IMG/VR virus record: IMGVR_UViG_3300036854_000037
Span: 1-61,708 of that record
Length of the DNA: 61,708 nt
Source: a virus
Lineage: Duplodnaviria; Caudoviricetes
Direction: 5' to 3' (one strand)
Shown here: piece by piece, positions 1 to 61,708 of the stretch
How the letters are laid out: the number at the start of each line of letters is the position of its first letter
Position numbering within the stretch: the first letter of the stretch is position 1
Position numbers and translations under genes: made by a program
Notes under the pieces: generated by a model
Database searches by the model: none
The model's input: only the letters and a program-made list of their open reading frames with translations
What the model was told of the DNA's origin: nothing

Positions 1-1
1 G

Positions 2-2536
2 GCAGAATACGAGACGACGGTCTGCAAGTCCGACTTCCACTACAAGACCGAATGCAAAGCGTGCCCGCTCCGTGGAGAGCATGGCGCCGATATGAAGCCT
101 ACAGGTGTCCTGAGACCTGAGGTGTACATGCTAGGGGAAGCACCAGGACAAGATGAGGTTGAGGAACAGGAACAGTTCGTAGGGAAATCAGGGAAGATAC
201 TACGACCGCTGATCCCCAAACGTTGGAAGGGCGTCCTGAGGTGGAACAACTGCGTCCGCACCCGCCCACCCAACAACCGAACTCCAACGCCAATGGAAAT
301 CGATTCCTGCCGGCACAGCGTCGAAAACGACATCGTTAAGAGTGCGCCGCGCGCTGTGTTCGGGTTCGGTAATGTACCGCTCGAGTGGATGACAAGCCGC
401 ACAGGCATCACCGTGTGGACAGGGCGCTATCTCCCCGTGAAGGTGCTCAGTCACACGTGCTGGTTCTTCCCCATGATGCACCCAGCCTACATCGCGCGCA
501 CATTCGACAAGCGCCCACCCGAGCACTTGCCCGGGTTCAGGTCTGATCTACAGTTCACGTTCAACCGCCACCTCAAGCACGCATTCAAGCTTGTAGAAGA
601 TCTGCCCGACCCCGTGGTGCACACAGTCGACGACGCCTTCCATGATGTTGACTTCGACATGCGCTGCAACGACAACTCCATCGAGCGCATTCGCTCGTTT
701 GTCCTGTCGATGTATGACGCGAAAACGGTTGGGGTCGATCTCGAGACCAATGCTCTGCGGCCCTACAGCAACGCTTCGAAGATCCTCACCATTGCGCTGT
801 CCGGATCAAGGGGCACACTTGCGTGGCCCATGTACCATAAACAAGCACGCTGGACGAAGGAACAGCTTGCTCAGTTGGAGATCATAGTTGAGGACTTCAT
901 TCGCAAGGCTCCGTGCAAGAAGGTCGTGCACAACCTGACGTTCGAACAGGAATGGTTCGCTGTCCTATACGGAGTCGACTCCTTGAGGGAGACCGGCAAC
1001 TGGGGCTGCTCAATGGGGCAAGCCTTTATCCTCGACAACAGGATCCAATCACAGGCTGGCGGTGGACCTCTCAGTCTCGCCTTCCTCACCCTCCAACACT
1101 TCGGCCTCGACATCAAGAAGCTTGCCGGCATCGACCGCAAGGACTTGGACAACGTTGACCTCGACCACGTGCTTCGATACAACGCCGTGGATGCCCGCTA
1201 CCATCGTCTGCTATTTCTACGCCAAGCGAAGCTCCTTGACTTCGAGGACCTGACCTACGTCTACGACGAGCACATCAGGCGCGTGACAACGACATGCCTG
1301 ACCCAGGTCAAGGGAGTCCCCGTTGACCTGACTGCGAACAAGAAACTTACCGCCAAATACGAGGGGCAGAGACAGAAGGTCTGGGAAGAACTCAACGCCC
1401 TCCCCGTGGTCAAGGACTTCAGAGAAACCAAGGGACGCTCCTTCAAGCCCGTTGGCCCTGGAGACGTGCGCTGGTGCGTTCAGCAGCTGCCCAAGGACAT
1501 CAGCAAGGCGGCTCGCGACAACAAGGGTGAGCTATCCAGCATGAGCGAGAAGCAGCTGGGGCTTGTCCGGCACCCTGTCGCCTCCCTCACATTGAAGTAC
1601 CGCAAGCTCAACAAGGTCATCTCAACCTACATCGAACCCGTGCGAGAGCACGTCTTCGATGACGGCAAGGCGCATCCGCAAACGTCTGTCTGCCGCACAC
1701 GAACATGGCGCACCTCAGCATCCGATTGGAACTACCAGAACCAGATCAAGCGTGACCAGGCGCGACGCGAGATAAGGTCGCAGGTTGCGAAGAAGGGGTG
1801 CAAGGTCGTCTCGTTCGACTACGCCCAGATACAGGCTCGCAACATCGGCATGGAGTCCCTGGACAAGAACCTGCTCAAGGCCTTCAAGGATCGCTACGAC
1901 ATCCATTCCGACTGGGTTGAACGCATCGTCCGCGTGCACCCTCGCTGGGTCAAGGAAGGCGCTAAAAAGCTGGCAACCGACAAGGTGCTGTTCAAGAAGT
2001 ACCGAGACAAGGTTAAGCAGGACTTCGTGTTCTCGTCCTTCTTCGGCGCGCGCGGCCACACCGTTGCATACTACCTCGGGTGTGATGACCGGATTGGTGA
2101 GGAGCTGCACGATCAGCTGTGGGACATGTTCCCCGGCGTTCAGAAGTGGCACAAGCGACTCGAGACTATGTACTTCGACTTCGGCTACGTGACCGGCCAT
2201 TCGGGGTTCAGACGGCACGGACCCATCTCCTACAATGAGATGATCAACGCACCCATCCAGGCAGACGAGTCAATGATCGTTCTCGATGCCATGACACGCC
2301 TGTCCGAGCTGGACTGGGTGTACCAAACGAACATGGAAATCCACGACGACCTGACGTTCATTTGGCCCCATCAGAAGGTCGACGAACGCATCGAGACAGT
2401 GCTGGATACGATGCTCACGGTACCCTACCCATGGGCTCGCGTCTGTCCCATAGGAGTTGAGGTATTGATAGGTGACGACTGGTACCAGCAAAAACCAGCC
2501 GGTGAGTATTTCTCGGATACGTGGAGGAAGAAGTGA
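2..2536 (+). CDS. Family A DNA polymerase with N-terminal family-4 uracil-DNA-glycosylase-like domain and 3'-5' exonuclease (probably 5'-truncated by the window edge)
   Basis: Frame open from nt 2 (..ECKACPL..); GEAPG and HPAY UDG motifs; DLET/HNLTFE/YNAVD exo motifs; DYAQIQAR, R..K...FVF..FFG and IHDD pol motifs. Confidence 0.93.
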   Translation, partial: AEYETTVCKSDFHYKTECKACPLRGEHGADMKPTGVLRPEVYMLGEAPGQDEVEEQEQFVGKSGKILRPLIPKRWKGVLRWNNCVRTRPPNNRTPTPMEIDSCRHSVENDIVKSAPRAVFGFGNVPLEWMTSRTGITVWTGRYLPVKVLSHTCWFFPMMHPAYIARTFDKRPPEHLPGFRSDLQFTFNRHLKHAFKLVEDLPDPVVHTVDDAFHDVDFDMRCNDNSIERIRSFVLSMYDAKTVGVDLETNALRPYSNASKILTIALSGSRGTLAWPMYHKQARWTKEQLAQLEIIVEDFIRKAPCKKVVHNLTFEQEWFAVLYGVDSLRETGNWGCSMGQAFILDNRIQSQAGGGPLSLAFLTLQHFGLDIKKLAGIDRKDLDNVDLDHVLRYNAVDARYHRLLFLRQAKLLDFEDLTYVYDEHIRRVTTTCLTQVKGVPVDLTANKKLTAKYEGQRQKVWEELNALPVVKDFRETKGRSFKPVGPGDVRWCVQQLPKDISKAARDNKGELSSMSEKQLGLVRHPVASLTLKYRKLNKVISTYIEPVREHVFDDGKAHPQTSVCRTRTWRTSASDWNYQNQIKRDQARREIRSQVAKKGCKVVSFDYAQIQARNIGMESLDKNLLKAFKDRYDIHSDWVERIVRVHPRWVKEGAKKLATDKVLFKKYRDKVKQDFVFSSFFGARGHTVAYYLGCDDRIGEELHDQLWDMFPGVQKWHKRLETMYFDFGYVTGHSGFRRHGPISYNEMINAPIQADESMIVLDAMTRLSELDWVYQTNMEIHDDLTFIWPHQKVDERIETVLDTMLTVPYPWARVCPIGVEVLIGDDWYQQKPAGEYFSDTWRKK

Positions 2537-2835
2537 CCAACGATCAAAAGCCACTGCCCTCAATAGAGGAACTGATAGGCCCCAAGCTCACCACTGCTAT
2601 GGAGCGCCTGGAGCATGATTTGTCGAGGCGGGGTGGCCCAGCCTTCCCCTTGGGCTTTATCGAGATCGCAGGCAAAACAGGCTTCCTGGTGAGCGGCATG
2701 ACGATCCGTGACTATATGGCTTCGGCCGTCTTGCCCTCACTGATCCTGCGGGCGCGGCCGAACTCAACGGCAACCGCCATCGTTCAAGATGCGTACAAGT
2801 TTGCCGACGCCATGCTCAGGGAGCGCGACCTTTGA
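2533..2835 (+). CDS. Phage hypothetical protein
   Basis: GTGA overlap with pol stop; PAFP..GMTIRDY..A..AY..ADAML pattern typical of small phage proteins. Confidence 0.7.
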   Translation: MTNDQKPLPSIEELIGPKLTTAMERLEHDLSRRGGPAFPLGFIEIAGKTGFLVSGMTIRDYMASAVLPSLILRARPNSTATAIVQDAYKFADAMLRERDL

Positions 2836-3761
2836 CCATCCTACACGAGAAGTATCGGCCTGGGAAGTTCGTCGATGTGTTCGGGCAAGGACACTTGATC
2901 TCCCAGCTGGAGGAGGCGGTCAAGAAGCGCTCGTCCCATGCCTTCCTCTTCTCCGGGCCGGCCGGGTGCGGCAAGACAACCCTTGCCCGCATCTGCGCCC
3001 GTGAACTGGGTTGCCGCGACCTCGACATCCGCGAGACCGATGGGGCGACCGATAGTGGGGTCGATGAAATGCGCGCCTTGCAGAACGCCATGCGCTACAA
3101 ACCACTTGGTGGTGGGAAGGCACGCGCCTGCATTATCGACGAGGCGCACAGGATATCCAAACAGGCATTCGACTCCCTCTTGAAGGTCATGGAGGAGCCA
3201 CCCGAGCACCTCTTCTGGTTCCTGTGCACGACAGCACCCGAGAAGTTGCAGAAGACAATTCGGTCTCGATGCATGCCCTTCACCGTGAAGTCGCTGTCTG
3301 ATGACGACATGAAGGAATTTCTTGGTGGCATCACGAGGGCTGAGAAACTCAAGACCTCAGACGAGGTCCTGTCGGTTTGTGCTATCGAGGCTGCTGGATC
3401 GTTGCGTCAGGGGCTCGTCAACCTGGCCATGTGCTCCAGCTGCAAGACACGTCGTGAAGCCAAGGCTCTCCTGCAACGATTGGATGAGAGCGATCCCATG
3501 CGGGAACTGTGTCAGTTCATCATCCGTGGTGGGTCCTGGTCCAAGTTCATTGCTCTCATGGAGAAGCTGGAAGACCAGAGCCCCGAAGGCATCCGCATTA
3601 TGATTGTCAACTACCTTGGTGGCTGCCTCAAGAATGCCAACAGTGACAAGGAAGCGATGGGCTTCCTGGGGCTGCTGCAGCACTTCGAGAGCCCCTACAA
3701 CGACTCGGAGAAGATGTCGCCGCTGTTTTTGTCTGTCGGTCGCGCGCTCTTCTCCGAATAA
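2832..3761 (+). CDS. Clamp-loader AAA+ ATPase (DnaX gamma/tau-like)
   Basis: LHEKYRP, GPAGCGKTT Walker A, IIDEAH Walker B, LLKVMEEPP, TIRSRC. Confidence 0.92.
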   Translation: MTILHEKYRPGKFVDVFGQGHLISQLEEAVKKRSSHAFLFSGPAGCGKTTLARICARELGCRDLDIRETDGATDSGVDEMRALQNAMRYKPLGGGKARACIIDEAHRISKQAFDSLLKVMEEPPEHLFWFLCTTAPEKLQKTIRSRCMPFTVKSLSDDDMKEFLGGITRAEKLKTSDEVLSVCAIEAAGSLRQGLVNLAMCSSCKTRREAKALLQRLDESDPMRELCQFIIRGGSWSKFIALMEKLEDQSPEGIRIMIVNYLGGCLKNANSDKEAMGFLGLLQHFESPYNDSEKMSPLFLSVGRALFSE

Positions 3762-3791
3762 CCCGGTATCACCCATTCAAGGGAGTGGTGT

Positions 3792-4295
3792 ATGTCCTAC
3801 GACGCCAAGATCAAGGAACTTGCTGGCAGGCTCTCTATCGACAAGGATGATCTTGATACCGAACTGATCACACACGCCGAGCTGTATTGGCACGCCAGCG
3901 AGATGCTTAGTGAGTTGACAGAACTGCGCGATAAGACCAAGCAAGACTTGAAACTCCGTGAGGCTGAGATCGATGCAGAGGAGCGCGAGAACGCCGCCAT
4001 CACGTCCTCGAAGATCACAGACAAGCAAGTCGGTGCGATCACAGCGGCCGATGAGATCGTAGTGCAAATGCAATCCGATCTGATCAAGCAAAACCAAATG
4101 GTGAAACGAGTCGAGGGTCTTGTGGACTCCTACAGGGAGCGCCGCCACAACCTCAACAAGCTGGTCGACCTGTACACATCCAACTACTGGTCGGCACCAC
4201 GTGGGGTGAACAGTCAGGAGGCAAAAATCAGGCGGTCAGAAGAGGCCCGCCGCGAGATAGTAGAGTTGAGAAAGAAGCGTCCCAAACTGAGGTGA
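3792..4295 (+). CDS. UvsY-like recombination mediator
   Basis: Helical 167-aa protein (LSIDKDDLDTEL..HAELY) between clamp loader and SSB/RecA. Confidence 0.6.
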   Translation: MSYDAKIKELAGRLSIDKDDLDTELITHAELYWHASEMLSELTELRDKTKQDLKLREAEIDAEERENAAITSSKITDKQVGAITAADEIVVQMQSDLIKQNQMVKRVEGLVDSYRERRHNLNKLVDLYTSNYWSAPRGVNSQEAKIRRSEEARREIVELRKKRPKLR

Positions 4296-4299
4296 GACA

Positions 4300-5484
4300 A
4301 TGGTCAACCGACTACTGGGCAAGCGTGTCGCGAAGGAAGCTCGCGGCATCAAGTTCCATTACAAACCACACAAGCCGGAGAACATCAAGAAGCGCGCGGA
4401 GCATCGGGGTAACCGCCGCGACAGCTACATCAGCGGCAACGTAGAGATGTTCTTCGCCAACCCAGGCGAGAGTGTCCTCCGTGTCCTCCCGCCGACGTGG
4501 GACGACAACGAGCACTGGGGCTTCGACGTCGCCGCCCACCGCTACATCGGCGCTGGAGGCGGCCACTATCTGTGCCTCGCCTACAATGGCGACGGCTCCC
4601 CAACAGGCAAGCGCTGCCCCATCTGCGACGCTGCCGAGGACGCGAACAACGAAGGCGACAAGGAACTCTACGACGCCTTCAAATGGAAGGCTCGTGTTCT
4701 GATGTGGGTCGTTGACCGTGTTAAGGAGAAGGAGGGCGCCAAGGTGTGGGATATTTCGCGTACGCAGGACGCAGAGCTGTCCAATCAGTGCAGCCTCAAG
4801 AAGGGGCAGTCTCTGCAGATCGACAATCCTGACGTCGGGTTCGACGTGATCATGCAGCGCAAGGGGCAGGGCAAGACCAACACCCGCTACAGCATGGTGA
4901 TCGATCGCGACGAGAGCCCCATCTCCAACGATCCCAAGCAACAGCAGAAGATCCTTGACTTCATCGTGGCGAACCCCCTGCCGAGCATCCTCAAGCGCAA
5001 GAATGCCGAGTACCTGGAGAAGGTCATCGCCGGCACGATGGAGCAGAAGGACGAGGAACTCGACGAGGAGGAGAACGAGGGCGAGGAGGAAGAGGAAGAG
5101 ACGCCGAAGAAGCCCAAGAAGAAGCGTCCGTCACGTGAGGAGGAAGAGGAGGAACCAGAAGAGGAAGAGGAGGAACCGGAAGAGGAAGAGGAAGAGCCCG
5201 AGGAAGAGGAGGAGCCGGAAGAGGAAGAGGAAGAGCGCCCCCGTGGCCGCTCCAAACAGAAGCCGACCCGTCGTGCCAGCCGACGCGATGAAGAGGAAGA
5301 GGAGGAACCGGAAGAGGAAGAGGAGGAACCGGAAGAGGAAGAGGAAGAGCCCGAGGAAGAGGAGGAGCCGGAAGAGGAACCAGAAGAGGAAGAGGAGCGC
5401 CCTCGCCGCAAGGTTGCCAAGAGGCCTTCTCGCCGTGACGAGGAGGAAGAGCGCCCGCGTCGTCGCCTCAGCAATCGTCGGTAG
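4300..5484 (+). CDS. gp32-like single-stranded DNA-binding protein with long charged C-terminal tail
   Basis: LRVLPP, H/C..CPIC zinc ligands, IDNPDVGFDV..KGQG..TRY; Glu-rich tail. Confidence 0.75.
   Translation: MVNRLLGKRVAKEARGIKFHYKPHKPENIKKRAEHRGNRRDSYISGNVEMFFANPGESVLRVLPPTWDDNEHWGFDVAAHRYIGAGGGHYLCLAYNGDGSPTGKRCPICDAAEDANNEGDKELYDAFKWKARVLMWVVDRVKEKEGAKVWDISRTQDAELSNQCSLKKGQSLQIDNPDVGFDVIMQRKGQGKTNTRYSMVIDRDESPISNDPKQQQKILDFIVANPLPSILKRKNAEYLEKVIAGTMEQKDEELDEEENEGEEEEEETPKKPKKKRPSREEEEEEPEEEEEEPEEEEEEPEEEEEPEEEEEERPRGRSKQKPTRRASRRDEEEEEEPEEEEEEPEEEEEEPEEEEEPEEEPEEEEERPRRKVAKRPSRRDEEEERPRRRLSNRR
5140..5379 (+). repeat. 87-bp direct repeat (5140-5226 and 5293-5379, one mismatch) encoding (E5-6 P)n blocks in the SSB tail
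   Basis: 29 codons identical except cca/ccg. Confidence 0.9.
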
Positions 5485-5493
5485 GAAGCTTCC

Positions 5494-6558
5494 GTGGTCA
5501 GAACGCGACTCGAGGTCGTTGAAGGTGGGGTGGAGGACGCCCCACCACTATCACCAGCCAAGATTGCTGCAACGCAGAGGATACCTGTCCTCAATCCATC
5601 GAAGTCCGTCAAGTTCATCAGCAGCGGATGTACGTTGCTCGATCAGGCGTTGGGTGGTGGTTGGGCTGAGAAGCGGATCGCCAACATCATCGGTGACAAG
5701 TCAGCCGGCAAGACATTGCTGGCCATCGAGGTCGCCGCCAACTTCCATCTCAAATATCCCAAGGGTCGCATTCTGTACAGGGAGGCAGAAGCAGCCTTCG
5801 ATAGAGGCTATGCCAAGTCTCTTGGTATGCCGATTGAGGCGGTCGACTTCGGGAACAAACTAGACACGGTTGAGGAGTTCTTCGACGACATGTCCGCAGC
5901 CGTGAAGTTCACCAAGCCATCCCTGTACGTCCTCGACTCCCTTGATGCGCTCTCCGACGATGCGGAGATGCAGCGCGGGCTCAATGAACCGACATACGGG
6001 ACTGAGAAGGCGCGCAAGCTGTCACAACTGTTCCGGCGCCTCGTCCGTGACATGTCATCATCCAACCTGACGTTGATCATCATCTCGCAGATCAGGTCCA
6101 AGATCGGCTGGTCGATGGGGCGCACAACGACCCGCTCGGGTGGTCGTGCACTGGACTTCTACGCCTCACAGGTTCTCTACCTGTCGCACCTCGGCAGGCT
6201 GGCCAAGACCATTGAAGGCATCAAGCGTCCTATCGGTTTGCGCATAGGCGCGATGGTCGACAAGAACAAGGTTGGGCCACCACTGCGCGAGGCAGAGTTC
6301 ACCCTGCAGTTTGGTTACGGTATCGATGACCTGACAAGCTGTGTCAACTGGCTTGCCGAGGTCGGGAAGCTGGATGACATCGAACTGACGAACAAGAAGG
6401 GCGCAACAACCGCGTTCATCAAGGAGGTCAACGGACTCGCTGATCATGAGTACACCCAGAAACTAGCCTGGGTCCAGGGCAAGGTCCGTGATCGCTGGAA
6501 TATGATTGAAACCACATTCCTTCCGAAGCGCCACAAGTACGGAAATGGGCAAGACTGA
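5494..6558 (+). CDS. RecA/UvsX-like recombinase
   Basis: ISSGCTLLDQALGGG, GDKSAGKT, VLDSLDAL, SGGRALDFYAS, KNKVGPP. Confidence 0.93.
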   Translation: MVRTRLEVVEGGVEDAPPLSPAKIAATQRIPVLNPSKSVKFISSGCTLLDQALGGGWAEKRIANIIGDKSAGKTLLAIEVAANFHLKYPKGRILYREAEAAFDRGYAKSLGMPIEAVDFGNKLDTVEEFFDDMSAAVKFTKPSLYVLDSLDALSDDAEMQRGLNEPTYGTEKARKLSQLFRRLVRDMSSSNLTLIIISQIRSKIGWSMGRTTTRSGGRALDFYASQVLYLSHLGRLAKTIEGIKRPIGLRIGAMVDKNKVGPPLREAEFTLQFGYGIDDLTSCVNWLAEVGKLDDIELTNKKGATTAFIKEVNGLADHEYTQKLAWVQGKVRDRWNMIETTFLPKRHKYGNGQD

Positions 6559-6761
6559 TGGACACCTACCAATTCATCGTTGAGCTACTGAAGATCGTTG
6601 CGGGTTTGGCTTGGCCTGCAGCGCTCGTAGCCGTGGCCTACATCGTCAAGCGCATCCTCGACGCCGACGATGACAAGCCGGAACAACCGAAGGAGTCAGT
6701 TTCCGATGTCCGCACAAGGCACTCCAACCCCCCGCCTCCGACTTATCCGCCGCGGTGGTGA
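6558..6761 (+). CDS. Small membrane protein
   Basis: One hydrophobic helix (IVAGLAWPAALVAVAYIV); stop/start coupled to recA. Confidence 0.6.
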   Translation: MDTYQFIVELLKIVAGLAWPAALVAVAYIVKRILDADDDKPEQPKESVSDVRTRHSNPPPPTYPPRW

Positions 6762-6935
6762 TGGCATCATCCAACAGCTGGTCTACGTCACGTTCGACGT
6801 AGGGCAGACCAAAGAGCGTTCGCGCTGGGTCTGGCTTGATCTGTCGGTGGGAGTCGAGACCGAGGACGAGAAGAAGGCGCGCCTTGAGGTTGAAGGCATC
6901 AAGGACTTCGTCCTGGCAACGTATCAGTTTGTTAG

Positions 6936-7235
6936 GTGACGACTATGCCCGTGAAGATGTGGAAGAGCCAACTAGACATCGAAGCCCTACAAGCAGTCGA
7001 GATGCCGATTGGCGCTGAAATCCTACATGCTGCAGGGCAATCAGAACCAGGTCGTCCATCGGAGGGCTTCCCCGTTATCTGGTATAGGTGCGATCCTGAG
7101 GCGAAGTACGAAAAACGATGGATCGCCATGTGCGGCACCGGCCACGAAGTGCCGTCTGGTGGCCTCTATCTTGGGACTGCCCACTTGCACAATGGCAGGT
7201 TGGTCCTCCACCTCTTCGAGGTAATGCCCAAATGA
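6936..7235 (+). CDS. Phage hypothetical protein
   Basis: MP.GAEIL..GTGH..YLGT..LVLHLFE pattern; coupled to the next gene. Confidence 0.65.
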   Translation: MTTMPVKMWKSQLDIEALQAVEMPIGAEILHAAGQSEPGRPSEGFPVIWYRCDPEAKYEKRWIAMCGTGHEVPSGGLYLGTAHLHNGRLVLHLFEVMPK

Positions 7236-7744
7236 ACGGCAAGCAGAAGGGGTCAGCGTTCGAGCGTGAGGTCTGCAAAAAACTATCGCTGTGGGTTTCG
7301 CATGGCAAGAGCGTCGACCTCTTCTGGAGAAGCGCAATGAGTGGCGGGCGCGCCACTGTAGCACGCACCCGTGGTCGGGTTGTGCGACAGGCGGGTGACA
7401 TCACAGCGGTAGCGCCTGAGGGCCATGCTCTAACAGACCTCACGTACATCGAGTGCAAGTTTTATCGTGACTTGGATATTGAGTCCTTCCTGATCCACGA
7501 GAAGGGTAAGCTTGCTGGGTTCTGGCGCTCTACAAAGATCAATGCGAAGGTTAACGTCAAGGCCCCGTGGTTGATTGCCAAACAGAACAGGCTTCCAACG
7601 CTACTGATCACAGCGCGTAATAACCATACCATTCGGTCAATGGCGCGGAACTATCCTTCCCTCCTCACAACACACCTTGACGGCGAGCCCTGCGACTTCT
7701 GGATATTTGACAACGTGCTAACCCTAAGATGGAGTCCACCATGA
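7232..7744 (+). CDS. PD-(D/E)xK Holliday junction resolvase-like nuclease
   Basis: KQKGSAFERE..GDI..IECK; ATGA overlap at 7232 is the better start than 7118. Confidence 0.8.
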   Translation: MNGKQKGSAFEREVCKKLSLWVSHGKSVDLFWRSAMSGGRATVARTRGRVVRQAGDITAVAPEGHALTDLTYIECKFYRDLDIESFLIHEKGKLAGFWRSTKINAKVNVKAPWLIAKQNRLPTLLITARNNHTIRSMARNYPSLLTTHLDGEPCDFWIFDNVLTLRWSPP

Positions 7745-8139
7745 CAGAGAAACGCCATCCGATCCTATGCGTTGACTTCGATGGAGTCATCAACTCGTAC
7801 AAGTCCGGCTTCATCAAAGCCCACGTGATCCCAGACCCACCCGTGCCTGGTGCCCTTGCCTTCCTGAGAGAGTCGCTCAAGCACTTCGACACCAACATCT
7901 TCTCGAGCCGCACCCACCAGCCTGGAGGCCTGGAGGCGATGAAGGCTTACATCCACTACTACGCCGTCGATGAAAACCCGGCAGTCCTCTTGCAAGACGA
8001 CCCGTGGATGAACCGGCTGAACTGGCCCATGCAGAAGCCACCTGCATTCGTCACGCTCGACGACAGGGGCTGGACCTTCAACGGCGCATTCCCCTCAATG
8101 GAGGAGTTGCTCGCCTTCAAACCGTGGTGGCAGAAATGA
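7741..8139 (+). CDS. HAD-superfamily phosphatase
   Basis: CVDFDGVI motif I; KP..LDD motifs. Confidence 0.75.
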   Translation: MTEKRHPILCVDFDGVINSYKSGFIKAHVIPDPPVPGALAFLRESLKHFDTNIFSSRTHQPGGLEAMKAYIHYYAVDENPAVLLQDDPWMNRLNWPMQKPPAFVTLDDRGWTFNGAFPSMEELLAFKPWWQK

Positions 8140-8360
8140 TGCAGAAGGTGATCGTTGTCGAGAACATCGCTCGTGACAGCGACATCTACATCGATGCGGG
8201 GATGGCGCGGGTTGCCATCCCTTCGGTGCACAGGCCTGTCGGGAGGGCGGTGCAAGTCCTGTTCAAGGGCGAGCTGGCCGACTTCGATGCGGCAAGGAAG
8301 GAGCTGAAGAGGGCGAAGGGCAGCAGGGGGAAAGCAGGGACAGGTGGCCAACGCAGGTAG
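8136..8360 (+). CDS. Hypothetical protein
   Basis: ATGA-coupled ORF in the operon. Confidence 0.5.
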   Translation: MMQKVIVVENIARDSDIYIDAGMARVAIPSVHRPVGRAVQVLFKGELADFDAARKELKRAKGSRGKAGTGGQRR

Positions 8361-8595
8361 AACGCGCCTCAGCCAGCATCTTGCACAGAGGAGAGAACGG
8401 GTGCGACTTCCGAAGAAGGCGGAGAGGCGTACTGTGCTCGACCTCGAGTCGAACATGTGTCATTGGCCTGTGGGGACAGACAGTCAAGGCAGACACCTGT
8501 TTTGCTGCGAGACAGTCGAGGCGGCTGGTAGAGCGTACTGCACCATCCACGGGCAAATGGCCTACCAACCACTATACCAAAGGCGCCATCGATGA
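8344..8595 (+). CDS. GcrA-family C-terminal domain protein
   Basis: LDLESNMCHWPVG..LFCC..AYCTIH..AYQP matches the GcrA C-terminal Cys/His pattern. Confidence 0.75.
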   Translation: MANAGRTRLSQHLAQRRERVRLPKKAERRTVLDLESNMCHWPVGTDSQGRHLFCCETVEAAGRAYCTIHGQMAYQPLYQRRHR

Positions 8596-9572
8596 CGATC
8601 CTTGTGACTGCCGACTGGCACCTCAACGACAATCCCCGCGACGAGTACCGGCATCAGTTCCAGCGCAAGCTCCGTGGTCTGGTTGAGGACAACCAGGCAA
8701 CGACTGTCGTCATGCTGGGTGACCTGACAGAGGCAAAGGAGGGGCATAACGCCCACCTCGTCAACCGCATCATGAACCAGCTGGCCTTACTATCGAGGCT
8801 GGCGCACGTGATCATCCTCAAGGGCAATCACGACTACATCGATCCCGCATGCCCGTTCTTCGGTTTCGTGCACCACATGCCCAACATCGAATGGGTAGGG
8901 AAGCCGTGCGTACTCAAGATCGACGGCAAATACTATACGTTCCTTCCACACACAGACAACTACAAGGCTGATTGGCACCCATCCTTCTTCAAGGGTTCTA
9001 CCGTATTCGCACACGCGACATTCAAGGGTGCTGTGTCGGAGAGCGGACGGGAACTCGATGGTATCCCGCGTGACGCCATCGTGAGTGGCCTACCCGTGAT
9101 CGCTGGCGATGTGCACGTACCACAGACCATCGGCCATGTCACCTACGTTGGTTCACCCTACACCATCAAGTTTGGCGACGACTTCGTACCTCGTGTTCTG
9201 ATCATCAAGAAGGGTAGGATCACATCAGTCCCGTGCCCTGGGCAGCAGAAGCGTCTGATCCGTGTAACCAGCCTCGACGAAGCCAAGAAGAAGATACAGT
9301 CCAAACCCAAGGACATCATGAAGGTTCAGATTGCCTGGGATGGCCAGCGCATTGAGGAATGGCGCACAGCCCGCCGTGACTTGCTCGAATGGTCACGCGC
9401 CCGCGGCATTGAACTGCATGGCGTCGAGGCCGTTGTCGATGCACCAGAGCGCGCCAAGAAGTATCAGGCTGGGCAAGCGCAACGAGATGACGAAATCATC
9501 GCCGCCTACTGCAAGGCGAACGATGTTAACCAGGTTCTGGAGAAGGTAGGGCAGAAGATAGCCAAGGGGTAG
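8592..9572 (+). CDS. SbcD/Mre11 (gp47)-like metallophosphoesterase nuclease
   Basis: ADWH, GDL, GNHD, H and GDVH..YVGSP motifs. Confidence 0.9.
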   Translation: MTILVTADWHLNDNPRDEYRHQFQRKLRGLVEDNQATTVVMLGDLTEAKEGHNAHLVNRIMNQLALLSRLAHVIILKGNHDYIDPACPFFGFVHHMPNIEWVGKPCVLKIDGKYYTFLPHTDNYKADWHPSFFKGSTVFAHATFKGAVSESGRELDGIPRDAIVSGLPVIAGDVHVPQTIGHVTYVGSPYTIKFGDDFVPRVLIIKKGRITSVPCPGQQKRLIRVTSLDEAKKKIQSKPKDIMKVQIAWDGQRIEEWRTARRDLLEWSRARGIELHGVEAVVDAPERAKKYQAGQAQRDDEIIAAYCKANDVNQVLEKVGQKIAKG

Positions 9573-9575
9573 GTC

Positions 9576-9776
9576 GTGATCATACCGACGACGATCGACA
9601 AGGAAGTCAGGGAGAAGATGGAGAGTCTCTTCGAGTACCACATCACAACAACCACCTTCGCCGAGTTCCTTGCTCGCGTGTTCAGTGATGAGTCGCTGAA
9701 TGCTGAGGGCTCCGACGCCGGCACCCTGTTCGTCGTCTGGACAGCCTTTGAAGTGGCCAAGGGGTATCGAGGCTGA
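9576..9776 (+). CDS. Hypothetical protein
   Basis: Fills the gap between the two nuclease subunits. Confidence 0.5.
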   Translation: MIIPTTIDKEVREKMESLFEYHITTTTFAEFLARVFSDESLNAEGSDAGTLFVVWTAFEVAKGYRG

Positions 9777-9778
9777 CC

Positions 9779-11644
9779 ATGCGGCTCGACTTCGAGTCTC
9801 TCAGAATTGTCAACTTCGGGTCCTTCAAGGGCAAACACGAGATTGAGCTTGCTGGCCAGCACCCAGCGCTCAACTTCGTCCGTGGTCGCAACCTCCTTGA
9901 CAAACGCCTTGGGAGCAACGGCGCCGGCAAGAGCACGCTGTGGAATGCGCTGTCCTGGTGCCTGACCGGCAAGACGACCCAAGGACTGCTTGGCCCTGAT
10001 GTACGCCCGTGGTCGGGTGATGGACAGACAATCGTTGAGGTCGTGATCAAGGGCGACAAGAAGCGCAGCACCATCGTTAGGAAGGCGGGACCCAACTCGG
10101 TCACGCTTGATGGTTCTCCCGTACTCCAACCAGCAATCGATCGTCTACTTGGCATGTCGTTCGAGGTGTTTCGCCAAACCATTCTCCTTGGTCAGGGCAG
10201 ACCACTGTTTCACGATCTACCGAACAGCGAGAAGCTCACGTTCCTGTCCGATGTGCTCGATCTCGAACGCTGGGACAAGTACTCGAAGAAGGCACAGGGA
10301 CTTGCCGGCGCTATGGAGGAGGAGCGTCACGACTTCGAGTCCCGGTACAACGCCGATACAGCCATCGTCGCCAGTCTAAAAGACCAGATCGTCAAACAGG
10401 AACGAGAGTACGAGTCCTGGGAGAAGGACAGGCAGTCCAGCCTCAAGACCACGGAGAAGGAGTTTGACGCGCTCACCAAGTCCCTTGCAGCCCTCGACAC
10501 CCGCTTGGGTGCGCTGACAGCTGAACACGACATGTCGGGTTATAACCTGGGGCTGCAGCAGGGCGACCTCGACAAGTTGGTCAAGGTGCAGCGGCTGGCC
10601 GAACGAGAGCTAGCCGAGGTCAAGGCCGGACACACAGCCCTGATGCGGCATCACGATGAGGCGAAGCAGAGACTAGAGGACCTTCTCAAAGCGCGCACCT
10701 GTCCGACCTGCGGGCAGCCAATCAAGAACCAGAAGGACTTCCTCAAGAACAAGGCCAGGGTCGAAGAACAGGTCACAAACTACTTCGACGACGCCGCCGA
10801 CTTGGACATCGAGTATCACACCAACACCGTCGCCAAGGCCAAGAAGCAACTCGAGGAATGCGAGGCTCTGGTCAAGAGCCAGCAGAAAGACCTGGACAAG
10901 TTAGGGGCCGAGAAGGACCTCATAGCCCATAACCGAAACGAGGAAGCCGTGCGGCACAGCGTCGCCAAGGCTGAGGTAGAGCGCCTGTCCACTTCTGCCA
11001 ACCCCCATCGCAAGCGCCTTGTCGATCTGAAGAAGTCCCGCGACGCAGCTGTGTCCGGGGCGAAGGAAGCAAAGGCCGAGATCGACAGGTTAGAGAAGCT
11101 CATTGACCGTCGCCTCTTCTGGGTCAAGTCCTTCAAGGACATTCGCCTCTTCGTGCTGGAAGATGTCCTGCACGAACTCGAGCTTGTGACCAACAGTATG
11201 CTGGACGCTGTGGGACTGACCGATTGGGAAGTCAGTTATGCGGTTGAGCGCGAGACCAAATCCGGCTCGATCAGAAAGGAGCTCCTAACCACGGTCACGA
11301 ACCCCCGCAAGGAAGGTGAGGGTGTGAAGTGGTCGGCTTGGTCAGGAGGTGAAGGACAACGCCTCAGGCTGGTCGGCGCTCTCGCCCTCTCCGAGGTCCT
11401 CCTCGCGCGCGCTGGGGTCGAATGCAATATCGAGGTGCTTGACGAGCCCACCCGCCACCTGTCAACTGAGGGTGCGCTTGATCTCTGCGAGTTCCTGTCG
11501 GACAGGGCTCAACGTCTTGGCCGGACGATCTGGTTGGTGGATCACAAGGCGATGGAGTCGAGCTACTTCGACAAGGTGATCACGGTGACCAAGGGCAAGG
11601 CGGGGTCATCCCTCTCGCTCCGAAACGGAGGCGCAAATGAGTAA
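9779..11644 (+). CDS. SbcC/Rad50 (gp46)-like ABC ATPase
   Basis: GSNGAGKS Walker A, coiled coil with CPTCG zinc hook, WSGGE signature, VLDEP Walker B, DH. Confidence 0.93.
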   Translation: MRLDFESLRIVNFGSFKGKHEIELAGQHPALNFVRGRNLLDKRLGSNGAGKSTLWNALSWCLTGKTTQGLLGPDVRPWSGDGQTIVEVVIKGDKKRSTIVRKAGPNSVTLDGSPVLQPAIDRLLGMSFEVFRQTILLGQGRPLFHDLPNSEKLTFLSDVLDLERWDKYSKKAQGLAGAMEEERHDFESRYNADTAIVASLKDQIVKQEREYESWEKDRQSSLKTTEKEFDALTKSLAALDTRLGALTAEHDMSGYNLGLQQGDLDKLVKVQRLAERELAEVKAGHTALMRHHDEAKQRLEDLLKARTCPTCGQPIKNQKDFLKNKARVEEQVTNYFDDAADLDIEYHTNTVAKAKKQLEECEALVKSQQKDLDKLGAEKDLIAHNRNEEAVRHSVAKAEVERLSTSANPHRKRLVDLKKSRDAAVSGAKEAKAEIDRLEKLIDRRLFWVKSFKDIRLFVLEDVLHELELVTNSMLDAVGLTDWEVSYAVERETKSGSIRKELLTTVTNPRKEGEGVKWSAWSGGEGQRLRLVGALALSEVLLARAGVECNIEVLDEPTRHLSTEGALDLCEFLSDRAQRLGRTIWLVDHKAMESSYFDKVITVTKGKAGSSLSLRNGGANE

Positions 11645-11936
11645 GTTCCTGCACTACACAGTCAAGGCAGCAAGCCTGCTCTTCTATGGTCTGTCCATCG
11701 CATTTGAACGACTGGCGGTCCTCTTCAACGGAGCGCATGATGTACTGGAAGCGGCAATCCGGCCAGCACCCCCACCACTGCCCAAGACGGGGACTACTAC
11801 AATGGTTGCCGCGGAGGAGGGGGCTGCCACACCTCGGGCAGTTCTGAGCCCAGTCGGGGTTGTTGCTGGCACCAAGGTCACGGCACCCGATCCAACACGC
11901 CCCATCATTATCGGAGGCGGCAAGCCTAAGGAGTAG
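11637..11936 (+). CDS. Hypothetical protein
   Basis: GGAGG RBS; overlaps the sbcC stop. Confidence 0.55.
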   Translation: MSKFLHYTVKAASLLFYGLSIAFERLAVLFNGAHDVLEAAIRPAPPPLPKTGTTTMVAAEEGAATPRAVLSPVGVVAGTKVTAPDPTRPIIIGGGKPKE

Positions 11937-12012
11937 CTTGCCGGTTGCAGCCGCCTATCCTAGAAGGGGTGAGGCTACCAAATTGGGTAGCCGTGCAAGT
12001 GAGCCCCACACC

Positions 12013-12300
12013 ATGTGGAAGAAAGTCAACCGGGCGCTCGAAAGATTGGAAGAGCGCCTAACTCGCATGGAGAAGCGTCTGATGACTGCCATCGACAATC
12101 TGCGCGCCCAGGTGGAGCGCAACAACTCCGTAACAGAGAGCGCCATCACCCTTCTGCAGGGCATCAAGACCCAGCTCGACAACGCCATCGCCAGCGGCGA
12201 CCCGGCCGCCATCCAGGCGCTTTCCGACACCCTGGGAACCGAGACCGACAAGCTGGCCGCCGCCGTCGTTGCCAACACCCCGGCCGCGCCGACTCCCTGA
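12013..12300 (+). CDS. Small coiled-coil phage protein
   Basis: MWKK..VERNNSVTESAITLLQG..AAAVVANTP; strong GC3 bias. Confidence 0.65.
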   Translation: MWKKVNRALERLEERLTRMEKRLMTAIDNLRAQVERNNSVTESAITLLQGIKTQLDNAIASGDPAAIQALSDTLGTETDKLAAAVVANTPAAPTP

Positions 12301-12354
12301 TCGACAATCGACGTTTCCTGCGCCGTGTAGTGGGGTGGCGCGGGGGAGATGCTA

Positions 12355-12387
12355 AGGGGCGGTACCCTGGGGCCGCCCCTATTTCTT
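12355..12387 (+). terminator. Putative intrinsic terminator at the convergence of the early and late blocks
   Basis: AGGGGCGG/CCGCCCCT stem followed by ATTTCTT. Confidence 0.55.
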
Positions 12388-12404
12388 ACCCCTCAGCGGC
12401 GTTC

Positions 12405-12734
12405 CTAGGCGGCCTTCTGCCTATCGGTGGCCTCAGCCACCTTCTTGGCCATATCGTGAACGAACTGAGGCACCCACCAGCGCGAGGCGTCTGGGAACAA
12501 GACCCACTTGTAGACGATAGCCAGCGCGCCGACACAGAAGATGAACGTGACGGACGATACGACCACGGGTGTCATCGTAACTTCCCTGCCCAACGCCATA
12601 TTAGACATGACGATGAACATCTGGGCCGACTGCAACGCCAACATCACCCAGGCGGAGAACAGCCAGAAGAACCGATAACGACTCTCGTACTGCATGAGAG
12701 ATCGAAGTTCGGTATCGACGTCTTGGGGAGTCAT
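12405..12734 (-). CDS. Two-TM membrane protein
   Basis: GAGGAGG RBS before MTPQDV; two hydrophobic segments. Confidence 0.6.
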   Translation of the reverse strand: MTPQDVDTELRSLMQYESRYRFFWLFSAWVMLALQSAQMFIVMSNMALGREVTMTPVVVSSVTFIFCVGALAIVYKWVLFPDASRWWVPQFVHDMAKKVAEATDRQKAA

Positions 12735-12886
12735 GTCATCCTCCTCCGATCGCTCTGGCAAAATGCATGGCGGCGGGTCGAGGGGTTCGTCATCCGGCAA
12801 TAGCCCCACAAGAACCCGCGAGCTGGGTTGTGTTGCAGCCATTTCATGCTCCTGTTCTCCCCCAAACCCCGGATCAAGATACCTGG

Positions 12887-13168
12887 TTACTTCCCCGAGC
12901 GTTCCAACCTATCGCGGATGACCGCCACGTCCTGTCTGATGTTGTACATCATGGTTGACAACTCAGAATTCGCCGATGACTGTCTCTGCATAGATAACTC
13001 AAGCGCCTGAATGCGCGTCTCGTGCTCCGAAATAGTCACACGATACGTAACATAACTGCCGGCAAGGATGCCAAGGAGCGAGAGGAGTGTCAGCACATTG
13101 CCGAGGCTGATCCGCTTGTCGAACGATATGGAATGCCCATCTGTCTTCTCAACGGTATCCACAGGCAT
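12887..13168 (-). CDS. Single-TM lysis-module protein (holin/antiholin-like)
   Basis: FDKRISLGNVLTLLSLLGILAG TM plus coiled coil; next to spanins. Confidence 0.55.
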   Translation of the reverse strand: MPVDTVEKTDGHSISFDKRISLGNVLTLLSLLGILAGSYVTYRVTISEHETRIQALELSMQRQSSANSELSTMMYNIRQDVAVIRDRLERSGK

Positions 13169-13240
13169 CAGCCCAACCCCGTGCTAGTGCGTCACCCCCA
13201 AGGCAAATGATATTGGGTGACCACCCCCACCTCAAGCACC

Positions 13241-13564
13241 TCAATTCTGCTTGTCCCTGAGAGCCTGATCACGGAGCTTGTAGTAACGAAGCAGTAAAGC
13301 GTGCCTGTTGCGGCAGTCGTCGAGGAGATCCGCATCAGTGCCCCACTTATCCTCGATCTCCTGCTGCTCCAAGACCTTTCGAGGAAGTGCCTTGGGACGA
13401 GGGCACGGAGAAGTCGCCCACTTGGGCGGGTCCTTTAGGACAGGCTTGACAGCGACAGACGCTGGCGCTGGCTGATCGCCCTTGACGTTGCTGCTTAGCG
13501 CCGCGCAACCGGCGCTGATTGAGACGATCGACAGCGCTAAGATCGAGACCAGGACGCTTGGCAT
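13241..13564 (-). CDS. o-spanin (Rz1-like) lipoprotein
   Basis: Signal peptide with SAG-C lipobox, Pro-rich, overlaps the i-spanin in another frame. Confidence 0.75.
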   Translation of the reverse strand: MPSVLVSILALSIVSISAGCAALSSNVKGDQPAPASVAVKPVLKDPPKWATSPCPRPKALPRKVLEQQEIEDKWGTDADLLDDCRNRHALLLRYYKLRDQALRDKQN

Positions 13565-14018
13565 CCGGGTCCTTGGAAGCAGCGGCGCGGAGCTTGTCGT
13601 TCTCAACCTGGAGGGCCTTGGTGTCGGCATCGTACTTCTCCTTCCACTTGTCCACCTCTTTCAGGGCATCGTCATTCGCTCGCTCTTGCCTGCCGGTCTC
13701 TTTCTCTGCGACCTTCTTGTAGGCCGCCTGTAACTCCGCAATGCGCTTCTCGTACTCAGGAACGATCATCTCCTCTCTATCAATGCCACCCTTGAGGTAG
13801 CCCGCGACAACGAGCACAGCCGCAATGCCCAAGCGGGACATGGGCGAGTCCGACTGAGCGATGTAGGCACAGGCAACCAGCGCACCCGCGAAGACAGCCG
13901 CCGACTTCCAGTCCGTGACCTCGAACCAATAATTGAAGCCAAAACCAGCGAGCACACCCGCAAGCGCAACAGCGATGGGCCAAAACCTGAGTATCAATCC
14001 AACAAGGCCGGCGATCAT
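13347..14018 (-). CDS. i-spanin (Rz-like)
   Basis: N-terminal TMs plus coiled coil, overlapping the lipoprotein gene. Confidence 0.7.
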   Translation of the reverse strand: MIAGLVGLILRFWPIAVALAGVLAGFGFNYWFEVTDWKSAAVFAGALVACAYIAQSDSPMSRLGIAAVLVVAGYLKGGIDREEMIVPEYEKRIAELQAAYKKVAEKETGRQERANDDALKEVDKWKEKYDADTKALQVENDKLRAAASKDPDAKRPGLDLSAVDRLNQRRLRGAKQQRQGRSASASVCRCQACPKGPAQVGDFSVPSSQGTSSKGLGAAGDRG

Positions 14019-14284
14019 TCCTTAGATGCTCCCATTCCAAGTTGCTTCGACACGGCGTCCAGTCCAAAGGCGAAGCCGGCGAATGTGATCACCATCGTGG
14101 TGATTGAGGAATACATGGGACCCCAGGCAGCCCCAATCGCCGTGATTGTCGCAGCATCGGTCGTGAAGATCGCAATCCTGGCGGTCATGATGGAAGTGAT
14201 CAGCATCCAGAACGCAAGTAGCGCAACCGCAACCTCGCGCTTGAAGGTCCTTACCGACCATCCCCACCTGATCGCTTGCAGCAT
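14015..14284 (-). CDS. Putative holin
   Basis: ~89 aa with two TMs, directly after the endolysin. Confidence 0.6.
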   Translation of the reverse strand: MLQAIRWGWSVRTFKREVAVALLAFWMLITSIMTARIAIFTTDAATITAIGAAWGPMYSSITTMVITFAGFAFGLDAVSKQLGMGASKE

Positions 14285-14294
14285 GACCCGCCTC

Positions 14295-14849
14295 TCAGCC
14301 GACGGCTGACCCTCCCGATGATATGGCAGCGAGCGCCTGTTGCTCCAATCGATCGGTGCGGCTGATCCAACCATTGCCAAAACGCCAGAATGTATTGAGC
14401 GAACGCAGGAACCTGCGCCTGCGTTCGATGTACGCCTTGATGAACTCCGGGAGGTCTTCAATCCCCGAAACAGCTGTCAGGCTCTTGGGGCCGATAACCC
14501 CATCGAGGTCCTCGTCCTTGAAACCAAGCTGCTTCTGCAAGTCAAGACCGGCGCGCTTGACCCCTGAGTTCACGGCGTAGTCAAATACGGGCTGATCGAG
14601 CCCAACCGGAAGCTGGTCGGCCTTGACCTTGTCCCAGTAGTTCTTCTTGTAGATCGACGCAACGTCGGCATCAGGGATGTGCCGCAAGGCTTCCTTCACC
14701 GCGACGAGATCCTTGATCCCAAGAAACTTGGCGTACTCCTTGAGGATGATGCCTTTGTTGGTTGGTCCGCCCGGATCGATTGGGTCATCGGTCCATCCGC
14801 CCTCGAACTCGAGAACTTGTGCAAGGCAGTAGTCGAAGCGCGCCGTCAT
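14295..14849 (-). CDS. Endolysin, glycoside hydrolase family 108 with peptidoglycan-binding domain
   Basis: FEGG..DDPIDPGGPTNKGI, FDYAVNSG, DGVIGPK, FGNGW..R. Confidence 0.92.
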   Translation of the reverse strand: MTARFDYCLAQVLEFEGGWTDDPIDPGGPTNKGIILKEYAKFLGIKDLVAVKEALRHIPDADVASIYKKNYWDKVKADQLPVGLDQPVFDYAVNSGVKRAGLDLQKQLGFKDEDLDGVIGPKSLTAVSGIEDLPEFIKAYIERRRRFLRSLNTFWRFGNGWISRTDRLEQQALAAISSGGSAVG

Positions 14850-14850
14850 C

Positions 14851-15249
14851 CTAACCCCCTGTTTTGACCAGAGCCATCTCACCGAGCTTCTGTAGGCCGG
14901 ACTCCATGAGGGCCCTCTTCGTCTCATAGCCCTGAGACCCTTTGATTGCATCCACCGTGGACAACGCTTGCAGGCGCAGTTGCTCGCGCAGATCGGGACC
15001 CACAAACATTGACGCCTGACACGATCGAAATCTCTGCTGCACAGACTCAATCATCTCGTCGTCCGATATGATGACAGGCACCCGCTCGCTGAAGTTGACC
15101 CCATCGAACTCAAGACCCGGTTCCACATTCTCGTGGCCGTTATCACTGAGTTCAACGAGAGTGCCATCCGGGATATAGTCGGGTTGCGTGGCGGGGTCGT
15201 AGGTAATGACGTTTACCACCTTCCCGTCCTTGACGACCGCGTATCGCAT
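14851..15249 (-). CDS. Tail-fibre-associated protein/chaperone
   Basis: MRYAVVKDGKVVNVI N-terminus, typical of genes following Gly-rich fibres. Confidence 0.6.
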   Translation of the reverse strand: MRYAVVKDGKVVNVITYDPATQPDYIPDGTLVELSDNGHENVEPGLEFDGVNFSERVPVIISDDEMIESVQQRFRSCQASMFVGPDLREQLRLQALSTVDAIKGSQGYETKRALMESGLQKLGEMALVKTGG

Positions 15250-15254
15250 GTTCC

Positions 15255-16511
15255 TCACCAACTGATTACAATGCACGTACCATCAGCGCCAGCGCCCGAG
15301 TTACCTGTGACAGAGCCACCGCCCCCACCCCCAGGTTGAGAACCGCTGGAAGCGCTCGCCGCACCTGTAGCACCAGCACCACCAACACCTCCAAAAAGAG
15401 ATGAGCCGGCAGCACCAGCACCAGTCGAACCGCCTCCCCCGCCACCCCCACCGCCATAAATTGACGAGCCTCCCGAACCTCCATTCTGTGTCGCACCCCC
15501 TCCGCCAGCACCAGCACCACCAAAAACACTGTCACCACCAGCATCAGCAGTGGTAGCAGTCGTGCCAGCACCTCCTCCACCACCACCAGCGATATTACCA
15601 CCAGCACCGTTGGTGCCGCCTGTGGTTGTTGCCTTACCCAGTGTCACAGCGGAAGCGCCTGCGTCCGAGATCAGGAGGGACTTGGGTGTACCACCATCTC
15701 CACCATCGTCGGTTGTGGATGACGATACACCAGCACCAGTCGAACCTCCTCCACCACCACCACCATTATTTGCAGCCGCACCAGAACCGCCACCGCCACC
15801 GAAGGCTGTGACATGCGATCCAAATGTGGTATTACCACCCGCTGCACCGTTGGTATCTGCGGTCGTGCGCGCCGCACCACCCGCACCAACCGATACACTA
15901 ATGGTTGCGGCGAGAGAAGCGGCATTCATGACGCGTTCGACAAACGCCCCACCTCCCCCACCTCCCCCACCCCGGCCAGCCCGGGTCTTGCCGCCTGAGC
16001 CGCCAGCAGCCCAAGCCCTTATCCAAACAGACGGCTTGTCAGTTGGCTTCGTCCAGGTACCAGAGGCTGTGAATGTCTGAATGTCGGAAAATCCCGAACC
16101 GCCTCCCCCACCACCTGATGTGCTACTCGACAGAGAAATAACTACAAACGACGAACCATTGAAGATCAGGATGTACGTCGTGGAGGTGTTGAGCTGGCCG
16201 GCTGTGAGGGCATCCCCATTCTGGGCCACCAAGGGGAAGGCGCCCTGTCCATCGATATTGAGAGTGGCCGCGCCTGTATTCGCGAGCGCCGGCCGGAACC
16301 AAAAACCCATGCCCGCTTGCGGGGCTGTGTCAAGCGCTGGTGTAACGCTGCCCGTGATGACGTTTGCTGTACCGGCGATGGAACCAACAACGAGAACACC
16401 AGCTGCCCACAAGGCGCGTGTTTGGGCTGCAACGGCATCGGCGTACTCGCCCTGCCCAATGAGACCGCCTGATACGTTGGTTGGAGTCGGTGAGTCCCTG
16501 GTAGTGACCAT
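15255..16511 (-). CDS. Glycine-rich tail fibre protein
   Basis: NTGAATLNIDG, QTFTASGTWTKP..GGGGG..GADG. Confidence 0.8.
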   Translation of the reverse strand: MVTTRDSPTPTNVSGGLIGQGEYADAVAAQTRALWAAGVLVVGSIAGTANVITGSVTPALDTAPQAGMGFWFRPALANTGAATLNIDGQGAFPLVAQNGDALTAGQLNTSTTYILIFNGSSFVVISLSSSTSGGGGGGSGFSDIQTFTASGTWTKPTDKPSVWIRAWAAGGSGGKTRAGRGGGGGGGGAFVERVMNAASLAATISVSVGAGGAARTTADTNGAAGGNTTFGSHVTAFGGGGGSGAAANNGGGGGGGSTGAGVSSSTTDDGGDGGTPKSLLISDAGASAVTLGKATTTGGTNGAGGNIAGGGGGGAGTTATTADAGGDSVFGGAGAGGGGATQNGGSGGSSIYGGGGGGGGGSTGAGAAGSSLFGGVGGAGATGAASASSGSQPGGGGGGSVTGNSGAGADGTCIVISW

Positions 16512-19500
16512 CAGTACAGTTCCCCATCAACCAGTAGGCTCGCCACAACCTGGGTAGTCCGCAAGATCTGCGGGTCCCCCGTCGTCAACCCAGCGGCCAC
16601 AGTGGCATTGACCGTGATCTGGTTGTTGAGACTCAGATCAGGGCTGTTCATCGCCAAGCTTGTGAGAGCATTGGCTGCCCCACCTGGGGAACGCAGTTCA
16701 AAATTGCCAACCACGTCCGCGACCACATTAACTGGTGGTATTGAAGCCAGCGGCGCGAAGAGCGGGATGACGATACGAGCTGAAACAGCCGAGTCGGCAT
16801 AGCCCTGTCCGATGGTATTTGACGTACCTATCCCTTGGAGAACCTGTGTGTACCTGAACGCACGTTCTTGCTGGAATGACAAGGGCAGCCACTCAAACGT
16901 CGTAGCGGGTGCGATCTCGAACTGTACCCCCGTGATGTCAAACGTGGCGCCCAAGGTCTCGACGAGGTTGATGCTGCCATTGACGCCTCGTGGGTGAACA
17001 CCCGTCTGCCACTGATTGGCTGTGTCGCTTCCCTGGGTCGTACCAATCCCGAGCGATACGCGCAGTGACAATGCTTTGCTACCGCTGGCTGTGAAATCGT
17101 AACCCAGCGGCGGCGCTGGTATCATAATGATACGTCTGTACCATGTATTGGCGGTCGGGATCGAAAACGTGAAGGGATAGGCATTCGTGTCGAGTGCATT
17201 ACCAAAGGCGCCCGTATACACACCAGCCACGGATGCCCTGACCATGAACGACAGCGCCATCTGCAAACCAGATGACAGGCCCCAGTCCATATTGAGGATG
17301 TCGTCCTGAGGAAAGTTGTACCCAATGAAGTACCTATCGTTAGTGGGTACGGGTGTGATCTGACTGGTGATCGTTGCGCGCAGGTAGTCACTGAACCCTG
17401 GAGGTGGACTGCCTGTCGCCAACTGCTGCACATTGAAGCGAACCGTGGTGCCCACGCTATCGCCACTGAATGCAAGCCAGCGATCCAACGTGTAGGTAGT
17501 GGTCTTGTCCGTGAGCGTGGCAACAGAACCTCTGTGGCGCTGGTCAAGGCGCATATCACCATTGATGATCTTGTTCCGCATAAACTCCTCGTCAACTTTC
17601 AATGGCTCAGGGAACGGCCACAGCTGCGGCGCCTCATCCACAAAGGTCATGGCCGCCTGAAGATTGGCGGCTGGCTTGATCTCGTAGACTATCATGCGGC
17701 GCGCTTCGCGCAACAAACGCCCCGTGGTCACCAGACATTCGCGCTCAAACACGTCTGCATCAATACCCGTCAGGGGCGGCTCTGGCGTAAGGGTAAAACC
17801 GTCTTCCGACACAGAGGCCGGGAAGATGCGCAAGGTCCCGTCTTTCTGCCTGACACAGACCCCCACATCCTGAGAGAAGAACTCTGTAGGTGTAATGAAG
17901 AAGGCAGGGGAGTCATCCAGGAAGAAGGTATCGATGGGAAGAACGGTACCGTCAACGTCGAAGCTTGTGACCTCCCCACCATCCACCGTGACCCTCAAAA
18001 TGCGCGTGAAGCCAGCGAATTGGTCAAGAGTATCATGTTGGACAACGACGAGATCGCCACGACGACAGACTAGCATCTCAACGTCAACGTCGCCGTAGTA
18101 GAATGTGAACCGATCTACAACCTGCTCCTGGTCGTAGAGCGCCTTGACCACGGCCTCTTCGAGCGTGACAAGACCATCGTACCTGATCTCCTCGAGTCGT
18201 CCTGCGTAGTCGAGCCCCAGACGAGGTACGACAATTGTGTGCTCATTGTAATCATCCGTGGCATCACTATACCGAACACGCAACCCATCAGGTCTGTGCC
18301 TGAGGAACGCCTTCTCCCACCTAAAGTTGTTCATATTGCGTGGTGTGAAGACCTGGGTGGGGACGATATTGGTGAAGTCCCTGTCCTGGGCTACGTCCCA
18401 CACCTCGCTCTGGCGCGCCCGTGCGTATCCGCATGAGGCAACAGTATCCAGTATCCTGTCGATGTTCTCGCCACTGAATACGGCATTGCACTCAAACCCA
18501 AGGTCCAGGCAACGTTGGCGCCACTCAACGAGCACCTCGTCATCGACCATCGACTCAGAGATTCTGTTGTCATTGAGATCGCCCACCAGCACGTCACGAT
18601 AGTGAGGCGCTGGATTGCTGGTGGCGTTCAAACCTGCCCACTCAGTACCATCCCAATCAGCCACGAGCCCTGAGGCGAGGATGCTCAAGGCATCAATACG
18701 ACGACCACGCACCTTGACATAGACAGCTGCAAAGTCACCCGTGCGGGCAATGGGCGGCGAGTTCCACACACTCGCGGCGCGAGAGAGCTGGATATCCTCA
18801 GCAGCATTGGATTGCTTGAGTAGGATTACAGCACTACCTGCCAAGAGCGCATAACCAAATAGATCGTAGACACCATCAGTCAAGGCATCCGCTGGCGGGT
18901 CCGTGACCATATTGTACGTGGCATACGTAAACTTGTCGGCGATATAGATTTGGCTACGCTTGACCTCAACCTCAATCGGGCCCTTGTCGATCAGACCATT
19001 GAGGAAGAACTCAGCCCGCTCTTGGGTGATACGGATATTTCGCAAGCCCGTGGTATTGAAGTTGTCGGAGTCGAAGTACGTATCGCCTGCCCCTGCGTAG
19101 AAATGCGGGTCGGCCTGCCACCCACCTGATCCAACGGGGGTTACGGTTTGCGTTGGTACCGTGTAGTACGCAGACTTCCAACACTTCTGTGCGAGGGGAA
19201 CAAAATTCGGGATGCCATTGGGCATTACCAGGTCTGAGTCCCAACGGAAGACCAGCATGCGAGAGAAGAGCGCGGAGCGACGTTCATGGATATGAACCTC
19301 TGGCATATTAAACCAGGTGTCCGTGCCGACAGCGCGCACGCGCACCCTGAATGCTACGCCATTAAACCACGTTGCATCAAAGCCTGTGTCGGTATAGAAG
19401 AGCCCCGCTGTGAATGTAAGCGTGACCCAAGCCTCATCAAAACCAACACCGCGCACCACAACAGACTGAGGCTGAGGCAAGCTACGCTGCGGGACAGTCT

Positions 19501-21067
19501 GATTGGTCAGGTTGTCCCGTGTCCCCTGCGTTGTCGTAGGATTGGTGATCCTATGAATGGACAACAGGATACCAGGGGTGATCGTCTTGCCATAGCGTTC
19601 AATCAGATCAGGTTGTGCCAACCGATAGGGGGAACGCCGTAGGGTGAACGAGTTGCCCGTAAACCCCGAGGCGCTACCGATGACAAACCGCGCCTCATCG
19701 ACCCAACCGTTCCAGTCATTACTGATGACGTTCTGACCACGAGACCCGATGGCGAAACCGTTGCTGCATAGGGGGATCGAGCTGGCGAACGCCACATCCC
19801 CGCTTTGCTTGATGCTATCTACGTAAGCTCGAACAATCCCATCCTCGCGGGCAATCGCGTAGTGATGCCTTCCCGTGGTCACGTTGCTGGTTGTCGTAAT
19901 GGTTGTAAAACCCACTCCATTGGAGATCAGAGTGTCGATGGTACCAGAGGAATTCAACCGGGTATAGAAGGCGGAGCCGGCTGCCGTTGCTCCACTATCC
20001 GTGTGCCCCATCAATTGGGCTTCAAGTCCGGCAGCACCATCATACTCAAACCAGAAGTCAATGGAGAAGTCCTCCGTGTCGATGAACATCGACGGGACAC
20101 TGGGTGTCACCAACTGCCCATCCGAGCCACCAAAGAATGCAGCAGCAAGCCCGAACCACTTCGAGTCCTTGTCGATGAAAACCGCACCCGTGGCATTAAA
20201 GGCTAGATCTAGAGGTCCGCTGTCTGGAAACGACTGAGCGTCCTGACTACCATCAAGGTGAAGCATGAAGATGGTATTGTCGTCGATACCATTGTCCTCA
20301 TCGGACAACTCGATTATCTGGTACTCAAGCTGATCGAGGTCGACATCATCCAGGAAGGCAGTACCTGTTTTGATCTGCTCCATGAAATGCGGGCCGGCAA
20401 GACCATACACAGCCTCCGACACCTCATCGTACTCTATCAAGTCGTTCAACGGTTGGCTGAGGAATGGAGGGAAGACGCGCATGGTGCCTATCACGCGTGG
20501 TACAGGTTCACCACGGCGGAGTACGTTGCCGGACAGGGCAGCTGCCTGCCCCTCGATCTCATTCGACGTCTTGGGCTGTGCAACGTTTGATGGCGGTTTG
20601 ACGAAGGCGCCCAAGAGAAGCGAGCCAGCAATGGTCACGGCACCAGCCGCAATGGCAGCGCTCGTACTTCCGGCAGCGAATGCGCCCGCCCCAAAAAGCG
20701 CCTCGGACGTCGGTCCAGAAAGTGCGCCGGCTGAGATGACCGAGGCGATGACAAGGATGGCGATTGCACCTACGATCCTGAGTGCATCCTTTCCGCCACC
20801 GCCGCCACCCCTGATGGGCATGTGGAGAGTGACGAGGAGGTCTTCCCGTGACTTGGGGCGAACGAACGGCCACATCTCACGCGGGACCATCTCACCGTTG
20901 ATGCAGAAGACCCCCTCTTGAAGGAAGCGGCGTGTATCGATGTCAGGAACCTGGGCGATGATCTCAGCGCACGTGAAGCCCTGAGGGAGGGCCATCGCAT
21001 GGGGCTTACCTACGAACGGCTTGTCCCGCCACGCTACGTTGACCTTCTCACTGGGCAAGTACAGCAT
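16511..21067 (-). CDS. Central tail tip/host-specificity protein J with LamG-like insert and C-terminal carbohydrate-binding-like module
   Basis: 1518 aa; gpI-like N-terminus, GEPVPRVIG, TSNPA; LHLDG..FSIDFW..HHYA..GWVDEAR insert; RNKIINGDM..DRW domain. Confidence 0.85.
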   Translation of the reverse strand: MLYLPSEKVNVAWRDKPFVGKPHAMALPQGFTCAEIIAQVPDIDTRRFLQEGVFCINGEMVPREMWPFVRPKSREDLLVTLHMPIRGGGGGGKDALRIVGAIAILVIASVISAGALSGPTSEALFGAGAFAAGSTSAAIAAGAVTIAGSLLLGAFVKPPSNVAQPKTSNEIEGQAAALSGNVLRRGEPVPRVIGTMRVFPPFLSQPLNDLIEYDEVSEAVYGLAGPHFMEQIKTGTAFLDDVDLDQLEYQIIELSDEDNGIDDNTIFMLHLDGSQDAQSFPDSGPLDLAFNATGAVFIDKDSKWFGLAAAFFGGSDGQLVTPSVPSMFIDTEDFSIDFWFEYDGAAGLEAQLMGHTDSGATAAGSAFYTRLNSSGTIDTLISNGVGFTTITTTSNVTTGRHHYAIAREDGIVRAYVDSIKQSGDVAFASSIPLCSNGFAIGSRGQNVISNDWNGWVDEARFVIGSASGFTGNSFTLRRSPYRLAQPDLIERYGKTITPGILLSIHRITNPTTTQGTRDNLTNQTVPQRSLPQPQSVVVRGVGFDEAWVTLTFTAGLFYTDTGFDATWFNGVAFRVRVRAVGTDTWFNMPEVHIHERRSALFSRMLVFRWDSDLVMPNGIPNFVPLAQKCWKSAYYTVPTQTVTPVGSGGWQADPHFYAGAGDTYFDSDNFNTTGLRNIRITQERAEFFLNGLIDKGPIEVEVKRSQIYIADKFTYATYNMVTDPPADALTDGVYDLFGYALLAGSAVILLKQSNAAEDIQLSRAASVWNSPPIARTGDFAAVYVKVRGRRIDALSILASGLVADWDGTEWAGLNATSNPAPHYRDVLVGDLNDNRISESMVDDEVLVEWRQRCLDLGFECNAVFSGENIDRILDTVASCGYARARQSEVWDVAQDRDFTNIVPTQVFTPRNMNNFRWEKAFLRHRPDGLRVRYSDATDDYNEHTIVVPRLGLDYAGRLEEIRYDGLVTLEEAVVKALYDQEQVVDRFTFYYGDVDVEMLVCRRGDLVVVQHDTLDQFAGFTRILRVTVDGGEVTSFDVDGTVLPIDTFFLDDSPAFFITPTEFFSQDVGVCVRQKDGTLRIFPASVSEDGFTLTPEPPLTGIDADVFERECLVTTGRLLREARRMIVYEIKPAANLQAAMTFVDEAPQLWPFPEPLKVDEEFMRNKIINGDMRLDQRHRGSVATLTDKTTTYTLDRWLAFSGDSVGTTVRFNVQQLATGSPPPGFSDYLRATITSQITPVPTNDRYFIGYNFPQDDILNMDWGLSSGLQMALSFMVRASVAGVYTGAFGNALDTNAYPFTFSIPTANTWYRRIIMIPAPPLGYDFTASGSKALSLRVSLGIGTTQGSDTANQWQTGVHPRGVNGSINLVETLGATFDITGVQFEIAPATTFEWLPLSFQQERAFRYTQVLQGIGTSNTIGQGYADSAVSARIVIPLFAPLASIPPVNVVADVVGNFELRSPGGAANALTSLAMNSPDLSLNNQITVNATVAAGLTTGDPQILRTTQVVASLLVDGELY

Positions 21068-21464
21068 GCCGGTAGCACCCCACCAACCTGCGCTTGATCC
21101 TCGAGTTGCTCAACGGCACCTCGACGACAGCGTCCCTCATGTCGGTGTGCATAACATAGCCCGGCCGGGTCACAATGCCAGTATGGATGACCCCTCTCCG
21201 TGGAGTCCCTTCAATCGGCAGCCATCCTGTCATCACAACGACGTCGTAGACCTTCTCCGCGCCTGGGAAGGGGCTGATGGTAGCCCACGTCTGCCTCGGG
21301 TCTGACGTTCCGTTGAGGACAGCGAGCGCAATCGCGTGAAGCTCCTTGGGATCGATCTCGCCATAAACCTCAAGGTTGATCCCGAGCTGTTCCTCGAAGA
21401 CCCTCCTCACCAAGCCCCAGCAATGCAGGTCGCTGCGGCCGATATATCCATTCGCCCATGTCAT
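21048..21464 (-). CDS. NlpC/P60 tail tip protein (gpK-like)
   Basis: CWGLVR..HTGIV..MH. Confidence 0.85.
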   Translation of the reverse strand: MTWANGYIGRSDLHCWGLVRRVFEEQLGINLEVYGEIDPKELHAIALAVLNGTSDPRQTWATISPFPGAEKVYDVVVMTGWLPIEGTPRRGVIHTGIVTRPGYVMHTDMRDAVVEVPLSNSRIKRRLVGCYRHAVLAQ

Positions 21465-21973
21465 GGATCAAGACCCGGCAATCGGTCGGCTGTTGATCTG
21501 ATCGCCGGCCACGGTTCATTGGTCATGTCAAATGACCCAAGCTCCCCCGTAACCTCCATGGCGTTGACACTGATGTTGTTGAATATCAAGTTGATTGCCT
21601 CGTACTCAACCGTAGGTGTCCCAAGCGGCGCCCGCACACCATTACTCAAAGCGCCGAAGTCAGCTGACGCGAGGACGGTGATCGTGAGAATAGGCGAGTC
21701 CGTCAGATTGAGGATGGCCTCACCAATCTGCCTATCCACGTTCTGAATTCTGATGCGGCCTGTTGGTATGCGGATCGAGTCATCCACCAACTCCACCTCA
21801 AACGGGAAGCCCACGTAGGTATCGCCGTTGTAGATATAGGAGACCGTGTCGTTGGCGACCCTGATTGGAGTCCTGAGTGTGGTATCTGAAATGGTCAAGA
21901 GGACAACGACAAACTCCTCTGACCTCGGCTCCTCGAGTTCACGCCTGAATGAGGATGAGATAGCACGTGGCAT
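21461..21973 (-). CDS. Minor tail protein (DUF1833/gpL-like)
   Basis: LLTISD..PIRVAND..FPF..IQNVDR..PGL; tip-module synteny. Confidence 0.75.
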   Translation of the reverse strand: MPRAISSSFRRELEEPRSEEFVVVLLTISDTTLRTPIRVANDTVSYIYNGDTYVGFPFEVELVDDSIRIPTGRIRIQNVDRQIGEAILNLTDSPILTITVLASADFGALSNGVRAPLGTPTVEYEAINLIFNNISVNAMEVTGELGSFDMTNEPWPAIRSTADRLPGLDP

Positions 21974-21974
21974 T

Positions 21975-22202
21975 TTACGAGGTCCGTGGTGTCAGGGCAG
22001 CAACCTTCTCAGGGTTCGGATTGTTTTTGATGGCATCCCCCACCTTCTCGCGGATCGCAGCCTGTACGGCCTCAGCCTCAGCCTTGGCCTTTGCCTCCAA
22101 CTTCGTGTTGAAGAACAAGATGATTCTTGAAGCCTCCCTGTGACGGCAGTCCTCAAGTAGTGCATTCAACTCGGCAAAGTCCTGCTCTGACAGCACCAGC
22201 AT
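21975..22202 (-). CDS. Small hypothetical protein (possible tailspike chaperone)
   Basis: GGAGA RBS; follows the tailspike. Confidence 0.5.
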   Translation of the reverse strand: MLVLSEQDFAELNALLEDCRHREASRIILFFNTKLEAKAKAEAEAVQAAIREKVGDAIKNNPNPEKVAALTPRTS

Positions 22203-22213
22203 TGGTCTCTCCT

Positions 22214-24043
22214 TCAAAAGGCTGGAATGTACCGGACGGTACCTGCGGAATTCTTTACCATGAACCACTCCTGCACCGTAGTCTGCGATCCCGTCGGACC
22301 GATATTTCCAAGGGTCTTGTTCACAGCACCATTGGCAGCGAACATGCCAGCTGTGCCGGCGCGCAACACACCCGTACCTTTGGGCACAAGCGCCAAGTCG
22401 ATATTGGTGTCGGAGCCAGCTACCTCAAATGACGGCGCGACGCCTGTTGCGGTCACCCGCACCTGCGTCCAGTTTACACCACTGGCATTATCCAGGATGA
22501 AGAACATACTACGGGCGAAGCTGGCCGTGAAGAAGCCGAAGTTTGCATTGCCCTTATTGTTGAAGTTGATGCCGATGTTGGTATCAGCGCCGCGTGCCTG
22601 GATGAATGGCGAGCCTGTTGTTGCTGCGGCGTTCAGCTCAATTCCGTTGACATCATTAGCCACAACGTCGAAGCGATGAGGACCAACGGTAAGCGTAGTA
22701 AGCAACTGGCTCGTGGCATCACCATTAGCTATCGCCACAGTGGAAGCACCAATCACCGTGGTTTTGGTCGTCGAGTTCTCAATGCTATTATTCGCGATGA
22801 CGTTGTTGTCAGCGCTGCCGGACTCGAGGATGCCGACAGCCATAATGTTCCCACCGCTGACACCTGAGATCGAATTGCCGGAGACCGTTGTGTAGCTGCC
22901 CGTCAGAACGACGCCATGGTAGGTATTATTGGCGCCAGTCCCCACCTCGTTGATCACGTTGCCGCTGATGGTGTTCCATTTGCAGTCCGTCTCTTGCTTG
23001 ACCCCGTCCTGCACACAGTTGAGCATCTGATTCCCGCAGACACTCGCGCGCTCAGCGGAAGCCAGTCGGACATGGATGACATTCTCATCCAGATTATTAC
23101 CGAAAATGCCGATCTCGGAATTGTTCTCGGCGAAGACGCCCGCCGAACCCGTCACTACTCGCTGGCCAGCTCCTCGGATCGAGTTTTCGCAGATGCGCGC
23201 GCCGAACCCGTTTGGCCCAAGATGAACGTTGTGTAGTCCTGGCGATTGCAGGACAGAACCAAGCACAGTTGGAAACGAGCTGATGCCAGAGCCCGTGCCA
23301 TCGAACTTGACGTTAGAACCATAACCTTGCGTAAGGTAGCAGTTCAAGAGCGTCGGGAATTCCACAGCGTCGAAGCTGATGATAGCATCACCGCTCGCTT
23401 GATTGGCACGGTTGCCATCAAGGTAAAGGTTCTGAAACGCTACATTCGGTGTATAGGTCGTTCCGTCTCCAGACTTGAACATGTTGCTATTTGATCCATT
23501 GGCGAGGATCAAGATGCACGTACCAAAGCCATGGCACTTGAGCGTTATGCGACCGCGTGTGCTGAGGCCAATCTCGCTACTGATAAAAAATTGACCATCT
23601 GGGAACACCAGTGTATGCGGTGAGGAAAAGCCTGTAGGAATTGATGCAACTGCGGCCTGTACCACAGCAGTGATGTCAGTGTTGTTAGCGAGTGGTGTAA
23701 CGCTGAAATCGGCGACGTTGACCTCGATCTCACGCACTTTGCTCTGCCAAGAGCGCGCCTGGGCCCCTGTACCAACCTGTATGAAGCCTGCCCAAACTAC
23801 ATCCGAGCCGTCACTCTGTAGATGATAGCCTGATGCCCCAAGCGGCAGGTTCTGCCATTGCGATAATGCACTACCACGGATAACGTCACCACGAGTAGGT
23901 GCTGACAACGTACCTAGGGTAGGCAAACCTCCTAGGTTACCCCTACCTGAAACACCCCCGCGCACCACGTAGGTCTGGTCATTTGCTTGAACTACGCCGT
24001 GGTCAAACAGCTCTGAGAGTTTCTCACCAGCATCAATTGCCAC
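22214..24043 (-). CDS. Tailspike/depolymerase with right-handed beta-helix (pectin-lyase fold)
   Basis: VNVADF..DITAVVQAA..LVFPDG; repeated xxxGN beta-helix rungs. Confidence 0.8.
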   Translation of the reverse strand: MAIDAGEKLSELFDHGVVQANDQTYVVRGGVSGRGNLGGLPTLGTLSAPTRGDVIRGSALSQWQNLPLGASGYHLQSDGSDVVWAGFIQVGTGAQARSWQSKVREIEVNVADFSVTPLANNTDITAVVQAAVASIPTGFSSPHTLVFPDGQFFISSEIGLSTRGRITLKCHGFGTCILILANGSNSNMFKSGDGTTYTPNVAFQNLYLDGNRANQASGDAIISFDAVEFPTLLNCYLTQGYGSNVKFDGTGSGISSFPTVLGSVLQSPGLHNVHLGPNGFGARICENSIRGAGQRVVTGSAGVFAENNSEIGIFGNNLDENVIHVRLASAERASVCGNQMLNCVQDGVKQETDCKWNTISGNVINEVGTGANNTYHGVVLTGSYTTVSGNSISGVSGGNIMAVGILESGSADNNVIANNSIENSTTKTTVIGASTVAIANGDATSQLLTTLTVGPHRFDVVANDVNGIELNAAATTGSPFIQARGADTNIGINFNNKGNANFGFFTASFARSMFFILDNASGVNWTQVRVTATGVAPSFEVAGSDTNIDLALVPKGTGVLRAGTAGMFAANGAVNKTLGNIGPTGSQTTVQEWFMVKNSAGTVRYIPAF

Positions 24044-24475
24044 CTAACCCTCCAGGATAAGAGCTGTGCCGCTGCTGTCCTCAAGCATGAGCGCTTGGCT
24101 TGGTGGGAGATTGACCCTTCGAAGAGAGAACTGCAGGCGCCAATATCCTGGACTGACATCCCTCCAAGATGGCACCTGCATAAACTGATACTCCGTCGCA
24201 TTGCCTGTGCGAGGATCGACCGCCGAGAAGTTCAAGACACCTGACTGCAGGTCACCCTCGTAGAAGTCAAGGAACGCGTTCAAGTCATCCGAACTGATGA
24301 TCCGTTGGAACTCCACCCGTGTGCTGGGGAGGTACGTACGCCTGCGGCGCTTCGATGGACCAACCTCAACCGCGAAGTCCACAACATTGGGTTCGACAGA
24401 CTCCTGCCATGTCCCGTGCTCAGCGAAGAACGTCAGGAGGGTGATTGGCCAAGGGATAGGATCGACGGTTGCCAT
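24044..24475 (-). CDS. Distal tail (gpM/Dit-like) protein
   Basis: WP..EVGPSKRRRR..F..FY..L..G..F; follows the tape measure. Confidence 0.75.
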   Translation of the reverse strand: MATVDPIPWPITLLTFFAEHGTWQESVEPNVVDFAVEVGPSKRRRRTYLPSTRVEFQRIISSDDLNAFLDFYEGDLQSGVLNFSAVDPRTGNATEYQFMQVPSWRDVSPGYWRLQFSLRRVNLPPSQALMLEDSSGTALILEG

Positions 24476-24478
24476 GTG

Positions 24479-26665
24479 TCACCTCTGGATCGCTCGTTGC
24501 CTGATACCGAAGCGGGCGGCCATCGTCGGGTCAGCGTCTCCGCGACCAAACCGCTTCATAACTTCCGTGAAGACCTGCTCAATGATCGTTTCACCATTCG
24601 GACCGCGCCTCTCGTGTTGTTGGACATCCATGTCCTTGGACGAGTAGATATGGTTATTAACCTGGACCGCACCACCCGCGCCTCCCTGTCGCGCTCGCGC
24701 AGCTGGCGTAATGTCCACTCGCTCCCCAGGACCGAGCCCGAGGAGGAGTGACGGGCGATCAGCACCCCCAGAGCCCGGCACTGTGAACGAACCACCATGT
24801 TGAAATGTCGGTATAGCACCTGTAGCTGCACCAGCTGTTGCCGCACCACCTGCCGCTCCTACACCATACGCTGAACTCAGCATGGGGTTGACAATGCCCG
24901 TGATCGATTGGACCAAGGGCTTGATGACGTAGGCCTGCAATCCGATCCGGATCAGGTCGCGGATCATACTTTCCGCGAGCTGGTGGAAATTGAATTTACC
25001 AGTCGCCGCGAAGTCCGCGATAGAATTGCCAATGTCCGTGAAGACCGCTGTAGCAGCCTGCTCAACTGTTGCCGTCGCGCGCTGCAGTTCGCGCAGGAGA
25101 CGAATTTTGTCTGTAAGCTGTTTGCGATCGTCATCCTCAAGCTCCTGGTGCCGGCGCTTCAACTGCAGCTCAACCCTGAGTATCTCTTGCTGAACCTGCC
25201 GCTCGTTGGTATTGTACTGGAGCAGTTTGGTCTGACCATCAATACGCTCATTCTCAAGTTGAAGGATGCCAGGTCTATCTGCTTCTGCAAGGCGCCGCTT
25301 CTCCTCGGTCAACTTTTGAACAGCCTGTCTGTACTGCGTTACCCGTGCGTCATCGTAGGCAAGACCCTCTCTCTGCGCGAACTGGCGGGCGGCAAGGTCA
25401 GCGCGGTTGATCGCATCCCTATAAACGCTCAACTCACCCGTGATCTTCTCCAGGTCCTGCTGCACCCTGAGGTTCTGCTGTGCTCGTTGACGACCAAAAG
25501 CATCCCCTCCTATGAGGGCGGCGTTGTCGGCATTCATTTGCAAAACAGCTTCGCGTTGGAGCTGGGCTTGTCTCAACTCTTCCTGATGCCGTCCAACCGC
25601 ACCTGAAATCCCAATAGCAAATCCCTCCACACCCCCTTCCTTGATCTTCTTGTTGAGGGCGTCTATCGTCAAATTCAGTTGTACGATTTGTTCATCCAAC
25701 GCCGCAACACGTTCTTGAATATCCTTGGGGAAGAAATTCTTATTTAGGTCTTCAACGACACCAGCAAGGTCTTGAGCGCCTTTTGCCGTACCAAGAAACC
25801 GCTCGATGACTCCACCAAGGTTGGTGAACAACTCAGCTGTCGCCTCAGACAGACGCCTATAACTACCAACCACACCTTGGTTCTGACTAGCCGCTGTGCC
25901 GCCAAGCTGTTGCTCAAGTAGATCGAGAACGGTTCCTTGAGCGCCAAGGGCATCATTGAACTTCTCAGCTTCTTCCAAGGACTCCTTCTGCTGATCGGTG
26001 AAACGAATACCAGCCGCCTGGAGCGTGTAGTAGGCTTCCGATGGCTTCTTCAACACCTCGTTGAGGGTTTGGACAGCCTGTGAAACACCTCCTGTCCGTG
26101 TCGCAAGGTCAGGCAGTATCTTAACGGCACGCTCGAGTGTGTCACCTGTGATCACACCTTCCCTACCAAGAGCAATGAACGCCTGGGTCAGCTCATTGAT
26201 GGGTGCGCCGGTCGAACGACTGACCGTGCGAGAGATGCTCTCGATGTTCTCCTGGGTGACACCAAGACCATTATTGACCGCGGACAGGGAGTTGGTGAGG
26301 TTGTTCTCCTGCACCTGCAGCTGGCCAAACGAGGCAATCGCCTGGTTGGCTGCATAGGCGATGCCACCGAGACCACCAAGACCAATGAGCCCCGCGAGGG
26401 GTCCGAGCGCGCTTGAGGCAACTTGCTTGAAAGCGTTGACGGCTGTGTCCAGTCCCTTCATCGAGCTGAGGGACTCGTCGCCGCGCTTGCCTAAGTTACC
26501 AACCTCTGTGCCAAGTTTCTTGGTGGAGTCGGTCGCACCATCGAGCTGCTTCTGCGTCGTGGTGCCGAAGTCCTGGGCTTGCTTCTTGGCCTGGTCAAGA
26601 CCCTTGGTGAAGTTGTCAAGGTTTGCGTTGACCCCTACCTCGACTGATCCGACTTGCTTGACCAT
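24479..26665 (-). CDS. Tape measure protein
   Basis: 728 aa, helical and Ala/Gln-rich; lambda-like C-terminus (TGKFNF..FQHGG). Confidence 0.9.
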   Translation of the reverse strand: MVKQVGSVEVGVNANLDNFTKGLDQAKKQAQDFGTTTQKQLDGATDSTKKLGTEVGNLGKRGDESLSSMKGLDTAVNAFKQVASSALGPLAGLIGLGGLGGIAYAANQAIASFGQLQVQENNLTNSLSAVNNGLGVTQENIESISRTVSRSTGAPINELTQAFIALGREGVITGDTLERAVKILPDLATRTGGVSQAVQTLNEVLKKPSEAYYTLQAAGIRFTDQQKESLEEAEKFNDALGAQGTVLDLLEQQLGGTAASQNQGVVGSYRRLSEATAELFTNLGGVIERFLGTAKGAQDLAGVVEDLNKNFFPKDIQERVAALDEQIVQLNLTIDALNKKIKEGGVEGFAIGISGAVGRHQEELRQAQLQREAVLQMNADNAALIGGDAFGRQRAQQNLRVQQDLEKITGELSVYRDAINRADLAARQFAQREGLAYDDARVTQYRQAVQKLTEEKRRLAEADRPGILQLENERIDGQTKLLQYNTNERQVQQEILRVELQLKRRHQELEDDDRKQLTDKIRLLRELQRATATVEQAATAVFTDIGNSIADFAATGKFNFHQLAESMIRDLIRIGLQAYVIKPLVQSITGIVNPMLSSAYGVGAAGGAATAGAATGAIPTFQHGGSFTVPGSGGADRPSLLLGLGPGERVDITPAARARQGGAGGAVQVNNHIYSSKDMDVQQHERRGPNGETIIEQVFTEVMKRFGRGDADPTMAARFGIRQRAIQR

Positions 26666-26993
26666 GGGTCAGCTTGTCCTTCCCCGTACTCTTCCCACCA
26701 AACATAGCATCGAACGCGCTCGTTGTCAGGGGAGGTAGCTTCTTGGGGTCAGGAAAGGCGATAACACGCCCGCGCTGAGGGGGCGGCGCGGCTTGCGGGG
26801 TTGTATCGTCCAGCCACGGGTCGCGCCCGCGCTGGAAGCGTATGAGGCGGACACGACCCTCGTAGCCGGCAATGATTGCGTTGATGTCCGAGTAGAGCGT
26901 CTGGCGTTCGGACCACCCAAGCCACCCGAGCGCAATCTGCTCGAGTTCGTCGTACCATTCTTCTATGGTGACGCGGGGCGCATCGGAGGGTTT
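26616..26993 (-). CDS. gpT-like extension of the tail assembly chaperone, reached by -1 frameshift (not in the ORF track)
   Basis: Start-less open -1 frame VTIEEWYDELEQIALGWLGWSERQ..; slippery A AAC CCT at 26993-26987. Confidence 0.75.
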   Translation of the reverse strand, partial: KPSDAPRVTIEEWYDELEQIALGWLGWSERQTLYSDINAIIAGYEGRVRLIRFQRGRDPWLDDTTPQAAPPPQRGRVIAFPDPKKLPPLTTSAFDAMFGGKSTGKDKLTHGQASRISRGRGQRKP

Positions 26994-27364
26994 GCCTCGT
27001 CAGCTTCCTCCGAAACATCGCTGCCATTGGCAGGCATCGGCTTGCCGCCGCGCATCAGGCCAATGATGTAGGAGACGCACAGTTCGGCAAGACGGCCTGT
27101 ATCCGATGTGATCCCCGTTCGGAAGATCGCCTCGCTCAGCTCATCACGCGCCTTGACGGTTGTGGGGAGACCCAAGCCAGCTTCCAGCACGTCAGTAATG
27201 GTATCGAAGTCCAGCTTCTCGATCTTGTCGATTGCCTGCCGCAAGCCACCGTGACGTTGCGAAATGCGCCGCATGGCGTAGATGGAGGGCTTGAGTTGCC
27301 TCTCCTCCTCAACGCCATCCTTGTTGGCCAACCTGATCTCGACGTTGCCTGATCCCACCGCCAT
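26963..27364 (-). CDS. Tail assembly chaperone (gpG-like)
   Basis: Lies between tube and tape measure; LKPS..A..I...GG pattern. Confidence 0.8.
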   Translation of the reverse strand: MAVGSGNVEIRLANKDGVEEERQLKPSIYAMRRISQRHGGLRQAIDKIEKLDFDTITDVLEAGLGLPTTVKARDELSEAIFRTGITSDTGRLAELCVSYIIGLMRGGKPMPANGSDVSEEADEANPPMRPASP

Positions 27365-27438
27365 CCAGCCACTCCAATTCGATGCGTACCTCAGCAAACC
27401 GCGGCTATCCCTTCCAGTACTGAAAATCAATACCTAGT

Positions 27439-27918
27439 TTATGGAACGGCGTCGACCCTCACGACGTTGCTGTTGATGCCAATCCGGCCAGCGCGCTTGA
27501 CCACATTGTTCGCCGTGTCCAACTGCTCGCGCGCGGTCATCACCTTGCCGATCATGAACCGCTGGCTTGGTGTGCCGGCTTCCGCCGCATCATTGAAGTC
27601 CACCCGGAAGGCGAAGTCGTGAGGTGTTGCTTCCGCGGCAAGGAGGGCGGTCTGACCAGCGTCCGTGTGATCGACGCCCATGACCAGGTCCAGGTTGCCA
27701 GCGTTCCTGATGCCCTTCAACTTCTGGGTTCGGCCCTCGCCGATTGCGTCGAAGGTAATCTCGGCCGACTCATCACCAAACTGTCCGATGCTCTCCAGCC
27801 ATCTGATCTCAACCCAGGACTGGCCATCGAAGTCGGCCGCTACGAAGTCTGAACTCTGGGGATCAAGGGACTGGCCGATGAAGACCTTTGACCCAGCGGT
27901 TGCGAAGATGCCGGACAT
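27439..27918 (-). CDS. Major tail tube protein
   Basis: TAGSKVFIG..SIGQFGD..KLKG.RNAG..DAGQ. Confidence 0.85.
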   Translation of the reverse strand: MSGIFATAGSKVFIGQSLDPQSSDFVAADFDGQSWVEIRWLESIGQFGDESAEITFDAIGEGRTQKLKGIRNAGNLDLVMGVDHTDAGQTALLAAEATPHDFAFRVDFNDAAEAGTPSQRFMIGKVMTAREQLDTANNVVKRAGRIGINSNVVRVDAVP

Positions 27919-27985
27919 GTCTTAAACCCCGTGGTGTTAGTCCGCCCAATGTTAAGGGAGTAGGCACAAGCTGCCCAGCCCCAGC

Positions 27986-29137
27986 TCACAGCACCCGCCC
28001 CTGTTGTTGCGCACAGAAGGCGCGACAGATAGCGATCTGATCGTCGGTCATGAGTCCCGGTCGGACGATTCCCGTGTAAAAGCGGGCATTGAAGAGGCTG
28101 GAGTTGCCCAAGAACGCCGCCAATACACCAATACCGTCATAAGCACCCGCACCTGCATCGCCCATCTGATACGCTGCGTTGTCAAGGGTGATGCGACTGG
28201 AGGCGCCATTGAAGGTCGCAGTGACAACATAATCAGTACCAACCACCTCACTTGCAGGTCCAGATGACAAGAGGCCACCTGCAAATGCGAAGATGTCCCC
28301 CACCTCCTGTTGTCGAGAGTAGAGGCCTGTAGCACTGGGACTGGCCACCAACGCGACCGTGGTTCCCTGTACCGACAACGCTCGATACGCCATGACCATC
28401 TCAAAGGGCTGAGGTATGGCAGCAAATGCAACCGAAGCCATGAACTGCCCGGCACCATCACCCTCGATCCAATTCAAACTACCATCGGTTTGGTAAAATG
28501 GTCTGCGACCAGACACAGGCTGGAGTGCAGGATTGTTCCCGGTGCCAAGATCGGCCATGTAGCCAACTGCACCTCCTGGATTGACGACACCCACACCACC
28601 TGTGTCAGGACCAAGGTAGGGTGGTTCTCCGACGTAGAACGTGTAGGGCGAGAGAGCCAAGACCTCGGCCAACAGATCAACTGGCGGAACAGCTGCAGGC
28701 GCCAACTGCGCGAGACGAACAGTGAGGTTGACAGTCCTGGTGGTGATCTCGCCTGTGCTAACGATGTCCACAGGACCCATGCACCTCTGATCGATCGTAG
28801 TCCATTCCGGAATTGTCACGTTGCGCTTGCGGTGGAACAGCTTCCGAACCTCGAAGGCGATGTCACTGATATTACGGTATTGCGTAGGAGGTAGGTCGTT
28901 GCGCCCGTGCACAGCGACCTGATAGCTCACAATCGGTCTGTAATCATCGACACCATCCTCACTCTGCTGACTAAGGTTCCTCGAGATGGTAATGATTGGA
29001 TATTTGATGGCATCAGGTACAGGCAACCGTGTGAAGACAGCCGGCGCTCCTTGATAGACAGACAGCAACGCCGTGATCACTGGGTCCGCAAGGATCAGTT
29101 CGCGCATCTTGGCGGCAAGGTCTGGATCAGTCGTCAA
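27986..29137 (-). CDS. Tail terminator-like domain fused to a ~240-aa beta-rich (LamG-like) extension
   Basis: N-terminal ~145 aa align by eye with the 29127-29570 protein. Confidence 0.65.
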   Translation of the reverse strand: MTTDPDLAAKMRELILADPVITALLSVYQGAPAVFTRLPVPDAIKYPIITISRNLSQQSEDGVDDYRPIVSYQVAVHGRNDLPPTQYRNISDIAFEVRKLFHRKRNVTIPEWTTIDQRCMGPVDIVSTGEITTRTVNLTVRLAQLAPAAVPPVDLLAEVLALSPYTFYVGEPPYLGPDTGGVGVVNPGGAVGYMADLGTGNNPALQPVSGRRPFYQTDGSLNWIEGDGAGQFMASVAFAAIPQPFEMVMAYRALSVQGTTVALVASPSATGLYSRQQEVGDIFAFAGGLLSSGPASEVVGTDYVVTATFNGASSRITLDNAAYQMGDAGAGAYDGIGVLAAFLGNSSLFNARFYTGIVRPGLMTDDQIAICRAFCAQQQGRVL

Positions 29138-29570
29138 GTAATGCCACCCGTATGCTTAGTTGCACAACCCTACCCGTGATTTTGTCCTCTTCAACCTCAA
29201 CTGCGATTGGCACCTCAGCTTGAATGTCTGTCAGAGTCCAACCTGTAGGTAAGGTGAGGGAGAACCGTTGGCGATTGAACAACCTACGAACGGATTGGGC
29301 AATCACATCGACCTGTCGATAGTTTGCGGGCAGCTCATTGCTGTGGTAGACCGCGACATCCCGGTGGATGATTGGTCTGAAGTCCCTGATCCCATCTTCC
29401 TCACCCAAACTGATGTCCTGCGATACTATAACCAGCGGCAGTGGCACATCATTGGGAACAGGGCGTCTTGTGAAGATCGGGAAACTACCTAGGTAAGCCG
29501 GCAACTGACCCGTGATCTCAGCGTCGGCAATCAACGCGTCTCTGATCGATTGTGTCAGGTCAGGTGCCAT
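29127..29570 (-). CDS. Tail terminator (DUF3168-like)
   Basis: IRDALIADA..P..P.P; neck synteny. Confidence 0.75.
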   Translation of the reverse strand: MAPDLTQSIRDALIADAEITGQLPAYLGSFPIFTRRPVPNDVPLPLVIVSQDISLGEEDGIRDFRPIIHRDVAVYHSNELPANYRQVDVIAQSVRRLFNRQRFSLTLPTGWTLTDIQAEVPIAVEVEEDKITGRVVQLSIRVALLDD

Positions 29571-29582
29571 GCCACGAGCACG

Positions 29583-29993
29583 CTACTCCAATTCGACCTC
29601 AACCTCATCACCAACGATATCCTCGATCGTATCCTTCATGCTGTCCAGTGCCGCTCGCATATACGGCCGTGGTGCCATCTTGGTCGTGCCAAACTCGAGC
29701 AGCTCTGCGTAGGCATCGTTGCTCACAACGGTAGCGCTCATGATCGAAGGGTCAACCTCGACCGTGATATTTCGCACAAGATTGCCGGTATCGCTAGCTG
29801 GGGCTTCACCTGGTGCCGATGCCTGATGGGTCACCCCACGACGCTGATACAGACGCCCTGTCTTGGGCGTCTGTTGAATGAGTCTCAGGACTTCGTTTCG
29901 GACTTCGTTGGCCGCCTTGAGAACGCCAGCGAAGGCACCGCGCTGAACGCCCGCAATTGCCTCCTCAGGCGTCCAAGTGATACGAACGGCCAT
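29583..29993 (-). CDS. HK97 gp10-like tail completion protein
   Basis: HQASAPGEAPASDTGNL..YAELLEFGTTKMAPRPY. Confidence 0.9.
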   Translation of the reverse strand: MAVRITWTPEEAIAGVQRGAFAGVLKAANEVRNEVLRLIQQTPKTGRLYQRRGVTHQASAPGEAPASDTGNLVRNITVEVDPSIMSATVVSNDAYAELLEFGTTKMAPRPYMRAALDSMKDTIEDIVGDEVEVELE

Positions 29994-30044
29994 AGGGGTA
30001 CCTGGGGGCTCCGTTTCCCGCCCCAGCGGCGTTCCTAGGCGGGC

Positions 30045-30272
30045 CTAGGGCAGGATCGACATGACCCCGACGAGTGCAAAGGCGTTGTTCATGCGGAAGG
30101 CGAGCTGGGCACGCCATTCTGGCGGGGTGGCGGGGTGTACGCGTATCTGGAGCAGCTCGCGATAGGCCGCCGCCTGCCGGGACGCCGTGGCAGAAGCCAG
30201 TGCGCTGTCGATCTCCTGCACATCAGCAAGGTAGTTTGGGTATGTATACGCACCAGAGGTTGACAGGCGCAT
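30045..30272 (-). CDS. Hypothetical protein inserted in the neck module
   Basis: GAGGAGGAG RBS before MRLSTSG. Confidence 0.55.
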   Translation of the reverse strand: MRLSTSGAYTYPNYLADVQEIDSALASATASRQAAAYRELLQIRVHPATPPEWRAQLAFRMNNAFALVGVMSILP

Positions 30273-30282
30273 GATCTCCTCC

Positions 30283-30468
30283 TCAGATTGGTGTCTGGGC
30301 AACACCATAGCGTCGTGCTGCCTTACGGACCGCGAAGCGAGCCCACATAGGCGCGCGGGTGTCCAGGTTGGTGCCGTAGCGCTGAGAGAGCTTGTTCGCC
30401 AGGTAGAAGACCCACGTCGGATGAACGTTGATCTGGAACGTCGTTCCGAAGACCGTGACGAAGATCAT
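30283..30468 (-). CDS. Hypothetical protein
   Basis: ATGA-coupled to the upstream neck gene. Confidence 0.45.
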   Translation of the reverse strand: MIFVTVFGTTFQINVHPTWVFYLANKLSQRYGTNLDTRAPMWARFAVRKAARRYGVAQTPI

Positions 30469-30863
30469 GATGGGTCCTCAATCTCGAAGCACTGCAGCTC
30501 AATATGAGCGTTGGCGGGGTCAACGGCAAGAACTGAACGTACCTGATGCCACTTGGGTTGCCCTGTCGAGTCGCGAATGCGCACCTTGTCATCAACAGCC
30601 GGCACGATGTCGATCAAGCCTGAGATGATGAGAATACGAACGTCCGTGACAGGAATGCCAGCCTGGACTGCGAAGCGGCGGTTGAAGTTGTCCCTGATCC
30701 CCTCGAATGGGAAGTCGGTGAAACCCGTTGTAATCGGATCGCCGTTACTGTCGACCCCTGAGACGAGTTCGCGTCGGACGACTCCCTTGACCAGCTGGTT
30801 CTTGAACCCCTTCGCGATCTCGCGGCGGATCAGGTTGTTGACCCCCTCCAAAGACGACGCCAT
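30465..30863 (-). CDS. Head closure/head-tail joining protein
   Basis: MASSLEG..G..D..I..DDKV..V..DPANA; GGAG RBS. Confidence 0.7.
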   Translation of the reverse strand: MASSLEGVNNLIRREIAKGFKNQLVKGVVRRELVSGVDSNGDPITTGFTDFPFEGIRDNFNRRFAVQAGIPVTDVRILIISGLIDIVPAVDDKVRIRDSTGQPKWHQVRSVLAVDPANAHIELQCFEIEDPS

Positions 30864-31230
30864 CGCCTGTCTCCGTGGCCAGTGCTGGTCGTAGGATGCC
30901 TTGCTTGATCTCCTCCCACAGGAGCTTCGCCTTCTTGACCAAACCCTCGAGTGTCGTCCTGGGGTGAGCAATGACGTTGCGCTCATGCATCCACGTGCGG
31001 AGTTCGTCCTCACTCATCGACGCGAAGATCGGCCGGCCGTCGTTCTCATCCTCAGCAACGACCTCTGGCGGTAGCATTCGGAGGTAGCGGCTGTCGTAGA
31101 GCTGACGCAACCGCCTCGGATTGCTCTTGTCGGTAAAAGGCTGGCCCCCCGTGATGGCAATACCAGCCCAACGAAAATCCTTGTTGGCGACGAAAGACCG
31201 GGTTGCATCAAATGTCTCTCGTCGCCCCAT
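30745..31230 (-). CDS. Head-associated hypothetical protein
   Basis: GGAGG RBS; directly downstream of the capsid gene. Confidence 0.55.
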   Translation of the reverse strand: MGRRETFDATRSFVANKDFRWAGIAITGGQPFTDKSNPRRLRQLYDSRYLRMLPPEVVAEDENDGRPIFASMSEDELRTWMHERNVIAHPRTTLEGLVKKAKLLWEEIKQGILRPALATETGDGVVFGGGQQPDPPRDREGVQEPAGQGSRPTRTRLRGRQ

Positions 31231-31250
31231 AACTTCCCTCCAAACTCTCG

Positions 31251-31333
31251 ATAGTTAAGGTATCACATGTTTGATGGTGGTCGTGCCTAAGCCACAGTGC
31301 TGATACCCAGTGAACTCTTGCCGGCCACCATCA
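31251..31333. repeat. 83-bp structured intergenic element, copy A
   Basis: ATAGTTAAGGTATC-N8-GATGGTGGTCGTGCCT-N8-GTGCT-N4-CCCAGTGA-N5-TGCCGRCCACCATCA shared with 34545-34627; 11-13 bp stem. Confidence 0.85.
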
Positions 31334-31338
31334 ATAGT

Positions 31339-32394
31339 TTACGATACCGTGGAGAAGGCCGCCTGGTTGAAGAACACAGCGAGGTCGGCCGCGACCTGGC
31401 GAAGGTCCCATGCCATGCGGTTCTGGAAGTAGTCGCTGTGAGCGCGATCGTCGCGGCCACGCTCGATGACTCCACCGATGGCGTTCGTCTCGCCCGGGAT
31501 CAGACCGGTCCAGGCGAAGTTCGCGATAGCCGTCGGCGAGTCCAACGCCGGGTTGGGGTCGATGTAGGCCAACAACGCCGAGTTCTCGTCAAGGATGAAC
31601 TCGAAGTCATCGACCGCACCTTCCGCCGCCGCGTTGTAGACCGACCGCGCCGTGATCACATTGTCCACCTCGAACAGCGTCGCCAGGATGTCGTCGTCGG
31701 CGATGCCGGTCTGGGTGTACTTGATGCGATCGGAAATGTCCGGGTGCGTTCTGAGCGCGCGCTTGACTGCAGCACCGAGCACTAGACAGTTCGGCATGAA
31801 GCCTGTCTTGCGGGCGATGACATCCTTGTACTGGTCAATGACCTCGATGGGAGTCGACTGGGCATCATTCCAGTTCAGGAACTCATTCGGCGCGTCGGCC
31901 TGGGTGTTGACGCCTTGCGCTTCCGTCGTCCACACACCCGTGGTGAAGAAGCGCTGTCCCCAAACCCGGTCTTGCTTGATCAACTGCTTCTGGGTGAGAA
32001 GCGTCGTGGCGTTCTCGTCCAGCCGGATAGGCTCATCGGCGTTGGCGCGCTGGCGGTCGTCGACCACGTGCTCCAAGCCGTACTCGACCGCCGAGTAGTT
32101 GCCCTCGGAAATCTTGTAACCAACCTGCTGAGGCCGCCCGCCGAGTGGCCTGGGCTGTGCCTCATCGCGCCAGAAGTAGCCGCGCTCGTAGACCACGTAC
32201 AGGTCGGTCTGCTTCATGACCGGTACGATGGAGGTGGCGCGTTGGGCGACGAAGTTGCGCTGGTCCTGCACGTACATGACCGAGTAGTTGGTCAGGTAGC
32301 GGTCGACGTGAAGCGCGCCCTCGATGTTTGTCGCAGTCGGAGAGTCCTTGCGGAAGTCCGTGCGATAGTGCTTGTATAGGCGTCTGTCGCTCAT
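31339..32394 (-). CDS. Major capsid protein (lambda gpE-like)
   Basis: 351 aa; LHVDRYLTNYSV..PV.KQ..TG..PN..V.G..L..HP; very strong codon bias. Confidence 0.9.
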   Translation of the reverse strand: MSDRRLYKHYRTDFRKDSPTATNIEGALHVDRYLTNYSVMYVQDQRNFVAQRATSIVPVMKQTDLYVVYERGYFWRDEAQPRPLGGRPQQVGYKISEGNYSAVEYGLEHVVDDRQRANADEPIRLDENATTLLTQKQLIKQDRVWGQRFFTTGVWTTEAQGVNTQADAPNEFLNWNDAQSTPIEVIDQYKDVIARKTGFMPNCLVLGAAVKRALRTHPDISDRIKYTQTGIADDDILATLFEVDNVITARSVYNAAAEGAVDDFEFILDENSALLAYIDPNPALDSPTAIANFAWTGLIPGETNAIGGVIERGRDDRAHSDYFQNRMAWDLRQVAADLAVFFNQAAFSTVS

Positions 32395-32438
32395 AGTTGT
32401 ACCCCGTGTTTACGCCTATACCAGGCGCCTCCTTCCCG

Positions 32439-32798
32439 TCAGCCCGAGACCAGCGCTACCGCTGTGATGACGCCAGCCGCGCTTGCCCCGTCAAGGGACA
32501 CACCAGCGGCCTTCCCCGCCGCCAACGTGATAGCAGCGCCATTCCCATCACTCTGAACCTGGGCCCCTGCCGTGATCGCCGCGCCCGCAACCACCTTGGC
32601 GATGCCGCCGAACTGAATGGAGACGGGGCCGGCGGAAGCGGCTACCTCGAAGACCGTACCGAGCACCTTGTCGCCGCTGCCGCAAAGGACAGCCAACTTC
32701 GATGAGTTGATCTTGACGAAGCGGTTCAGCCCAGCGGACAGGTCTGCGCCGGCTTCCACGGCATACGTCAGACCCTCCACCAATTTGAAGATTGCCAT
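32439..32798 (-). CDS. Capsid cement/decoration protein (DUF2190-like)
   Basis: AGADLS..G.AKV.AGAAITAG..V.SD..G.A. Confidence 0.85.
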   Translation of the reverse strand: MAIFKLVEGLTYAVEAGADLSAGLNRFVKINSSKLAVLCGSGDKVLGTVFEVAASAGPVSIQFGGIAKVVAGAAITAGAQVQSDGNGAAITLAAGKAAGVSLDGASAAGVITAVALVSG

Positions 32799-32851
32799 CT
32801 GAGTTATATCCCTACTTGGTGATTATTGCCCCGTGGTTGCTCGTCGCTCAA

Positions 32852-34546
32852 TCAGCCTTGGCCGACCTGGTAAGCCTCGAAGCCTTCCGGGTCCTCGCGC
32901 CGCGCCTTCTGCATCGCCTCGGTGTTGCTGCAGTTGTCGCGCGACTTGATCGTAGCCACCCGCTTCTGGAACGAGGTGCCGCCGCCAGCCTTCGAGAGCC
33001 CCGCCTGGTGACCGTAGGTCTTGAAGGCTGTGCCGGCCGAACGATCTCCCGACTTCAGCATCTTCGACAGGAGCAGGCGCTCGTCCTGGTCGAGGTACTC
33101 CGCCAGGTTCTTGAGAAGGTGAGCCTTCTCCTCAACCGTACCGGGCAGGTGACCAAGCTCCTCCTCGGCAACCTTGGCAAACTCGAGCAACTCGCGGGTG
33201 GTGCGCTCATCGTCCAGCGCCTTGGCAACCCGCTCGGTCTCATCTGCCTGGGCCTTGAGAAGCTCGAAGAGGTCATGGCCGACGTCCGACTTGCGGATCA
33301 TGCGGTCGCCGATCTCGAGAGTCTCGTCCTGGAGGCGGGTGCGCTTGCCCATATGGCCCGTGCCGCCAATGGGGGTGGCCGAACCAGCGGCGATCTTGTC
33401 CTCCTCCTCCCCTTCGGTCGTAACGAAGCCCTCGCGAACCGTGGTCTTCTTCTTGCCCTTACCCTTGCCGCCGCCCGTCTCGCTGTCGTAGGCTGCCTTG
33501 CCCATATCGTCACCTTCATCGAGCTGATCCGCGTTGTCCTGGGTCACCTCCTGCCGAACGTCGGGAGCGTCCTCGGGATCGTCGCCGTCGTCCTCGGTAA
33601 TGGTGATCTGCGGACCCTTCTTCTTGTTGGTGCGGCCGAACAGCGCGGCAAGCCGACCGGCGATGTCGTCCTCGCTTCCAGAGTCCGAGCCGGGCTTCTT
33701 GGCCTTGAAGAGGGTGGTGCCATCGTCGGAGTCGTCGGACTCGTTACCGTCGTCGTCGAACTTCTCGATCTCGTCGTCATCCTCGCGCCGCTGGCGCTTG
33801 CTGAGGACAGAATCCAGCTTGCTGTTCAACGAGTCCATCTTCTTCCTGAGCTGCCCAAGATTCATTTCATCGCTCCTACTACCCAGACTCTTCCGGATGT
33901 ATCCCTCAATTCCCGGTAGCTCGTCCTTGGCCACCTGGAGGAAGTCGCTGGCTGACCTCCTCAACATAACCAACCTGTCCGTGCCCCCAAGATTAGGGTC
34001 ATCGAGAATTGAACGCAAGGATGTATCCAAGGCCTTGAGGTACATTCTGGCCTTGTCACCATCCGAACCATCGGACTTGGCAAGGGAGTTTGCCAGCCCG
34101 GGCTCGATCAAAAAGCCCTGGATGAACCTATCCAAACGATCATCCCGTTTCATGATCGCCGCGGTTGCACCAGCCTGTGCCGGGCGGTCAACCATCGACA
34201 ACTCGTCGATCTTAAACGACTTCATGCGTCGCTTACGAGACATGTCCGTGGGGCTCATCATCGACATGCGAGCCGAACCAGCGCTCGCATCACCTATCCC
34301 GCCCATTGATGCGGCCTTCCCAAGCGCGCGATCGATTTGAGCCACCACGTTTTGTCTTCCTCTACCACCCGGCTTGCGCATGCTCGGTACTCGCTCTGCG
34401 TGCGCTCGAAGGCGCCCCAATGCTTCTTTGTCCTTGGCGGCAAGCGCACGATCCAACGCGCGGTAGTGGTGCGTACCCCACTCAGACGCACCTCGTCGCG
34501 GCTGAAACTTGCCGCCTCCATCATGGTATGGGTTAAACTTTCTCAT
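32852..34546 (-). CDS. Scaffold protein carrying the ELSMVDRPA segment of a prohead protease
   Basis: KIDELSMVDRPAQAGA motif; acidic linker; C-terminal A..KA....P..Y helix; upstream of cement and capsid genes. Confidence 0.75.
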   Translation of the reverse strand: MRKFNPYHDGGGKFQPRRGASEWGTHHYRALDRALAAKDKEALGRLRAHAERVPSMRKPGGRGRQNVVAQIDRALGKAASMGGIGDASAGSARMSMMSPTDMSRKRRMKSFKIDELSMVDRPAQAGATAAIMKRDDRLDRFIQGFLIEPGLANSLAKSDGSDGDKARMYLKALDTSLRSILDDPNLGGTDRLVMLRRSASDFLQVAKDELPGIEGYIRKSLGSRSDEMNLGQLRKKMDSLNSKLDSVLSKRQRREDDDEIEKFDDDGNESDDSDDGTTLFKAKKPGSDSGSEDDIAGRLAALFGRTNKKKGPQITITEDDGDDPEDAPDVRQEVTQDNADQLDEGDDMGKAAYDSETGGGKGKGKKKTTVREGFVTTEGEEEDKIAAGSATPIGGTGHMGKRTRLQDETLEIGDRMIRKSDVGHDLFELLKAQADETERVAKALDDERTTRELLEFAKVAEEELGHLPGTVEEKAHLLKNLAEYLDQDERLLLSKMLKSGDRSAGTAFKTYGHQAGLSKAGGGTSFQKRVATIKSRDNCSNTEAMQKARREDPEGFEAYQVGQG

Positions 34547-34627
34547 AGTTAAGGTATCTTACACCCGATGGTGGTCGTGCCTTCATAGTTGTGCTAAGAC
34601 CCAGTGATACCATGCCGACCACCATCA
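34545..34627. repeat. 83-bp structured intergenic element, copy B
   Basis: See copy A; perfect GATGGTGGTCG/CGACCACCATC inverted repeat. Confidence 0.85.
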
Positions 34628-35758
34628 CCCTTCGACAGGCTCATCGATGAGCCGGTTACCCCCGATGCTAAACCCAGTGAACTCGCCAGACCTGAACCGC
34701 TCAAGCATGCGAGGATCGTCTGGCTTCACCCCGATCATAAGTCCTGTTCTCGAACCGCCAAGCCCCATAGCCTTGGAAATATCATCCGTGACAGGCCAAG
34801 CGTAAACTACCTCCCCCACGCGCTTGCCCTTATGCATGACTTTCAAGTCTCGTTTCGACATCATGAAATCCATCGACGCCCTCAACATAGCGTCTTGAGG
34901 GATGTGGTCACCTTGCGAGTCGAAGTACGGATCACCCTTCTCATCGCAGACGATAGCCCACCCGAACACCAGACCTAGTGGGTCGTTGGGGCCTGGGTTG
35001 CCGTGGTTGGGCGTCATCTTAGCGAGCGCTTGGGTGAATGTCATCGCTTTCAACAGACGCTTCTTGGAACCGCGCAGTCGATCTTCAAGGTCGTTGATGT
35101 CAGAACGCGTCCTCTGGCGTGATGCCTCCAGTTGCTTGACGCGCTGATCGTACAACTGGTACTCAGCGTCGAAGCGACGGTAGCGGCGGTCCCAATAATC
35201 TTCTGTACCCGGACCAGATGCCGCACCATAGAGGTAGTACGCATCTTCACGATTGGCAAACGCCTTGTCACGAAGGACCGTTGCTTCGCTGAGCTGAGCG
35301 TCGAAACGATCGTACTGCTCGTACAACGAGTCGAGCCGCTTACGATCCCGTGCATCCATGCCAGAGGTCTGAGGCCGCTCGACCGGCGCCTCCTCCTTCG
35401 GCTTGACTTCCTCAGGCGCTTGCTCGGTTGGCTTCTCTACTGGCTTCTCAGCCTGGGGTTTGGCGCGCGGCTTCCGTAGTTTGGGAGGAGGCGCCTTCTC
35501 CTTCGGCTTCTCCTTGGCCTTGGGTTTTGGTGCCGGCTTGGGTTTCGACTTCGGCTTGGCAGCAGGTTTTGCAGCGGGCTTCTTGCTAGGGGCCTTCGCC
35601 TTCATCTTACCCTTACCACCAGCTGATCCCTTGGGCTTGCCGGCGCCAGCGCCGCGACCTGTAGTCCAACGACCCTTGGAGTCCCGTGTCTGGTTCTCGT
35701 CGAACTCCGGGTAGCCCTTACCCAGGATGGGGCCGACGTTGAAGAGGTCCTCACTCAT
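34625..35758 (-). CDS. XkdF-like prohead protease with tagged, Lys/Pro-rich N-terminal extension
   Basis: LVFGWA..DSQGD..MH..G...GFSIGG; start MSEDLF at 35758. Confidence 0.85.
   Translation of the reverse strand: MSEDLFNVGPILGKGYPEFDENQTRDSKGRWTTGRGAGAGKPKGSAGGKGKMKAKAPSKKPAAKPAAKPKSKPKPAPKPKAKEKPKEKAPPPKLRKPRAKPQAEKPVEKPTEQAPEEVKPKEEAPVERPQTSGMDARDRKRLDSLYEQYDRFDAQLSEATVLRDKAFANREDAYYLYGAASGPGTEDYWDRRYRRFDAEYQLYDQRVKQLEASRQRTRSDINDLEDRLRGSKKRLLKAMTFTQALAKMTPNHGNPGPNDPLGLVFGWAIVCDEKGDPYFDSQGDHIPQDAMLRASMDFMMSKRDLKVMHKGKRVGEVVYAWPVTDDISKAMGLGGSRTGLMIGVKPDDPRMLERFRSGEFTGFSIGGNRLIDEPVEG
35666..35719 (-). repeat. KGYPE tag copy 1 (KGYPEFDENQTRDSKGRW)
   Basis: Translated motif in the protease gene. 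Confidence 0.9.
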
Positions 35759-35759
35759 C

Positions 35760-36599
35760 TCAAAAATGCCCCCGAACCGCAAACAGATCAACCTCAGCCT
35801 TCCCGAGCGAGCGACCAGACGTCCTGCGCATTATGGGAAGGCCAGTCACCATACCTTGGATCCAGTCCCAATTCGCACTCCCCGCTGTTCGCTTCGAATG
35901 CATGGCACTCAGCTTCGCCATAGCCCGCGTCATCTCCGTGCGTTGGGCCTTGAGGTCCCCCAACCTCTTGTAGGAATTGCGGTAGGCTTGCGAATTGCGC
36001 TTGAACTGAGTCATGCGCGCTTGCAGGTTACGAATGTTGCGAGCGACCTTGTCGCGCTCCTTCTTGGTTTTGGTATAAGCGGCGCGGATGGATTTGAGAG
36101 ACGGCTGCTTGGTCTTCTTACCCCGTGCTCGGCCCTCACTTACCCCACCACCCGCGCCGCCACCCCCTGACCAACGACCGTCTGAACCACGAGACTGGTC
36201 TGGATTATATTCAGGGTAGCCCTTCCAAAGTCCTCTATCCATGAGCCGGCGCCGCTTCTTACGCCCGCTCACATGCAACCGACCCTCAATCGAGGTTGAC
36301 TCCGGCGATCCTGGAGAGCCTGGGGCTGCGACCTTTTGCTGCTGAGTGGTCCACGAAGAGTAACTCAGCGAGGCGCCAGCCTTCTTAATCTTCTTGCCGC
36401 GAGCGGACCAGCGTCCGCCGCCCTTGGGGCGCTTGTAGGAGTGGCTTACAGCGCCCCACGCCTGTCTGTGGGCACTCTCGTCGCTGGCGCCGCCACTGAT
36501 GGCTGAGTTGACGACGTTGCGGAAGATGTCTTGGGCGTGACCCGGAAGGGTATGCGTGACAGGCTTAGGTAGTTGATCGTTCCGATCGTAGGGCATCAA
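35760..36599 (-). CDS. ChaB-domain protein with internal KGYPE tag and basic C-terminus
   Basis: MPY....LP..V...LP.HAQ.IF...NSA..A...AW.AV...Y. Confidence 0.8.
   Translation of the reverse strand: MMPYDRNDQLPKPVTHTLPGHAQDIFRNVVNSAISGGASDESAHRQAWGAVSHSYKRPKGGGRWSARGKKIKKAGASLSYSSWTTQQQKVAAPGSPGSPESTSIEGRLHVSGRKKRRRLMDRGLWKGYPEYNPDQSRGSDGRWSGGGGAGGGVSEGRARGKKTKQPSLKSIRAAYTKTKKERDKVARNIRNLQARMTQFKRNSQAYRNSYKRLGDLKAQRTEMTRAMAKLSAMHSKRTAGSANWDWIQGMVTGLPIMRRTSGRSLGKAEVDLFAVRGHF
36171..36224 (-). repeat. KGYPE tag copy 2 (KGYPEYNPDQSRGSDGRW)
   Basis: Translated motif. Confidence 0.9.
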
Positions 36600-36645
36600 A
36601 AACCCCTCGAGTCATAACCCGTGGGGTCAATCCTAGTGCAGGCAG

Positions 36646-36677
36646 AAAAAAGGTACAAGTGCGTTCACACCTGTACC
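36646..36677 (-). terminator. Intrinsic terminator after the OMP gene
   Basis: GGTACAGGTGT-gaac-GCACTTGTACC followed by T6 on the - strand. Confidence 0.8.
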
Positions 36678-36729
36678 TTGCAGTTACCGGGCTAAGGAGG
36701 GCCAAGCCCAGGGGAGTCGATCAGTTTGA

Positions 36730-37368
36730 TCAGTTGATCTTGATGTTGATGCGCGCCATCACGGTGCTGCTCGTGACACCGAAGTTGTCGCCGAAGTCTG
36801 TGTACTTGTACTCCGCGCCCCAAGTCACGTGGTTGACCAGAGGCTTCTCGAAGCCAGCGAGGACCGCCCACCCATCGGATGTGGTATCGAACGCTTCGGC
36901 ACGAACCCAAGCTGCCCCGAGGTAGAGCATGAGGTCATCGGGGAAGACCAGACCGGCGCGACCACCCAAGCTGTAGATGTTGTCGATACCACCTGTGCCA
37001 ATCAAGAACTGGGGGCTCCAGGTTCCAAATGCGCCCAACAAGAGCGCGCCGTTGCCGAAGCGATAGTCGTAACCGGCCTTGAGTTCACCAAGGAAGAAGT
37101 CACTGCTGCCGGCGCAGTCATCGCGCACGACTGCAAATGCTGGAAGAGGTCCGTATGGCAGTTCGACAGGGCTCGCTCCACAATTCGTGTTGAGCCAAGT
37201 GTAGCCAACGCCGCCGCCGACATAGAGGCCGGTCCAGTTGAAGGTCGTGTCGGATGCTTGAGGGGGAACAATGGTAGCCGAGCGCGGCCGATAGGTATTG
37301 GGCAGCCCATCCGCGTATACAGCGCTGGCGCACATGAGCGCGATCAGCGCGACGATCCATCTCTTCAT
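36730..37368 (-). CDS. Omp25/Omp31/RopB-like outer-membrane beta-barrel
   Basis: Signal peptide; FNWTGLYVGGGVGY, AGYDY, RAG, GW..AG.E..EYKYTDFG. Confidence 0.85.
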   Translation of the reverse strand: MKRWIVALIALMCASAVYADGLPNTYRPRSATIVPPQASDTTFNWTGLYVGGGVGYTWLNTNCGASPVELPYGPLPAFAVVRDDCAGSSDFFLGELKAGYDYRFGNGALLLGAFGTWSPQFLIGTGGIDNIYSLGGRAGLVFPDDLMLYLGAAWVRAEAFDTTSDGWAVLAGFEKPLVNHVTWGAEYKYTDFGDNFGVTSSTVMARINIKIN

Positions 37369-37448
37369 GACTTGTCTCGCCTTGAGGGTTCCTACGTAAC
37401 CGACTGTATCATGCACTTACCCGTGCGCCTATTGCAGGCGCGCAACAG

Positions 37449-37850
37449 TCAACGATTGATGCGGCGCCTCCACTCATCGCCCTCGATATGGATGCTGGAC
37501 CCGACCTGGGTGCTCTTCTTGTTGAAGGTGTCGGTCACAGCCATACCAAGGTTGATGCCGGCTTGCCCCGCCAGAATGTCGAGGTAGGTCACGACGTCGG
37601 CGAACTCCTGGATCAGCAAGGGCCTGGCTTCCTCGAGTGTCATGTCGCCACGCCTGATCTTCTTGCAGACGTTGGCTGCTTCGCCCAACTCACCGAGGCA
37701 AGCGGTCATCCAATCGTTCAGAGACCAGTCCGAACCGTCGGGCTTGGAATGTGCCGGCTCGCCCTTGTTGTTCTTGAACTCAGGGAGGCGCGCTGTGTTC
37801 GCCTCACGTAGCGTGTTGAAGCTAAGTCCATTGGTACCGTAGCCCATCAA
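37449..37850 (-). CDS. MazG-like nucleotide pyrophosphohydrolase
   Basis: GELGEAANVCKK..QEFADVVTYL..FN. Confidence 0.85.
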   Translation of the reverse strand: MMGYGTNGLSFNTLREANTARLPEFKNNKGEPAHSKPDGSDWSLNDWMTACLGELGEAANVCKKIRRGDMTLEEARPLLIQEFADVVTYLDILAGQAGINLGMAVTDTFNKKSTQVGSSIHIEGDEWRRRINR

Positions 37851-38188
37851 CCCTTCTCCTTCTTCTCCAACTCCTCAATCATTGTCTGGCGGCGTTCGCC
37901 GTGCCAGCCCTCCTTGTCCTCCAAATAGTCAGCAAGCGCCATACCCATACGCTTGGCGTCCTTGATGAAGTCATCGCGTCTGAGTTGCCGACACTTCAGG
38001 ACTTCCACAGCCGAGTCGACCGTCGTAGTACCAAATGTCGAACGTGACAGTGGTGGAATGTTGCCATCGCCGTATTCCATCCACTCCTTGGCAGAGTCGA
38101 TCTCGATGGCGCGGCGGGCGAAGACGTGACCATGGTCGTCCCGGAAGGTCATCTCGAGGAAGAAACGTCGAGTCTGGTATTTGCTCAT
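37847..38188 (-). CDS. Hypothetical protein
   Basis: ORF coupled to the mazG-like gene. Confidence 0.5.
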   Translation of the reverse strand: MSKYQTRRFFLEMTFRDDHGHVFARRAIEIDSAKEWMEYGDGNIPPLSRSTFGTTTVDSAVEVLKCRQLRRDDFIKDAKRMGMALADYLEDKEGWHGERRQTMIEELEKKEKG

Positions 38189-38416
38189 AATGGTTTGAAC
38201 TTCCTCACTGCATCGATAGGGGAGGAGCAATCCTTCAAGACGCGCCTGGTGCGCCGCTGGCGCTCTTCCTCCTCCAATCGAGCCTGCATTCGTTGCTGCT
38301 CAGCCTTCTGCCGACCGAACCGCGGCGCGGTACCGCTGATACCATGCTTACGACTGCCCATGCCCCCACGAGCCTGTTGCACCTACCTAGCCCTCCAATT
38401 CTCTGCCTGGGGCATA

Positions 38417-38542
38417 CTACCTGCTCCTGCAACTGTCGGCAGGGATGCCCAGCTTCTCGCAGATGCGACCGCGGGCGCTATCGCAACCCGGTGAGCAGCT
38501 GACGAGAAAGCCGAAGATGGAAAACACTATGATTGCCTTCAT
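38417..38542 (-). CDS. 41-aa lipoprotein (below the ORF-track cutoff)
   Basis: MKAIIVFSIFGFLVS-C-SPGCDSARGRICEKLGIPADSCRSR*; LVSC lipobox. Confidence 0.6.
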   Translation of the reverse strand: MKAIIVFSIFGFLVSCSPGCDSARGRICEKLGIPADSCRSR

Positions 38543-38608
38543 GATCCTGCCCTTTCGCTCCGATCCAAACCCATTCAGGCCCGTCCGATCCTGTACCCTT
38601 ACAATACC

Positions 38609-39157
38609 TTAACTATCGCATCCAGGTCCAGCCTTGTAGGCATCCTTGATGTCACCAGAGCGCGCGTAGCCTGTGAACTCCTTCCAGGACTTCCAGCCAT
38701 TGGGGCAATGAAAACCCCACTCTCTGACCCGTGGTCCAATAATGAAGAGGCTCCAAACCGGGCTAGCACCAACTTCCAACCTATGAGCCATCTTACCAGA
38801 CCTGATGACTACACTCCCCTGGGCCCTGACGATGGACTTGGAAGGACCGGCTGGGTTGCTTGGGTCGACCGGAACATGCTCAATATAGTTGCCGACAAGG
38901 AGAATGGAGATGTTCCACCACGGGTGATCATGCAAGGCGCGGTTGTCGTCGCTCTTCTTGATGCGGTGAAGATAGGCCGCGATGCGAAGTCCCAAGCGAT
39001 CCCGATCCTCCTTGTCCTTGACGTGTGGATAGCGAAGCCACCAGCGGTCCATGTAACCTGGACCAATGTCAACATCAGGTACACCCAGGATTGCCGGGAG
39101 TACATAGCGCTTCACCAGATAGCGCCGAACAAGCTCTGGTATCCTCATCTCATCCAT
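38609..39157 (-). CDS. Cupin-fold phage protein
   Basis: YLH...SD...LHDHPW..E..H R..WSLF..G...EWGF. Confidence 0.7.
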   Translation of the reverse strand: MDEMRIPELVRRYLVKRYVLPAILGVPDVDIGPGYMDRWWLRYPHVKDKEDRDRLGLRIAAYLHRIKKSDDNRALHDHPWWNISILLVGNYIEHVPVDPSNPAGPSKSIVRAQGSVVIRSGKMAHRLEVGASPVWSLFIIGPRVREWGFHCPNGWKSWKEFTGYARSGDIKDAYKAGPGCDS

Positions 39158-40205
39158 TCTCCCCGAGGTAGTCGTCGACCTCTTGTTGTGAACTAAGTAT
39201 TTGATACGCGGTTGTGCAGCGACAATTGATCACTTCTTCGGGTGGTGCACTGGAATCACCAGGATGCATCAATTGCGCGCCGGACTCTGAGTCGAATGGC
39301 TCATCGATCTGACGCGCCTGACCATCAAGACCACGATGGGTGTCGCGTGTGCGAGAATCGTTGGTAGCCGACCATTGCTTGACCACAAACGCCCTGTCGA
39401 TGCCAGCCTGGTCGATGGCGTCGTCCATCGAGTTGGCGCGTACCTGCTCCGTAACCCGCAGCGACTCTGTGCGCGCAATCGTCTCAGCCCTGAGGTCCAG
39501 GAGTCGATCACGATAGCGCTCGACCATGTTGTCGATCGTGTCCTGGTCGATGAAGTCATTCTGATCGATGGCGTTCTCAACCGTGCTATCGAAGCGCCTG
39601 TCGCGTAGCTGACGATTGAGTGCCTGCGTGCTTGTGTTGTCCAAGAGGTTGCGGTAGCTGTCCACCATACCCTGCTGGTGGGGTGTCAACCCAATGACAT
39701 CCGACAGGGCGCGAGCGGTCTCAATTGGGTTCTGCCCTTCCTCTGCAGCGTCCGTGAGTATCTCCAAAACCTGATCCTGCTGCTCAGCTGTCAATCCCTC
39801 AATGTTGTCGAGGAGACTGGCGAACATCTCATCGACGACCTCAGATGGAGGTGGCTTGAAGCCAACGCCCACACTCGCCTTGCTGATACGCCCAGCAATC
39901 GAGTCGAGTTCGTGCGCCCAAATGATGGGTCCCATACCGCGGATGGCCTTCCTGAAATCATTGAAGTGCCCCGCCAGCAACTCGCCCGAGGTCAGCACGT
40001 CGCCACTACACAAAGACCAGGCGTCTTTCCTGATCGAATGCATGCAGTACAGAAAGTGCGACTTGATGTGCTGAGCACACTTCTCGAGTGTGCCCTCAAC
40101 GCGGATCAACTCCTCAGGCGGCGCCCTTCGACCTCTCTTGAGGAGGCGCTTGACCGGCGGTCCTGTGTGGAAGTTCCGAAAGCCATTCGCTCGTAGGAGC
40201 ACCAA
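39150..40205 (-). CDS. MuF/gp7-like minor head protein (no toxin extension)
   Basis: RAETIARTE, K.W..TND.RTR.TH..LDGQ, HPGD, EVINCRC. Confidence 0.9.
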   Translation of the reverse strand: MVLLRANGFRNFHTGPPVKRLLKRGRRAPPEELIRVEGTLEKCAQHIKSHFLYCMHSIRKDAWSLCSGDVLTSGELLAGHFNDFRKAIRGMGPIIWAHELDSIAGRISKASVGVGFKPPPSEVVDEMFASLLDNIEGLTAEQQDQVLEILTDAAEEGQNPIETARALSDVIGLTPHQQGMVDSYRNLLDNTSTQALNRQLRDRRFDSTVENAIDQNDFIDQDTIDNMVERYRDRLLDLRAETIARTESLRVTEQVRANSMDDAIDQAGIDRAFVVKQWSATNDSRTRDTHRGLDGQARQIDEPFDSESGAQLMHPGDSSAPPEEVINCRCTTAYQILSSQQEVDDYLGENG

Positions 40206-40701
40206 ATATCTCCTTCGTCCAACCGGACATGGATCTTACGCGATCCTTGTATTCCCCGTGGTACTCTGTCCACACCTTGCGATAGTACATCGCTTCTGGC
40301 CAGCCCTTCTTCTTCGGCCTCGAGAAGTGCTTCTGTACCGGGTCCATCGGGATGCCCGCCAGCACACACCTGTCAGCCACGATGCAGGCAACGACCATCC
40401 CCATGAAACCTGAGGAGCCACCTCGATGCGGAACTGTCCTGAACTCAATCCCGAGCTTGGGTCGGATTGCGATCTTGTCGTAAGTCCAGATGAACAACGG
40501 ATCAACCAGACCCCTGTCACGCCGCATCTTCAGTTCCTTGGGGAGGCGTTCTGGATGGTACGTGACCCAATGATCGATATGCGGGTAAGTTATCCCGATG
40601 TCCTTAACCGCAACCACAATATCTGGTTTGAAGAGAGCAAGTGCCGCTTCCATATCTCGATGGAGGCACTCAGCACCACCCAGAACCAAGGCAATCGTCA
40701 T
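40114..40701 (-). CDS. Rossmann-like sugar transferase (MAF/GT29-like fold)
   Basis: ALVLGGA, GGSSG, VLAG.PMD motifs. Confidence 0.5.
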   Translation of the reverse strand: MTIALVLGGAECLHRDMEAALALFKPDIVVAVKDIGITYPHIDHWVTYHPERLPKELKMRRDRGLVDPLFIWTYDKIAIRPKLGIEFRTVPHRGGSSGFMGMVVACIVADRCVLAGIPMDPVQKHFSRPKKKGWPEAMYYRKVWTEYHGEYKDRVRSMSGWTKEIFGAPTSEWLSELPHRTAGQAPPQERSKGAA

Positions 40702-40960
40702 GTTGGACCACCCGCATTGAACAGCTTGCGCGACCAAGGGCCGCTCGCATGCTGGGTCGTAGGCGTCAGGCGCCTCGTCCAACTCTCACCAGACCCGAAG
40801 TTCGTTGAGCCGTGGGTGGCCAGGATACGCGGCCAGTTCTCTCCCGTCAGACCGGGTTGCGCTGTAACAAGCCCCAAGGCAACGCGACGCTTCCAGGAAC
40901 CTGTGCTGGCATGCGTCATACCGCGCGCCTCAGCAACCTTCCTCCACCAGGAAGACATGA

Positions 40961-41305
40961 CTATCTCCGTTCACTTTCCTTGAACTCCGCCTTTGTCAGC
41001 CAGAGAACATCGTCGTCCAGTTTCGCCAGGTACACAGGATCGTTGCTCTTGCCCGCGTACTCTTGCAGCTTGCGTTGCATGCGCTTCGCCATGTCGTGCG
41101 CTTCTTCGAGTTTGGTCATACCCAACGCATCGTCACGATGCTGGGCGTCTCGATAGAGTTCGCGTAGGACCTCGCAGATCGAGCGAACGCCCTTGCTTAA
41201 GACCTTCCCCTTCCCCCGGTTCTGCCTAATGTAGAACTTACGCCAGACGACCAGCGCGCGGTTGGGCGGAATAGGTACCCGTGGGTCTGTCGCTACTTCA
41301 ACCAT
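40961..41305 (-). CDS. Hypothetical protein
   Basis: RSICEVLRE..AHDMAKRM..KL.EY helical ORF. Confidence 0.55.
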   Translation of the reverse strand: MVEVATDPRVPIPPNRALVVWRKFYIRQNRGKGKVLSKGVRSICEVLRELYRDAQHRDDALGMTKLEEAHDMAKRMQRKLQEYAGKSNDPVYLAKLDDDVLWLTKAEFKESERR

Positions 41306-42066
41306 CGCACCAGGTTCGCATGCCACTCATCTGCAAAAGGCACATCGCGATACCTGTGCAACCAGGGCCCACCCTCGGTGAAGTGGACGATTGCCGGGTC
41401 ATCGCAAGGTTCAGACACGTTGACCAACCAGTTCCACTCGAGCGGAAGCTCCCCGATCTCCTTGTCCTTGAGCCAGCAGAACGCATGCAGGTCCCGACCC
41501 GGTCTCAAGTTCAGGAGCTTGAGGTTCAACTTGTCGTTCGAGGGATGGTCAACATTGAACAACATCACGGACGACCAGTTCTTGCGCGCATACCTGGTCT
41601 GGACCTGGGCGTCCTTCTTGTACGAATTGTCGATCTCGACGTGATGGTTGTGCTTGACGCAGAAAACCGCCTTCTCAGGATGCCTTTCAACGAGGTTGAA
41701 CAACTCCGTGAGATTGTGGCGGCACATGATGTCGCAGTCGACGAACATCGCCCATCCATACTTGGCCGGCGGGTCGTATTCCTTCCTGTGCTCAATAACT
41801 GATTTCTTCACGAGGTAGGGCACGAAGAACCGTGAAATCGCAAACTGGGTCGACATGGGGGCTTCTGATATGACGTCGTGAAGCCTGTGGTTCTTGCCGA
41901 TAAACTTGATGGGGCGTGTGTACTCACCCGACTTGATGAGCTCCTGCAAAACGACAGGTTCGATCCTCGCGTGATCTGGGCTGTTGTACTGCAACGTCAT
42001 ACGAGCAACAGCGTAAGCCCCCACTTCCCTATCGTCAAAACCAATCCAGATCGTACGTCGAACCAT
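41293..42066 (-). CDS. GT-A fold glycosyltransferase (GT8/CDI-like)
   Basis: IWIGFD.RE, STQF..SRF.VP, FVDCD, RKNWSSVMLFN, VHFTEGGPW. Confidence 0.88.
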   Translation of the reverse strand: MVRRTIWIGFDDREVGAYAVARMTLQYNSPDHARIEPVVLQELIKSGEYTRPIKFIGKNHRLHDVISEAPMSTQFAISRFFVPYLVKKSVIEHRKEYDPPAKYGWAMFVDCDIMCRHNLTELFNLVERHPEKAVFCVKHNHHVEIDNSYKKDAQVQTRYARKNWSSVMLFNVDHPSNDKLNLKLLNLRPGRDLHAFCWLKDKEIGELPLEWNWLVNVSEPCDDPAIVHFTEGGPWLHRYRDVPFADEWHANLVRWLK

Positions 42067-42794
42067 CACTTCCACCTCATGCAATGGTCCCCTGACATGG
42101 ACCAAACCTCTGTTGCGCCCCACGACTTTAGCAACTCAACCGCCGAACCCCGTGGTCGCCCGTAGCGCTCCGAGTTGCCGGGCTTCTGCTCTACCACCAT
42201 AACAGGCTTGCACGCGTTGATGAATTTTTCAGCACCTAAAATCACATCATGCTCGTAACCCTCAACGTCAATCTTGATGAAGTCTGCGTACTCGATACCA
42301 CGCGACTCAGCAATTGTATCAAGCTTGTGCACGGTTACGATCGGTTTGCACGACTCAACTGACGAGGGCGGCCGGTGATAAGAGTTACCAGGCGTCCAAC
42401 CCTCAGGAAGACCCTTCGTCGGAGGGACTACTCTCGTGTTACCTGAGTTTTCTGTGGCGACATCCATCCCGATAACGCCATCTTCATTACCAAGAGCAAA
42501 CTCGTAGATGGAGATGTTGGGACAATGCTCCGTGTTCTCTCTCAGGAACTCCCTGAATACAGGTTCGAACGCATGTACAATCCCGAAGTACGAGGCGAGG
42601 GCAAGAGACCAAGTCCCGACGTGCGCGCCAATATCAAGTGCAACCCTCTTCTTCGGCACGAACTCCATTGCCGCCTTGATCTTCTTCAGCTGGTACGAGC
42701 CCCTCCCCTGGAACGTCGGCCCCTTCTCCAACGCTGTCTGGAAGTGGGTGTCCTCCGCTGGGATCAGGATTCCCCGCACCATCTTCGACTTCAT
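42066..42794 (-). CDS. FkbM-family SAM methyltransferase
   Basis: LDIGAHVG, AFEP, FIKIDVEGYE..V..GA. Confidence 0.9.
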   Translation of the reverse strand: MKSKMVRGILIPAEDTHFQTALEKGPTFQGRGSYQLKKIKAAMEFVPKKRVALDIGAHVGTWSLALASYFGIVHAFEPVFREFLRENTEHCPNISIYEFALGNEDGVIGMDVATENSGNTRVVPPTKGLPEGWTPGNSYHRPPSSVESCKPIVTVHKLDTIAESRGIEYADFIKIDVEGYEHDVILGAEKFINACKPVMVVEQKPGNSERYGRPRGSAVELLKSWGATEVWSMSGDHCMRWK

Positions 42795-43446
42795 TCTTGA
42801 CCTCCTCACCTGGTGGTGGCAGTTGATAATGGACAGACAGCTTCACACCCGAGCCCTTAAACGCCTTCTTGATCAAGGGGTCCCAGAAGTCAGGGAGTTC
42901 AACCGTCTTGTGCAGGTTGGTCCCATCGGCAAACGTCTTCCAGGCAAGACGGCAAGAGATGTTGAAGTAGACGAATGAGTGAAATTGAGTGTCGATGTAC
43001 GCACGGATGTCGTTCAGAGCATCCTCGATGTCCTCCTTCTCAAGGTGTTCCATGACGTCTGTGCAGATGATGCCATTGAAACGCCCGTGTGGCCGGTCAG
43101 AGAGTTGGATGACACCAGGGTCGTAGCAGATAGGCAGGATGCCTCCCCACTCGTTGTGCACACGCCGCGCCAGATACTGGTAACCCTTGCCCGAACCGTA
43201 ATCGAGCAAGCGCGGTTTTGGTGGGGGTGCACCAGGCACCTTGCTCGCAAGCGACTGCCACCACTTGACCATGCGGGCGATACCAAGGACGTTGTCACCC
43301 GTGAGCTTCCCAGGAAGAAGTTTCTGGTTCGCTTCGTGGTAGTCCTTGTAGAGGTTAGAGTAGTACTGAAGGCGCCTCAGCCTTGGGTAGTCAGGCGCTG
43401 GTTCCATACCCTTAGGTGGTTCCGTCTTGGATCGGAGACCCATCAT
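42634..43446 (-). CDS. Class I SAM methyltransferase
   Basis: LLDYGSGKG, YDPG, ICTDVMEH. Confidence 0.85.
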   Translation of the reverse strand: MMGLRSKTEPPKGMEPAPDYPRLRRLQYYSNLYKDYHEANQKLLPGKLTGDNVLGIARMVKWWQSLASKVPGAPPPKPRLLDYGSGKGYQYLARRVHNEWGGILPICYDPGVIQLSDRPHGRFNGIICTDVMEHLEKEDIEDALNDIRAYIDTQFHSFVYFNISCRLAWKTFADGTNLHKTVELPDFWDPLIKKAFKGSGVKLSVHYQLPPPGEEVKNEVEDGAGNPDPSGGHPLPDSVGEGADVPGEGLVPAEEDQGGNGVRAEEEGCT

Positions 43447-44318
43447 GAGGTCCTTTGGGGATAGCGCTGAGCGTAGCGATCCCTGTTGGAAACATTAGCC
43501 CGTGGTCGCCTGTCCTGTTGGCGATGATGCTGGTTGAAGCGGGGATGGTCGTGACTACACCCCTTCTCCTTCCGCATGCCCTTGAGATGATCCATGTACT
43601 CACCAAGCTTGGTGTACCCAAACGGATGGGTGATATGCCGGTGATCGTAGGTGATCTTGAACGACGGGATAGCCTTGCGCTTTCGTATCCAGTCGAAGAC
43701 GTAGCTGTCATGCCATTCAGGCAACTCGAAGATCTCACCCGACTCATAGATACGCGAGAACTCACGGAGGAAGGGGCGCGTCAAGAGATGGCGCATGTTG
43801 TAGGCGACAACGCCGCACTCGCTGTGGTAAGGATGTCGATCGATGTACGCAAGCGCCGCTGTGCTTGGGGGCAGCCCATCGAAGATGGTCTCAGGCACAG
43901 GCTTGAGGGTGATCGTATCAGCATCCAACCACACCATGTGATCGCTGTCTGTGACATAGGGCAGGACGAGGTTGAGCGCGAACACCTTCTTGGAGAACCG
44001 GAACGCATCCTTGCGATAGTCGTAGCCTGTCTTCTTCGACCTGAAGTGTGCGATCTCCGTGCCCTTGCGAAAACCATGGGTGACCGGGTTGTCCTTATGC
44101 TTCTCCCAGAACGCTACGGCCGGCTTGCTGGAGTTGAGGTCCCAGAACTTGATCAAGGGACGCTTGCGCAGGATCGACTCAGGCAAGTCCAGGCGGTCCT
44201 CACTGACGATGTTGAGCTTCACGTCCAAGGGCCAGAACTGATCGAAGGATGTGAGGAACTTCTGGCCGTATTGGGTGTAGCCAGCCGTCGAGCAACTGGT
44301 GACAATAGTGAGCGCCAT
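43443..44318 (-). CDS. GT-A fold glycosyltransferase
   Basis: DAFRFSKKV, WLDAD, SECG, EWHDSYVFD, DHLKG. Confidence 0.8.
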   Translation of the reverse strand: MALTIVTSCSTAGYTQYGQKFLTSFDQFWPLDVKLNIVSEDRLDLPESILRKRPLIKFWDLNSSKPAVAFWEKHKDNPVTHGFRKGTEIAHFRSKKTGYDYRKDAFRFSKKVFALNLVLPYVTDSDHMVWLDADTITLKPVPETIFDGLPPSTAALAYIDRHPYHSECGVVAYNMRHLLTRPFLREFSRIYESGEIFELPEWHDSYVFDWIRKRKAIPSFKITYDHRHITHPFGYTKLGEYMDHLKGMRKEKGCSHDHPRFNQHHRQQDRRPRANVSNRDRYAQRYPQRTS

Positions 44319-44421
44319 GCCGATTCCCCTCTCCTACGCCCCACATTGCCGTGCCTGCGGGCAAATGTGGTAGGGGTGGTACCCCAGACACTCCCGATCT
44401 GATCGCCCGCCAGCGGCGTCG

Positions 44422-45318
44422 CTATGCCGCCTTCAACACCCAAGGCCTCAAGTTCTCCCAGGCGAAGCCTGAGGCAATCTCCTCGTTCGTGTACTGGCAC
44501 CAGGACAGTTCCGCCAGCCGGGTGAGTAACGCATCGCTGCTGGGGACCGTGGGATTGAGCACATCCTCGAAATCTGTGTTGACGATATCCCAGAGCGGAC
44601 AGGCGCGACCGTTAATAGCCAGCACAGGCACACCAGCCATTGCCGCCTCGACCCCGGCGTTCGATCCATCGATAACAACACATTGTGTGTCAGGGAACAG
44701 AGACCAGTAAGGTTCTGTGTCCGGGTCCGAATAGCCTGTATTCGGGGGAGGGATGGGCATCCCGTGGTAGTCGCTTCCCTTGCGGGCGCAAGCCTTCGGT
44801 CGATAGATGATCTCGAGACCCAGTTCTGGCTTCGTGTCGATGACCTCCTGGATACTGCCGCAGATGCGAGCGGCGTATGCGCCGATCTCGCCCAGGTCCT
44901 GGAAGTCGTAGTACTTCTTGGTCTGCTCTACGTAAACGACCTTGTGCCTAGTAGATGGTCGTGGGTCAAGGGACACGAAAACGCCAAGCTCCTTGAGACG
45001 TCGGCGGTCTGTGTTGCCGCAGCCGAGGTAGTAGGGTTGGAAGCCCCCAATTGAGAAGCGGTTGTAAGCACCCCGCTTGAAGTAGCCCTTGTCGATGAGC
45101 ATCGTCCGCTGCTCCACAGCGCGCGCCGCCTTGTTGACGCGCTGTGATGTCAGACGAACCCCCACGAAGACAGCAAGGTGGCCTGAATGGGGCCCTGTGT
45201 CCTGTGCCGTATCGTACAGGTCTACTATCTCGCCGTGGCGCTTGAAGCCAGCGACCAGGGCCTCAGCCAGAGCCCGGTCCTTGATCGACTGATTGAGATA
45301 GGCCGCTATTTGCATCAT
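44422..45318 (-). CDS. KpsS/KpsC-like GT-B glycosyltransferase, paralog 1
   Basis: IDKGYF, YRPK, SN.GVEAA.AGVPV, LAELSWCQY. Confidence 0.7.
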   Translation of the reverse strand: MMQIAAYLNQSIKDRALAEALVAGFKRHGEIVDLYDTAQDTGPHSGHLAVFVGVRLTSQRVNKAARAVEQRTMLIDKGYFKRGAYNRFSIGGFQPYYLGCGNTDRRRLKELGVFVSLDPRPSTRHKVVYVEQTKKYYDFQDLGEIGAYAARICGSIQEVIDTKPELGLEIIYRPKACARKGSDYHGMPIPPPNTGYSDPDTEPYWSLFPDTQCVVIDGSNAGVEAAMAGVPVLAINGRACPLWDIVNTDFEDVLNPTVPSSDALLTRLAELSWCQYTNEEIASGFAWENLRPWVLKAA

Positions 45319-46201
45319 GTGCCCCCTTGAGCCCGTGTCGTACGCTTGACCATGCGAAGCTGGACGCAATCTCATCGAACGAGAACTGAGCCCAGGCAAG
45401 TTCCGAGAGTCGCTGACGACGCGCCTCATCCGACGGGAAAGGAGGATCGAGAACCTGATTGAGATCGTGACCGACGATCGAGTAGATCGGGCTCGTGTCC
45501 GGTCCTGTGGCCGTCGTCACGACAGGGATGCCGGCAATCAGCGCCTCAATGCCTGTGTTCGACCCGTGAGTGACCACACATCTGCATTTGGGGAGAAGCG
45601 CGGCAATGTCCTGATCTGGTCCAGAGAAGACAACACCCTGGGGAATACGCTTATGCGTAAGGCGCCCCCACCATGAAGGCTTCGGTCGGTAGATGACGCG
45701 GGTATTGAGAGAGTCCTTAGTCCTGACCACATTCAGCAACTGTCCACAGATCTTCTCCGCGTAGTCGCTCGCGTCACCGAGCTCGTGAAAGTCGCAGTAC
45801 TTCTGCGAGGAACCGGCGAACAAGATGTAGTCGCCGCCCCTGTGGCGCGGCAGGGGCGCAATCCCAAACTTCTTCAATCGCGCATCGGTGTAGGGCTCCC
45901 GCCCCAGGTACCAAGGGTGGATGCCATCGACCGAGAAGCGCATGTGAGTGCCGCGGAGCATGTACCCCTTGTCAACCATGAGCGTATGCAAACCAGCTTC
46001 CTTGGCATGGTTGTAGATGCGTCGGCTCTTGCGGCGGACACCCACGAACACGATCAGGTCGTACTTCGTTAGGGCACTCCTGTCATAGTCATGTGTGTGG
46101 ATGACTATGGGCGCATCGCCGTTGGCCTTGAAGCCAGAGGTGAGCGCGGCTTCGAGGTTGCGCTCACCTTCCGTTTCGGTCATGTACAGGGCGATCTTCA
46201 T
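45263..46201 (-). CDS. KpsS/KpsC-like GT-B glycosyltransferase, paralog 2
   Basis: VDKGY, YRPKP, VVTHGSNTGIEALIAGIPV, LAWAQF. Confidence 0.7.
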   Translation of the reverse strand: MKIALYMTETEGERNLEAALTSGFKANGDAPIVIHTHDYDRSALTKYDLIVFVGVRRKSRRIYNHAKEAGLHTLMVDKGYMLRGTHMRFSVDGIHPWYLGREPYTDARLKKFGIAPLPRHRGGDYILFAGSSQKYCDFHELGDASDYAEKICGQLLNVVRTKDSLNTRVIYRPKPSWWGRLTHKRIPQGVVFSGPDQDIAALLPKCRCVVTHGSNTGIEALIAGIPVVTTATGPDTSPIYSIVGHDLNQVLDPPFPSDEARRQRLSELAWAQFSFDEIASSFAWSSVRHGLKGAHDANSGLSQSVDQGPGSG

Positions 46202-46202
46202 C

Positions 46203-47054
46203 TCATCCCTCCAAGTCCGACAATACGTGGGCCTTGAGATACTTCCAGCACTCACCGCCAGCCATCTCTTGAAGGTTCCACTGACAGTAGGCAAGGTTGG
46301 CCGCCCATTGCTCGCGACCCTCTGGATAGAATAGCGTCTCAATCTTGGTCAGATCGCTGTCCGGTAGTGACATGGGAAGCGCCGCGCCGCGCCGGCAGAA
46401 CACGGGCACACCAGCAACGATCGCATCGCAGCCGACGTTGGAATGATGGGTGACCACACAGTGCGCCGTGGCCAACGCCTTATCGACAGGGGTCAGCTTG
46501 TCAAACTTCGATCCATCGATGTGTGCGGCCTGATGCCAGTTGGGCTTGGGCCGATAGATGATCGGGCGTTTGGTGATGTTGCGAAGGCGAGCGATAACAT
46601 TCCGCTCGTACTCAGCAGCCTGAAACTTCCAGGACCAAGCTGCCTTACCACTCATGCCGGCAACGAGTACAGGAGCCGTGGCCGCCGACTCCTTCTTCCA
46701 GGGCTCGATCCGGACATGCAACGAGTCCCAACGGTCGCTTGGCGCCTGTCGGTTCATTAAGTACGCTTCTGGATGCCGGTCGTTGACTGTCACCTTGAAG
46801 TAGCCAAACTCACGACGCCAGTACGCAAGGTCGACGTACACCCAGGGCTTGTTCTCCCTGCGGCAGACCTCAACGATGCGCTGGCAATTCTCCCAGAAGC
46901 CCCAGAAGATCGCTACGTCAAAGTCCTTCATGTCAGCATCGGCGTCGGTCCTGATCTGGACCTTGTCTCCAATAGCCGAGCAACCCTCAGCCATCGCGCG
47001 ACAGACCCGGCTCGCGTTCCAATTGTTCGCGAGAATGTTGACGCTAACCCTCAT
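46203..47054 (-). CDS. KpsS/KpsC-like GT-B glycosyltransferase, paralog 3
   Basis: VDLAYW, YRPKP, VVTHHSNVGCDAIVAGVPV, LAYCQW. Confidence 0.7.
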   Translation of the reverse strand: MRVSVNILANNWNASRVCRAMAEGCSAIGDKVQIRTDADADMKDFDVAIFWGFWENCQRIVEVCRRENKPWVYVDLAYWRREFGYFKVTVNDRHPEAYLMNRQAPSDRWDSLHVRIEPWKKESAATAPVLVAGMSGKAAWSWKFQAAEYERNVIARLRNITKRPIIYRPKPNWHQAAHIDGSKFDKLTPVDKALATAHCVVTHHSNVGCDAIVAGVPVFCRRGAALPMSLPDSDLTKIETLFYPEGREQWAANLAYCQWNLQEMAGGECWKYLKAHVLSDLEG

Positions 47055-47316
47055 AATAGGACTCCATCACCGCCGCCGCATCACGCATATTGCACCACGC
47101 CTCGTTATCTGGATGTGTGGCATTTCGGTAGATCATCGCCAACTCATCCCGCCTCCAAATGAGCGGGCACCCAACAACGGCTCGCGTGACCCATTCCGAC
47201 ATCCTGTTCAACTGCACGTCCGTGACGAAGGGCTCCTTGCTCCAGTCGCGGGACTCAAGCTCCAAACGCTCGCGCTCACGAAGTACGAGTCCCTTCTCTG
47301 CTTCGGTCAATCGCAT
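47044..47316 (-). CDS. Hypothetical protein
   Basis: Overlap-coupled ORF in the operon. Confidence 0.45.
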   Translation of the reverse strand: MRLTEAEKGLVLRERERLELESRDWSKEPFVTDVQLNRMSEWVTRAVVGCPLIWRRDELAMIYRNATHPDNEAWCNMRDAAAVMESYYEG

Positions 47317-48173
47317 GGCAACAAGCCTCGAAGGAAGGCCCAAGCTGTCCCGTCTCCATACTCTACCGAGTTAAACTGGAAGTAGGCGAGGTCGTTGAGC
47401 AGATTTGTGACCTCCTCATGAGAAGCCAGCTTGGGATTGTCAACTTCCGAAAGACACGTGCTTGAAATCAACCTCGTAGGAGACGGCCCCAGCACAACTG
47501 ACGGCACCCCACTGAGAAGCGCTTCGATCGCAATCGAACTCTCCTCCACAACGAGAGTGTGACAGTCTGCGAAGAGAGCCGGCAGATCATATACCTTGTG
47601 TGAAGCATCGATAGCGTTGGGAAGAGGCCCACCGAAGTCCCTGCGCAGGTTTGGCTTGACCCGGAAGAGAACCTGGCGCTTGCTGTAACGCTTGATGTCA
47701 TCCACCACCTGGATAACATGCGATCTGATACCAGGAATGCCCCTGCGGTCATAGTAGGAGCGCGCGGCGCCAGCAAAGACTATGTACTTGCCTTCCCTAC
47801 GCCACGGCTTGGGATTCCAGTTGAAGCGATTGCGCCTGTCATCTGGCATCGACAACTTACCCAAGAAGTCCATCGGATGGCTGTCGTTTATACTAACCCG
47901 TGAGTAGTTCCGAATGCGACTCAGCTCACCACCTTCAAGAACTGCATAGGCCCTGTCGATAGAGATGATCGGACAACCGTACTCACTCAAGGGATTTAGA
48001 AGGTAACGCTGTTTGTTGCCGATGATCACAGCGGCGTGGTAACAGTCAGGGAAACCTTGACCAAGAGGTTGGAAGGTGATGTTGTCACCGTGACGCCGCA
48101 CACCAGCCGCAAACGTCTCAGCCATCTCGAGCCTGTGCTCCTTAGGGCTGGTGTAGAAGACGATAGGGAGCAT
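47307..48173 (-). CDS. KpsS/KpsC-like GT-B glycosyltransferase, paralog 4
   Basis: IDRAY, FRVKP, SSIAIEALLSGVP, LAYFQF. Confidence 0.7.
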   Translation of the reverse strand: MLPIVFYTSPKEHRLEMAETFAAGVRRHGDNITFQPLGQGFPDCYHAAVIIGNKQRYLLNPLSEYGCPIISIDRAYAVLEGGELSRIRNYSRVSINDSHPMDFLGKLSMPDDRRNRFNWNPKPWRREGKYIVFAGAARSYYDRRGIPGIRSHVIQVVDDIKRYSKRQVLFRVKPNLRRDFGGPLPNAIDASHKVYDLPALFADCHTLVVEESSIAIEALLSGVPSVVLGPSPTRLISSTCLSEVDNPKLASHEEVTNLLNDLAYFQFNSVEYGDGTAWAFLRGLLPCD

Positions 48174-48850
48174 CAGACACCCTTAAGTCGCAGATTGCGA
48201 GTGAATAGCACCACCAACTCAAACCGCTGTGACAACCAATGATAACCCTCAACCTTGTCAGTAGGCGATATATCAAAAGTGTAGTCAGGATGGAGCACGC
48301 GCAAGGCCGCTACAATTCTCTCGCGCCACCACATTGGTTCCTTAACAGTTAAGTGTGTATTTGTACCACTTGGCAACGTCTTCCTAGAGGGGTCACACGC
48401 AATTGACATGAATGCAAACTTGCCGACGTATGATAGTACATCGATGAGGAACCAATCGATACAAGATTCTGGAATATGCTCCGCGACGTCTGTACAAATG
48501 ACGCCATCAAACTTGTACGTTGGTTTGACCAAGAGTCCAGGGACACCCGGATCGTAACAAACCGGTACCACACCCCAAGGTAGGTGTTGTTGTCGTGCTG
48601 GACTATGAGCGTCAGATTGAACATACTGACGACCCTTACCCGAGCCGTAATCCAGAATGCTCGCAGCATGATGTGCGCCCACAAGCGTCGCAAGAAATTC
48701 AACGCTGGGCTTGCTAAGCCCACCCCTGAAACGCTTATGGTGCTGGTGTGCCTCAAGGTACTCAACACCCAGCTTCTGAATTTCCAGAGGTCCGTAATCA
48801 GCCACGCCATCCTGTAACATTATAGCGCTCACTCTAGTTCTTCTTGACAT
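48173..48850 (-). CDS. Class I SAM methyltransferase
   Basis: ILDYGSGKG.QY, YDPG, ICTDVAEHIP. Confidence 0.85.
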   Translation of the reverse strand: MSRRTRVSAIMLQDGVADYGPLEIQKLGVEYLEAHQHHKRFRGGLSKPSVEFLATLVGAHHAASILDYGSGKGRQYVQSDAHSPARQQHLPWGVVPVCYDPGVPGLLVKPTYKFDGVICTDVAEHIPESCIDWFLIDVLSYVGKFAFMSIACDPSRKTLPSGTNTHLTVKEPMWWRERIVAALRVLHPDYTFDISPTDKVEGYHWLSQRFELVVLFTRNLRLKGV

Positions 48851-49364
48851 GAAGCCTTAGAGACTTCCGGCCAGGATTGCACTCAACTACAGACCACGAG
48901 TGGTGATTTAGTTTCTCCAACCACCAACCAGAGGGCTTGATCGTTATATGAGCATTTTGTCCATCGGGCAGCACCCTCTTTGCCTTGGTCAATCCAATAG
49001 AAAAGTACCCTCCAATCAACATGAGATTGTGGATATGTTCTAATACATCATCCACATACTCAATCTCTACATGCTCCATGACATCCGTACAGACTATGAA
49101 GTCAGCTGGCAGAGGATCACCTGCACAGGACTCAATGGCTGGATCATACTCAGCTACCGATAAACTCGGGTTTGACTCTGCGAGATGACGCCTGACAGTC
49201 CCAAAACCCGATCCATAATCAAGGACAGTCTTACAACGCAATTCCTCGCAGAACGGTAGGAAATCCTGGATATACGAGAAGCCTTTAGTCCCCCAAGGGG
49301 CTGCCTGGTGCATTTGGGCCAGGAGCTGCCTGTAGTCGTCTGAGATGAACTTTGACAAAGTCAC
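48834..49364 (-). CDS. Class I SAM methyltransferase
   Basis: VLDYGSG.G, YDPA, VCTDVMEH, LPDGQNAH. Confidence 0.85.
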   Translation of the reverse strand: MTLSKFISDDYRQLLAQMHQAAPWGTKGFSYIQDFLPFCEELRCKTVLDYGSGFGTVRRHLAESNPSLSVAEYDPAIESCAGDPLPADFIVCTDVMEHVEIEYVDDVLEHIHNLMLIGGYFSIGLTKAKRVLPDGQNAHITIKPSGWWLEKLNHHSWSVVECNPGRKSLRLHVKKN

Positions 49365-49771
49365 AGCTCCCTAAATAAGGCAGCTATCTTCATGGTACCA
49401 GCATCACCAACGTTATCTGCCGTCATGAATGGAAAGTAAAACCGAGCTTTTGGCAAACTAAGACCAGCCTCTACAGGGTCGGCCGAGTTTGTCCAAGGGA
49501 TCATCATGTTGCCACCAGCGGCAAGCATGTTCAAAGCGTAGTCAGCACCAAACCCTGGTGTACTTGGTGCGTCGTTCAAGTTGGAACACCGAAAAGTAGC
49601 AGATGGAGAACCCGACGAAACCAACACCTGGGCTGACACAGAAAGAATTTCGCAGTCAATAGCCTCAAAGGCAACTCCAAGGTCTTGGTTGTTTTGACCA
49701 TGATCAACCGACATGTCCCACTCAATCGTGAACAACTTATTTCCGACGAAGTACTTCGCGTAAGCTGACAT
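49361..49771 (-). CDS. Hypothetical protein
   Basis: RBS AAGGGGA; coupled to the next gene. Confidence 0.55.
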   Translation of the reverse strand: MSAYAKYFVGNKLFTIEWDMSVDHGQNNQDLGVAFEAIDCEILSVSAQVLVSSGSPSATFRCSNLNDAPSTPGFGADYALNMLAAGGNMMIPWTNSADPVEAGLSLPKARFYFPFMTADNVGDAGTMKIAALFREL

Positions 49772-49795
49772 AACTAATCCCCTTCCCTTGTTATA

Positions 49796-51970
49796 TTAAC
49801 CACACCGTGAGTAGGTGCAGTTCTCACATGACCAGCAACCTTCACGCTGGATCAGATTGGCGCGGCAGGCGGGGCACTCCTTGCCCTCCGACTTGGCGAC
49901 AGGCACGACCACACCAAGTGAAGAGAGGTGAGTGTCGATCACCTGTCCGATGCCGGCGATGATGGATGGCACATAGGACTTGCCTTCCCAGTAGCCGCCC
50001 CGTGGGTCGAACACAGCCTTGAGTTCAGCTCCCACGAACGAGACGTCGCCTCCCTTGCGGAAGATGGCGCTGATCATGACAGTCAGGGCCGTGGTCCAGG
50101 AGATGAATTCGAGGTTCTTGGTATTGATGAAAACCTCGTAAGGACGCCGCATACCATTGATCTCTGCATCGTTAATCGTGATGAAGAGGGCGTGCTCATG
50201 CCCTGGGGGCTTGAGACGATAGGTCGATCCGACAAGCTGTGCCGGCCGGACAAGCGGCTTGCTCAGTTCCACGACGTTGCTCATATCACCCTCCTTGGTC
50301 GTCATCGAGTCGGATGACAGGATCGAACCAGTGATCTTGTTCGGGCGATATGTAGTACAACTCTTGGCCCCTTGACCATAGGCATTCGAGTAAATGTCCA
50401 CGAATTCCTCGAATGTTATGCTCTCGGGACAGTTGATCGTCTTGGAGACGGACGAGTCGATATTCGCCTGTGCAGCGGTAAGGATGTCGATATGGTTGTT
50501 GGGCGTCAGATTGGCGGCGGTCTCCCAAACCTCACTGCCTATACCGCGTAGATGAGCGTACTGCTCGTACAAGTTCCACGCATAGTCCGTAACCTCAACC
50601 TCCTTCCACGTGTCATCCTTCTGCAGGATACGCCTCTTAAGAGACAGGTCGAAGATGGGCTCGATGCCAGAGGATACGTTGCCGGCAAACAGCGAGATCG
50701 TTCCCGTGGGTTGGATCGACATGAGATGTGAGTTGCGGCGCGCGGGGGCTATGCTGGGGTAGAAGGAGGGATCGAAGAGAGGGAACGAGCCCTTCTGCCG
50801 CCCCAACTCCTCAGACGCCAGTTCGGCAATATATCGAATGTCTCCAGTCACACGTGTCGTGAACTCGACTGCCGCCGCTTCCGAGTACTTGACACCCAAC
50901 ATCACAAGACAATCAGCCAACCCCGTGATACCGATCCCAATGCGGCGCTTCGACTGCGACTCGAGCCGTTGCTGAGGTAATGGGTAATGGGTCACATCGA
51001 GTACATTGTCGAGGAAGCGCACGAGGGTGCTCACCAAGACCTCAAGGCGGTTCCAATTGAAACGCTGCCGCTCAGGCTCGAAGGGGTGAAGGACAAGGCG
51101 CGCGAGGTTGATCGAACCCAGGCAACAGACACCATAGGGCGGTAGCAGCTGTTCCCCACACGGGTTGGTGCATGAGATCAGCTCGATGGAACGCAGGGGG
51201 TTCGCAGCATTGACGCGATCAATGAAGATAACACCCGGATCAGCGAACTCATAGGTCGAGCGCATGATCTTGTTCCAGAGATCACGCGCCTGAAGTGTCT
51301 TGTGCACATTGCCGTTGAACTTCAGGTCCCACCACAAGTCCTTCTCGACAGCGCCCATGAACTCGTCTGTGATGAGCACGGAGAGATTGAAGTTCTTGAG
51401 GCGTCCCTTACCTTGGCGCTTGGCCTCGATGAACGCTTCGATGTCCGGGTGATCGCAGCGAAGGGTCCCCATCATAGCGCCGCGCCTGGTGCCCGCCGAC
51501 ATGATGGTCTCGCACATCGAGTTCCACTCATCCATGAACGGCAGGGGTCCCGACGCACCAGTACCCAGCTTGCTAACGAGAGCACCCCTGGGTCTGAGGG
51601 TCGAGAAGTCCATCCCGATGCCGGCGCCCGTCTGCATTGTGAGGGCGGACTCCGTGAGTGCCTCGTGGATGCCCCTCAGACTGTCAGAGATCGTTCCCAT
51701 GACGTAACAATTCATGAGGGTGACAGCGCGATTGGTGCCAGCGCCGGCGTAGATGCGCCCTCCAGGGAGGACCTCGAGGTCCTCCATCATGTTGAAGAAG
51801 CGCGCCTCCCACTCCTCGCGCACGTCCTCTTCTTCAACGGAGGCGACAGCGCGCGCTACGCGAGCGAATGTGCTCTCAAGGCTGAGATCGATGGGGTCGC
51901 CGTGATGATCCTTGTAGCGATACTTCTCGTTCCAGATGTACTCGCCGATCTCTGTGAGTTTGGCGACCAT
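49796..51970 (-). CDS. nrdJ: Class II (adenosylcobalamin-dependent) ribonucleotide reductase
   Basis: PGGR, LMNCYV, RRGAMM, TNPCGEQ, CCLGSINL, QPTGT, C-terminal CxxC..GC..C..C..RC; no nrdB nearby. Confidence 0.93.
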   Translation of the reverse strand: MVAKLTEIGEYIWNEKYRYKDHHGDPIDLSLESTFARVARAVASVEEEDVREEWEARFFNMMEDLEVLPGGRIYAGAGTNRAVTLMNCYVMGTISDSLRGIHEALTESALTMQTGAGIGMDFSTLRPRGALVSKLGTGASGPLPFMDEWNSMCETIMSAGTRRGAMMGTLRCDHPDIEAFIEAKRQGKGRLKNFNLSVLITDEFMGAVEKDLWWDLKFNGNVHKTLQARDLWNKIMRSTYEFADPGVIFIDRVNAANPLRSIELISCTNPCGEQLLPPYGVCCLGSINLARLVLHPFEPERQRFNWNRLEVLVSTLVRFLDNVLDVTHYPLPQQRLESQSKRRIGIGITGLADCLVMLGVKYSEAAAVEFTTRVTGDIRYIAELASEELGRQKGSFPLFDPSFYPSIAPARRNSHLMSIQPTGTISLFAGNVSSGIEPIFDLSLKRRILQKDDTWKEVEVTDYAWNLYEQYAHLRGIGSEVWETAANLTPNNHIDILTAAQANIDSSVSKTINCPESITFEEFVDIYSNAYGQGAKSCTTYRPNKITGSILSSDSMTTKEGDMSNVVELSKPLVRPAQLVGSTYRLKPPGHEHALFITINDAEINGMRRPYEVFINTKNLEFISWTTALTVMISAIFRKGGDVSFVGAELKAVFDPRGGYWEGKSYVPSIIAGIGQVIDTHLSSLGVVVPVAKSEGKECPACRANLIQREGCWSCENCTYSRCG

Positions 51971-52003
51971 ATGGTGTTCCCTTGTATGGTTTTTGGTGCC
52001 CCG

Positions 52004-52042
52004 AAGAAACAGAGGAGGCGGTAGGCGTTCACTACCACCTCC
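52004..52042 (-). terminator. Terminator-like hairpin upstream of nrdJ
   Basis: GGAGGTGGTAG-tgaacgc-CTACCGCCTCC followed by TCTGTTTCTT. Confidence 0.65.
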
Positions 52043-52185
52043 CCACCCGCTCCCTGCACCCGCTGGCGGTGGACCTACGGTTGAACATAGGGGGATACGA
52101 GCAGATCAATTTGAGTGCATCAGCACGACGTTGCCAAGGCCCAATCTGTGTCGTGCCAATCACACATCGAAATCAAATACCCGAA

Positions 52186-52386
52186 CTACAGCTGGGCAAT
52201 GGGTGCAGCGTCCAATTTGATCAACGCGCCCGTCACTGCGTCGTAGTACCCATCCTTCTCAGCGCGCATCTTCGCATTAGGCTTGAGCGCCACATGGCTG
52301 CCGTTGGGCAGGATCAGGTCCGCACGCTTCACCCCATCAACCGTGAAGATGCGGATCGAATTCCGGGGGATCGCATTCTTACTCAT
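52186..52386 (-). CDS. Small protein coupled to the metallopeptidase gene (candidate inhibitor)
   Basis: ATGA overlap at 52383-52386; 66 aa. Confidence 0.55.
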   Translation of the reverse strand: MSKNAIPRNSIRIFTVDGVKRADLILPNGSHVALKPNAKMRAEKDGYYDAVTGALIKLDAAPIAQL

Positions 52387-53933
52387 CCGAGGCTCCTCAG
52401 CGCATCCACTGACCCACTAAACGTGGTTAGCACCGCTTGCTGCGTCATCGATCTGTTGAAGAGGTACTTGCCGCTCGTCGGCCTGCCGTAGGTTGCTGTG
52501 TAAATCTCAGCGAACAGTTCCTGAGGAATGGATGAAGGCTCATAGGCCTTGGCGTAATAGTCCCGGACAGCCGGAGGTGCGAGTGCGTACTCGTGCAACA
52601 TGACCGGCGCCAACGCATGCGATATGGCAAACTCTTCACCTGGGATCGCGTAGTAGTCAAGTGCATGTGCGCTCTCATGGATAACGATCCGATTGATGTC
52701 ATCAAAAGGTGTGAAGCCAAACCTCTGGTTGCTCCAACCCTGACCCACAACAAGACCCATACCAGGATTGAAGAAGCCTGCGATATACCCACGCTCGGGA
52801 TCAATCTTAGGGTTGAGTGATGCAAACCGGCGCATATCGTAAAGGGCTGTTATCTGCAGGTTCTTCAAGACCTCGTAATGGTTCCGTGGTATCCTAGCCA
52901 TTGTGTCCTTGATCGCCACCATAACCTTCTCAGTACCAGGTTCAGCACGCACCCTGATGTAACGCTGTTCCTGCTCTTGCCTGGGTGGAGATGGTCGAGC
53001 CGTCGCACGCTGTTGACGTTGCTTCTCCCTGTAGCGCTCGCGTCGACGTACAGAGGCCGGGTCCATCCTGAGTTCGCTGATGCCACCAGCACCACCAGAC
53101 CATCGACCATCCTCACCCCGTGATTGATCAGGGTTGTATTCAGGGTAGCCCTTCACGAAGTAGTCGAGGCACTTGGATGTCGGCATTGTACCAGACGTCC
53201 AGTTCCTGATGGCTGAGACTGTCCTGGGGAAGCGGCGCAAGACGCCCTGTTGCGTCAGGCTGTAACCAATGAAGTCCCGCTCTCTTCCTCCCTGCGGTCC
53301 GTACATCGCTGCGTACACATCGGCGAACAGCTCCTTGGGGAGGCTGTCGGCTGAATAGTGCTCTGAGTAGTAGCGCTGCGAACGCGACAAACCATTGTAC
53401 TCAGACATGATGGTGCCAGCAAGCGCGCTCGAGAAGGCGAAGGGTTTACCAGGGATGGCGTTGTAGTCAAATGCATGCCCGAACTCATGCGTTGCCCAAC
53501 GCTCAACATTCTCAAACTCGATGAAGCCCCACTTGTTGTTGGTCCAACCTTCACCCACAACGAGTCCCAGGATTGGACTGTAGAAGCCGGCTGTGAACGT
53601 CAGGTCCTTGCGGTTGGGATCGATTTCAAGCATTCCCATCCTGGAATACTTCGCCATGTCATAGACGGCCTTTTTCGGTAGGTTCCGAAGGACAGCCTGG
53701 TGATCCTCAGGTAGCCGTGACATGACGTTCTTGATTGCCCGGCCGGCGTTGTCGGCTCCCCTCTCCTGGAGAAGCCTGATCGATGTATCTTGCTTGGACC
53801 AGTCAATGCCGCGCCGCTTGACCCTGTACGTCTTAGGGCGCTGGCGAGCCGAACCTCCTCCAGACCAACGTCCATCCTCACCCCGTGGTTGATCCGGATG
53901 GTATTCAGGATAGCCTTTGAATAGGTTGAGCAT
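52383..53933 (-). CDS. Tandem zincin metallopeptidase polyprotein, each domain preceded by a KGYPE tag
   Basis: HEFGH..ELFAD and HESAH..ELFAE. Confidence 0.82.
   Translation of the reverse strand: MLNLFKGYPEYHPDQPRGEDGRWSGGGSARQRPKTYRVKRRGIDWSKQDTSIRLLQERGADNAGRAIKNVMSRLPEDHQAVLRNLPKKAVYDMAKYSRMGMLEIDPNRKDLTFTAGFYSPILGLVVGEGWTNNKWGFIEFENVERWATHEFGHAFDYNAIPGKPFAFSSALAGTIMSEYNGLSRSQRYYSEHYSADSLPKELFADVYAAMYGPQGGRERDFIGYSLTQQGVLRRFPRTVSAIRNWTSGTMPTSKCLDYFVKGYPEYNPDQSRGEDGRWSGGAGGISELRMDPASVRRRERYREKQRQQRATARPSPPRQEQEQRYIRVRAEPGTEKVMVAIKDTMARIPRNHYEVLKNLQITALYDMRRFASLNPKIDPERGYIAGFFNPGMGLVVGQGWSNQRFGFTPFDDINRIVIHESAHALDYYAIPGEEFAISHALAPVMLHEYALAPPAVRDYYAKAYEPSSIPQELFAEIYTATYGRPTSGKYLFNRSMTQQAVLTTFSGSVDALRSLG
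53100..53153 (-). repeat. KGYPE tag copy 3 (KGYPEYNPDQSRGEDGRW)
   Basis: Internal translated motif. Confidence 0.9.
53865..53918 (-). repeat. KGYPE tag copy 4 (KGYPEYHPDQPRGEDGRW)
   Basis: N-terminal translated motif. Confidence 0.9.
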
Positions 53934-53936
53934 TGG

Positions 53937-54512
53937 TTAAATGCCCTCATCAAACCCAAGGTCGTCCTGGGTGACAGAGATGCCATCCGTACCACTGGTG
54001 ATGAACTGCTCAAAGTCACCCTGACCACACAGAAACTGCCCAACGAGTTCCTGCACAGGCAACGGGAATCGATTGAGCTGTGCCGCAGTGCCCTCAGCGA
54101 GGCGGAACCACTCGATGTTGACCGAGCCTGCACCCAACCGTCTGATCTTCTGAACGCCTGGGACGTTGTTGTTGACCGCCTCGTTGCCATCGGTGAGCGC
54201 GAACGCCATCTCAACGGAGCCATCAATGATCTGCTGAGGAATGGTTTGATCATCCAAACCATCGATGCCGGTATTGGTTCGCGGCCACTGCAACGTCTGA
54301 CCGCTCAGCATAGTCGGCTCACCAAGCCAACACTGACGATCGAAGAGACGCGTCGCCGTGACGAGGGCAGAACCCTTCTGATCATCTGTCAGGTTGAACC
54401 AACCAGACGCCAGGAAGTTCGCCTGCAGGTAGAGATTTGCGTAGTCGAGCGTTGAGTAGGCATCATACGGCTGCGAGTTTACGATGACGACACTCTCATT
54501 AGCGTCGGTCAT
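53937..54512 (-). CDS. Head-tail adaptor (often annotated as DnaT-like)
   Basis: Y.TL..A..Y, AL..AT...D, Q.LQWPR, IP..I..G..E.A. Confidence 0.75.
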   Translation of the reverse strand: MTDANESVVIVNSQPYDAYSTLDYANLYLQANFLASGWFNLTDDQKGSALVTATRLFDRQCWLGEPTMLSGQTLQWPRTNTGIDGLDDQTIPQQIIDGSVEMAFALTDGNEAVNNNVPGVQKIRRLGAGSVNIEWFRLAEGTAAQLNRFPLPVQELVGQFLCGQGDFEQFITSGTDGISVTQDDLGFDEGI

Positions 54513-55114
54513 GGCATATGCCTCCAGATAAACCTCAGCGTGTCCAAAACCGGGTTGACGATATCAAAACCGTCACTGGGTACAGGAGCACGACCTCCAA
54601 AATAGAAGTAGGCAGCGAGTCCCACAAGGACAGCTGTGCCAACGACGTTGATGAAGATCGACTCCTGGGTGGCTGGGTCCAATGAGCCGAACCATTCCCT
54701 TACCGATGTCCGCACCTTCTGCAGGACACCAGCCGACGCCTGCTTCAATTCAGGCGCGCTGGGGGTGCCACCATCGGAGAGCATCGAGGCGACAGGCCTG
54801 ACAAGATCGAGTCCAGCCGTCTTCCCAGAACCAGAGGAGCTTGTCCACTTACCAGACCTATCCCGTGCCTCCTCAGATCTGTATTCTGGATAACCCTTCG
54901 TCACTGAGCGCAGCAACGACACAGATGCGCGCGCCATGTTGAGAACGGCATCAACGTAGTCGGCGGCCTGCCCCGTGAGCTTGATACGTTCCTTCTGCAG
55001 TCTGTTGATCAACGAGTCCAGACGCATGGGATTGCGCTCAGTGCGAGACAACCGCATGAGCGAGACCATCTCACGCAATACCTCATCGAGAACCAAAGGC
55101 GCTTGTGCTACCAT
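54509..55114 (-). CDS. KGYPE-tagged protein with C-terminal TM helix
   Basis: Tag at 54845-54898; IFINVVGTAVLVGLAAYFYF. Confidence 0.7.
   Translation of the reverse strand: MVAQAPLVLDEVLREMVSLMRLSRTERNPMRLDSLINRLQKERIKLTGQAADYVDAVLNMARASVSLLRSVTKGYPEYRSEEARDRSGKWTSSSGSGKTAGLDLVRPVASMLSDGGTPSAPELKQASAGVLQKVRTSVREWFGSLDPATQESIFINVVGTAVLVGLAAYFYFGGRAPVPSDGFDIVNPVLDTLRFIWRHMP
54845..54898 (-). repeat. KGYPE tag copy 5 (KGYPEYRSEEARDRSGKW)
   Basis: Translated motif. Confidence 0.88.
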
Positions 55115-55590
55115 GGCCTACTCAACCCCGCAGTCAAAACGCGCTGTGCATCGAGTGCCCATCCGTTAACCTCACGCTTCATTGAGTCAATGGCTGCCTT
55201 GCGACTCTTGACCTTCCTAGCGTTTATAACCTGAACGGCAGCATAGGCAGCATCTGGCGGTTCCTTCGCAAGAGTGTCGATCAAATCATAGGCTTTCTGC
55301 CTGATCGGAGCCATGTCAGCCCGCAACCTGCGGCCAGCCTCCTGTGAGCGGGATGGACCAAATCGTTCGGCGCGCTGACGCGCTTGGTTGATCTGCGAGC
55401 GCAATTTATTGAGCTTGGAACCTACTCCTTTGCCACGGGCTACCGCTGCCTTGTTGCCCACAGGTTTGGTCTTACCACGCGCTCGACCCTCACCGGCCCA
55501 ACGTCCATCATCACCCCTAACCTCGTCGGGGTCGTACTCTGGATAACCCTTGCCTAGGATCGGGCGCATCTTAAATAGGTCTTGAGTCAT
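55108..55590 (-). CDS. KGYPE-tagged basic protein
   Basis: Leader MTQDLFKMRPILGK resembles the protease leader MSEDLFNVGPILGK. Confidence 0.75.
   Translation of the reverse strand: MTQDLFKMRPILGKGYPEYDPDEVRGDDGRWAGEGRARGKTKPVGNKAAVARGKGVGSKLNKLRSQINQARQRAERFGPSRSQEAGRRLRADMAPIRQKAYDLIDTLAKEPPDAAYAAVQVINARKVKSRKAAIDSMKREVNGWALDAQRVLTAGLSRPW
55498..55551 (-). repeat. KGYPE tag copy 6 (KGYPEYDPDEVRGDDGRW)
   Basis: Translated motif. Confidence 0.9.
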
Positions 55591-58271
55591 TCCAAGAACC
55601 TCTCACCCAAACGAGCAAACTTCTCCTGAGGCAACCTGTACCTAGCCGTGGTTCCAAGGAGTAGAAACTTGCCAAGGGTCAGTCTGCTACCAGACTTGCG
55701 AACCCTGTCATGTGTGAAACGAAGCGGGAGCGCTGAGTTAGGTAGCTCTTGGTTAAGATGGGCAAGGCGGAAAGCCAAGTCAGGACCACCAGACTTGAGG
55801 ATCACATCGCGCACATAGTCAACAGTCTCCTTGTCAAGGGAACCCTCACCATGTGCCGCGAGCAAACGTGTGTCCACCTCATAAGCAAGTTTCCGCACCT
55901 CGTTCTCATCGGCAAGCTCGAAACCAAGTCGCGGCCAGACGTATCCACCACAGACACCACCACTACAAAACGGATTTGCACCCGACTCGAAAGCTATCTT
56001 ACGAACCTCCTCCATGATAGACGACACCCAGCCCTTGGCAGTGCGAGTTCCACCTGAGAGGATGAGCTTGGACGTTTCACCATTGTTGTCGTACAGCTTC
56101 CACTGGTACATCCGGTCCTTGACGGTATCGAAGGCCAGCTCATTGACACCCTTGCCGAGGATGTAGGTTGGTACATAACGACCAAACGAGTTGCTCATTG
56201 CGCGACCGATGGCGCGGGTCGCTGCGATCTCAGGTGTCGTCTGAACGAATAGACCAGAAACCCGATAGCCGGCTTCCTCGAACGCATCCATCAAATCGGT
56301 AGAGGCATCAGGCGATCTCAACGTCGCGTCATGGATGATATTGAGCCCCAGCTCGCGACCTCTGTCCTCGAGTTCCGATGCGAGTTCAGATGCCTCCTCA
56401 TGGTAGAGCGATGAGTTCCACCCGTGATACCCAGGCAAACCATAGTCTGCGTCACCCGCCTTGAACTGCTTGTTGTCGCCGCGCAGATCATCGGCATTGA
56501 CATAGAGATACTTATCCATGTCAGGCACAAAACCCGACTCCATGAGTGATGTGGTCTTACCCGACCCAGGGCGACCTCCCATGATGATCAGTTGCGGGTC
56601 TTCGCCTTCCGCTGGCTTGGCGCGCTCCAACGCGTCCTCAAGGCGTAACTCGATAATACGCTCATGCAGTGCCTGACGATCGGCTGTCCACGTACCGTCA
56701 GGGTTCTTGAAGCCCCCTTCCGAGACGAGCGCATCTGTGTGAGGCAGCTTGGAGAGGCGCTTGTTGGTATCGCGAATGTAGGCGCGCTGTTTGGGTGTGA
56801 GGCTCCTCATGAATGCGCGCTGGGATGGCGTTGGCTTCTCCCTCAGATGTGACCCGAGGAGATCGCGCGCCTCGTGCCCAGGCCGCAACTCGCCACCCTC
56901 ACCACCAAGCCATCGACCGTCAGGACCGCGCGTCTGGCTTGGATTGTACTCTGGATAACCCTTGGTCAATCCATATCCAACAACTGTGAAGCGGTAAGTG
57001 TCACGATCCTCCTTGAACCAACCACCAAAGCCAGCGCGTACCCTACCTGTTCCATCGAAGCGCAATCGCAAGCCGCGAGGGAGGATGAGTTCGTCCTCCT
57101 TATAACCAGGTGTAAACATAATACGGTCTACAGCACGCCAGAATGCCTTACCAGGGCCGATAGGTGTTCCCTGAGGAACTGCAATTTCCATGAGTTGCCC
57201 AAACCCACTTGCATGCGCGACATCCGGTGTAGCTGATGTATAACCAGCATTAACCAAAAGATCACCCTCCTTAAGTCCGCCTAGAATATCACGACCAATT
57301 CTAAGATCGTCTCCCACTAGAGAATTAAAGCCGCGGTACACAATACCATCCCGCTTGGTCTTGTGTGCTGCTATAAAGGCATCAAGTGCCACCACGACTT
57401 CATCGCCTGTTTGACCCAAAGACTCACCATTGCGCAATCGTCGGTTGAGGGTCATCGAATACATGGTACCTAAGTAGTTATCCCGAATGGTATTATATTG
57501 CTGCTTTGTCCATGAACCTATTTTCTCCGCATCGTCCTGATGCAATAAGTTGGTGGGGCGGCCAGCGCCCCCCACCCAACGACCATGTTCATCCCGTGAC
57601 TGATCAGGGTTGTACTCTGGGTAGCCCTTGTTGACCTTGGGTGACAGGACGAAGTCGTAGTGGTAAGAGTTACGGAAAAGTTGCACCTTACCAACAAACT
57701 TCAACTCCGTGTCGCGGGGGAGGAGGATCTCAGCCTCATCCGACCGGTCGTCAAGGAACAGAGCACCTACGTGGACACCAGGTAAGAGAGTGATACGCAT
57801 GCTATTATCGCCGAAGGTGCTGATCACATCGGCATGAACAGACGTTGACATGAAGCCTTTGTCAACCACAGAGTCCCCAGGCGTCAGGCTGTCAAACATC
57901 TCCAACCGTTTAATATTGGTACCCGCTGCCCTGTAGACCACAACCGGCTCAGTTATAATGTAGGACTTGGTATACACATCGAGGTTTGCGACGTGTTCCT
58001 CGATTTTCTCCCTGTTCAGGGGAGAGGCAGGGACGCGGATACCTCTCAAGTAACTATTGACTATCATGTACCCAGACGTACCATAATTCTTGACCGATGC
58101 TCTAATAGCCTCGGAAGGACGCTGCAGCTCCTGGATCGCACCACCAAGTGTCAGATGGAAAGTATCAGGCGCATCCTCACGAGCCCAACGACCATCAGGT
58201 GCGCGCCACTCATCGGGATTGAATTCCGGGTAGCCCTTGAGGACCAGGAGCACCACTACTTCCTCACTCAA
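55587..58271 (-). CDS. Toxin-like polyprotein: ADP-ribosyltransferase, ADP-ribosyltransferase, zeta-toxin-like P-loop kinase and an unknown domain
   Basis: VYRA/FMSTS/EAEILLPR; VYRG/YTSAT/EDELILPR; MGGRPGSGKT/NADD/HEEAS/DATL. Confidence 0.85.
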   Translation of the reverse strand: MSEEVVVLLVLKGYPEFNPDEWRAPDGRWAREDAPDTFHLTLGGAIQELQRPSEAIRASVKNYGTSGYMIVNSYLRGIRVPASPLNREKIEEHVANLDVYTKSYIITEPVVVYRAAGTNIKRLEMFDSLTPGDSVVDKGFMSTSVHADVISTFGDNSMRITLLPGVHVGALFLDDRSDEAEILLPRDTELKFVGKVQLFRNSYHYDFVLSPKVNKGYPEYNPDQSRDEHGRWVGGAGRPTNLLHQDDAEKIGSWTKQQYNTIRDNYLGTMYSMTLNRRLRNGESLGQTGDEVVVALDAFIAAHKTKRDGIVYRGFNSLVGDDLRIGRDILGGLKEGDLLVNAGYTSATPDVAHASGFGQLMEIAVPQGTPIGPGKAFWRAVDRIMFTPGYKEDELILPRGLRLRFDGTGRVRAGFGGWFKEDRDTYRFTVVGYGLTKGYPEYNPSQTRGPDGRWLGGEGGELRPGHEARDLLGSHLREKPTPSQRAFMRSLTPKQRAYIRDTNKRLSKLPHTDALVSEGGFKNPDGTWTADRQALHERIIELRLEDALERAKPAEGEDPQLIIMGGRPGSGKTTSLMESGFVPDMDKYLYVNADDLRGDNKQFKAGDADYGLPGYHGWNSSLYHEEASELASELEDRGRELGLNIIHDATLRSPDASTDLMDAFEEAGYRVSGLFVQTTPEIAATRAIGRAMSNSFGRYVPTYILGKGVNELAFDTVKDRMYQWKLYDNNGETSKLILSGGTRTAKGWVSSIMEEVRKIAFESGANPFCSGGVCGGYVWPRLGFELADENEVRKLAYEVDTRLLAAHGEGSLDKETVDYVRDVILKSGGPDLAFRLAHLNQELPNSALPLRFTHDRVRKSGSRLTLGKFLLLGTTARYRLPQEKFARLGERFLE
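56910..56963 (-). repeat. KGYPE tag copy 7 (KGYPEYNPSQTRGPDGRW)
   Basis: Precedes the zeta-like domain. Confidence 0.9.
57576..57629 (-). repeat. KGYPE tag copy 8 (KGYPEYNPDQSRDEHGRW)
   Basis: Precedes the second ART domain. Confidence 0.9.
58185..58238 (-). repeat. KGYPE tag copy 9 ([18 protein letters not shown])
   Basis: Precedes the first ART domain. Confidence 0.9.
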
Positions 58272-58291
58272 AGTAGCCGTTGATCATAACG

Positions 58292-58618
58292 TCACCACGC
58301 CAAACCAGGTCCTGTGTATCCGTCGAAGGAGAATGAAGCGCCAGGCTTAAGAACGTGACCAGTGGTGCTGGTCACACCTGAAGTTGATCCTAGATAGACC
58401 TTGATGGATGCATCGTCGTTGGTAAGCTCGCCGAAAACCCTACCAGGGTTGCTCGCAACGACCAACTCAGCCGACGTGGAGAGAACATTCTGACCAACAG
58501 ATAGAGTGTTGCTAACCAGGTCGTCAGCCGGGCGCGTCTTCAGATTGCCGTCAGAATCTAGGTTTACAGCGACCGGGTTTTTGTTTGCCCTGTCATAGCC
58601 AAAAGTCAACCGCGTCAT
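58292..58618 (-). CDS. Small beta-rich virion-like protein
   Basis: GGAGGAG RBS; N..R..N....VYLG...V...G..L.PG pattern. Confidence 0.6.
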   Translation of the reverse strand: MTRLTFGYDRANKNPVAVNLDSDGNLKTRPADDLVSNTLSVGQNVLSTSAELVVASNPGRVFGELTNDDASIKVYLGSTSGVTSTTGHVLKPGASFSFDGYTGPGLAW

Positions 58619-58640
58619 GGTCTCCTCCCCCTAGCAGGGG

Positions 58641-58817
58641 CTACCCATCCTTAGGTTCAGTCTCACTTGCCTTCTTGGTAGCACGGATGATCTGCAGGCC
58701 CACCCCATCCTCAACGAAGCGGGATCGGCGGGTCATGTCATTGCGAGGGAGGCGCACGCGATCCTTCTTCTGCATCGCGTCGAATGCTTCCTTGAACGTC
58801 TTGTGCAACTTGGGCAT
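58641..58817 (-). CDS. 58-aa hypothetical protein (below the ORF-track cutoff)
   Basis: MPKLHKTFKEAFDAMQKK..EPKDG*; starts immediately after the ATP-grasp stop. Confidence 0.5.
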   Translation of the reverse strand: MPKLHKTFKEAFDAMQKKDRVRLPRNDMTRRSRFVEDGVGLQIIRATKKASETEPKDG

Positions 58818-58818
58818 C

Positions 58819-60081
58819 TCAGAACTCTATCCCGAACTCTGCCAACTTCTTGATCTCTGCCTGGGCCTCATCCAGCGCGTCGGGGTAGAGCTGAACGAGG
58901 TAGCCTTCAACCTTCTCAGCGATCTGCTTGACCTGTTTGACCACCTCATCCTGCGACTCGGCATAGGCAACGATGGCGCCGATCTCAGGCATGCCGGCCG
59001 GATCAGGGACAACATAGTACTTCCCGTCGACGACCGCCAGGTTGCGCAGCTTGACGTTCTCGCGCAGATCATCGGGGAACTCGATGGCTTGCCAGTTGCG
59101 CTCACCAGCCCAGGCAGAATGGATCAGCAGTTCAGCCGCCCACGTACCCTTGTAGGATGGTTCGACCAGCACACCATCAGCCCCTTCCCAGAGCACCTCT
59201 GCAATGTTCTCCATCATGAGACCGAACAACTCCGAGGGAGGTGAGCCGAAGCGCGCACAAGGATCGATGCTGTAGGCCGTTCCATCCTTGGGAATACGAA
59301 GTTCTGCCGACCAGAAATTACGATACTTGTACGCCTTCAAGACAGGTGCGAACCGGGCGTTGACATCACGCACCTGTTTGGGCAGACCAGCATAGGGCTT
59401 CACGCGCCCGACATACCCCTTGTCCTTGACCTCGATGCCATAAAGCGTCTGCTTGGGGAATTGACCATCGATGCAGTAGCCATCGTAGCCAACCTCGACC
59501 GCATCGTTGATTGCATCCTCGACGATGAACTCGATCTTGTTGCGCTTGGCGCCAAGCTTGTGACCCAGCTCGTCAAGGCGCGGTTCGATCAGCTTGTAGT
59601 TCTTGGAGTAGAACGTCTCCATATCACCACGCGTCGCGCTCACCTTGATGTACTGATCGTCGTTCTTCTTGAGGTAGGCGCGCAACGCATCGAGCCCTGT
59701 GACAACCTTGTAGGGGCCGATGGTGATACCAAGGTCCTTCTGCAGGTCCTTGCTGACAGACCTGTCCAATTCCAGGTCTTCCCCTCTCCGTGATCCCCAA
59801 ACCCGCTTGCCCATCTCAACGAGATGGGTCTGGAGGGCACCATCGTAGACATCAGGGAAGACGAACAGGTCGACGTAGGGGGCGACATCCCAGATGTTGG
59901 TGACGCGCTCGACCCCGTCGATGCCCTTGCCGATCCACAGCGGATTGCTGTTCGGATAGCTGCTTATCCAGGGGCAGTAGTAGTAGACCAGATCGAAGTC
60001 ATTGGCGAGGACGCTCGCTATCTCAACGAAGAGCCCGTTATCATAAACGAGCGCCTTCTTCCCTGGATACAACTTTGCCAT
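58819..60081 (-). CDS. PurD-like ATP-grasp ligase
   Basis: LELDR..SK, YIK, FIVE, EVG.DG, IDPCARFGSP. Confidence 0.72.
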   Translation of the reverse strand: MAKLYPGKKALVYDNGLFVEIASVLANDFDLVYYYCPWISSYPNSNPLWIGKGIDGVERVTNIWDVAPYVDLFVFPDVYDGALQTHLVEMGKRVWGSRRGEDLELDRSVSKDLQKDLGITIGPYKVVTGLDALRAYLKKNDDQYIKVSATRGDMETFYSKNYKLIEPRLDELGHKLGAKRNKIEFIVEDAINDAVEVGYDGYCIDGQFPKQTLYGIEVKDKGYVGRVKPYAGLPKQVRDVNARFAPVLKAYKYRNFWSAELRIPKDGTAYSIDPCARFGSPPSELFGLMMENIAEVLWEGADGVLVEPSYKGTWAAELLIHSAWAGERNWQAIEFPDDLRENVKLRNLAVVDGKYYVVPDPAGMPEIGAIVAYAESQDEVVKQVKQIAEKVEGYLVQLYPDALDEAQAEIKKLAEFGIEF

Positions 60082-60096
60082 CGCAGCCCCATCGGT

Positions 60097-60822
60097 TTAG
60101 TCCATGCCTGTATTCCAACCAGGCCGCACACCTGCATACCGTCCCCCTGTCGCTGCCTTGCGATAGACCCAACGAGCCATCAGGTAAAGAGCGGTTGCTG
60201 TCACAGCAGCACCATAAACTGTCATGACCACACCACCTGTGGCAAGGCCACCCAAGCCTGCGATGAGAAGTGCGTGGGTGCTGGTCAGCTCCTGCAATAC
60301 ATGGTCGGCAAACGAGGGCTCGTACCAAACCTTGCCGTCATAGCTGCGCATGGTGTCCCAGGTCTTCTGCGCCTCGCGCGACATACGATCGGATGCCGCC
60401 TGCCGCTCAGCCTCCGACTTGGATGTCAGCCCATCAACGTCGCGCTTGATACGATCGAGGCCACCCTTGACCCCATCGTACTTGGCCCCCATGGATTTCG
60501 ACCACTCAGGCCGGCGATTGCGCTCACTGGAACTAGATTCCATTGAGTCCATCCAGTCGAGCTTGGCTCGCAACCAATCAGCATTCACACGAGAGGGTGG
60601 CTTACGACCGAACTTGCGCTCGTACTCAGAAGCGAGTTTTGCACGCTCTCCAGGCTTGGCACGACCTTCGCTGATACCACCAACAGAACCACCAGACCAA
60701 CGTCCATCCTCACCCCGTGACTGGTCAGGGTTGTATTCAGGGTAGCCCTTGCTTAAGACTGTCAGCAACCCATCGATGCGAGCGTCGAGGTCCGCCACAT
60801 CCTTCCACAGAGTCTGTCTCAT
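60097..60822 (-). CDS. KGYPE-tagged protein with hydrophobic C-terminal hairpin
   Basis: ATGA-coupled start MRQTLWK at 60822; ALLIAGLGGLATGGVVMTVYGAAVTATALYL. Confidence 0.72.
   Translation of the reverse strand: MRQTLWKDVADLDARIDGLLTVLSKGYPEYNPDQSRGEDGRWSGGSVGGISEGRAKPGERAKLASEYERKFGRKPPSRVNADWLRAKLDWMDSMESSSSERNRRPEWSKSMGAKYDGVKGGLDRIKRDVDGLTSKSEAERQAASDRMSREAQKTWDTMRSYDGKVWYEPSFADHVLQELTSTHALLIAGLGGLATGGVVMTVYGAAVTATALYLMARWVYRKAATGGRYAGVRPGWNTGMD
60697..60750 (-). repeat. KGYPE tag copy 10 (KGYPEYNPDQSRGEDGRW)
   Basis: Translated motif; 50/54 nt identical to copy 3. Confidence 0.9.
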
Positions 60823-61424
60823 GGCACCAAAACCTTGAGCGCGCCACCAATCGCCCGACCCAACGAGTCGACCGCCATCGGGATGGCCACTGATGCAACA
60901 GCGATGACGATAGCCGACAGGAACAGCGCAAACCATACCTTCTGCATGGTCTCCACTGTGTCACGAGATGGCAAGCCGATCCTCGCGTTGGCGACATCCA
61001 CAGATCGCATGACAGCGTCGCGGGAGTCAGCGGGCACACCTTGCTTGATCAGATGCTCCCTGATGGCAGCAGCGATCTGACGGCGTTGGGGTCCGATCTT
61101 GCGCTTGCCCTCGAGTGTTATCTCGCGAGGGGCTGAGGCGCCACCAGAGGTCCACTCACCCGACTGTGTGCGCGCCTCATCGGGATTGAATTCCGGGTAG
61201 CCCTTCTTCGTTTCTGTGGCCACCCGCTTGATCATGGGCATCAAGGCCGCCACAACGGCCTCTGCAGCGTTCTTGCGATGCTCCGTAGGGAGTGCCCGTA
61301 TGGCGCGAGCAACGCCCTGAGCGGCCCGCGCTGACGCAGCAATCGCCGTTCTGATGTCAGCGTCGGGGCTGCGCACCTTGTAAACGGGTGCACCGGACAG
61401 CACAACGACGCTCAAGCCGGTCAT
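60819..61424 (-). CDS. KGYPE-tagged protein with C-terminal TM helix
   Basis: [23 protein letters not shown]. Confidence 0.72.
61152..61205 (-). repeat. KGYPE tag copy 11 ([18 protein letters not shown])
   Basis: Translated motif. Confidence 0.88.
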
Positions 61425-61591
61425 TTGGGCTTGTCCTTCTTACCCAGCTTCGCCTTGAGTCCTTCAACCCAGGCCTTGCGGCGCTTGAGATAGTCATCCG
61501 AGTAGCTGGCATCAACGACCTTCGGGTCCAGCACCTCACCTTCGTTGATGAAGTCGGCGGCGTGCAGGTCGCCATGCTTGTGCCTTGCCAT
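61421..61591 (-). CDS. Small hypothetical protein
   Basis: AGGA RBS; ATGA-coupled to the next gene. Confidence 0.5.
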
Positions 61592-61708
61592 GGTCCTTGT
61601 CCTCACTTCCTGTTGCGGGACATCGCTCCCCGACCTGTGAAGCTACCGGAATTGATACCGCGTACATCACGCGCGAACTGATCGGCTGAGGTAGGCTTGC
61701 TCGCCCGG

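What the first reader, a model, noticed from the sequence alone, without database searches (positions are those of the whole stretch)
34505..61205. Shared 18-aa KGYPE...GRW tag on 8 unrelated late proteins: candidate capsid-loading and processing signal for an injected effector arsenal
Seen: the fixed-length motif K-G-Y-P-E-[YF]-x5-R-x3-G-[RKE]-W occurs 11 times, at 35666, 36171, 53100, 53865, 54845, 55498, 56910, 57576, 58185, 60697 and 61152. A variant (KFNPYHDGGGKF) starts the scaffold at 34505-34540. The downstream cargos are unrelated: the prohead protease, basic domains, 2 metallopeptidases, 2 ARTs, a zeta-like kinase and 3 TM proteins. In polyproteins the tag is repeated before each catalytic domain. 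It is absent from the early genes, tail genes and glyco cluster. Established: T4 internal proteins use a short capsid-targeting sequence, and T4 Alt (an ART) is processed by the prohead protease, packaged and injected. Inference: the tag is a portable address label that loads cargos into the prohead, cleavage at the Lys frees single-domain effectors, and these are delivered with the DNA. I know of no named system with this organisation, but I could not search.
Basis: partly seen in the sequence, partly recalled or inferred. Interest (0 to 1): 0.93.

Follow-up and report, generated by a model that had tools for sequence, protein, structure and literature searches.

The report
Shared leader motif on phage head cargo
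A conserved 20-residue peptide sits in front of every module of the enzymes that this phage, and hundreds of other uncultured phages, appear to carry inside the head, so it may be a readable mark of which phage proteins are packaged, cut apart and injected.

Summary
K-G-Y-P-E-[YF]-x5-R-x3-G-[RKE]-W occurs 11 times, all on the minus strand, in 8 ORFs; about 1e-8 are expected by chance. The copies are nearly saturated at synonymous sites, so the peptide is under selection.

It is the local flavour of a much wider motif, [K]-x-[FY]-[DNS]-P-x-[QE]-x-R-D-x-x-G-[RK]-W-[TS]-x-G-G. That motif is found in 784 cluster representatives among 1.84 billion proteins. It repeats up to 9 times per protein at domain-sized spacing, always ahead of a module and never at a C-terminus. 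Its carriers are the phage "polyvalent proteins" of Iyer et al. 2017: ART, zeta kinase, Acb1, MuF fusions and others. It also follows portal domains (14 of 14 portal ORFs), heads prohead proteases and, as an NPxHD variant, heads the scaffold.

The best reading is a leader and junction signal of head-interior proteins. Encapsidation, cleavage and injection are inferred, not shown. No conserved receptor or protease family was found. No Pfam or NCBIfam model covers the motif, and my searches found no paper on it.

The parts
35666..35719 (-). tag 1, near the N-terminus of the XkdF prohead protease
   Evidence: conserved in the closest protease homologues P0152-P0156
36171..36224 (-). tag 2, internal, after the ChaB domain
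53100..53153 (-). tag 3, before the second HExxH peptidase module
53865..53918 (-). tag 4, residues 6-23 of the double-peptidase ORF
54845..54898 (-). tag 5, in an ORF with a C-terminal hydrophobic segment
55498..55551 (-). tag 6, N-terminus of a 160-aa basic protein
56910..56963 (-). tag 7, before the zeta-toxin-like kinase module
57576..57629 (-). tag 8, before the second ART module
58185..58238 (-). tag 9, N-terminus of the ART-ART-zeta polyprotein
60697..60750 (-). tag 10, in an ORF with a C-terminal hydrophobic segment
   Evidence: the database gene call P0088 starts 24 residues before the tag
61152..61205 (-). tag 11, in an ORF with a C-terminal hydrophobic segment
34505..34540 (-). NPxHD-type variant tag (KFNPYHDGGGKF) at residues 3-14 of the scaffold-position protein
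   Evidence: the same variant stands at tag positions in L068 (9 copies), L027, L031 and P0142; the profile of the 11 tags does not detect it
34625..35758 (-). prohead protease: tag, basic low-complexity stretch, helical hairpin, XkdF (S78_2) domain
   Evidence: Pfam PF14550 at aa 272-379 of the longer ORF; AF2 model with helices 133-179 and 183-228 and domain 264-357
35760..36599 (-). ChaB domain, tag, then a basic helical tail
   Evidence: Pfam PF06150, E 6e-13
52383..53933 (-). two tag-plus-HExxH (zincin-like) modules in one ORF
   Evidence: the family recurs in 29 of the 150 top tag-bearing proteins
54509..55114 (-). tagged protein with a hydrophobic C-terminal segment
55108..55590 (-). 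tagged basic protein
55587..58271 (-). polyprotein: tag-ART, tag-ART, tag-zeta kinase
   Evidence: Pfam PF03496 (2 stretches) and PF06414
60097..60936 (-). tagged protein with a hydrophobic C-terminal segment (likely start at 60822)
60819..61424 (-). tagged protein with a hydrophobic C-terminal segment
32852..34546 (-). scaffold-position protein with the variant tag at its N-terminus
   Evidence: it lies between the protease and the cement/MCP genes; its only family hits are PHROGs of unknown function, so its function is inferred from position
39150..40205 (-). MuF head-morphogenesis protein, untagged (context)
   Evidence: Pfam PF04233, E 1e-17; no tag
31339..32394 (-). major capsid protein, untagged (context)
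   Evidence: phrog_1005, E 6e-78

Best explanation
The KGYPE...GRW tag is this phage lineage's flavour of a widespread leader and junction peptide of about 20 residues. Its consensus is hydrophobic-hydrophobic-K-x-[FY]-[DNS]-P-x-[QE]-x-R-D-x-x-G-[RK]-W-[TS]-x-G-G-G. It marks proteins and protein modules that belong to the inside of the phage head. I propose that a phage-encoded head component reads it in trans during procapsid assembly. Tagged modules (effector enzymes, basic proteins, the protease and the scaffold) would thereby join the core built on the portal. Multi-module proteins would then be cut at or just before the tag, near the conserved Lys, so that single modules lie free in the head and leave with the DNA.

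Shown: the motif is real. It is under protein-level selection. It always precedes a module. Its carriers are portal, MuF, protease and scaffold proteins and polyvalent effector proteins. It is confined to the head-gene neighbourhood.

For: 1. Selection on the peptide. The 11 copies differ at 191 of 385 codon comparisons at invariant residues (0.50), against 0.56 expected for independent codon draws (alignment).
2. Breadth. 784 cluster representatives at E<=1e-3 and 133 at E<=1e-10. There are 592 instances in the 150 listed proteins, with R 99%, G 100%, W 91% and D 87%.
3. Leader geometry. Median spacing is 232 aa (5th percentile 127; n=442). The last tag leaves at least 147 aa downstream in 90% of proteins. 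The first tag lies within 40 residues of the start in 68 of 150.
4. Retention after gene fission. Stand-alone proteins keep the tag with as few as 5 residues before it. Separating domains cannot explain that.
5. Head-interior carriers. Of 81 tag-bearing ORFs scanned, 14 hold a portal domain from three Pfam portal families, and a fourth (Portal_Mu) appears in P0026. In 14 of 14 the tag lies C-terminal of the portal domain. By established portal structures (recalled), that end faces the capsid interior. Six of the 81 hold MuF.
6. Other carriers. 15 of 95 XkdF homologues carry a tag before the protease domain. The first 39 profile positions of phrog_12708, 'head maturation protease', match a tag. 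In cultured actinophages the weak tblastn hits fall on 'capsid maturation protease' genes in 11 of 11 records. Three were read: they start MSFNPRQPRD.., MAYNPLQARD.. and MARRKFNPRQPRD...
7. Cargo identities match proteins expected to act on arrival: ART, zeta kinase, Acb1 anti-CBASS, GNAT, nucleases and topoisomerase IB.
8. Clustering. In 30 of 30 records all tags lie on one strand, and in 22 of 24 multi-tag records they lie within 10 kb.
9. Conservation against a changing background. In a syntenic relative, the adaptor and RNR genes keep 50-73% identity while the tagged proteins share only the tags.
10. Genome-specific flavours. Mean identity is 0.57 within a locus and 0.42 between loci, with synonymous difference 0.50. 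This fits co-evolution with a phage-encoded reader.
11. Upstream Lys. K sits at -5 or -6 in 53% of 503 non-KGYPE tags, against a 5.5% background. K/R is present in 83 of 83 KGYPE-type tags.
Against: No experiment or proteome places any tagged protein in a virion.

No candidate reader is conserved. In 30 tag-bearing records S78_2 was found in 8, S78 in 9 (union 13), and ClpP and S49 in 0. Three others carry a phrog_530 protease. MCP and portal families also differ. After masking the tags, no family other than the cargo supercluster is shared by more than 9 of 60 loci. A peptide this conserved, read by partners this diverse, is awkward.

A tag fused behind a portal domain needs no address label.

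The upstream Lys is absent from about half of the non-KGYPE tags.

MuF, the adaptor and the MCP of the window are head proteins without a tag.

Within-genome flavours could reflect duplication history rather than co-evolution.

The hydrophobic-tailed tagged proteins could be membrane proteins of the infected cell rather than cargo.
Confidence: 0.5

Rival explanations
1. The tag is only a processing site. It is the punctuation at which a peptidase cuts polyvalent proteins into single modules, and it plays no part in loading. The peptidase would be the prohead protease or the zincin-like metallopeptidase that Iyer et al. proposed. Loading would be done by the portal or MuF anchors or by other means.
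For: Tags sit at every module boundary and directly behind portal and MuF anchors. Iyer et al. predict processing by an MPTase without naming a site (PMC5512222, section 33 read). HExxH occurs in 50 of 150 tag-bearing proteins, against 6 after shuffling. The window encodes two such modules. A Lys plus hydrophobic residues are enriched just upstream of the tag.
Against: Stand-alone proteins keep the tag 5-35 residues from their start, where a cut would release nothing useful. The scaffold and the protease carry it at their N-termini. Twenty conserved residues are far more than known prohead protease sites need; T4's site is I/LxE (passage in PMC12991175). Neither one protease family nor the window-type peptidase is general: S78/S78_2 were found in 13 of 30 records, and the peptidase in 29 of 150 proteins and few loci.
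Confidence: 0.25
2. The tag is an autonomous element. It would be a small folded turn that works without a partner, either as a self-cleaving [DN]-P site (as in FlhB/EscU NPTH or reovirus mu1 Asn-Pro, both recalled) or as a homotypic 'sticker' that lets tagged proteins condense with each other into the procapsid core.
For: It would explain extreme conservation without a conserved receptor. AF2 gives the core an ordered turn bridged between the Arg and the Trp: pLDDT 87 for the peptide alone with a 140-row alignment, and 72 inside the protease model. [DNS]-P precedes the Q/E in about 75% of tags. The sister form reads N-P-x-H-D. The Gly-rich spacer behind each tag gives a sticker-and-spacer layout.
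Against: The [DN]-P pair is missing from part of the tags. In the window it is missing from the protease tag (D-E), tag 54898 (R-S) and tag 53918 (H-P). Ser takes the place of D/N in 20% of tags. A 20-residue peptide in a flexible linker has no known way to strain a bond. Genome-specific flavours are not needed for pure chemistry. No test of self-association was run.
Confidence: 0.1
3. The tag acts after injection and is read by a host factor. One possibility is that a cut before the aromatic residue exposes an N-terminal F/Y, which is a ClpS/ClpAP N-degron (recalled), and this limits the lifetime of toxic effectors. Another is that the tag directs modules to a host machine.
For: Host machinery would be a conserved reader across phages whose head proteins differ. 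The aromatic residue is nearly invariant (F 47%, Y 44%) and often follows K directly. The cargo includes enzymes that would harm the host if long-lived, such as ART and zeta kinase.
Against: The scaffold and the prohead protease carry the tag yet are not expected to be injected. Flavours are specific to each phage genome, which a shared host reader does not predict. There is no direct evidence of any kind.
Confidence: 0.07
4. The repeat is a DNA-level recombination junction for swapping effector cassettes, comparable to the conserved boundary motifs of polymorphic toxins (recalled), and the peptide itself has no function.
For: Between syntenic relatives the cargo bodies differ while the tags persist. 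Modules of the same kinds occur in many orders and combinations.
Against: The copies are nearly saturated at synonymous sites while eight residues stay invariant. The longest shared DNA words are short. Selection is therefore on the peptide, not on the DNA.
Confidence: 0.03

Closest known systems
Phage-type polyvalent proteins (Iyer, Burroughs, Anand, de Souza, Aravind 2017, PMC5512222)
   Same: Both are large phage proteins that string together unrelated enzymatic domains (ART, zeta-like kinases, MPTase, 2H/Acb1-type phosphoesterase, GNAT, ParB-like). They are encoded beside portal, MuF and terminase genes. They are predicted to be packaged, processed and injected. The tag-bearing proteins found here have exactly these domains.
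   Different: The paper's main text speaks of domains and of processing by an MPTase. It has no occurrence of 'linker', 'interdomain', 'spacer' or 'tryptophan', and no passage on a repeated boundary peptide (word finds; sections 29 and 33 read). Its FTP supplement could not be seen and may list the motif under another name. In the window most modules are separate genes, each with its own tag, rather than one giant protein.
T4 capsid targeting sequence on internal proteins IPI-III and Alt (recalled; Alt packaging and injection appear in passages of PMC5512222)
   Same: Both are short N-terminal peptides shared by otherwise unrelated proteins that end up inside the head. Both include an ADP-ribosyltransferase among the cargo. 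In T4 the peptide is linked to the prohead protease.
   Different: The T4 sequence is about 10 residues, lineage-restricted, used once per protein and removed at an I/LxE site by the S77 protease gp21. The tag here has a different sequence and is twice as long. It is repeated before every module, shared by phages with different protease, portal and capsid families, and also present on the protease, the scaffold and portal extensions.
MuF polymorphic toxins of temperate phages (Jamet et al. 2017, PMC5576092)
   Same: Toxin or effector domains ride on the head protein MuF. MuF fusions are among the tag carriers (6 of 37; 6 of 81).
   Different: The window's MuF gene is untagged and carries no toxin. 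The paper's text contains none of 'conserved motif', 'linker', 'cleav', 'junction', 'central domain' or 'pre-toxin'.
Encapsulin cargo-loading peptides and the C-terminal capsid-targeting tail of the HK97 protease (both recalled, not searched)
   Same: These are short portable peptides that load unrelated cargo into an HK97-fold shell.
   Different: They are usually C-terminal, bind a defined pocket of one shell protein, are single-copy and share no sequence with the tag. No binding of the tag to the MCP was tested here.
P1 Dar system (DarA, DarB, DdrB, Hdf; passages of PMC5512222; PMC12810830 seen in a search listing only)
   Same: These are anti-defence proteins incorporated into the head in an ordered way, processed proteolytically and injected.
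   Different: No shared tag is reported for them in the passages I read. Incorporation there depends on specific protein partners.

Membership tests
Phage-type polyvalent protein system (Iyer et al. 2017) | One polypeptide combines two or more domains with disparate activities | tested here: met
   ORF 55587-58271 holds ART, ART and a zeta kinase. ORF 52383-53933 holds two HExxH modules. Other window modules are single-domain genes.
Phage-type polyvalent protein system (Iyer et al. 2017) | Encoded among virion head genes of a portal-terminase phage | tested here: met
   MCP, cement, XkdF protease, MuF and the Ad1 adaptor lie in the same minus-strand block. Portal and terminase were not detected in this 73%-complete record.
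Phage-type polyvalent protein system (Iyer et al. 2017) | A zincin-like metallopeptidase is present | tested here: inconclusive
   There are two HExxH motifs and a weak hit to phrog_4415 'peptidase' (E 9.5e-7), but no Pfam hit at E<=0.01.
Phage-type polyvalent protein system (Iyer et al. 2017) | Proteins are packaged in the head and injected | not testable with these tools
   This needs virion proteomics or injection assays.
T4-type capsid targeting sequence | A short N-terminal peptide is shared by unrelated head-internal proteins | tested here: met
   Here the peptide is also internal and repeated.
T4-type capsid targeting sequence | The peptide ends in an I/LxE site cut by an S77 (gp21-type) protease | tested here: not met
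   The tag has no I/LxE consensus. The window's protease is XkdF/S78_2.
T4-type capsid targeting sequence | The peptide is necessary and sufficient for encapsidation | not testable with these tools
   This needs fusion and deletion experiments.
MuF polymorphic toxin | An N-terminal MuF domain is fused to a C-terminal toxin domain | tested here: not met
   The window's MuF ORF (351 aa) has only the MuF domain. Such fusions exist among other tag carriers.
Encapsulin-type cargo-loading peptide | A terminal peptide binds the luminal face of the HK97-fold shell protein | not tested
   No tag-MCP prediction was run.

The most novel reading that the evidence does not exclude
The motif is a general, portable 'head-interior code' of tailed phages. 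By itself it would specify membership of the procapsid core in lineages with unrelated capsid, portal and protease families. It might work through multivalent sticker-like contacts among the tags on portal extensions, scaffold, protease and cargo. After cleavage it would remain as the N-terminal signature of every injected module. If so, the injected effector and anti-defence arsenal of uncultured phages could be read directly from sequence, and foreign proteins could be loaded into heads with a 20-residue tag.
Probability: 0.3. Interest if true: 0.9.

Novelty: new variant of a known kind. Interest (0 to 1): 0.75.

Why it matters
Which phage proteins travel inside the head and enter the cell with the DNA is known for only a few model phages, and finding out needs virion proteomics. 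A conserved, searchable peptide in front of each such module would turn that question into a sequence search. It would give a catalogue of candidate first-strike effectors and anti-defence enzymes across metagenomes, including Acb1, ARTs, kinases, nucleases and many modules with no known family. It would also supply the missing 'punctuation' for the predicted processing of polyvalent proteins, and a candidate short tag for loading cargo into phage heads.

The wide conservation of the peptide, set against very diverse head proteins, is a puzzle in its own right.

Tried and rejected
1. Complex prediction of the tag (alignment A2) with the XkdF protease domain (A4, residues 250-377) gave no verdict: score 0.00 against a mark of 0.32, and the controls were not run. 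It counts neither for nor against binding.
2. megablast of 31000-40300 against cultured phages found no match.
3. tblastn of the multi-tag proteins P0001 and P0015 against cultured phages hit only ordinary domains (ParB-like, MuF, peptidase), not tags.
4. The hit of a window tag in Brevundimonas phage Gurke lies on the strand opposite to the annotated gene, so I take it as chance.
5. A scan of GTDB genomes for the KGYPE flavour returned one locus, matching residues 4-14 only, in a Bacteroidales MAG. I judged it not a real tag.
6. tblastn of a consensus-like tag against plasmids found no match at E<=10. Sensitivity for 36 residues is low.
7. Scans of the tag peptides found no Pfam family at E<=10, no NCBIfam family and only two weak PHROG hits (phrog_28825, E 0.043; phrog_38358, E 0.0042).
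8. I rejected one protease family as the universal reader. I also rejected the window-type metallopeptidase in that role.
9. I rejected the idea that N-P is a universal self-cleavage pair, because several tags lack it.
10. Literature searches for the motif strings or for a described boundary motif found nothing relevant.

Full report
**What is in the window**

The window is a complete IMG/VR viral record of 61,708 bases, estimated 73% complete. Replication genes lie on the plus strand (0-12 kb). A long minus-strand late block follows: tail genes, MCP (31339-32394), a cement protein, a scaffold-position protein, an XkdF-type prohead protease, a ChaB protein, MuF, a glyco/methyltransferase cluster, RNR, and then an array of mostly unassigned genes running to the contig end. 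No portal or terminase was detected. They probably lie beyond 61708, upstream of the array.

**The observation**

Chance expectation from residue frequencies is 9e-9, and 200 shuffles gave none. A profile of the 11 copies finds those 11 and nothing else in the record at E<=10.

The copies lie in 8 ORFs:
- the protease (N-terminal);
- the ChaB protein (internal);
- a double HExxH peptidase (before each module);
- a 160-aa basic protein (N-terminal);
- an ART-ART-zeta kinase polyprotein (before each module);
- three ORFs with a hydrophobic C-terminal segment.

At the DNA level the copies vary at third codon positions. At the seven invariant degenerate residues, 191 of 385 pairwise codon comparisons differ (0.50), against 0.56 expected for independent draws from the genes' codon usage. 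The copies are therefore old, and the peptide, not the DNA, is conserved.

**The motif is not private to this phage**

A profile search of 1.84 billion cluster representatives gave 784 proteins at E<=1e-3, 133 at E<=1e-10 and 6 at E<=1e-30. The 150 listed are mostly very long proteins (up to 3849 aa) with 1 to 9 copies, median 4.

Two flavours exist. The full KGYPE[FY] form accounts for 80 of 592 instances. The commoner core form lacks GYPE. The overall consensus is [K]-[KAE]-[FY]-[DNS]-P-[DSN]-[QE]-[PA]-R-D-[ED]-x-G-[RK]-W-[TS]-x-G-G-G, with R 99%, G 100%, W 91% and D 87%.

The geometry is that of a leader:
- Successive tags are a domain apart: median 232 aa, 5th percentile 127, n=442.
- The last tag is followed by at least 147 aa in 90% of proteins.
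- The first tag lies within 40 residues of the start in 68 of 150 proteins.
- N-terminal tags are preceded by 5-35 residues, often hydrophobic.

**Who carries it**

Pfam was run on 37 of the 148 non-window top hits. It gave MuF (6), Portal_Mu (1), zeta toxin, ART and ART-PolyVal, Acb1 anti-CBASS, GNAT, topoisomerase IB, histidine phosphatase, 2'-5' RNA ligase, cysteine dioxygenase, a PI3K-like kinase and HNH. Twelve proteins had no family.

An exact back-translated pattern found 119 stretches in IMG/VR, and 80 loci were fetched with flanks. Many loci hold several adjacent tagged ORFs, as the window does.

Pfam was then run on 81 tag-bearing ORFs of at most 760 aa, out of 118 unique ones. Results:
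- 14 ORFs with a portal domain (Phage_portal, Phage_portal_3, Phage_portal_2), with the tag C-terminal of the portal domain in 14 of 14;
- 6 with MuF;
- others with ART, zeta, Acb1, kinases, two kinds of nuclease toxin domain, DUF7178, DUF3626, DUF1353 and a glucosaminidase;
- 34 with no family.

By established portal structures (recalled), the portal C-terminus faces the capsid interior. A tag plus module hanging from it is therefore inside the head.

These carriers are the phage-type polyvalent proteins of Iyer et al. 2017. That paper predicts packaging, metallopeptidase processing and injection (PMC5512222; abstract, passages and sections 29 and 33 read).

**Protease and scaffold**

Among 95 homologues of the window's XkdF domain, 15 (the window's own included) carry a tag upstream of the protease domain. 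The five closest share the leader DxFxxGPILGKG....

The first 39 profile positions of PHROG family phrog_12708, 'head maturation protease', match a tag in L035.

In cultured phages the only tblastn hits of single tags, weak as they must be for 32-36 residues, fall on genes annotated as capsid or head maturation protease. These are in cluster-H-like mycobacteriophages and Nocardia phage P3.1:
- 4 of 6 records;
- 11 of 11, some annotated only as hypothetical at the same place;
- 3 of 5.

I read three of these genes. They start MAYNPLQARDRKGRW, MSFNPRQPRDRFGRW and MARRKFNPRQPRDLRGRW. They encode very basic proteins. Each lies between the portal gene and a JAMM/M67 peptidase gene, ahead of the MCP; MuF is annotated in DrLupo and Konstantine, but not in P3.1.

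The scaffold's KFNPYHDGGGKF is a true sister form. KFNP[YNH]HDERGRF occupies tag positions nine times in a 2811-aa ORF that also has two standard tags. It also occurs in three other proteins.

**Where it is in genomes**

In 30 larger tag-bearing records, all tags of a record lie on one strand in 30 of 30. In 22 of the 24 records with two or more tags, they span at most 10 kb. They lie in or near the MuF/portal region (and for seven loci).

A syntenic relative of the window (L001/L003) keeps the adaptor and RNR genes at 50-73% identity, yet its tagged proteins share only the tags with the window's.

**What reads it**

I found no conserved partner. In the 30 records:
- S78_2 in 8 and S78 in 9 (union 13; 7 of the 16 records at least 90% complete);
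- ClpP in 0 and S49 in 0;
- a phrog_530 protease in three others.

MCP PHROGs differ: phrog_1005, phrog_264 and phrog_771. Both siphovirus- and myovirus-type tails occur. After masking the tags, single-linkage clustering of ORFs from 60 loci leaves only the cargo supercluster (51 loci) as a widely shared family. The next family reaches 9 loci. The window-type HExxH module occurs in 29 of the 150 top proteins and in few loci.

Against a universal host reader or pure chemistry stands the flavour of the tag, which is genome-specific. Mean identity is 0.57 within a locus (204 pairs, 25 loci) and 0.42 between loci (5256 pairs), with a synonymous difference of 0.50 within loci. This could also be a trace of common descent.

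**Structure**

AF2 gives the tag core an ordered turn with a bridge between the invariant Arg and Trp. For the 36-residue peptide with a 140-row alignment, pLDDT is 87 over residues 11-20. The same bridge appears at residues 25 and 31 in the full protease model, with pLDDT 72. That model also shows a long helical hairpin between the tag and the protease domain.

I could not inspect coordinates, so docking in cis is unknown. The one complex job returned no verdict.

**Reading**

The retention of the tag at the start of stand-alone proteins, its presence on scaffold and protease, and its position behind portal domains together point to a signal of head-interior membership. It is more than a mere spacer.

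Its place at every module boundary, the enriched upstream Lys and hydrophobic residues point to processing there as well. K sits at -5 or -6 in 53% of 503 non-KGYPE tags against a 5.5% background, and K/R in 83 of 83 KGYPE-type tags.

I rank the readings as follows:
- combined leader and junction signal: 0.5;
- processing site only: 0.25;
- autonomous element (self-cleaving or self-associating): 0.1;
- host-read post-injection signal: 0.07;
- DNA-level recombination junction: 0.03, contradicted.

None of the functional steps is shown.

**Novelty**

The system (packaged polyvalent effectors, MuF toxins, T4-style targeting peptides) is known. The conserved modular tag appears not to be.

No Pfam family matches the tag peptides at E<=10, and no NCBIfam model matches. 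Searches of 8.1 million open papers and 0.36 million preprints for the motif strings returned nothing relevant. Searches for a boundary motif in polyvalent or MuF proteins also returned nothing. The texts of the two key papers do not mention it, by word finds.

Subscription journals, and the FTP supplement of PMC5512222 with its 40 unnamed LPD domains, were not visible.

Noticed in passing
window 34625-35758 and homologues P0157-P0245: Homologues of the window's XkdF protease are often fused to ChaB (PF06150) and Acb1 anti-CBASS (PF23474) domains, according to the precomputed Pfam column. Acb1 is also a tagged module behind portal domains (L029, L059). A 2026 preprint (PMC12991175, passages read) reports that CBASS senses prohead protease activity, so Acb1 riding on the protease or portal may be a counter-measure.
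   Followed up: partly
window 35740-35800: The ChaB ORF ends ...EVDLFAVRGHF and stops one base before the protease ATG, whose leader reads MSEDLFNVGPILGKGYPEF. Relatives have ChaB and XkdF in one protein (P0157, 617 aa). This looks like a gene fission, or a duplicated leader.
   Followed up: no
L005 6630-7076, L127 7734-8162, L128 5772-6230: In the actinophages DrLupo, P3.1 and Konstantine, a JAMM/M67-type metallopeptidase gene directly follows the tagged basic 'capsid maturation protease' gene. The tagged protein itself shows no obvious protease domain by eye, so its annotation may be doubtful.
   Followed up: no
L068 2936-11368 (minus strand): A 2811-aa ORF in a 108-kb viral record carries nine near-identical KFNP[YN]HDERGRF tags and two QxRD-type tags. 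It is the clearest case of both tag forms in one protein.
   Followed up: partly
window 36730-37416 and 38609-39157: An outer-membrane beta-barrel gene (PF13505) and a cysteine-dioxygenase-like gene (phrog_4786) sit inside the head module between ChaB and MuF. A CDO_I domain also occurs as a tagged module in P0035.
   Followed up: no
window 40114-49771: A block of FkbM-type and other methyltransferases, a GT8-like glycosyltransferase and a weak capsule-synthesis hit lies in the late strand between MuF and RNR. It splits the tagged genes into two groups 17 kb apart.
   Followed up: no
window 58292-60081 and 53937-54512: Three untagged genes lie inside the tagged array: a 420-aa ORF with no family, a 108-aa ORF (phrog_30212) and the Ad1 head-tail adaptor (DnaT_2).
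   Followed up: no
P0169: A prophage protein of Chelativorans sp. AA-79 is 61% identical to the window's protease domain. This hints at an alphaproteobacterial host for this phage group.
   Followed up: no

What the first reader, a model, noticed from the sequence alone, without database searches (positions are those of the whole stretch)
55587..58271. Four-module toxin polyprotein (ART, ART, zeta-like kinase, unknown) with tags as linkers and no evident antitoxin
Seen: ART1 (~57630-58184; YR, STS, EAE), ART2 (~56964-57575; YRG, SAT, EDE) and a P-loop kinase (~56050-56909; GGRPGSGKT, NADD) each directly follow a tag. A degenerate AK-GW site at ~56035 precedes a fourth region containing GGYVWPRLGF, possibly GNAT-like (low confidence). 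Established: R-S-ExE ARTs (VIP2/C2, T4 Alt/Mod type) modify arginine, and zeta/PezT kinases phosphorylate UDP-GlcNAc. Inference: the precursor may be inactive until cut inside the capsid, which would avoid the need for an immunity gene. The next gene is another tagged cargo rather than an obvious antitoxin.
Basis: partly seen in the sequence, partly recalled or inferred. Interest (0 to 1): 0.8.

Follow-up and report, generated by a model that had tools for sequence, protein, structure and literature searches.

The report
Tag-jointed phage enzyme cargo protein
An uncultured phage encodes one long protein that strings two ADP-ribosyltransferases, a zeta-type kinase and a truncated acetyltransferase-like piece behind a short repeated peptide that also heads its head protease, so it is most likely enzyme cargo packed into the capsid and injected into the host: a known strategy in a format that is little described.

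Summary
The ORF (55587-58271, minus strand, 894 aa) is real. Three modules are confirmed. ART1 and ART2 are divergent ADP-ribosyltransferases, each with R / S-x-[ST] / E-x-E. The third is a zeta/PezT/AvrRxo1-like P-loop kinase with Walker A and the catalytic Asp. Each follows a ~22-aa tag, KGYPE[YF]NPDQxRGxDGRW. The tag occurs 11 times in 9 ORFs of the window, including the XkdF-type head protease and a double zincin peptidase.

The fourth region is not headed by a degenerate tag. It is the C-terminal two thirds of a recurrent GNAT-like cargo module. The tag and about 65-100 N-terminal residues are missing, so it is probably a catalytically dead remnant.

A profile of the tag finds 822 protein families. 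These are mostly 600-3800-aa multi-module proteins, some fused to MuF, Mu-type portal or S78 protease.

The protein is best read as a phage-type polyvalent cargo protein (Iyer et al. 2017) that works like T4 Alt. The missing antitoxin is expected and needs no special explanation. Packaging, cleavage at the tags and precursor inactivity are all inferred, not shown.

Novelty lies in the tag format, which I could not find in print. Other windows of this scan have already noted it repeatedly.

The parts
55587..58271 (-). Whole ORF (P0001): 894 aa from TTG 58271. A likelier start is GTG 58253, which follows GAGGAA. The stop overlaps the next gene's ATG.
58173..58238 (-). Tag 1 (residues 12-33, [22 protein letters not shown]). 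It is the most degenerate of the three and has no Gly-rich tail.
   Evidence: generic tag profile E 0.07
57636..58172 (-). ART1: an R-S-ExE ADP-ribosyltransferase (R114, S142-T-S, E179-x-E181).
   Evidence: Pfam PF03496 at 65.3 bits against a cut-off of 23.4. It aligns to SpvB 2gwm (E 3.4e-5) and VIP2 with the motifs in register. PHROG Alt-like phrog_802, E 3.5e-8.
57561..57629 (-). Tag 2 (residues 215-237).
56970..57560 (-). ART2: a divergent second ART (R313, S346-A-T, E392-x-E394).
   Evidence: Pfam PF03496 at 22.3 bits, just under the 23.4 cut-off, covering profile positions 17-174 of 196. BLASTP to ART1: 24% identity, E 1e-5, motifs aligned. BLASTP to the ART of P0003: E 2e-21. No PDB sequence hit.
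56892..56963 (-). Tag 3 (residues 437-460).
56040..56891 (-). Zeta/PezT/AvrRxo1-like P-loop kinase (Walker A at 565-574; D594 aligned with the Asp of PezT's IDGDSFR).
   Evidence: Pfam PF06414 at 78.7 bits against 22.3. PezT 2p5t E 9.8e-5. The AF2 model has mean pLDDT 83, and its Foldseek top hits are AvrRxo1 4z8q, zeta 1gvn/3q8x and PezT.
55590..56039 (-). Truncated GNAT-like module (residues 745-894). It keeps helix alpha3, GGYVWPRLGFEL and the C-terminal helical extension. It lacks its tag and the N-terminal strands.
   Evidence: no Pfam hit on its own
55108..55590 (-). Next gene: 160 aa with an N-terminal tag and a basic tail.
54509..55114 (-). 201-aa protein with an internal tag. By eye it has a hydrophobic C-terminal stretch.
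   Evidence: membrane segment read by eye, not computed
53937..54512 (-). Head-tail adaptor Ad1 gene within the same tightly packed block.
   Evidence: phrog_477, E 8e-23
52383..53933 (-). Two tandem modules, each a tag plus a zincin-like part (HEFGHAFDY and HESAHALDY, each with a downstream ELFA). This is a candidate processing peptidase.
   Evidence: phrog_4415 'peptidase', E 9.5e-7; no Pfam or PDB sequence hit
34625..35791 (-). Head protease gene: N-terminal tag, Ala/Lys/Pro-rich linker, then a C-terminal XkdF-type S78 domain.
   Evidence: Pfam PF14550 at 29.2 bits against 24; tag
35760..36599 (-). ChaB-domain protein with an internal tag.
60097..61424 (-). Two further overlapping tagged ORFs (60097-60936 and 60819-61424). 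By eye both have hydrophobic C-terminal stretches.

Best explanation
This is a phage-type polyvalent cargo protein. It is made late, together with head genes. Each complete module (ART1, ART2, kinase) starts with this phage's version of a widespread header peptide. That peptide most likely addresses the protein to the assembling procapsid, and it probably also marks where a phage protease cuts the string. The candidate proteases are the tagged XkdF-type head protease and the tagged zincin. The freed enzymes would then leave the capsid with the DNA and act at the very start of infection. By analogy, the two ExE-type ARTs would modify arginines of host proteins with NAD, as T4 Alt does. The kinase would phosphorylate a nucleotide-type substrate (UDP-GlcNAc as zeta/PezT does, or NAD as AvrRxo1 does). 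The fourth piece is a deletion remnant of a GNAT-like module and is probably inactive. Shown here: the modules, their catalytic motifs, the tags, the genomic context and the spread of the tag. Inferred: packaging, cleavage, ejection, targets and timing.
For: Modules and motifs. Context: the ORF sits in an overlapping minus-strand gene string with three other tagged genes and the Ad1 head-tail adaptor. The same tag heads the XkdF-type protease. In the one clear relative found (L010), a 728-aa string of tag-ART, tag-ParB-like and tag-zincin modules lies directly upstream of the portal gene, and 10 tags occur in 7 ORFs around it. Spread: the tag profile finds 822 representatives at E<=1e-3 and 143 at E<=1e-10 among 1.84 billion. 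In the best 150 plus earlier homologs I count 603 tags in 151 proteins, with a median spacing of 238 aa; 90 of 151 have a tag in the first 60 residues, and among the 74 KGYPE-type tags none starts closer than 75 aa to a C-terminus. Of 66 such proteins scanned with Pfam, 11 carry MuF, 2 Mu-type portal and 1 Peptidase_S78. Fifteen carry ART-type domains, 6 Zeta_toxin, 5 GNAT and 2 Acb1. P0007 and P0030 are portal proteins with tagged Nudix, GNAT-like or zeta modules hung on their C-termini. The zeta region hits a PHROG 'minor head protein' family. In BFVD it hits a 1134-aa Acb1-plus-zeta phage protein at 31% identity and rmsd 2.8. The tags are conserved as peptide, not as DNA: synonymous sites vary. 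In the AF2 model of homolog P0006 all three tags fall in stretches with pLDDT under 50, which fits exposed linkers. Iyer et al. list ART, GNAT, zeta-like kinase and zincin peptidase as parts of phage polyvalent proteins and propose injection and peptidase processing (passages of PMC5512222). T4 gives the worked precedent: a short N-terminal peptide that both targets and is cut, and packaged Alt (passages of PMC9026906).
Against: There are no virion proteomics, no transcripts and no cultured relative. tblastn against 50,697 phage records found nothing. The partner that reads the tag is unknown. The block also holds non-structural genes (RNR, methyltransferases), so position alone is weak evidence. 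The record lacks portal and terminase (CheckV 73%). A tag at the very N-terminus of proteins is not needed for a pure cleavage joint. Conversely, tags inside portal or MuF fusions are not needed for targeting. So a single role is not established. The upstream [LV]-x-K preference (62% L or V at position -2 among 74 KGYPE-type tags) is only a hint of a cut site. In L010 one gene starts MRKDYPEF without it. 24 of the 66 tag proteins have no Pfam domain, so the census covers only the recognisable part.
Confidence: 0.55

Rival explanations
1. It is packaged but not cut. The protein travels as one multi-enzyme string, and the tags are address labels or flexible joints only.
For: Tags also sit at the N-termini of single-module proteins, where cutting would serve little purpose. 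Iyer et al. note that some plasmid polyvalent proteins are transferred full length. No cut site is demonstrated.
Against: Modules hung on portal C-termini (P0007, P0030) could not leave the capsid unless freed. Both candidate proteases carry the tag. The T4 precedent couples targeting with cutting.
Confidence: 0.2
2. It is processed after injection rather than in the capsid. The tagged zincin modules (52383-53933) would cut the string at the tags in the host cytoplasm.
For: This zincin module (HExxHxxD plus ELFA) recurs in 16 of 152 tag proteins, often in the same polypeptide as the cargo (L010). Its motif matches the phage-type peptidase that Iyer et al. describe, and they propose post-injection autoprocessing as one option.
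Against: The fold is not verified: there is no Pfam or PDB sequence hit. Most tag proteins in the wider family show no such module (136 of 152).
Confidence: 0.1
3. It is not virion-associated. It would be a cytoplasmic late enzyme set, with the tag serving another purpose such as assembly into a complex, turnover or recombination joints.
For: There is no direct evidence of packaging. Non-structural genes are interleaved in the block. Conserved tags would favour module shuffling by recombination whatever their protein-level role.
Against: The tag is conserved at peptide level with variable synonymous sites. It is shared with the protease and occurs in portal, MuF and S78 fusions.
Confidence: 0.12
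4. It is a toxin in the strict sense: a zeta-type toxin-antitoxin or abortive-infection module, or a MuF-style polymorphic toxin for competition between bacteria, needing an immunity protein.
For: ART and zeta domains are classic toxin domains. The best structural matches are toxins and effectors.
Against: P0001 has no MuF domain. No antitoxin-like, ARH or macro family turned up among the neighbours or among the 60 ORFs scanned. No integrase was seen in the window. The phage carries its own replication genes.
Confidence: 0.03

Closest known systems
Phage-type polyvalent proteins (Iyer, Burroughs, Anand, de Souza, Aravind 2017, J Bacteriol, PMC5512222; passages read)
   Same: Several unrelated enzyme domains sit in one polypeptide encoded among virion genes. 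The same parts list applies: ART, GNAT next to ART, zeta-like kinase, and a zincin peptidase with HExxH followed by Asp. They propose injection with the DNA and proteolytic processing.
   Different: Here every complete module is headed by one conserved ~22-aa peptide, which also heads the head protease and several small proteins. In that paper the word 'linker' does not occur, and of its 14 occurrences of 'motif' the passages shown to me describe no such peptide. I did not read its supplements or the whole text.
T4 Alt and the T4 capsid targeting sequence / gp21 system (review PMC9026906; passages read)
   Same: It is a packaged, ejected ADP-ribosyltransferase. A short N-terminal peptide, shared by several internal head proteins, both targets them to the prohead and carries the protease site. 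The protease itself is processed.
   Different: The peptide is different and longer. The protease family is different (XkdF-type S78 here, not gp21). The capsid is a siphovirus-type head with a separate scaffold. Several modules lie in series on one chain rather than one protein per tag.
MuF polymorphic toxins of temperate phages (Jamet et al. 2017, PMC5576092; passages read)
   Same: Toxin-type enzyme domains are carried by phage head-module proteins.
   Different: P0001 has no MuF domain, no immunity gene was found, and there is no sign of a temperate lifestyle in the window. The words 'motif', 'linker' and 'cleav' do not occur in that paper's main text.
Zeta/PezT toxins and AvrRxo1 (PDB 1gvn, 3q8x, 2p5t, 4z8q)
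   Same: Same fold, Walker A and catalytic Asp.
   Different: There is no epsilon/PezA-type partner. It is embedded in a multi-module phage protein. The substrate cannot be told: AvrRxo1 (E 1.3e-8) and zeta (E 3.7e-8) are tied as best matches. What these enzymes phosphorylate is recalled, not taken from a call.
Encapsulin cargo-loading peptides and the HK97 protease targeting tail (recalled, not looked up here)
   Same: A short peptide suffices to load a protein into an HK97-fold shell.
   Different: Those peptides are C-terminal and unrelated in sequence. No binding partner is known here.

Membership tests
R-S-ExE ADP-ribosyltransferases (Pfam ADPrib_exo_Tox; C3/VIP2/SpvB/Alt type) | Family profile matched above the curated cut-off | tested here: met
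   ART1 scores 65.3 bits against a cut-off of 23.4. The whole protein scores 78.9 bits with 2 stretches. ART2 alone scores 22.3 bits, just under the cut-off, but BLASTP to the ART of P0003 gives E 2e-21, and that protein carries PF03496.
R-S-ExE ADP-ribosyltransferases (Pfam ADPrib_exo_Tox; C3/VIP2/SpvB/Alt type) | Catalytic Arg, Ser-x-Ser/Thr and Glu-x-Glu in register | tested here: met
   ART1 has R114, S142-T-S and E179-A-E, aligned to SpvB. ART2 has R313, S346-A-T and E392-D-E, aligned to ART1.
R-S-ExE ADP-ribosyltransferases (Pfam ADPrib_exo_Tox; C3/VIP2/SpvB/Alt type) | ART fold | tested here: inconclusive
   The window's own ARTs were not folded. The homologous ART of P0006 (29% identical to ART1) was modelled and matches 8za7, VIP2 and C3 at Z 13-14.
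R-S-ExE ADP-ribosyltransferases (Pfam ADPrib_exo_Tox; C3/VIP2/SpvB/Alt type) | NAD-dependent ADP-ribosylation of a protein target | not testable with these tools
   Needs a biochemical assay.
Zeta/PezT-type kinase as a toxin-antitoxin module | Zeta_toxin profile, Walker A, catalytic Asp and fold | tested here: met
   PF06414 scores 78.7 bits against 22.3. The AF2 model (pLDDT 83) has Foldseek top hits AvrRxo1, zeta and PezT.
Zeta/PezT-type kinase as a toxin-antitoxin module | Adjacent cognate antitoxin (epsilon/PezA type) | tested here: not met
   Upstream ORF 58292-58618 hits only an unknown PHROG. Downstream ORFs are tagged proteins with no Pfam family. This protein is therefore not filed as a TA module.
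GNAT acetyltransferases | Homology to a GNAT-fold module | tested here: met
   A profile of 14 full copies matches P0001 residues 721-889 (105 bits, E 3e-34). The same profile overlaps Pfam GNAT regions in 4 of 5 GNAT-labelled tag proteins (P0130, P0048, P0017, P0046; not P0023). The full copy in the P0006 model matches GNATs (1y9w, 2g3a, 7ypu, 2vez and others) at a middling Z of 5-6.5. The Atlas gives only a lead: a cluster with 20% Acetyltransf_1 at score 0.93.
GNAT acetyltransferases | Complete core (N-terminal strands plus the acetyl-CoA-binding beta4-alpha3-beta5 unit) | tested here: not met
   Homology starts at the alpha3 helix (residue ~745), directly after the end of the kinase. The tag and about 65-100 residues present in P0002, P0003, P0006 and P0032 are absent. 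It is filed as a remnant.
Phage-type polyvalent proteins (Iyer et al. 2017) | Two or more biochemically disparate effector domains in one polypeptide | tested here: met
   ART, ART, kinase and a GNAT remnant.
Phage-type polyvalent proteins (Iyer et al. 2017) | Encoded among late or virion genes | tested here: met
   It shares a gene string with the Ad1 adaptor and shares its tag with the head protease. The L010 relative lies next to the portal gene.
Phage-type polyvalent proteins (Iyer et al. 2017) | Carried in the virion and injected | not testable with these tools
   Needs virion proteomics.
MuF polymorphic toxins | N-terminal MuF domain on the same polypeptide | tested here: not met
   No PF04233 hit in P0001 at E<=1. 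MuF is a separate gene at 39150-40205.
T4-type CTS cargo | Shared short leader on several head-internal proteins, including the protease | tested here: met
   11 tags in 9 ORFs, including the protease. It works like this family, but the sequence and the protease family differ, so it is not a member.

The most novel reading that the evidence does not exclude
The KGYPEYNPDQxRGxDGRW peptide is the local form of a general, still undescribed capsid cargo code of tailed phages. One short header would both load any protein into the procapsid and mark where it is cut. Protease, membrane-active ejection proteins and enzymes would all share it. Strings such as this one would then be swappable cartridges of injected enzymes, assembled by recombination at the tags. 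If so, the tag alone would predict the injected proteome of thousands of uncultured phages and could be used to load foreign proteins into capsids.
Probability: 0.3. Interest if true: 0.85.

Novelty: new variant of a known kind. Interest (0 to 1): 0.55.

Why it matters
Which proteins phages inject with their DNA is largely unknown outside a few model phages. A sequence label that marks such proteins would make the question answerable from sequence. This protein is a clean small example. It has three intact enzymes of known families, each behind the same header, and the phage's head protease carries that header too. It offers a compact test system for tag-dependent loading and cutting. It also allows a test of what two different arginine-type ARTs and a zeta-like kinase do together in the first minutes of infection. 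As a single instance it is not surprising to a specialist who knows the polyvalent-protein literature.

Tried and rejected
1. tblastn of the whole protein against 50,697 phage records found no match.
2. Related loci in IMG/VR: the protein as query gave 0 confirmed of 5 pattern matches. The strict DNA pattern gave 1 locus. The tag alignment gave 2 loci of 9 pattern matches.
3. The genome-contig scan with the tag gave 1 locus of 16 pattern matches. It covers only tag residues 5-15, in a Bacteroidales MAG, and my profile scores it weakly (E 4e-5 over 11 residues). I treat it as chance.
A narrower one gave 1 distant zeta-like locus of 112 pattern matches. It has no tags and was not informative.
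5. Word-based search for stand-alone copies of the fourth module (80-258 aa) gave 0 hits among 45 candidates. The search for shorter relatives of the whole protein gave 2 hits, both at the tag only. I therefore cannot say that the modules occur as separate genes in close relatives.
6. Complex prediction of the tag (alignment of 11) with the XkdF protease domain (residues 250-388) gave no verdict: score 0.00 against a mark of 0.32, and the controls were not run. This is no evidence either way. Tag against zincin, capsid protein, scaffold or MuF was not tried, because the cap is one job.
7. PDB sequence searches for the zincin module (profile of 3) and the XkdF domain found nothing meaningful. 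ART2 alone had no PDB hit.
8. Full-text searches for the tag strings (GYPEYNP, NPDQPRG, DGRWSGG, NQPRDE, YNPNQPR) gave 0 papers. DHPRD hit only an unrelated abbreviation in the 15 papers listed. Topic searches and word look-ups in PMC5512222 and PMC5576092 showed no description of the tag. Supplements of these papers were not read and could hold one.
9. Rejected: AK-GW as a degenerate tag.
10. Rejected: the tags as a DNA repeat, because synonymous sites vary.
11. Rejected: the idea that shorter forms of the fourth module in P0054 and P0025 show an independent short unit. Those copies have room for a divergent N-terminal half after their tag.
12. The promoter and terminator scan of 51900-61708 was at or below shuffle expectation and gave nothing usable.


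Full report
WHAT THE WINDOW IS. The window is a whole IMG/VR virus record of 61,708 bases, linear, with a CheckV completeness estimate of 73%. PHROG and Pfam scans of 60 ORFs show a siphovirus-type phage. It has a tape measure, a major tail protein, a phrog_1005 capsid protein, a head-tail adaptor and MuF. It also has its own DNA polymerase, clamp loader, UvsX, SbcCD and ribonucleotide reductase. No portal or terminase is in the window. No integrase was seen and there are no tRNA genes.

THE ORF. One open frame runs 55587-58271 on the minus strand, 894 aa from TTG 58271. TTG has no ribosome-binding site. GTG 58253 lies 6 nt after GAGGAA and would start the protein MLLVLKGYPEF, much like MLNLFKGYPEY of ORF 52383-53933. 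The stop overlaps the ATG of the next gene as ATGA. The following genes also overlap or abut one another. They are a tagged 160-aa gene, a tagged 201-aa gene, the Ad1 adaptor and a double tagged zincin gene.

THE THREE INTACT MODULES.
- ART1 (residues 34-212) scores 65.3 bits on Pfam ADPrib_exo_Tox against a cut-off of 23.4. It aligns to SpvB (2gwm, E 3.4e-5) and VIP2 with VVYR, FMSTS and EAEILLP in register. It also hits an Alt-like PHROG.
- ART2 (238-434) scores 22.3 bits, just under the cut-off, over nearly the whole profile. It has no PDB sequence hit. It aligns to ART1 (24% identity, E 1e-5) with IVYRG, YTSAT and EDELILP in register, and to the ART of homolog P0003 at E 2e-21.
- The ART of homolog P0006 is 29% identical to ART1. 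When modelled, it matches 8za7, VIP2 and C3 at Z 13-14.
- The kinase (461-744) scores 78.7 bits on Zeta_toxin. It aligns to PezT with the Walker A loop and the Asp of IDGDSFR conserved. An AF2 model of residues 460-894 has mean pLDDT 83. Its best PDB matches are AvrRxo1 (E 1.3e-8), zeta (3.7e-8) and PezT. These matches are tied, so the substrate cannot be assigned.
- In BFVD the best match is a 1134-aa phage protein named for an Acb1 domain (31% identity, rmsd 2.8). Many large phage 'zeta toxin domain' proteins follow.

THE FOURTH REGION. It has no Pfam family. The same module occurs in full in the homologs P0002, P0003 (twice), P0006 (twice), P0008 (six tandem copies), P0010, P0011 and P0030. 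In each it is about 230 aa long and starts with a tag.

A profile of 14 full copies, built without P0001, matches P0001 only from profile position 60 to 229 (residues 721-889, 105 bits). The first 25 residues of that match are the kinase's own C-terminal hairpin, which P0004 also has at its protein end. MAFFT opens a gap of roughly 100 residues in P0001 exactly where P0002, P0003, P0006 and P0032 have the tag and the N-terminal part. AKGWVSSIMEEV pairs with the helix EGRRFARKAL of the full copies, and neither tag profile scores it. The 'degenerate tag' is therefore a helix of the module. P0001 most simply derives from a kinase-tag-module arrangement, as in P0002, by an in-frame deletion.

The module is GNAT-like. 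Its profile overlaps Pfam GNAT regions in 4 of 5 GNAT-labelled tag proteins. The second copy in the P0006 model (pLDDT mostly 80-94) runs strand-strand-strand, long helix, strand, helix. It matches more than a dozen GNAT entries at Z 5-6.5. That is a middling Z, so it counts only together with the profile evidence. The Atlas search gave only a lead.

What P0001 keeps is alpha3, the GGYVWPRLGFEL segment and a helical extension that models well (pLDDT 82-93 over about 60 residues). Without the N-terminal strands it is unlikely to be an active acetyltransferase.

THE TAG IN THIS PHAGE. The 23-nt degenerate pattern matches 11 times, always on the minus strand, against 0.01 expected. At peptide level K, G, Y, P, E, R, G and W are invariant in the 11 copies. 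Synonymous sites vary, so the peptide is what is conserved.

The 11 tags lie in 9 ORFs:
- the protein under study (3 tags);
- a gene with two tag-plus-zincin-like modules (HExxHxxD and ELFA; 2 tags);
- four small proteins, three of which have a hydrophobic C-terminal stretch by eye;
- a ChaB-domain protein;
- the gene whose C-terminus is an XkdF-type S78 protease domain (Pfam 29.2 bits against 24).

THE TAG ELSEWHERE. A profile of the 11 copies finds 822 representatives at E<=1e-3, 143 at E<=1e-10 and 6 at E<=1e-30 among 1.84 billion. The best 150 are mostly 600-3800 aa with 2-9 matched stretches.

In these plus the earlier homologs I count 603 tags in 151 proteins. The median spacing is 238 aa, and 90 of 151 have a tag within the first 60 residues. 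The common core is [FY]-[DN]-P-[DSN]-Q-P-R-D-x-x-G-R-W followed by glycines. The KGYPE extension is confined to 74 tags in 39 proteins. In these, L or V sits two residues before the Lys in 62%, and no tag starts closer than 75 aa to a C-terminus. A profile made only from other phages' tags recovers all 11 window tags.

Of 66 tag proteins scanned with Pfam, 42 have at least one family. Eleven carry MuF, 2 Portal_Mu and 1 Peptidase_S78. Fifteen carry ART-type domains, 6 Zeta_toxin, 5 GNAT, 2 Acb1, 3 2H phosphoesterase and 3 topoisomerase IB, among others. Tags sit between modules whatever the order, and often directly after a MuF domain. P0007 and P0030 are portals with tagged modules on their C-termini.

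The only clear relative with DNA (L010, a 19.7-kb IMG/VR contig) has a 728-aa string of tag-ART, tag-ParB-like and tag-zincin modules directly upstream of its portal gene. It has 10 tags in 7 ORFs, and an Ad1 adaptor downstream. By analogy, the window's portal probably lies just beyond its right end.

In the P0006 model all three tags fall in stretches with pLDDT under 50. This fits exposed linkers but does not prove them.

HOW IT MOST LIKELY WORKS. The protein fits the phage-type polyvalent proteins of Iyer et al. They list ART, GNAT next to ART, zeta-like kinase and an HExxH-Asp zincin peptidase as typical parts. They propose injection with the DNA and peptidase processing (passages). The closest worked mechanism is T4. 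There a 10-residue N-terminal peptide shared by internal proteins both targets them to the prohead core and carries the gp21 site. Alt, a packaged ART present at 40 copies, is cut at both ends and ejected (passages).

My reading is that the tag is the address, and probably the processing mark, of head-internal proteins of this phage. On that reading the chain is loaded, cut near the tags and ejected.

The reading rests on these observations:
- the tag is shared with the protease;
- tagged modules are fused to portal, MuF and S78 protease elsewhere;
- the ORF lies in a head-gene block;
- each tag is always followed by a module.

Packaging, cutting, the reader of the tag, the cut position and the targets are all inferred. 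The [LV]-x-K preference is only a hint of a site, and one L010 gene lacks it.

Two facts pull in different directions. N-terminal tags argue for an address function. Tags in portal fusions argue for a release function. A T4-like double role reconciles them but is unproven.

THE ANTITOXIN QUESTION. No epsilon/PezA-like, ARH or macro family was found next to the gene or among the ORFs scanned. It needs no special explanation, because packaged host-modifying enzymes made late in a lytic cycle have no need of immunity. Nothing here tests whether the precursor is inactive.

WHAT IS NEW. The enzyme set and the polyvalent principle are known. I could not find the header peptide described. Full-text searches for its strings gave no relevant paper, and word look-ups in the two most relevant papers showed nothing. 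I did not read those papers in full or their supplements.

Earlier agents of this scan reported the same kind of tag in other phages, also as undescribed. These are unchecked notes. My own measurements of the tag's spread and its company agree with them.

This finding is therefore a clear further instance with a local tag variant and one useful twist: the protease and a zincin carry the tag too.

Noticed in passing
window 32852-34546 (-): The 564-aa acidic, scaffold-like ORF just upstream of the cement-like protein and the capsid gene starts MRKFNPYHDGGGKF. This resembles the NPxHDxxGRF flavour of the header tag reported in an earlier finding of this scan. My QPRD-type profiles do not score it, so it is not counted among the 11 tags.
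   Followed up: partly
window 34625-35791 (-): The head protease gene has an N-terminal tag, then about 100 residues of Ala/Lys/Pro-rich low-complexity sequence and a coiled-coil-like stretch before the XkdF-type domain. PHROG labels the C-terminal part 'DNA methyltransferase' (phrog_1530), probably a mislabel carried over from fusions.
   Followed up: partly
window 54509-55114, 60097-60936, 60819-61424 (-): Three small tagged proteins end in hydrophobic stretches that look like membrane segments (by eye). They are candidates for ejection proteins that enter the host envelope. ORF 60097-60936 probably starts later, at MRQTLW, because it overlaps the upstream gene.
   Followed up: no
window 52383-53933 (-): This gene has two tandem tag-plus-zincin-like modules (HEFGHAFDY and HESAHALDY, each with ELFA downstream). 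The same module ends the polyprotein of L010 and occurs in 16 of 152 tag proteins. It has no Pfam or PDB sequence match.
   Followed up: partly
window 41293-49364 (-): A block of methyltransferase genes (FkbM-type, and three with hits to phrog_24759) and glycosyltransferase-like genes lies between MuF and the ribonucleotide reductase. It may serve a sugar or DNA modification pathway.
   Followed up: no
window 36730-37416 (-): A phage-borne outer-membrane beta-barrel protein gene (Pfam OMP_b-brl, E 4e-9) points to a Gram-negative host.
   Followed up: no
window 38609-39157 (-): A cupin-like ORF with a PHROG 'cysteine dioxygenase' hit (phrog_4786, E 8.5e-46) sits next to MuF. A CDO_I domain also occurs as a module in tag protein P0039.
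   Followed up: no
protein P0008 (1640 aa): This protein has six tandem copies of tag plus the GNAT-like module in one chain, so the module that is truncated in the window can be the sole, multiplied cargo elsewhere.
   Followed up: partly
L010 3894-6623 (+): In the relative, a 909-aa tape-measure-like ORF lies between the terminase and the polyprotein/portal genes. That is an unusual place for a tape measure.
   Followed up: no
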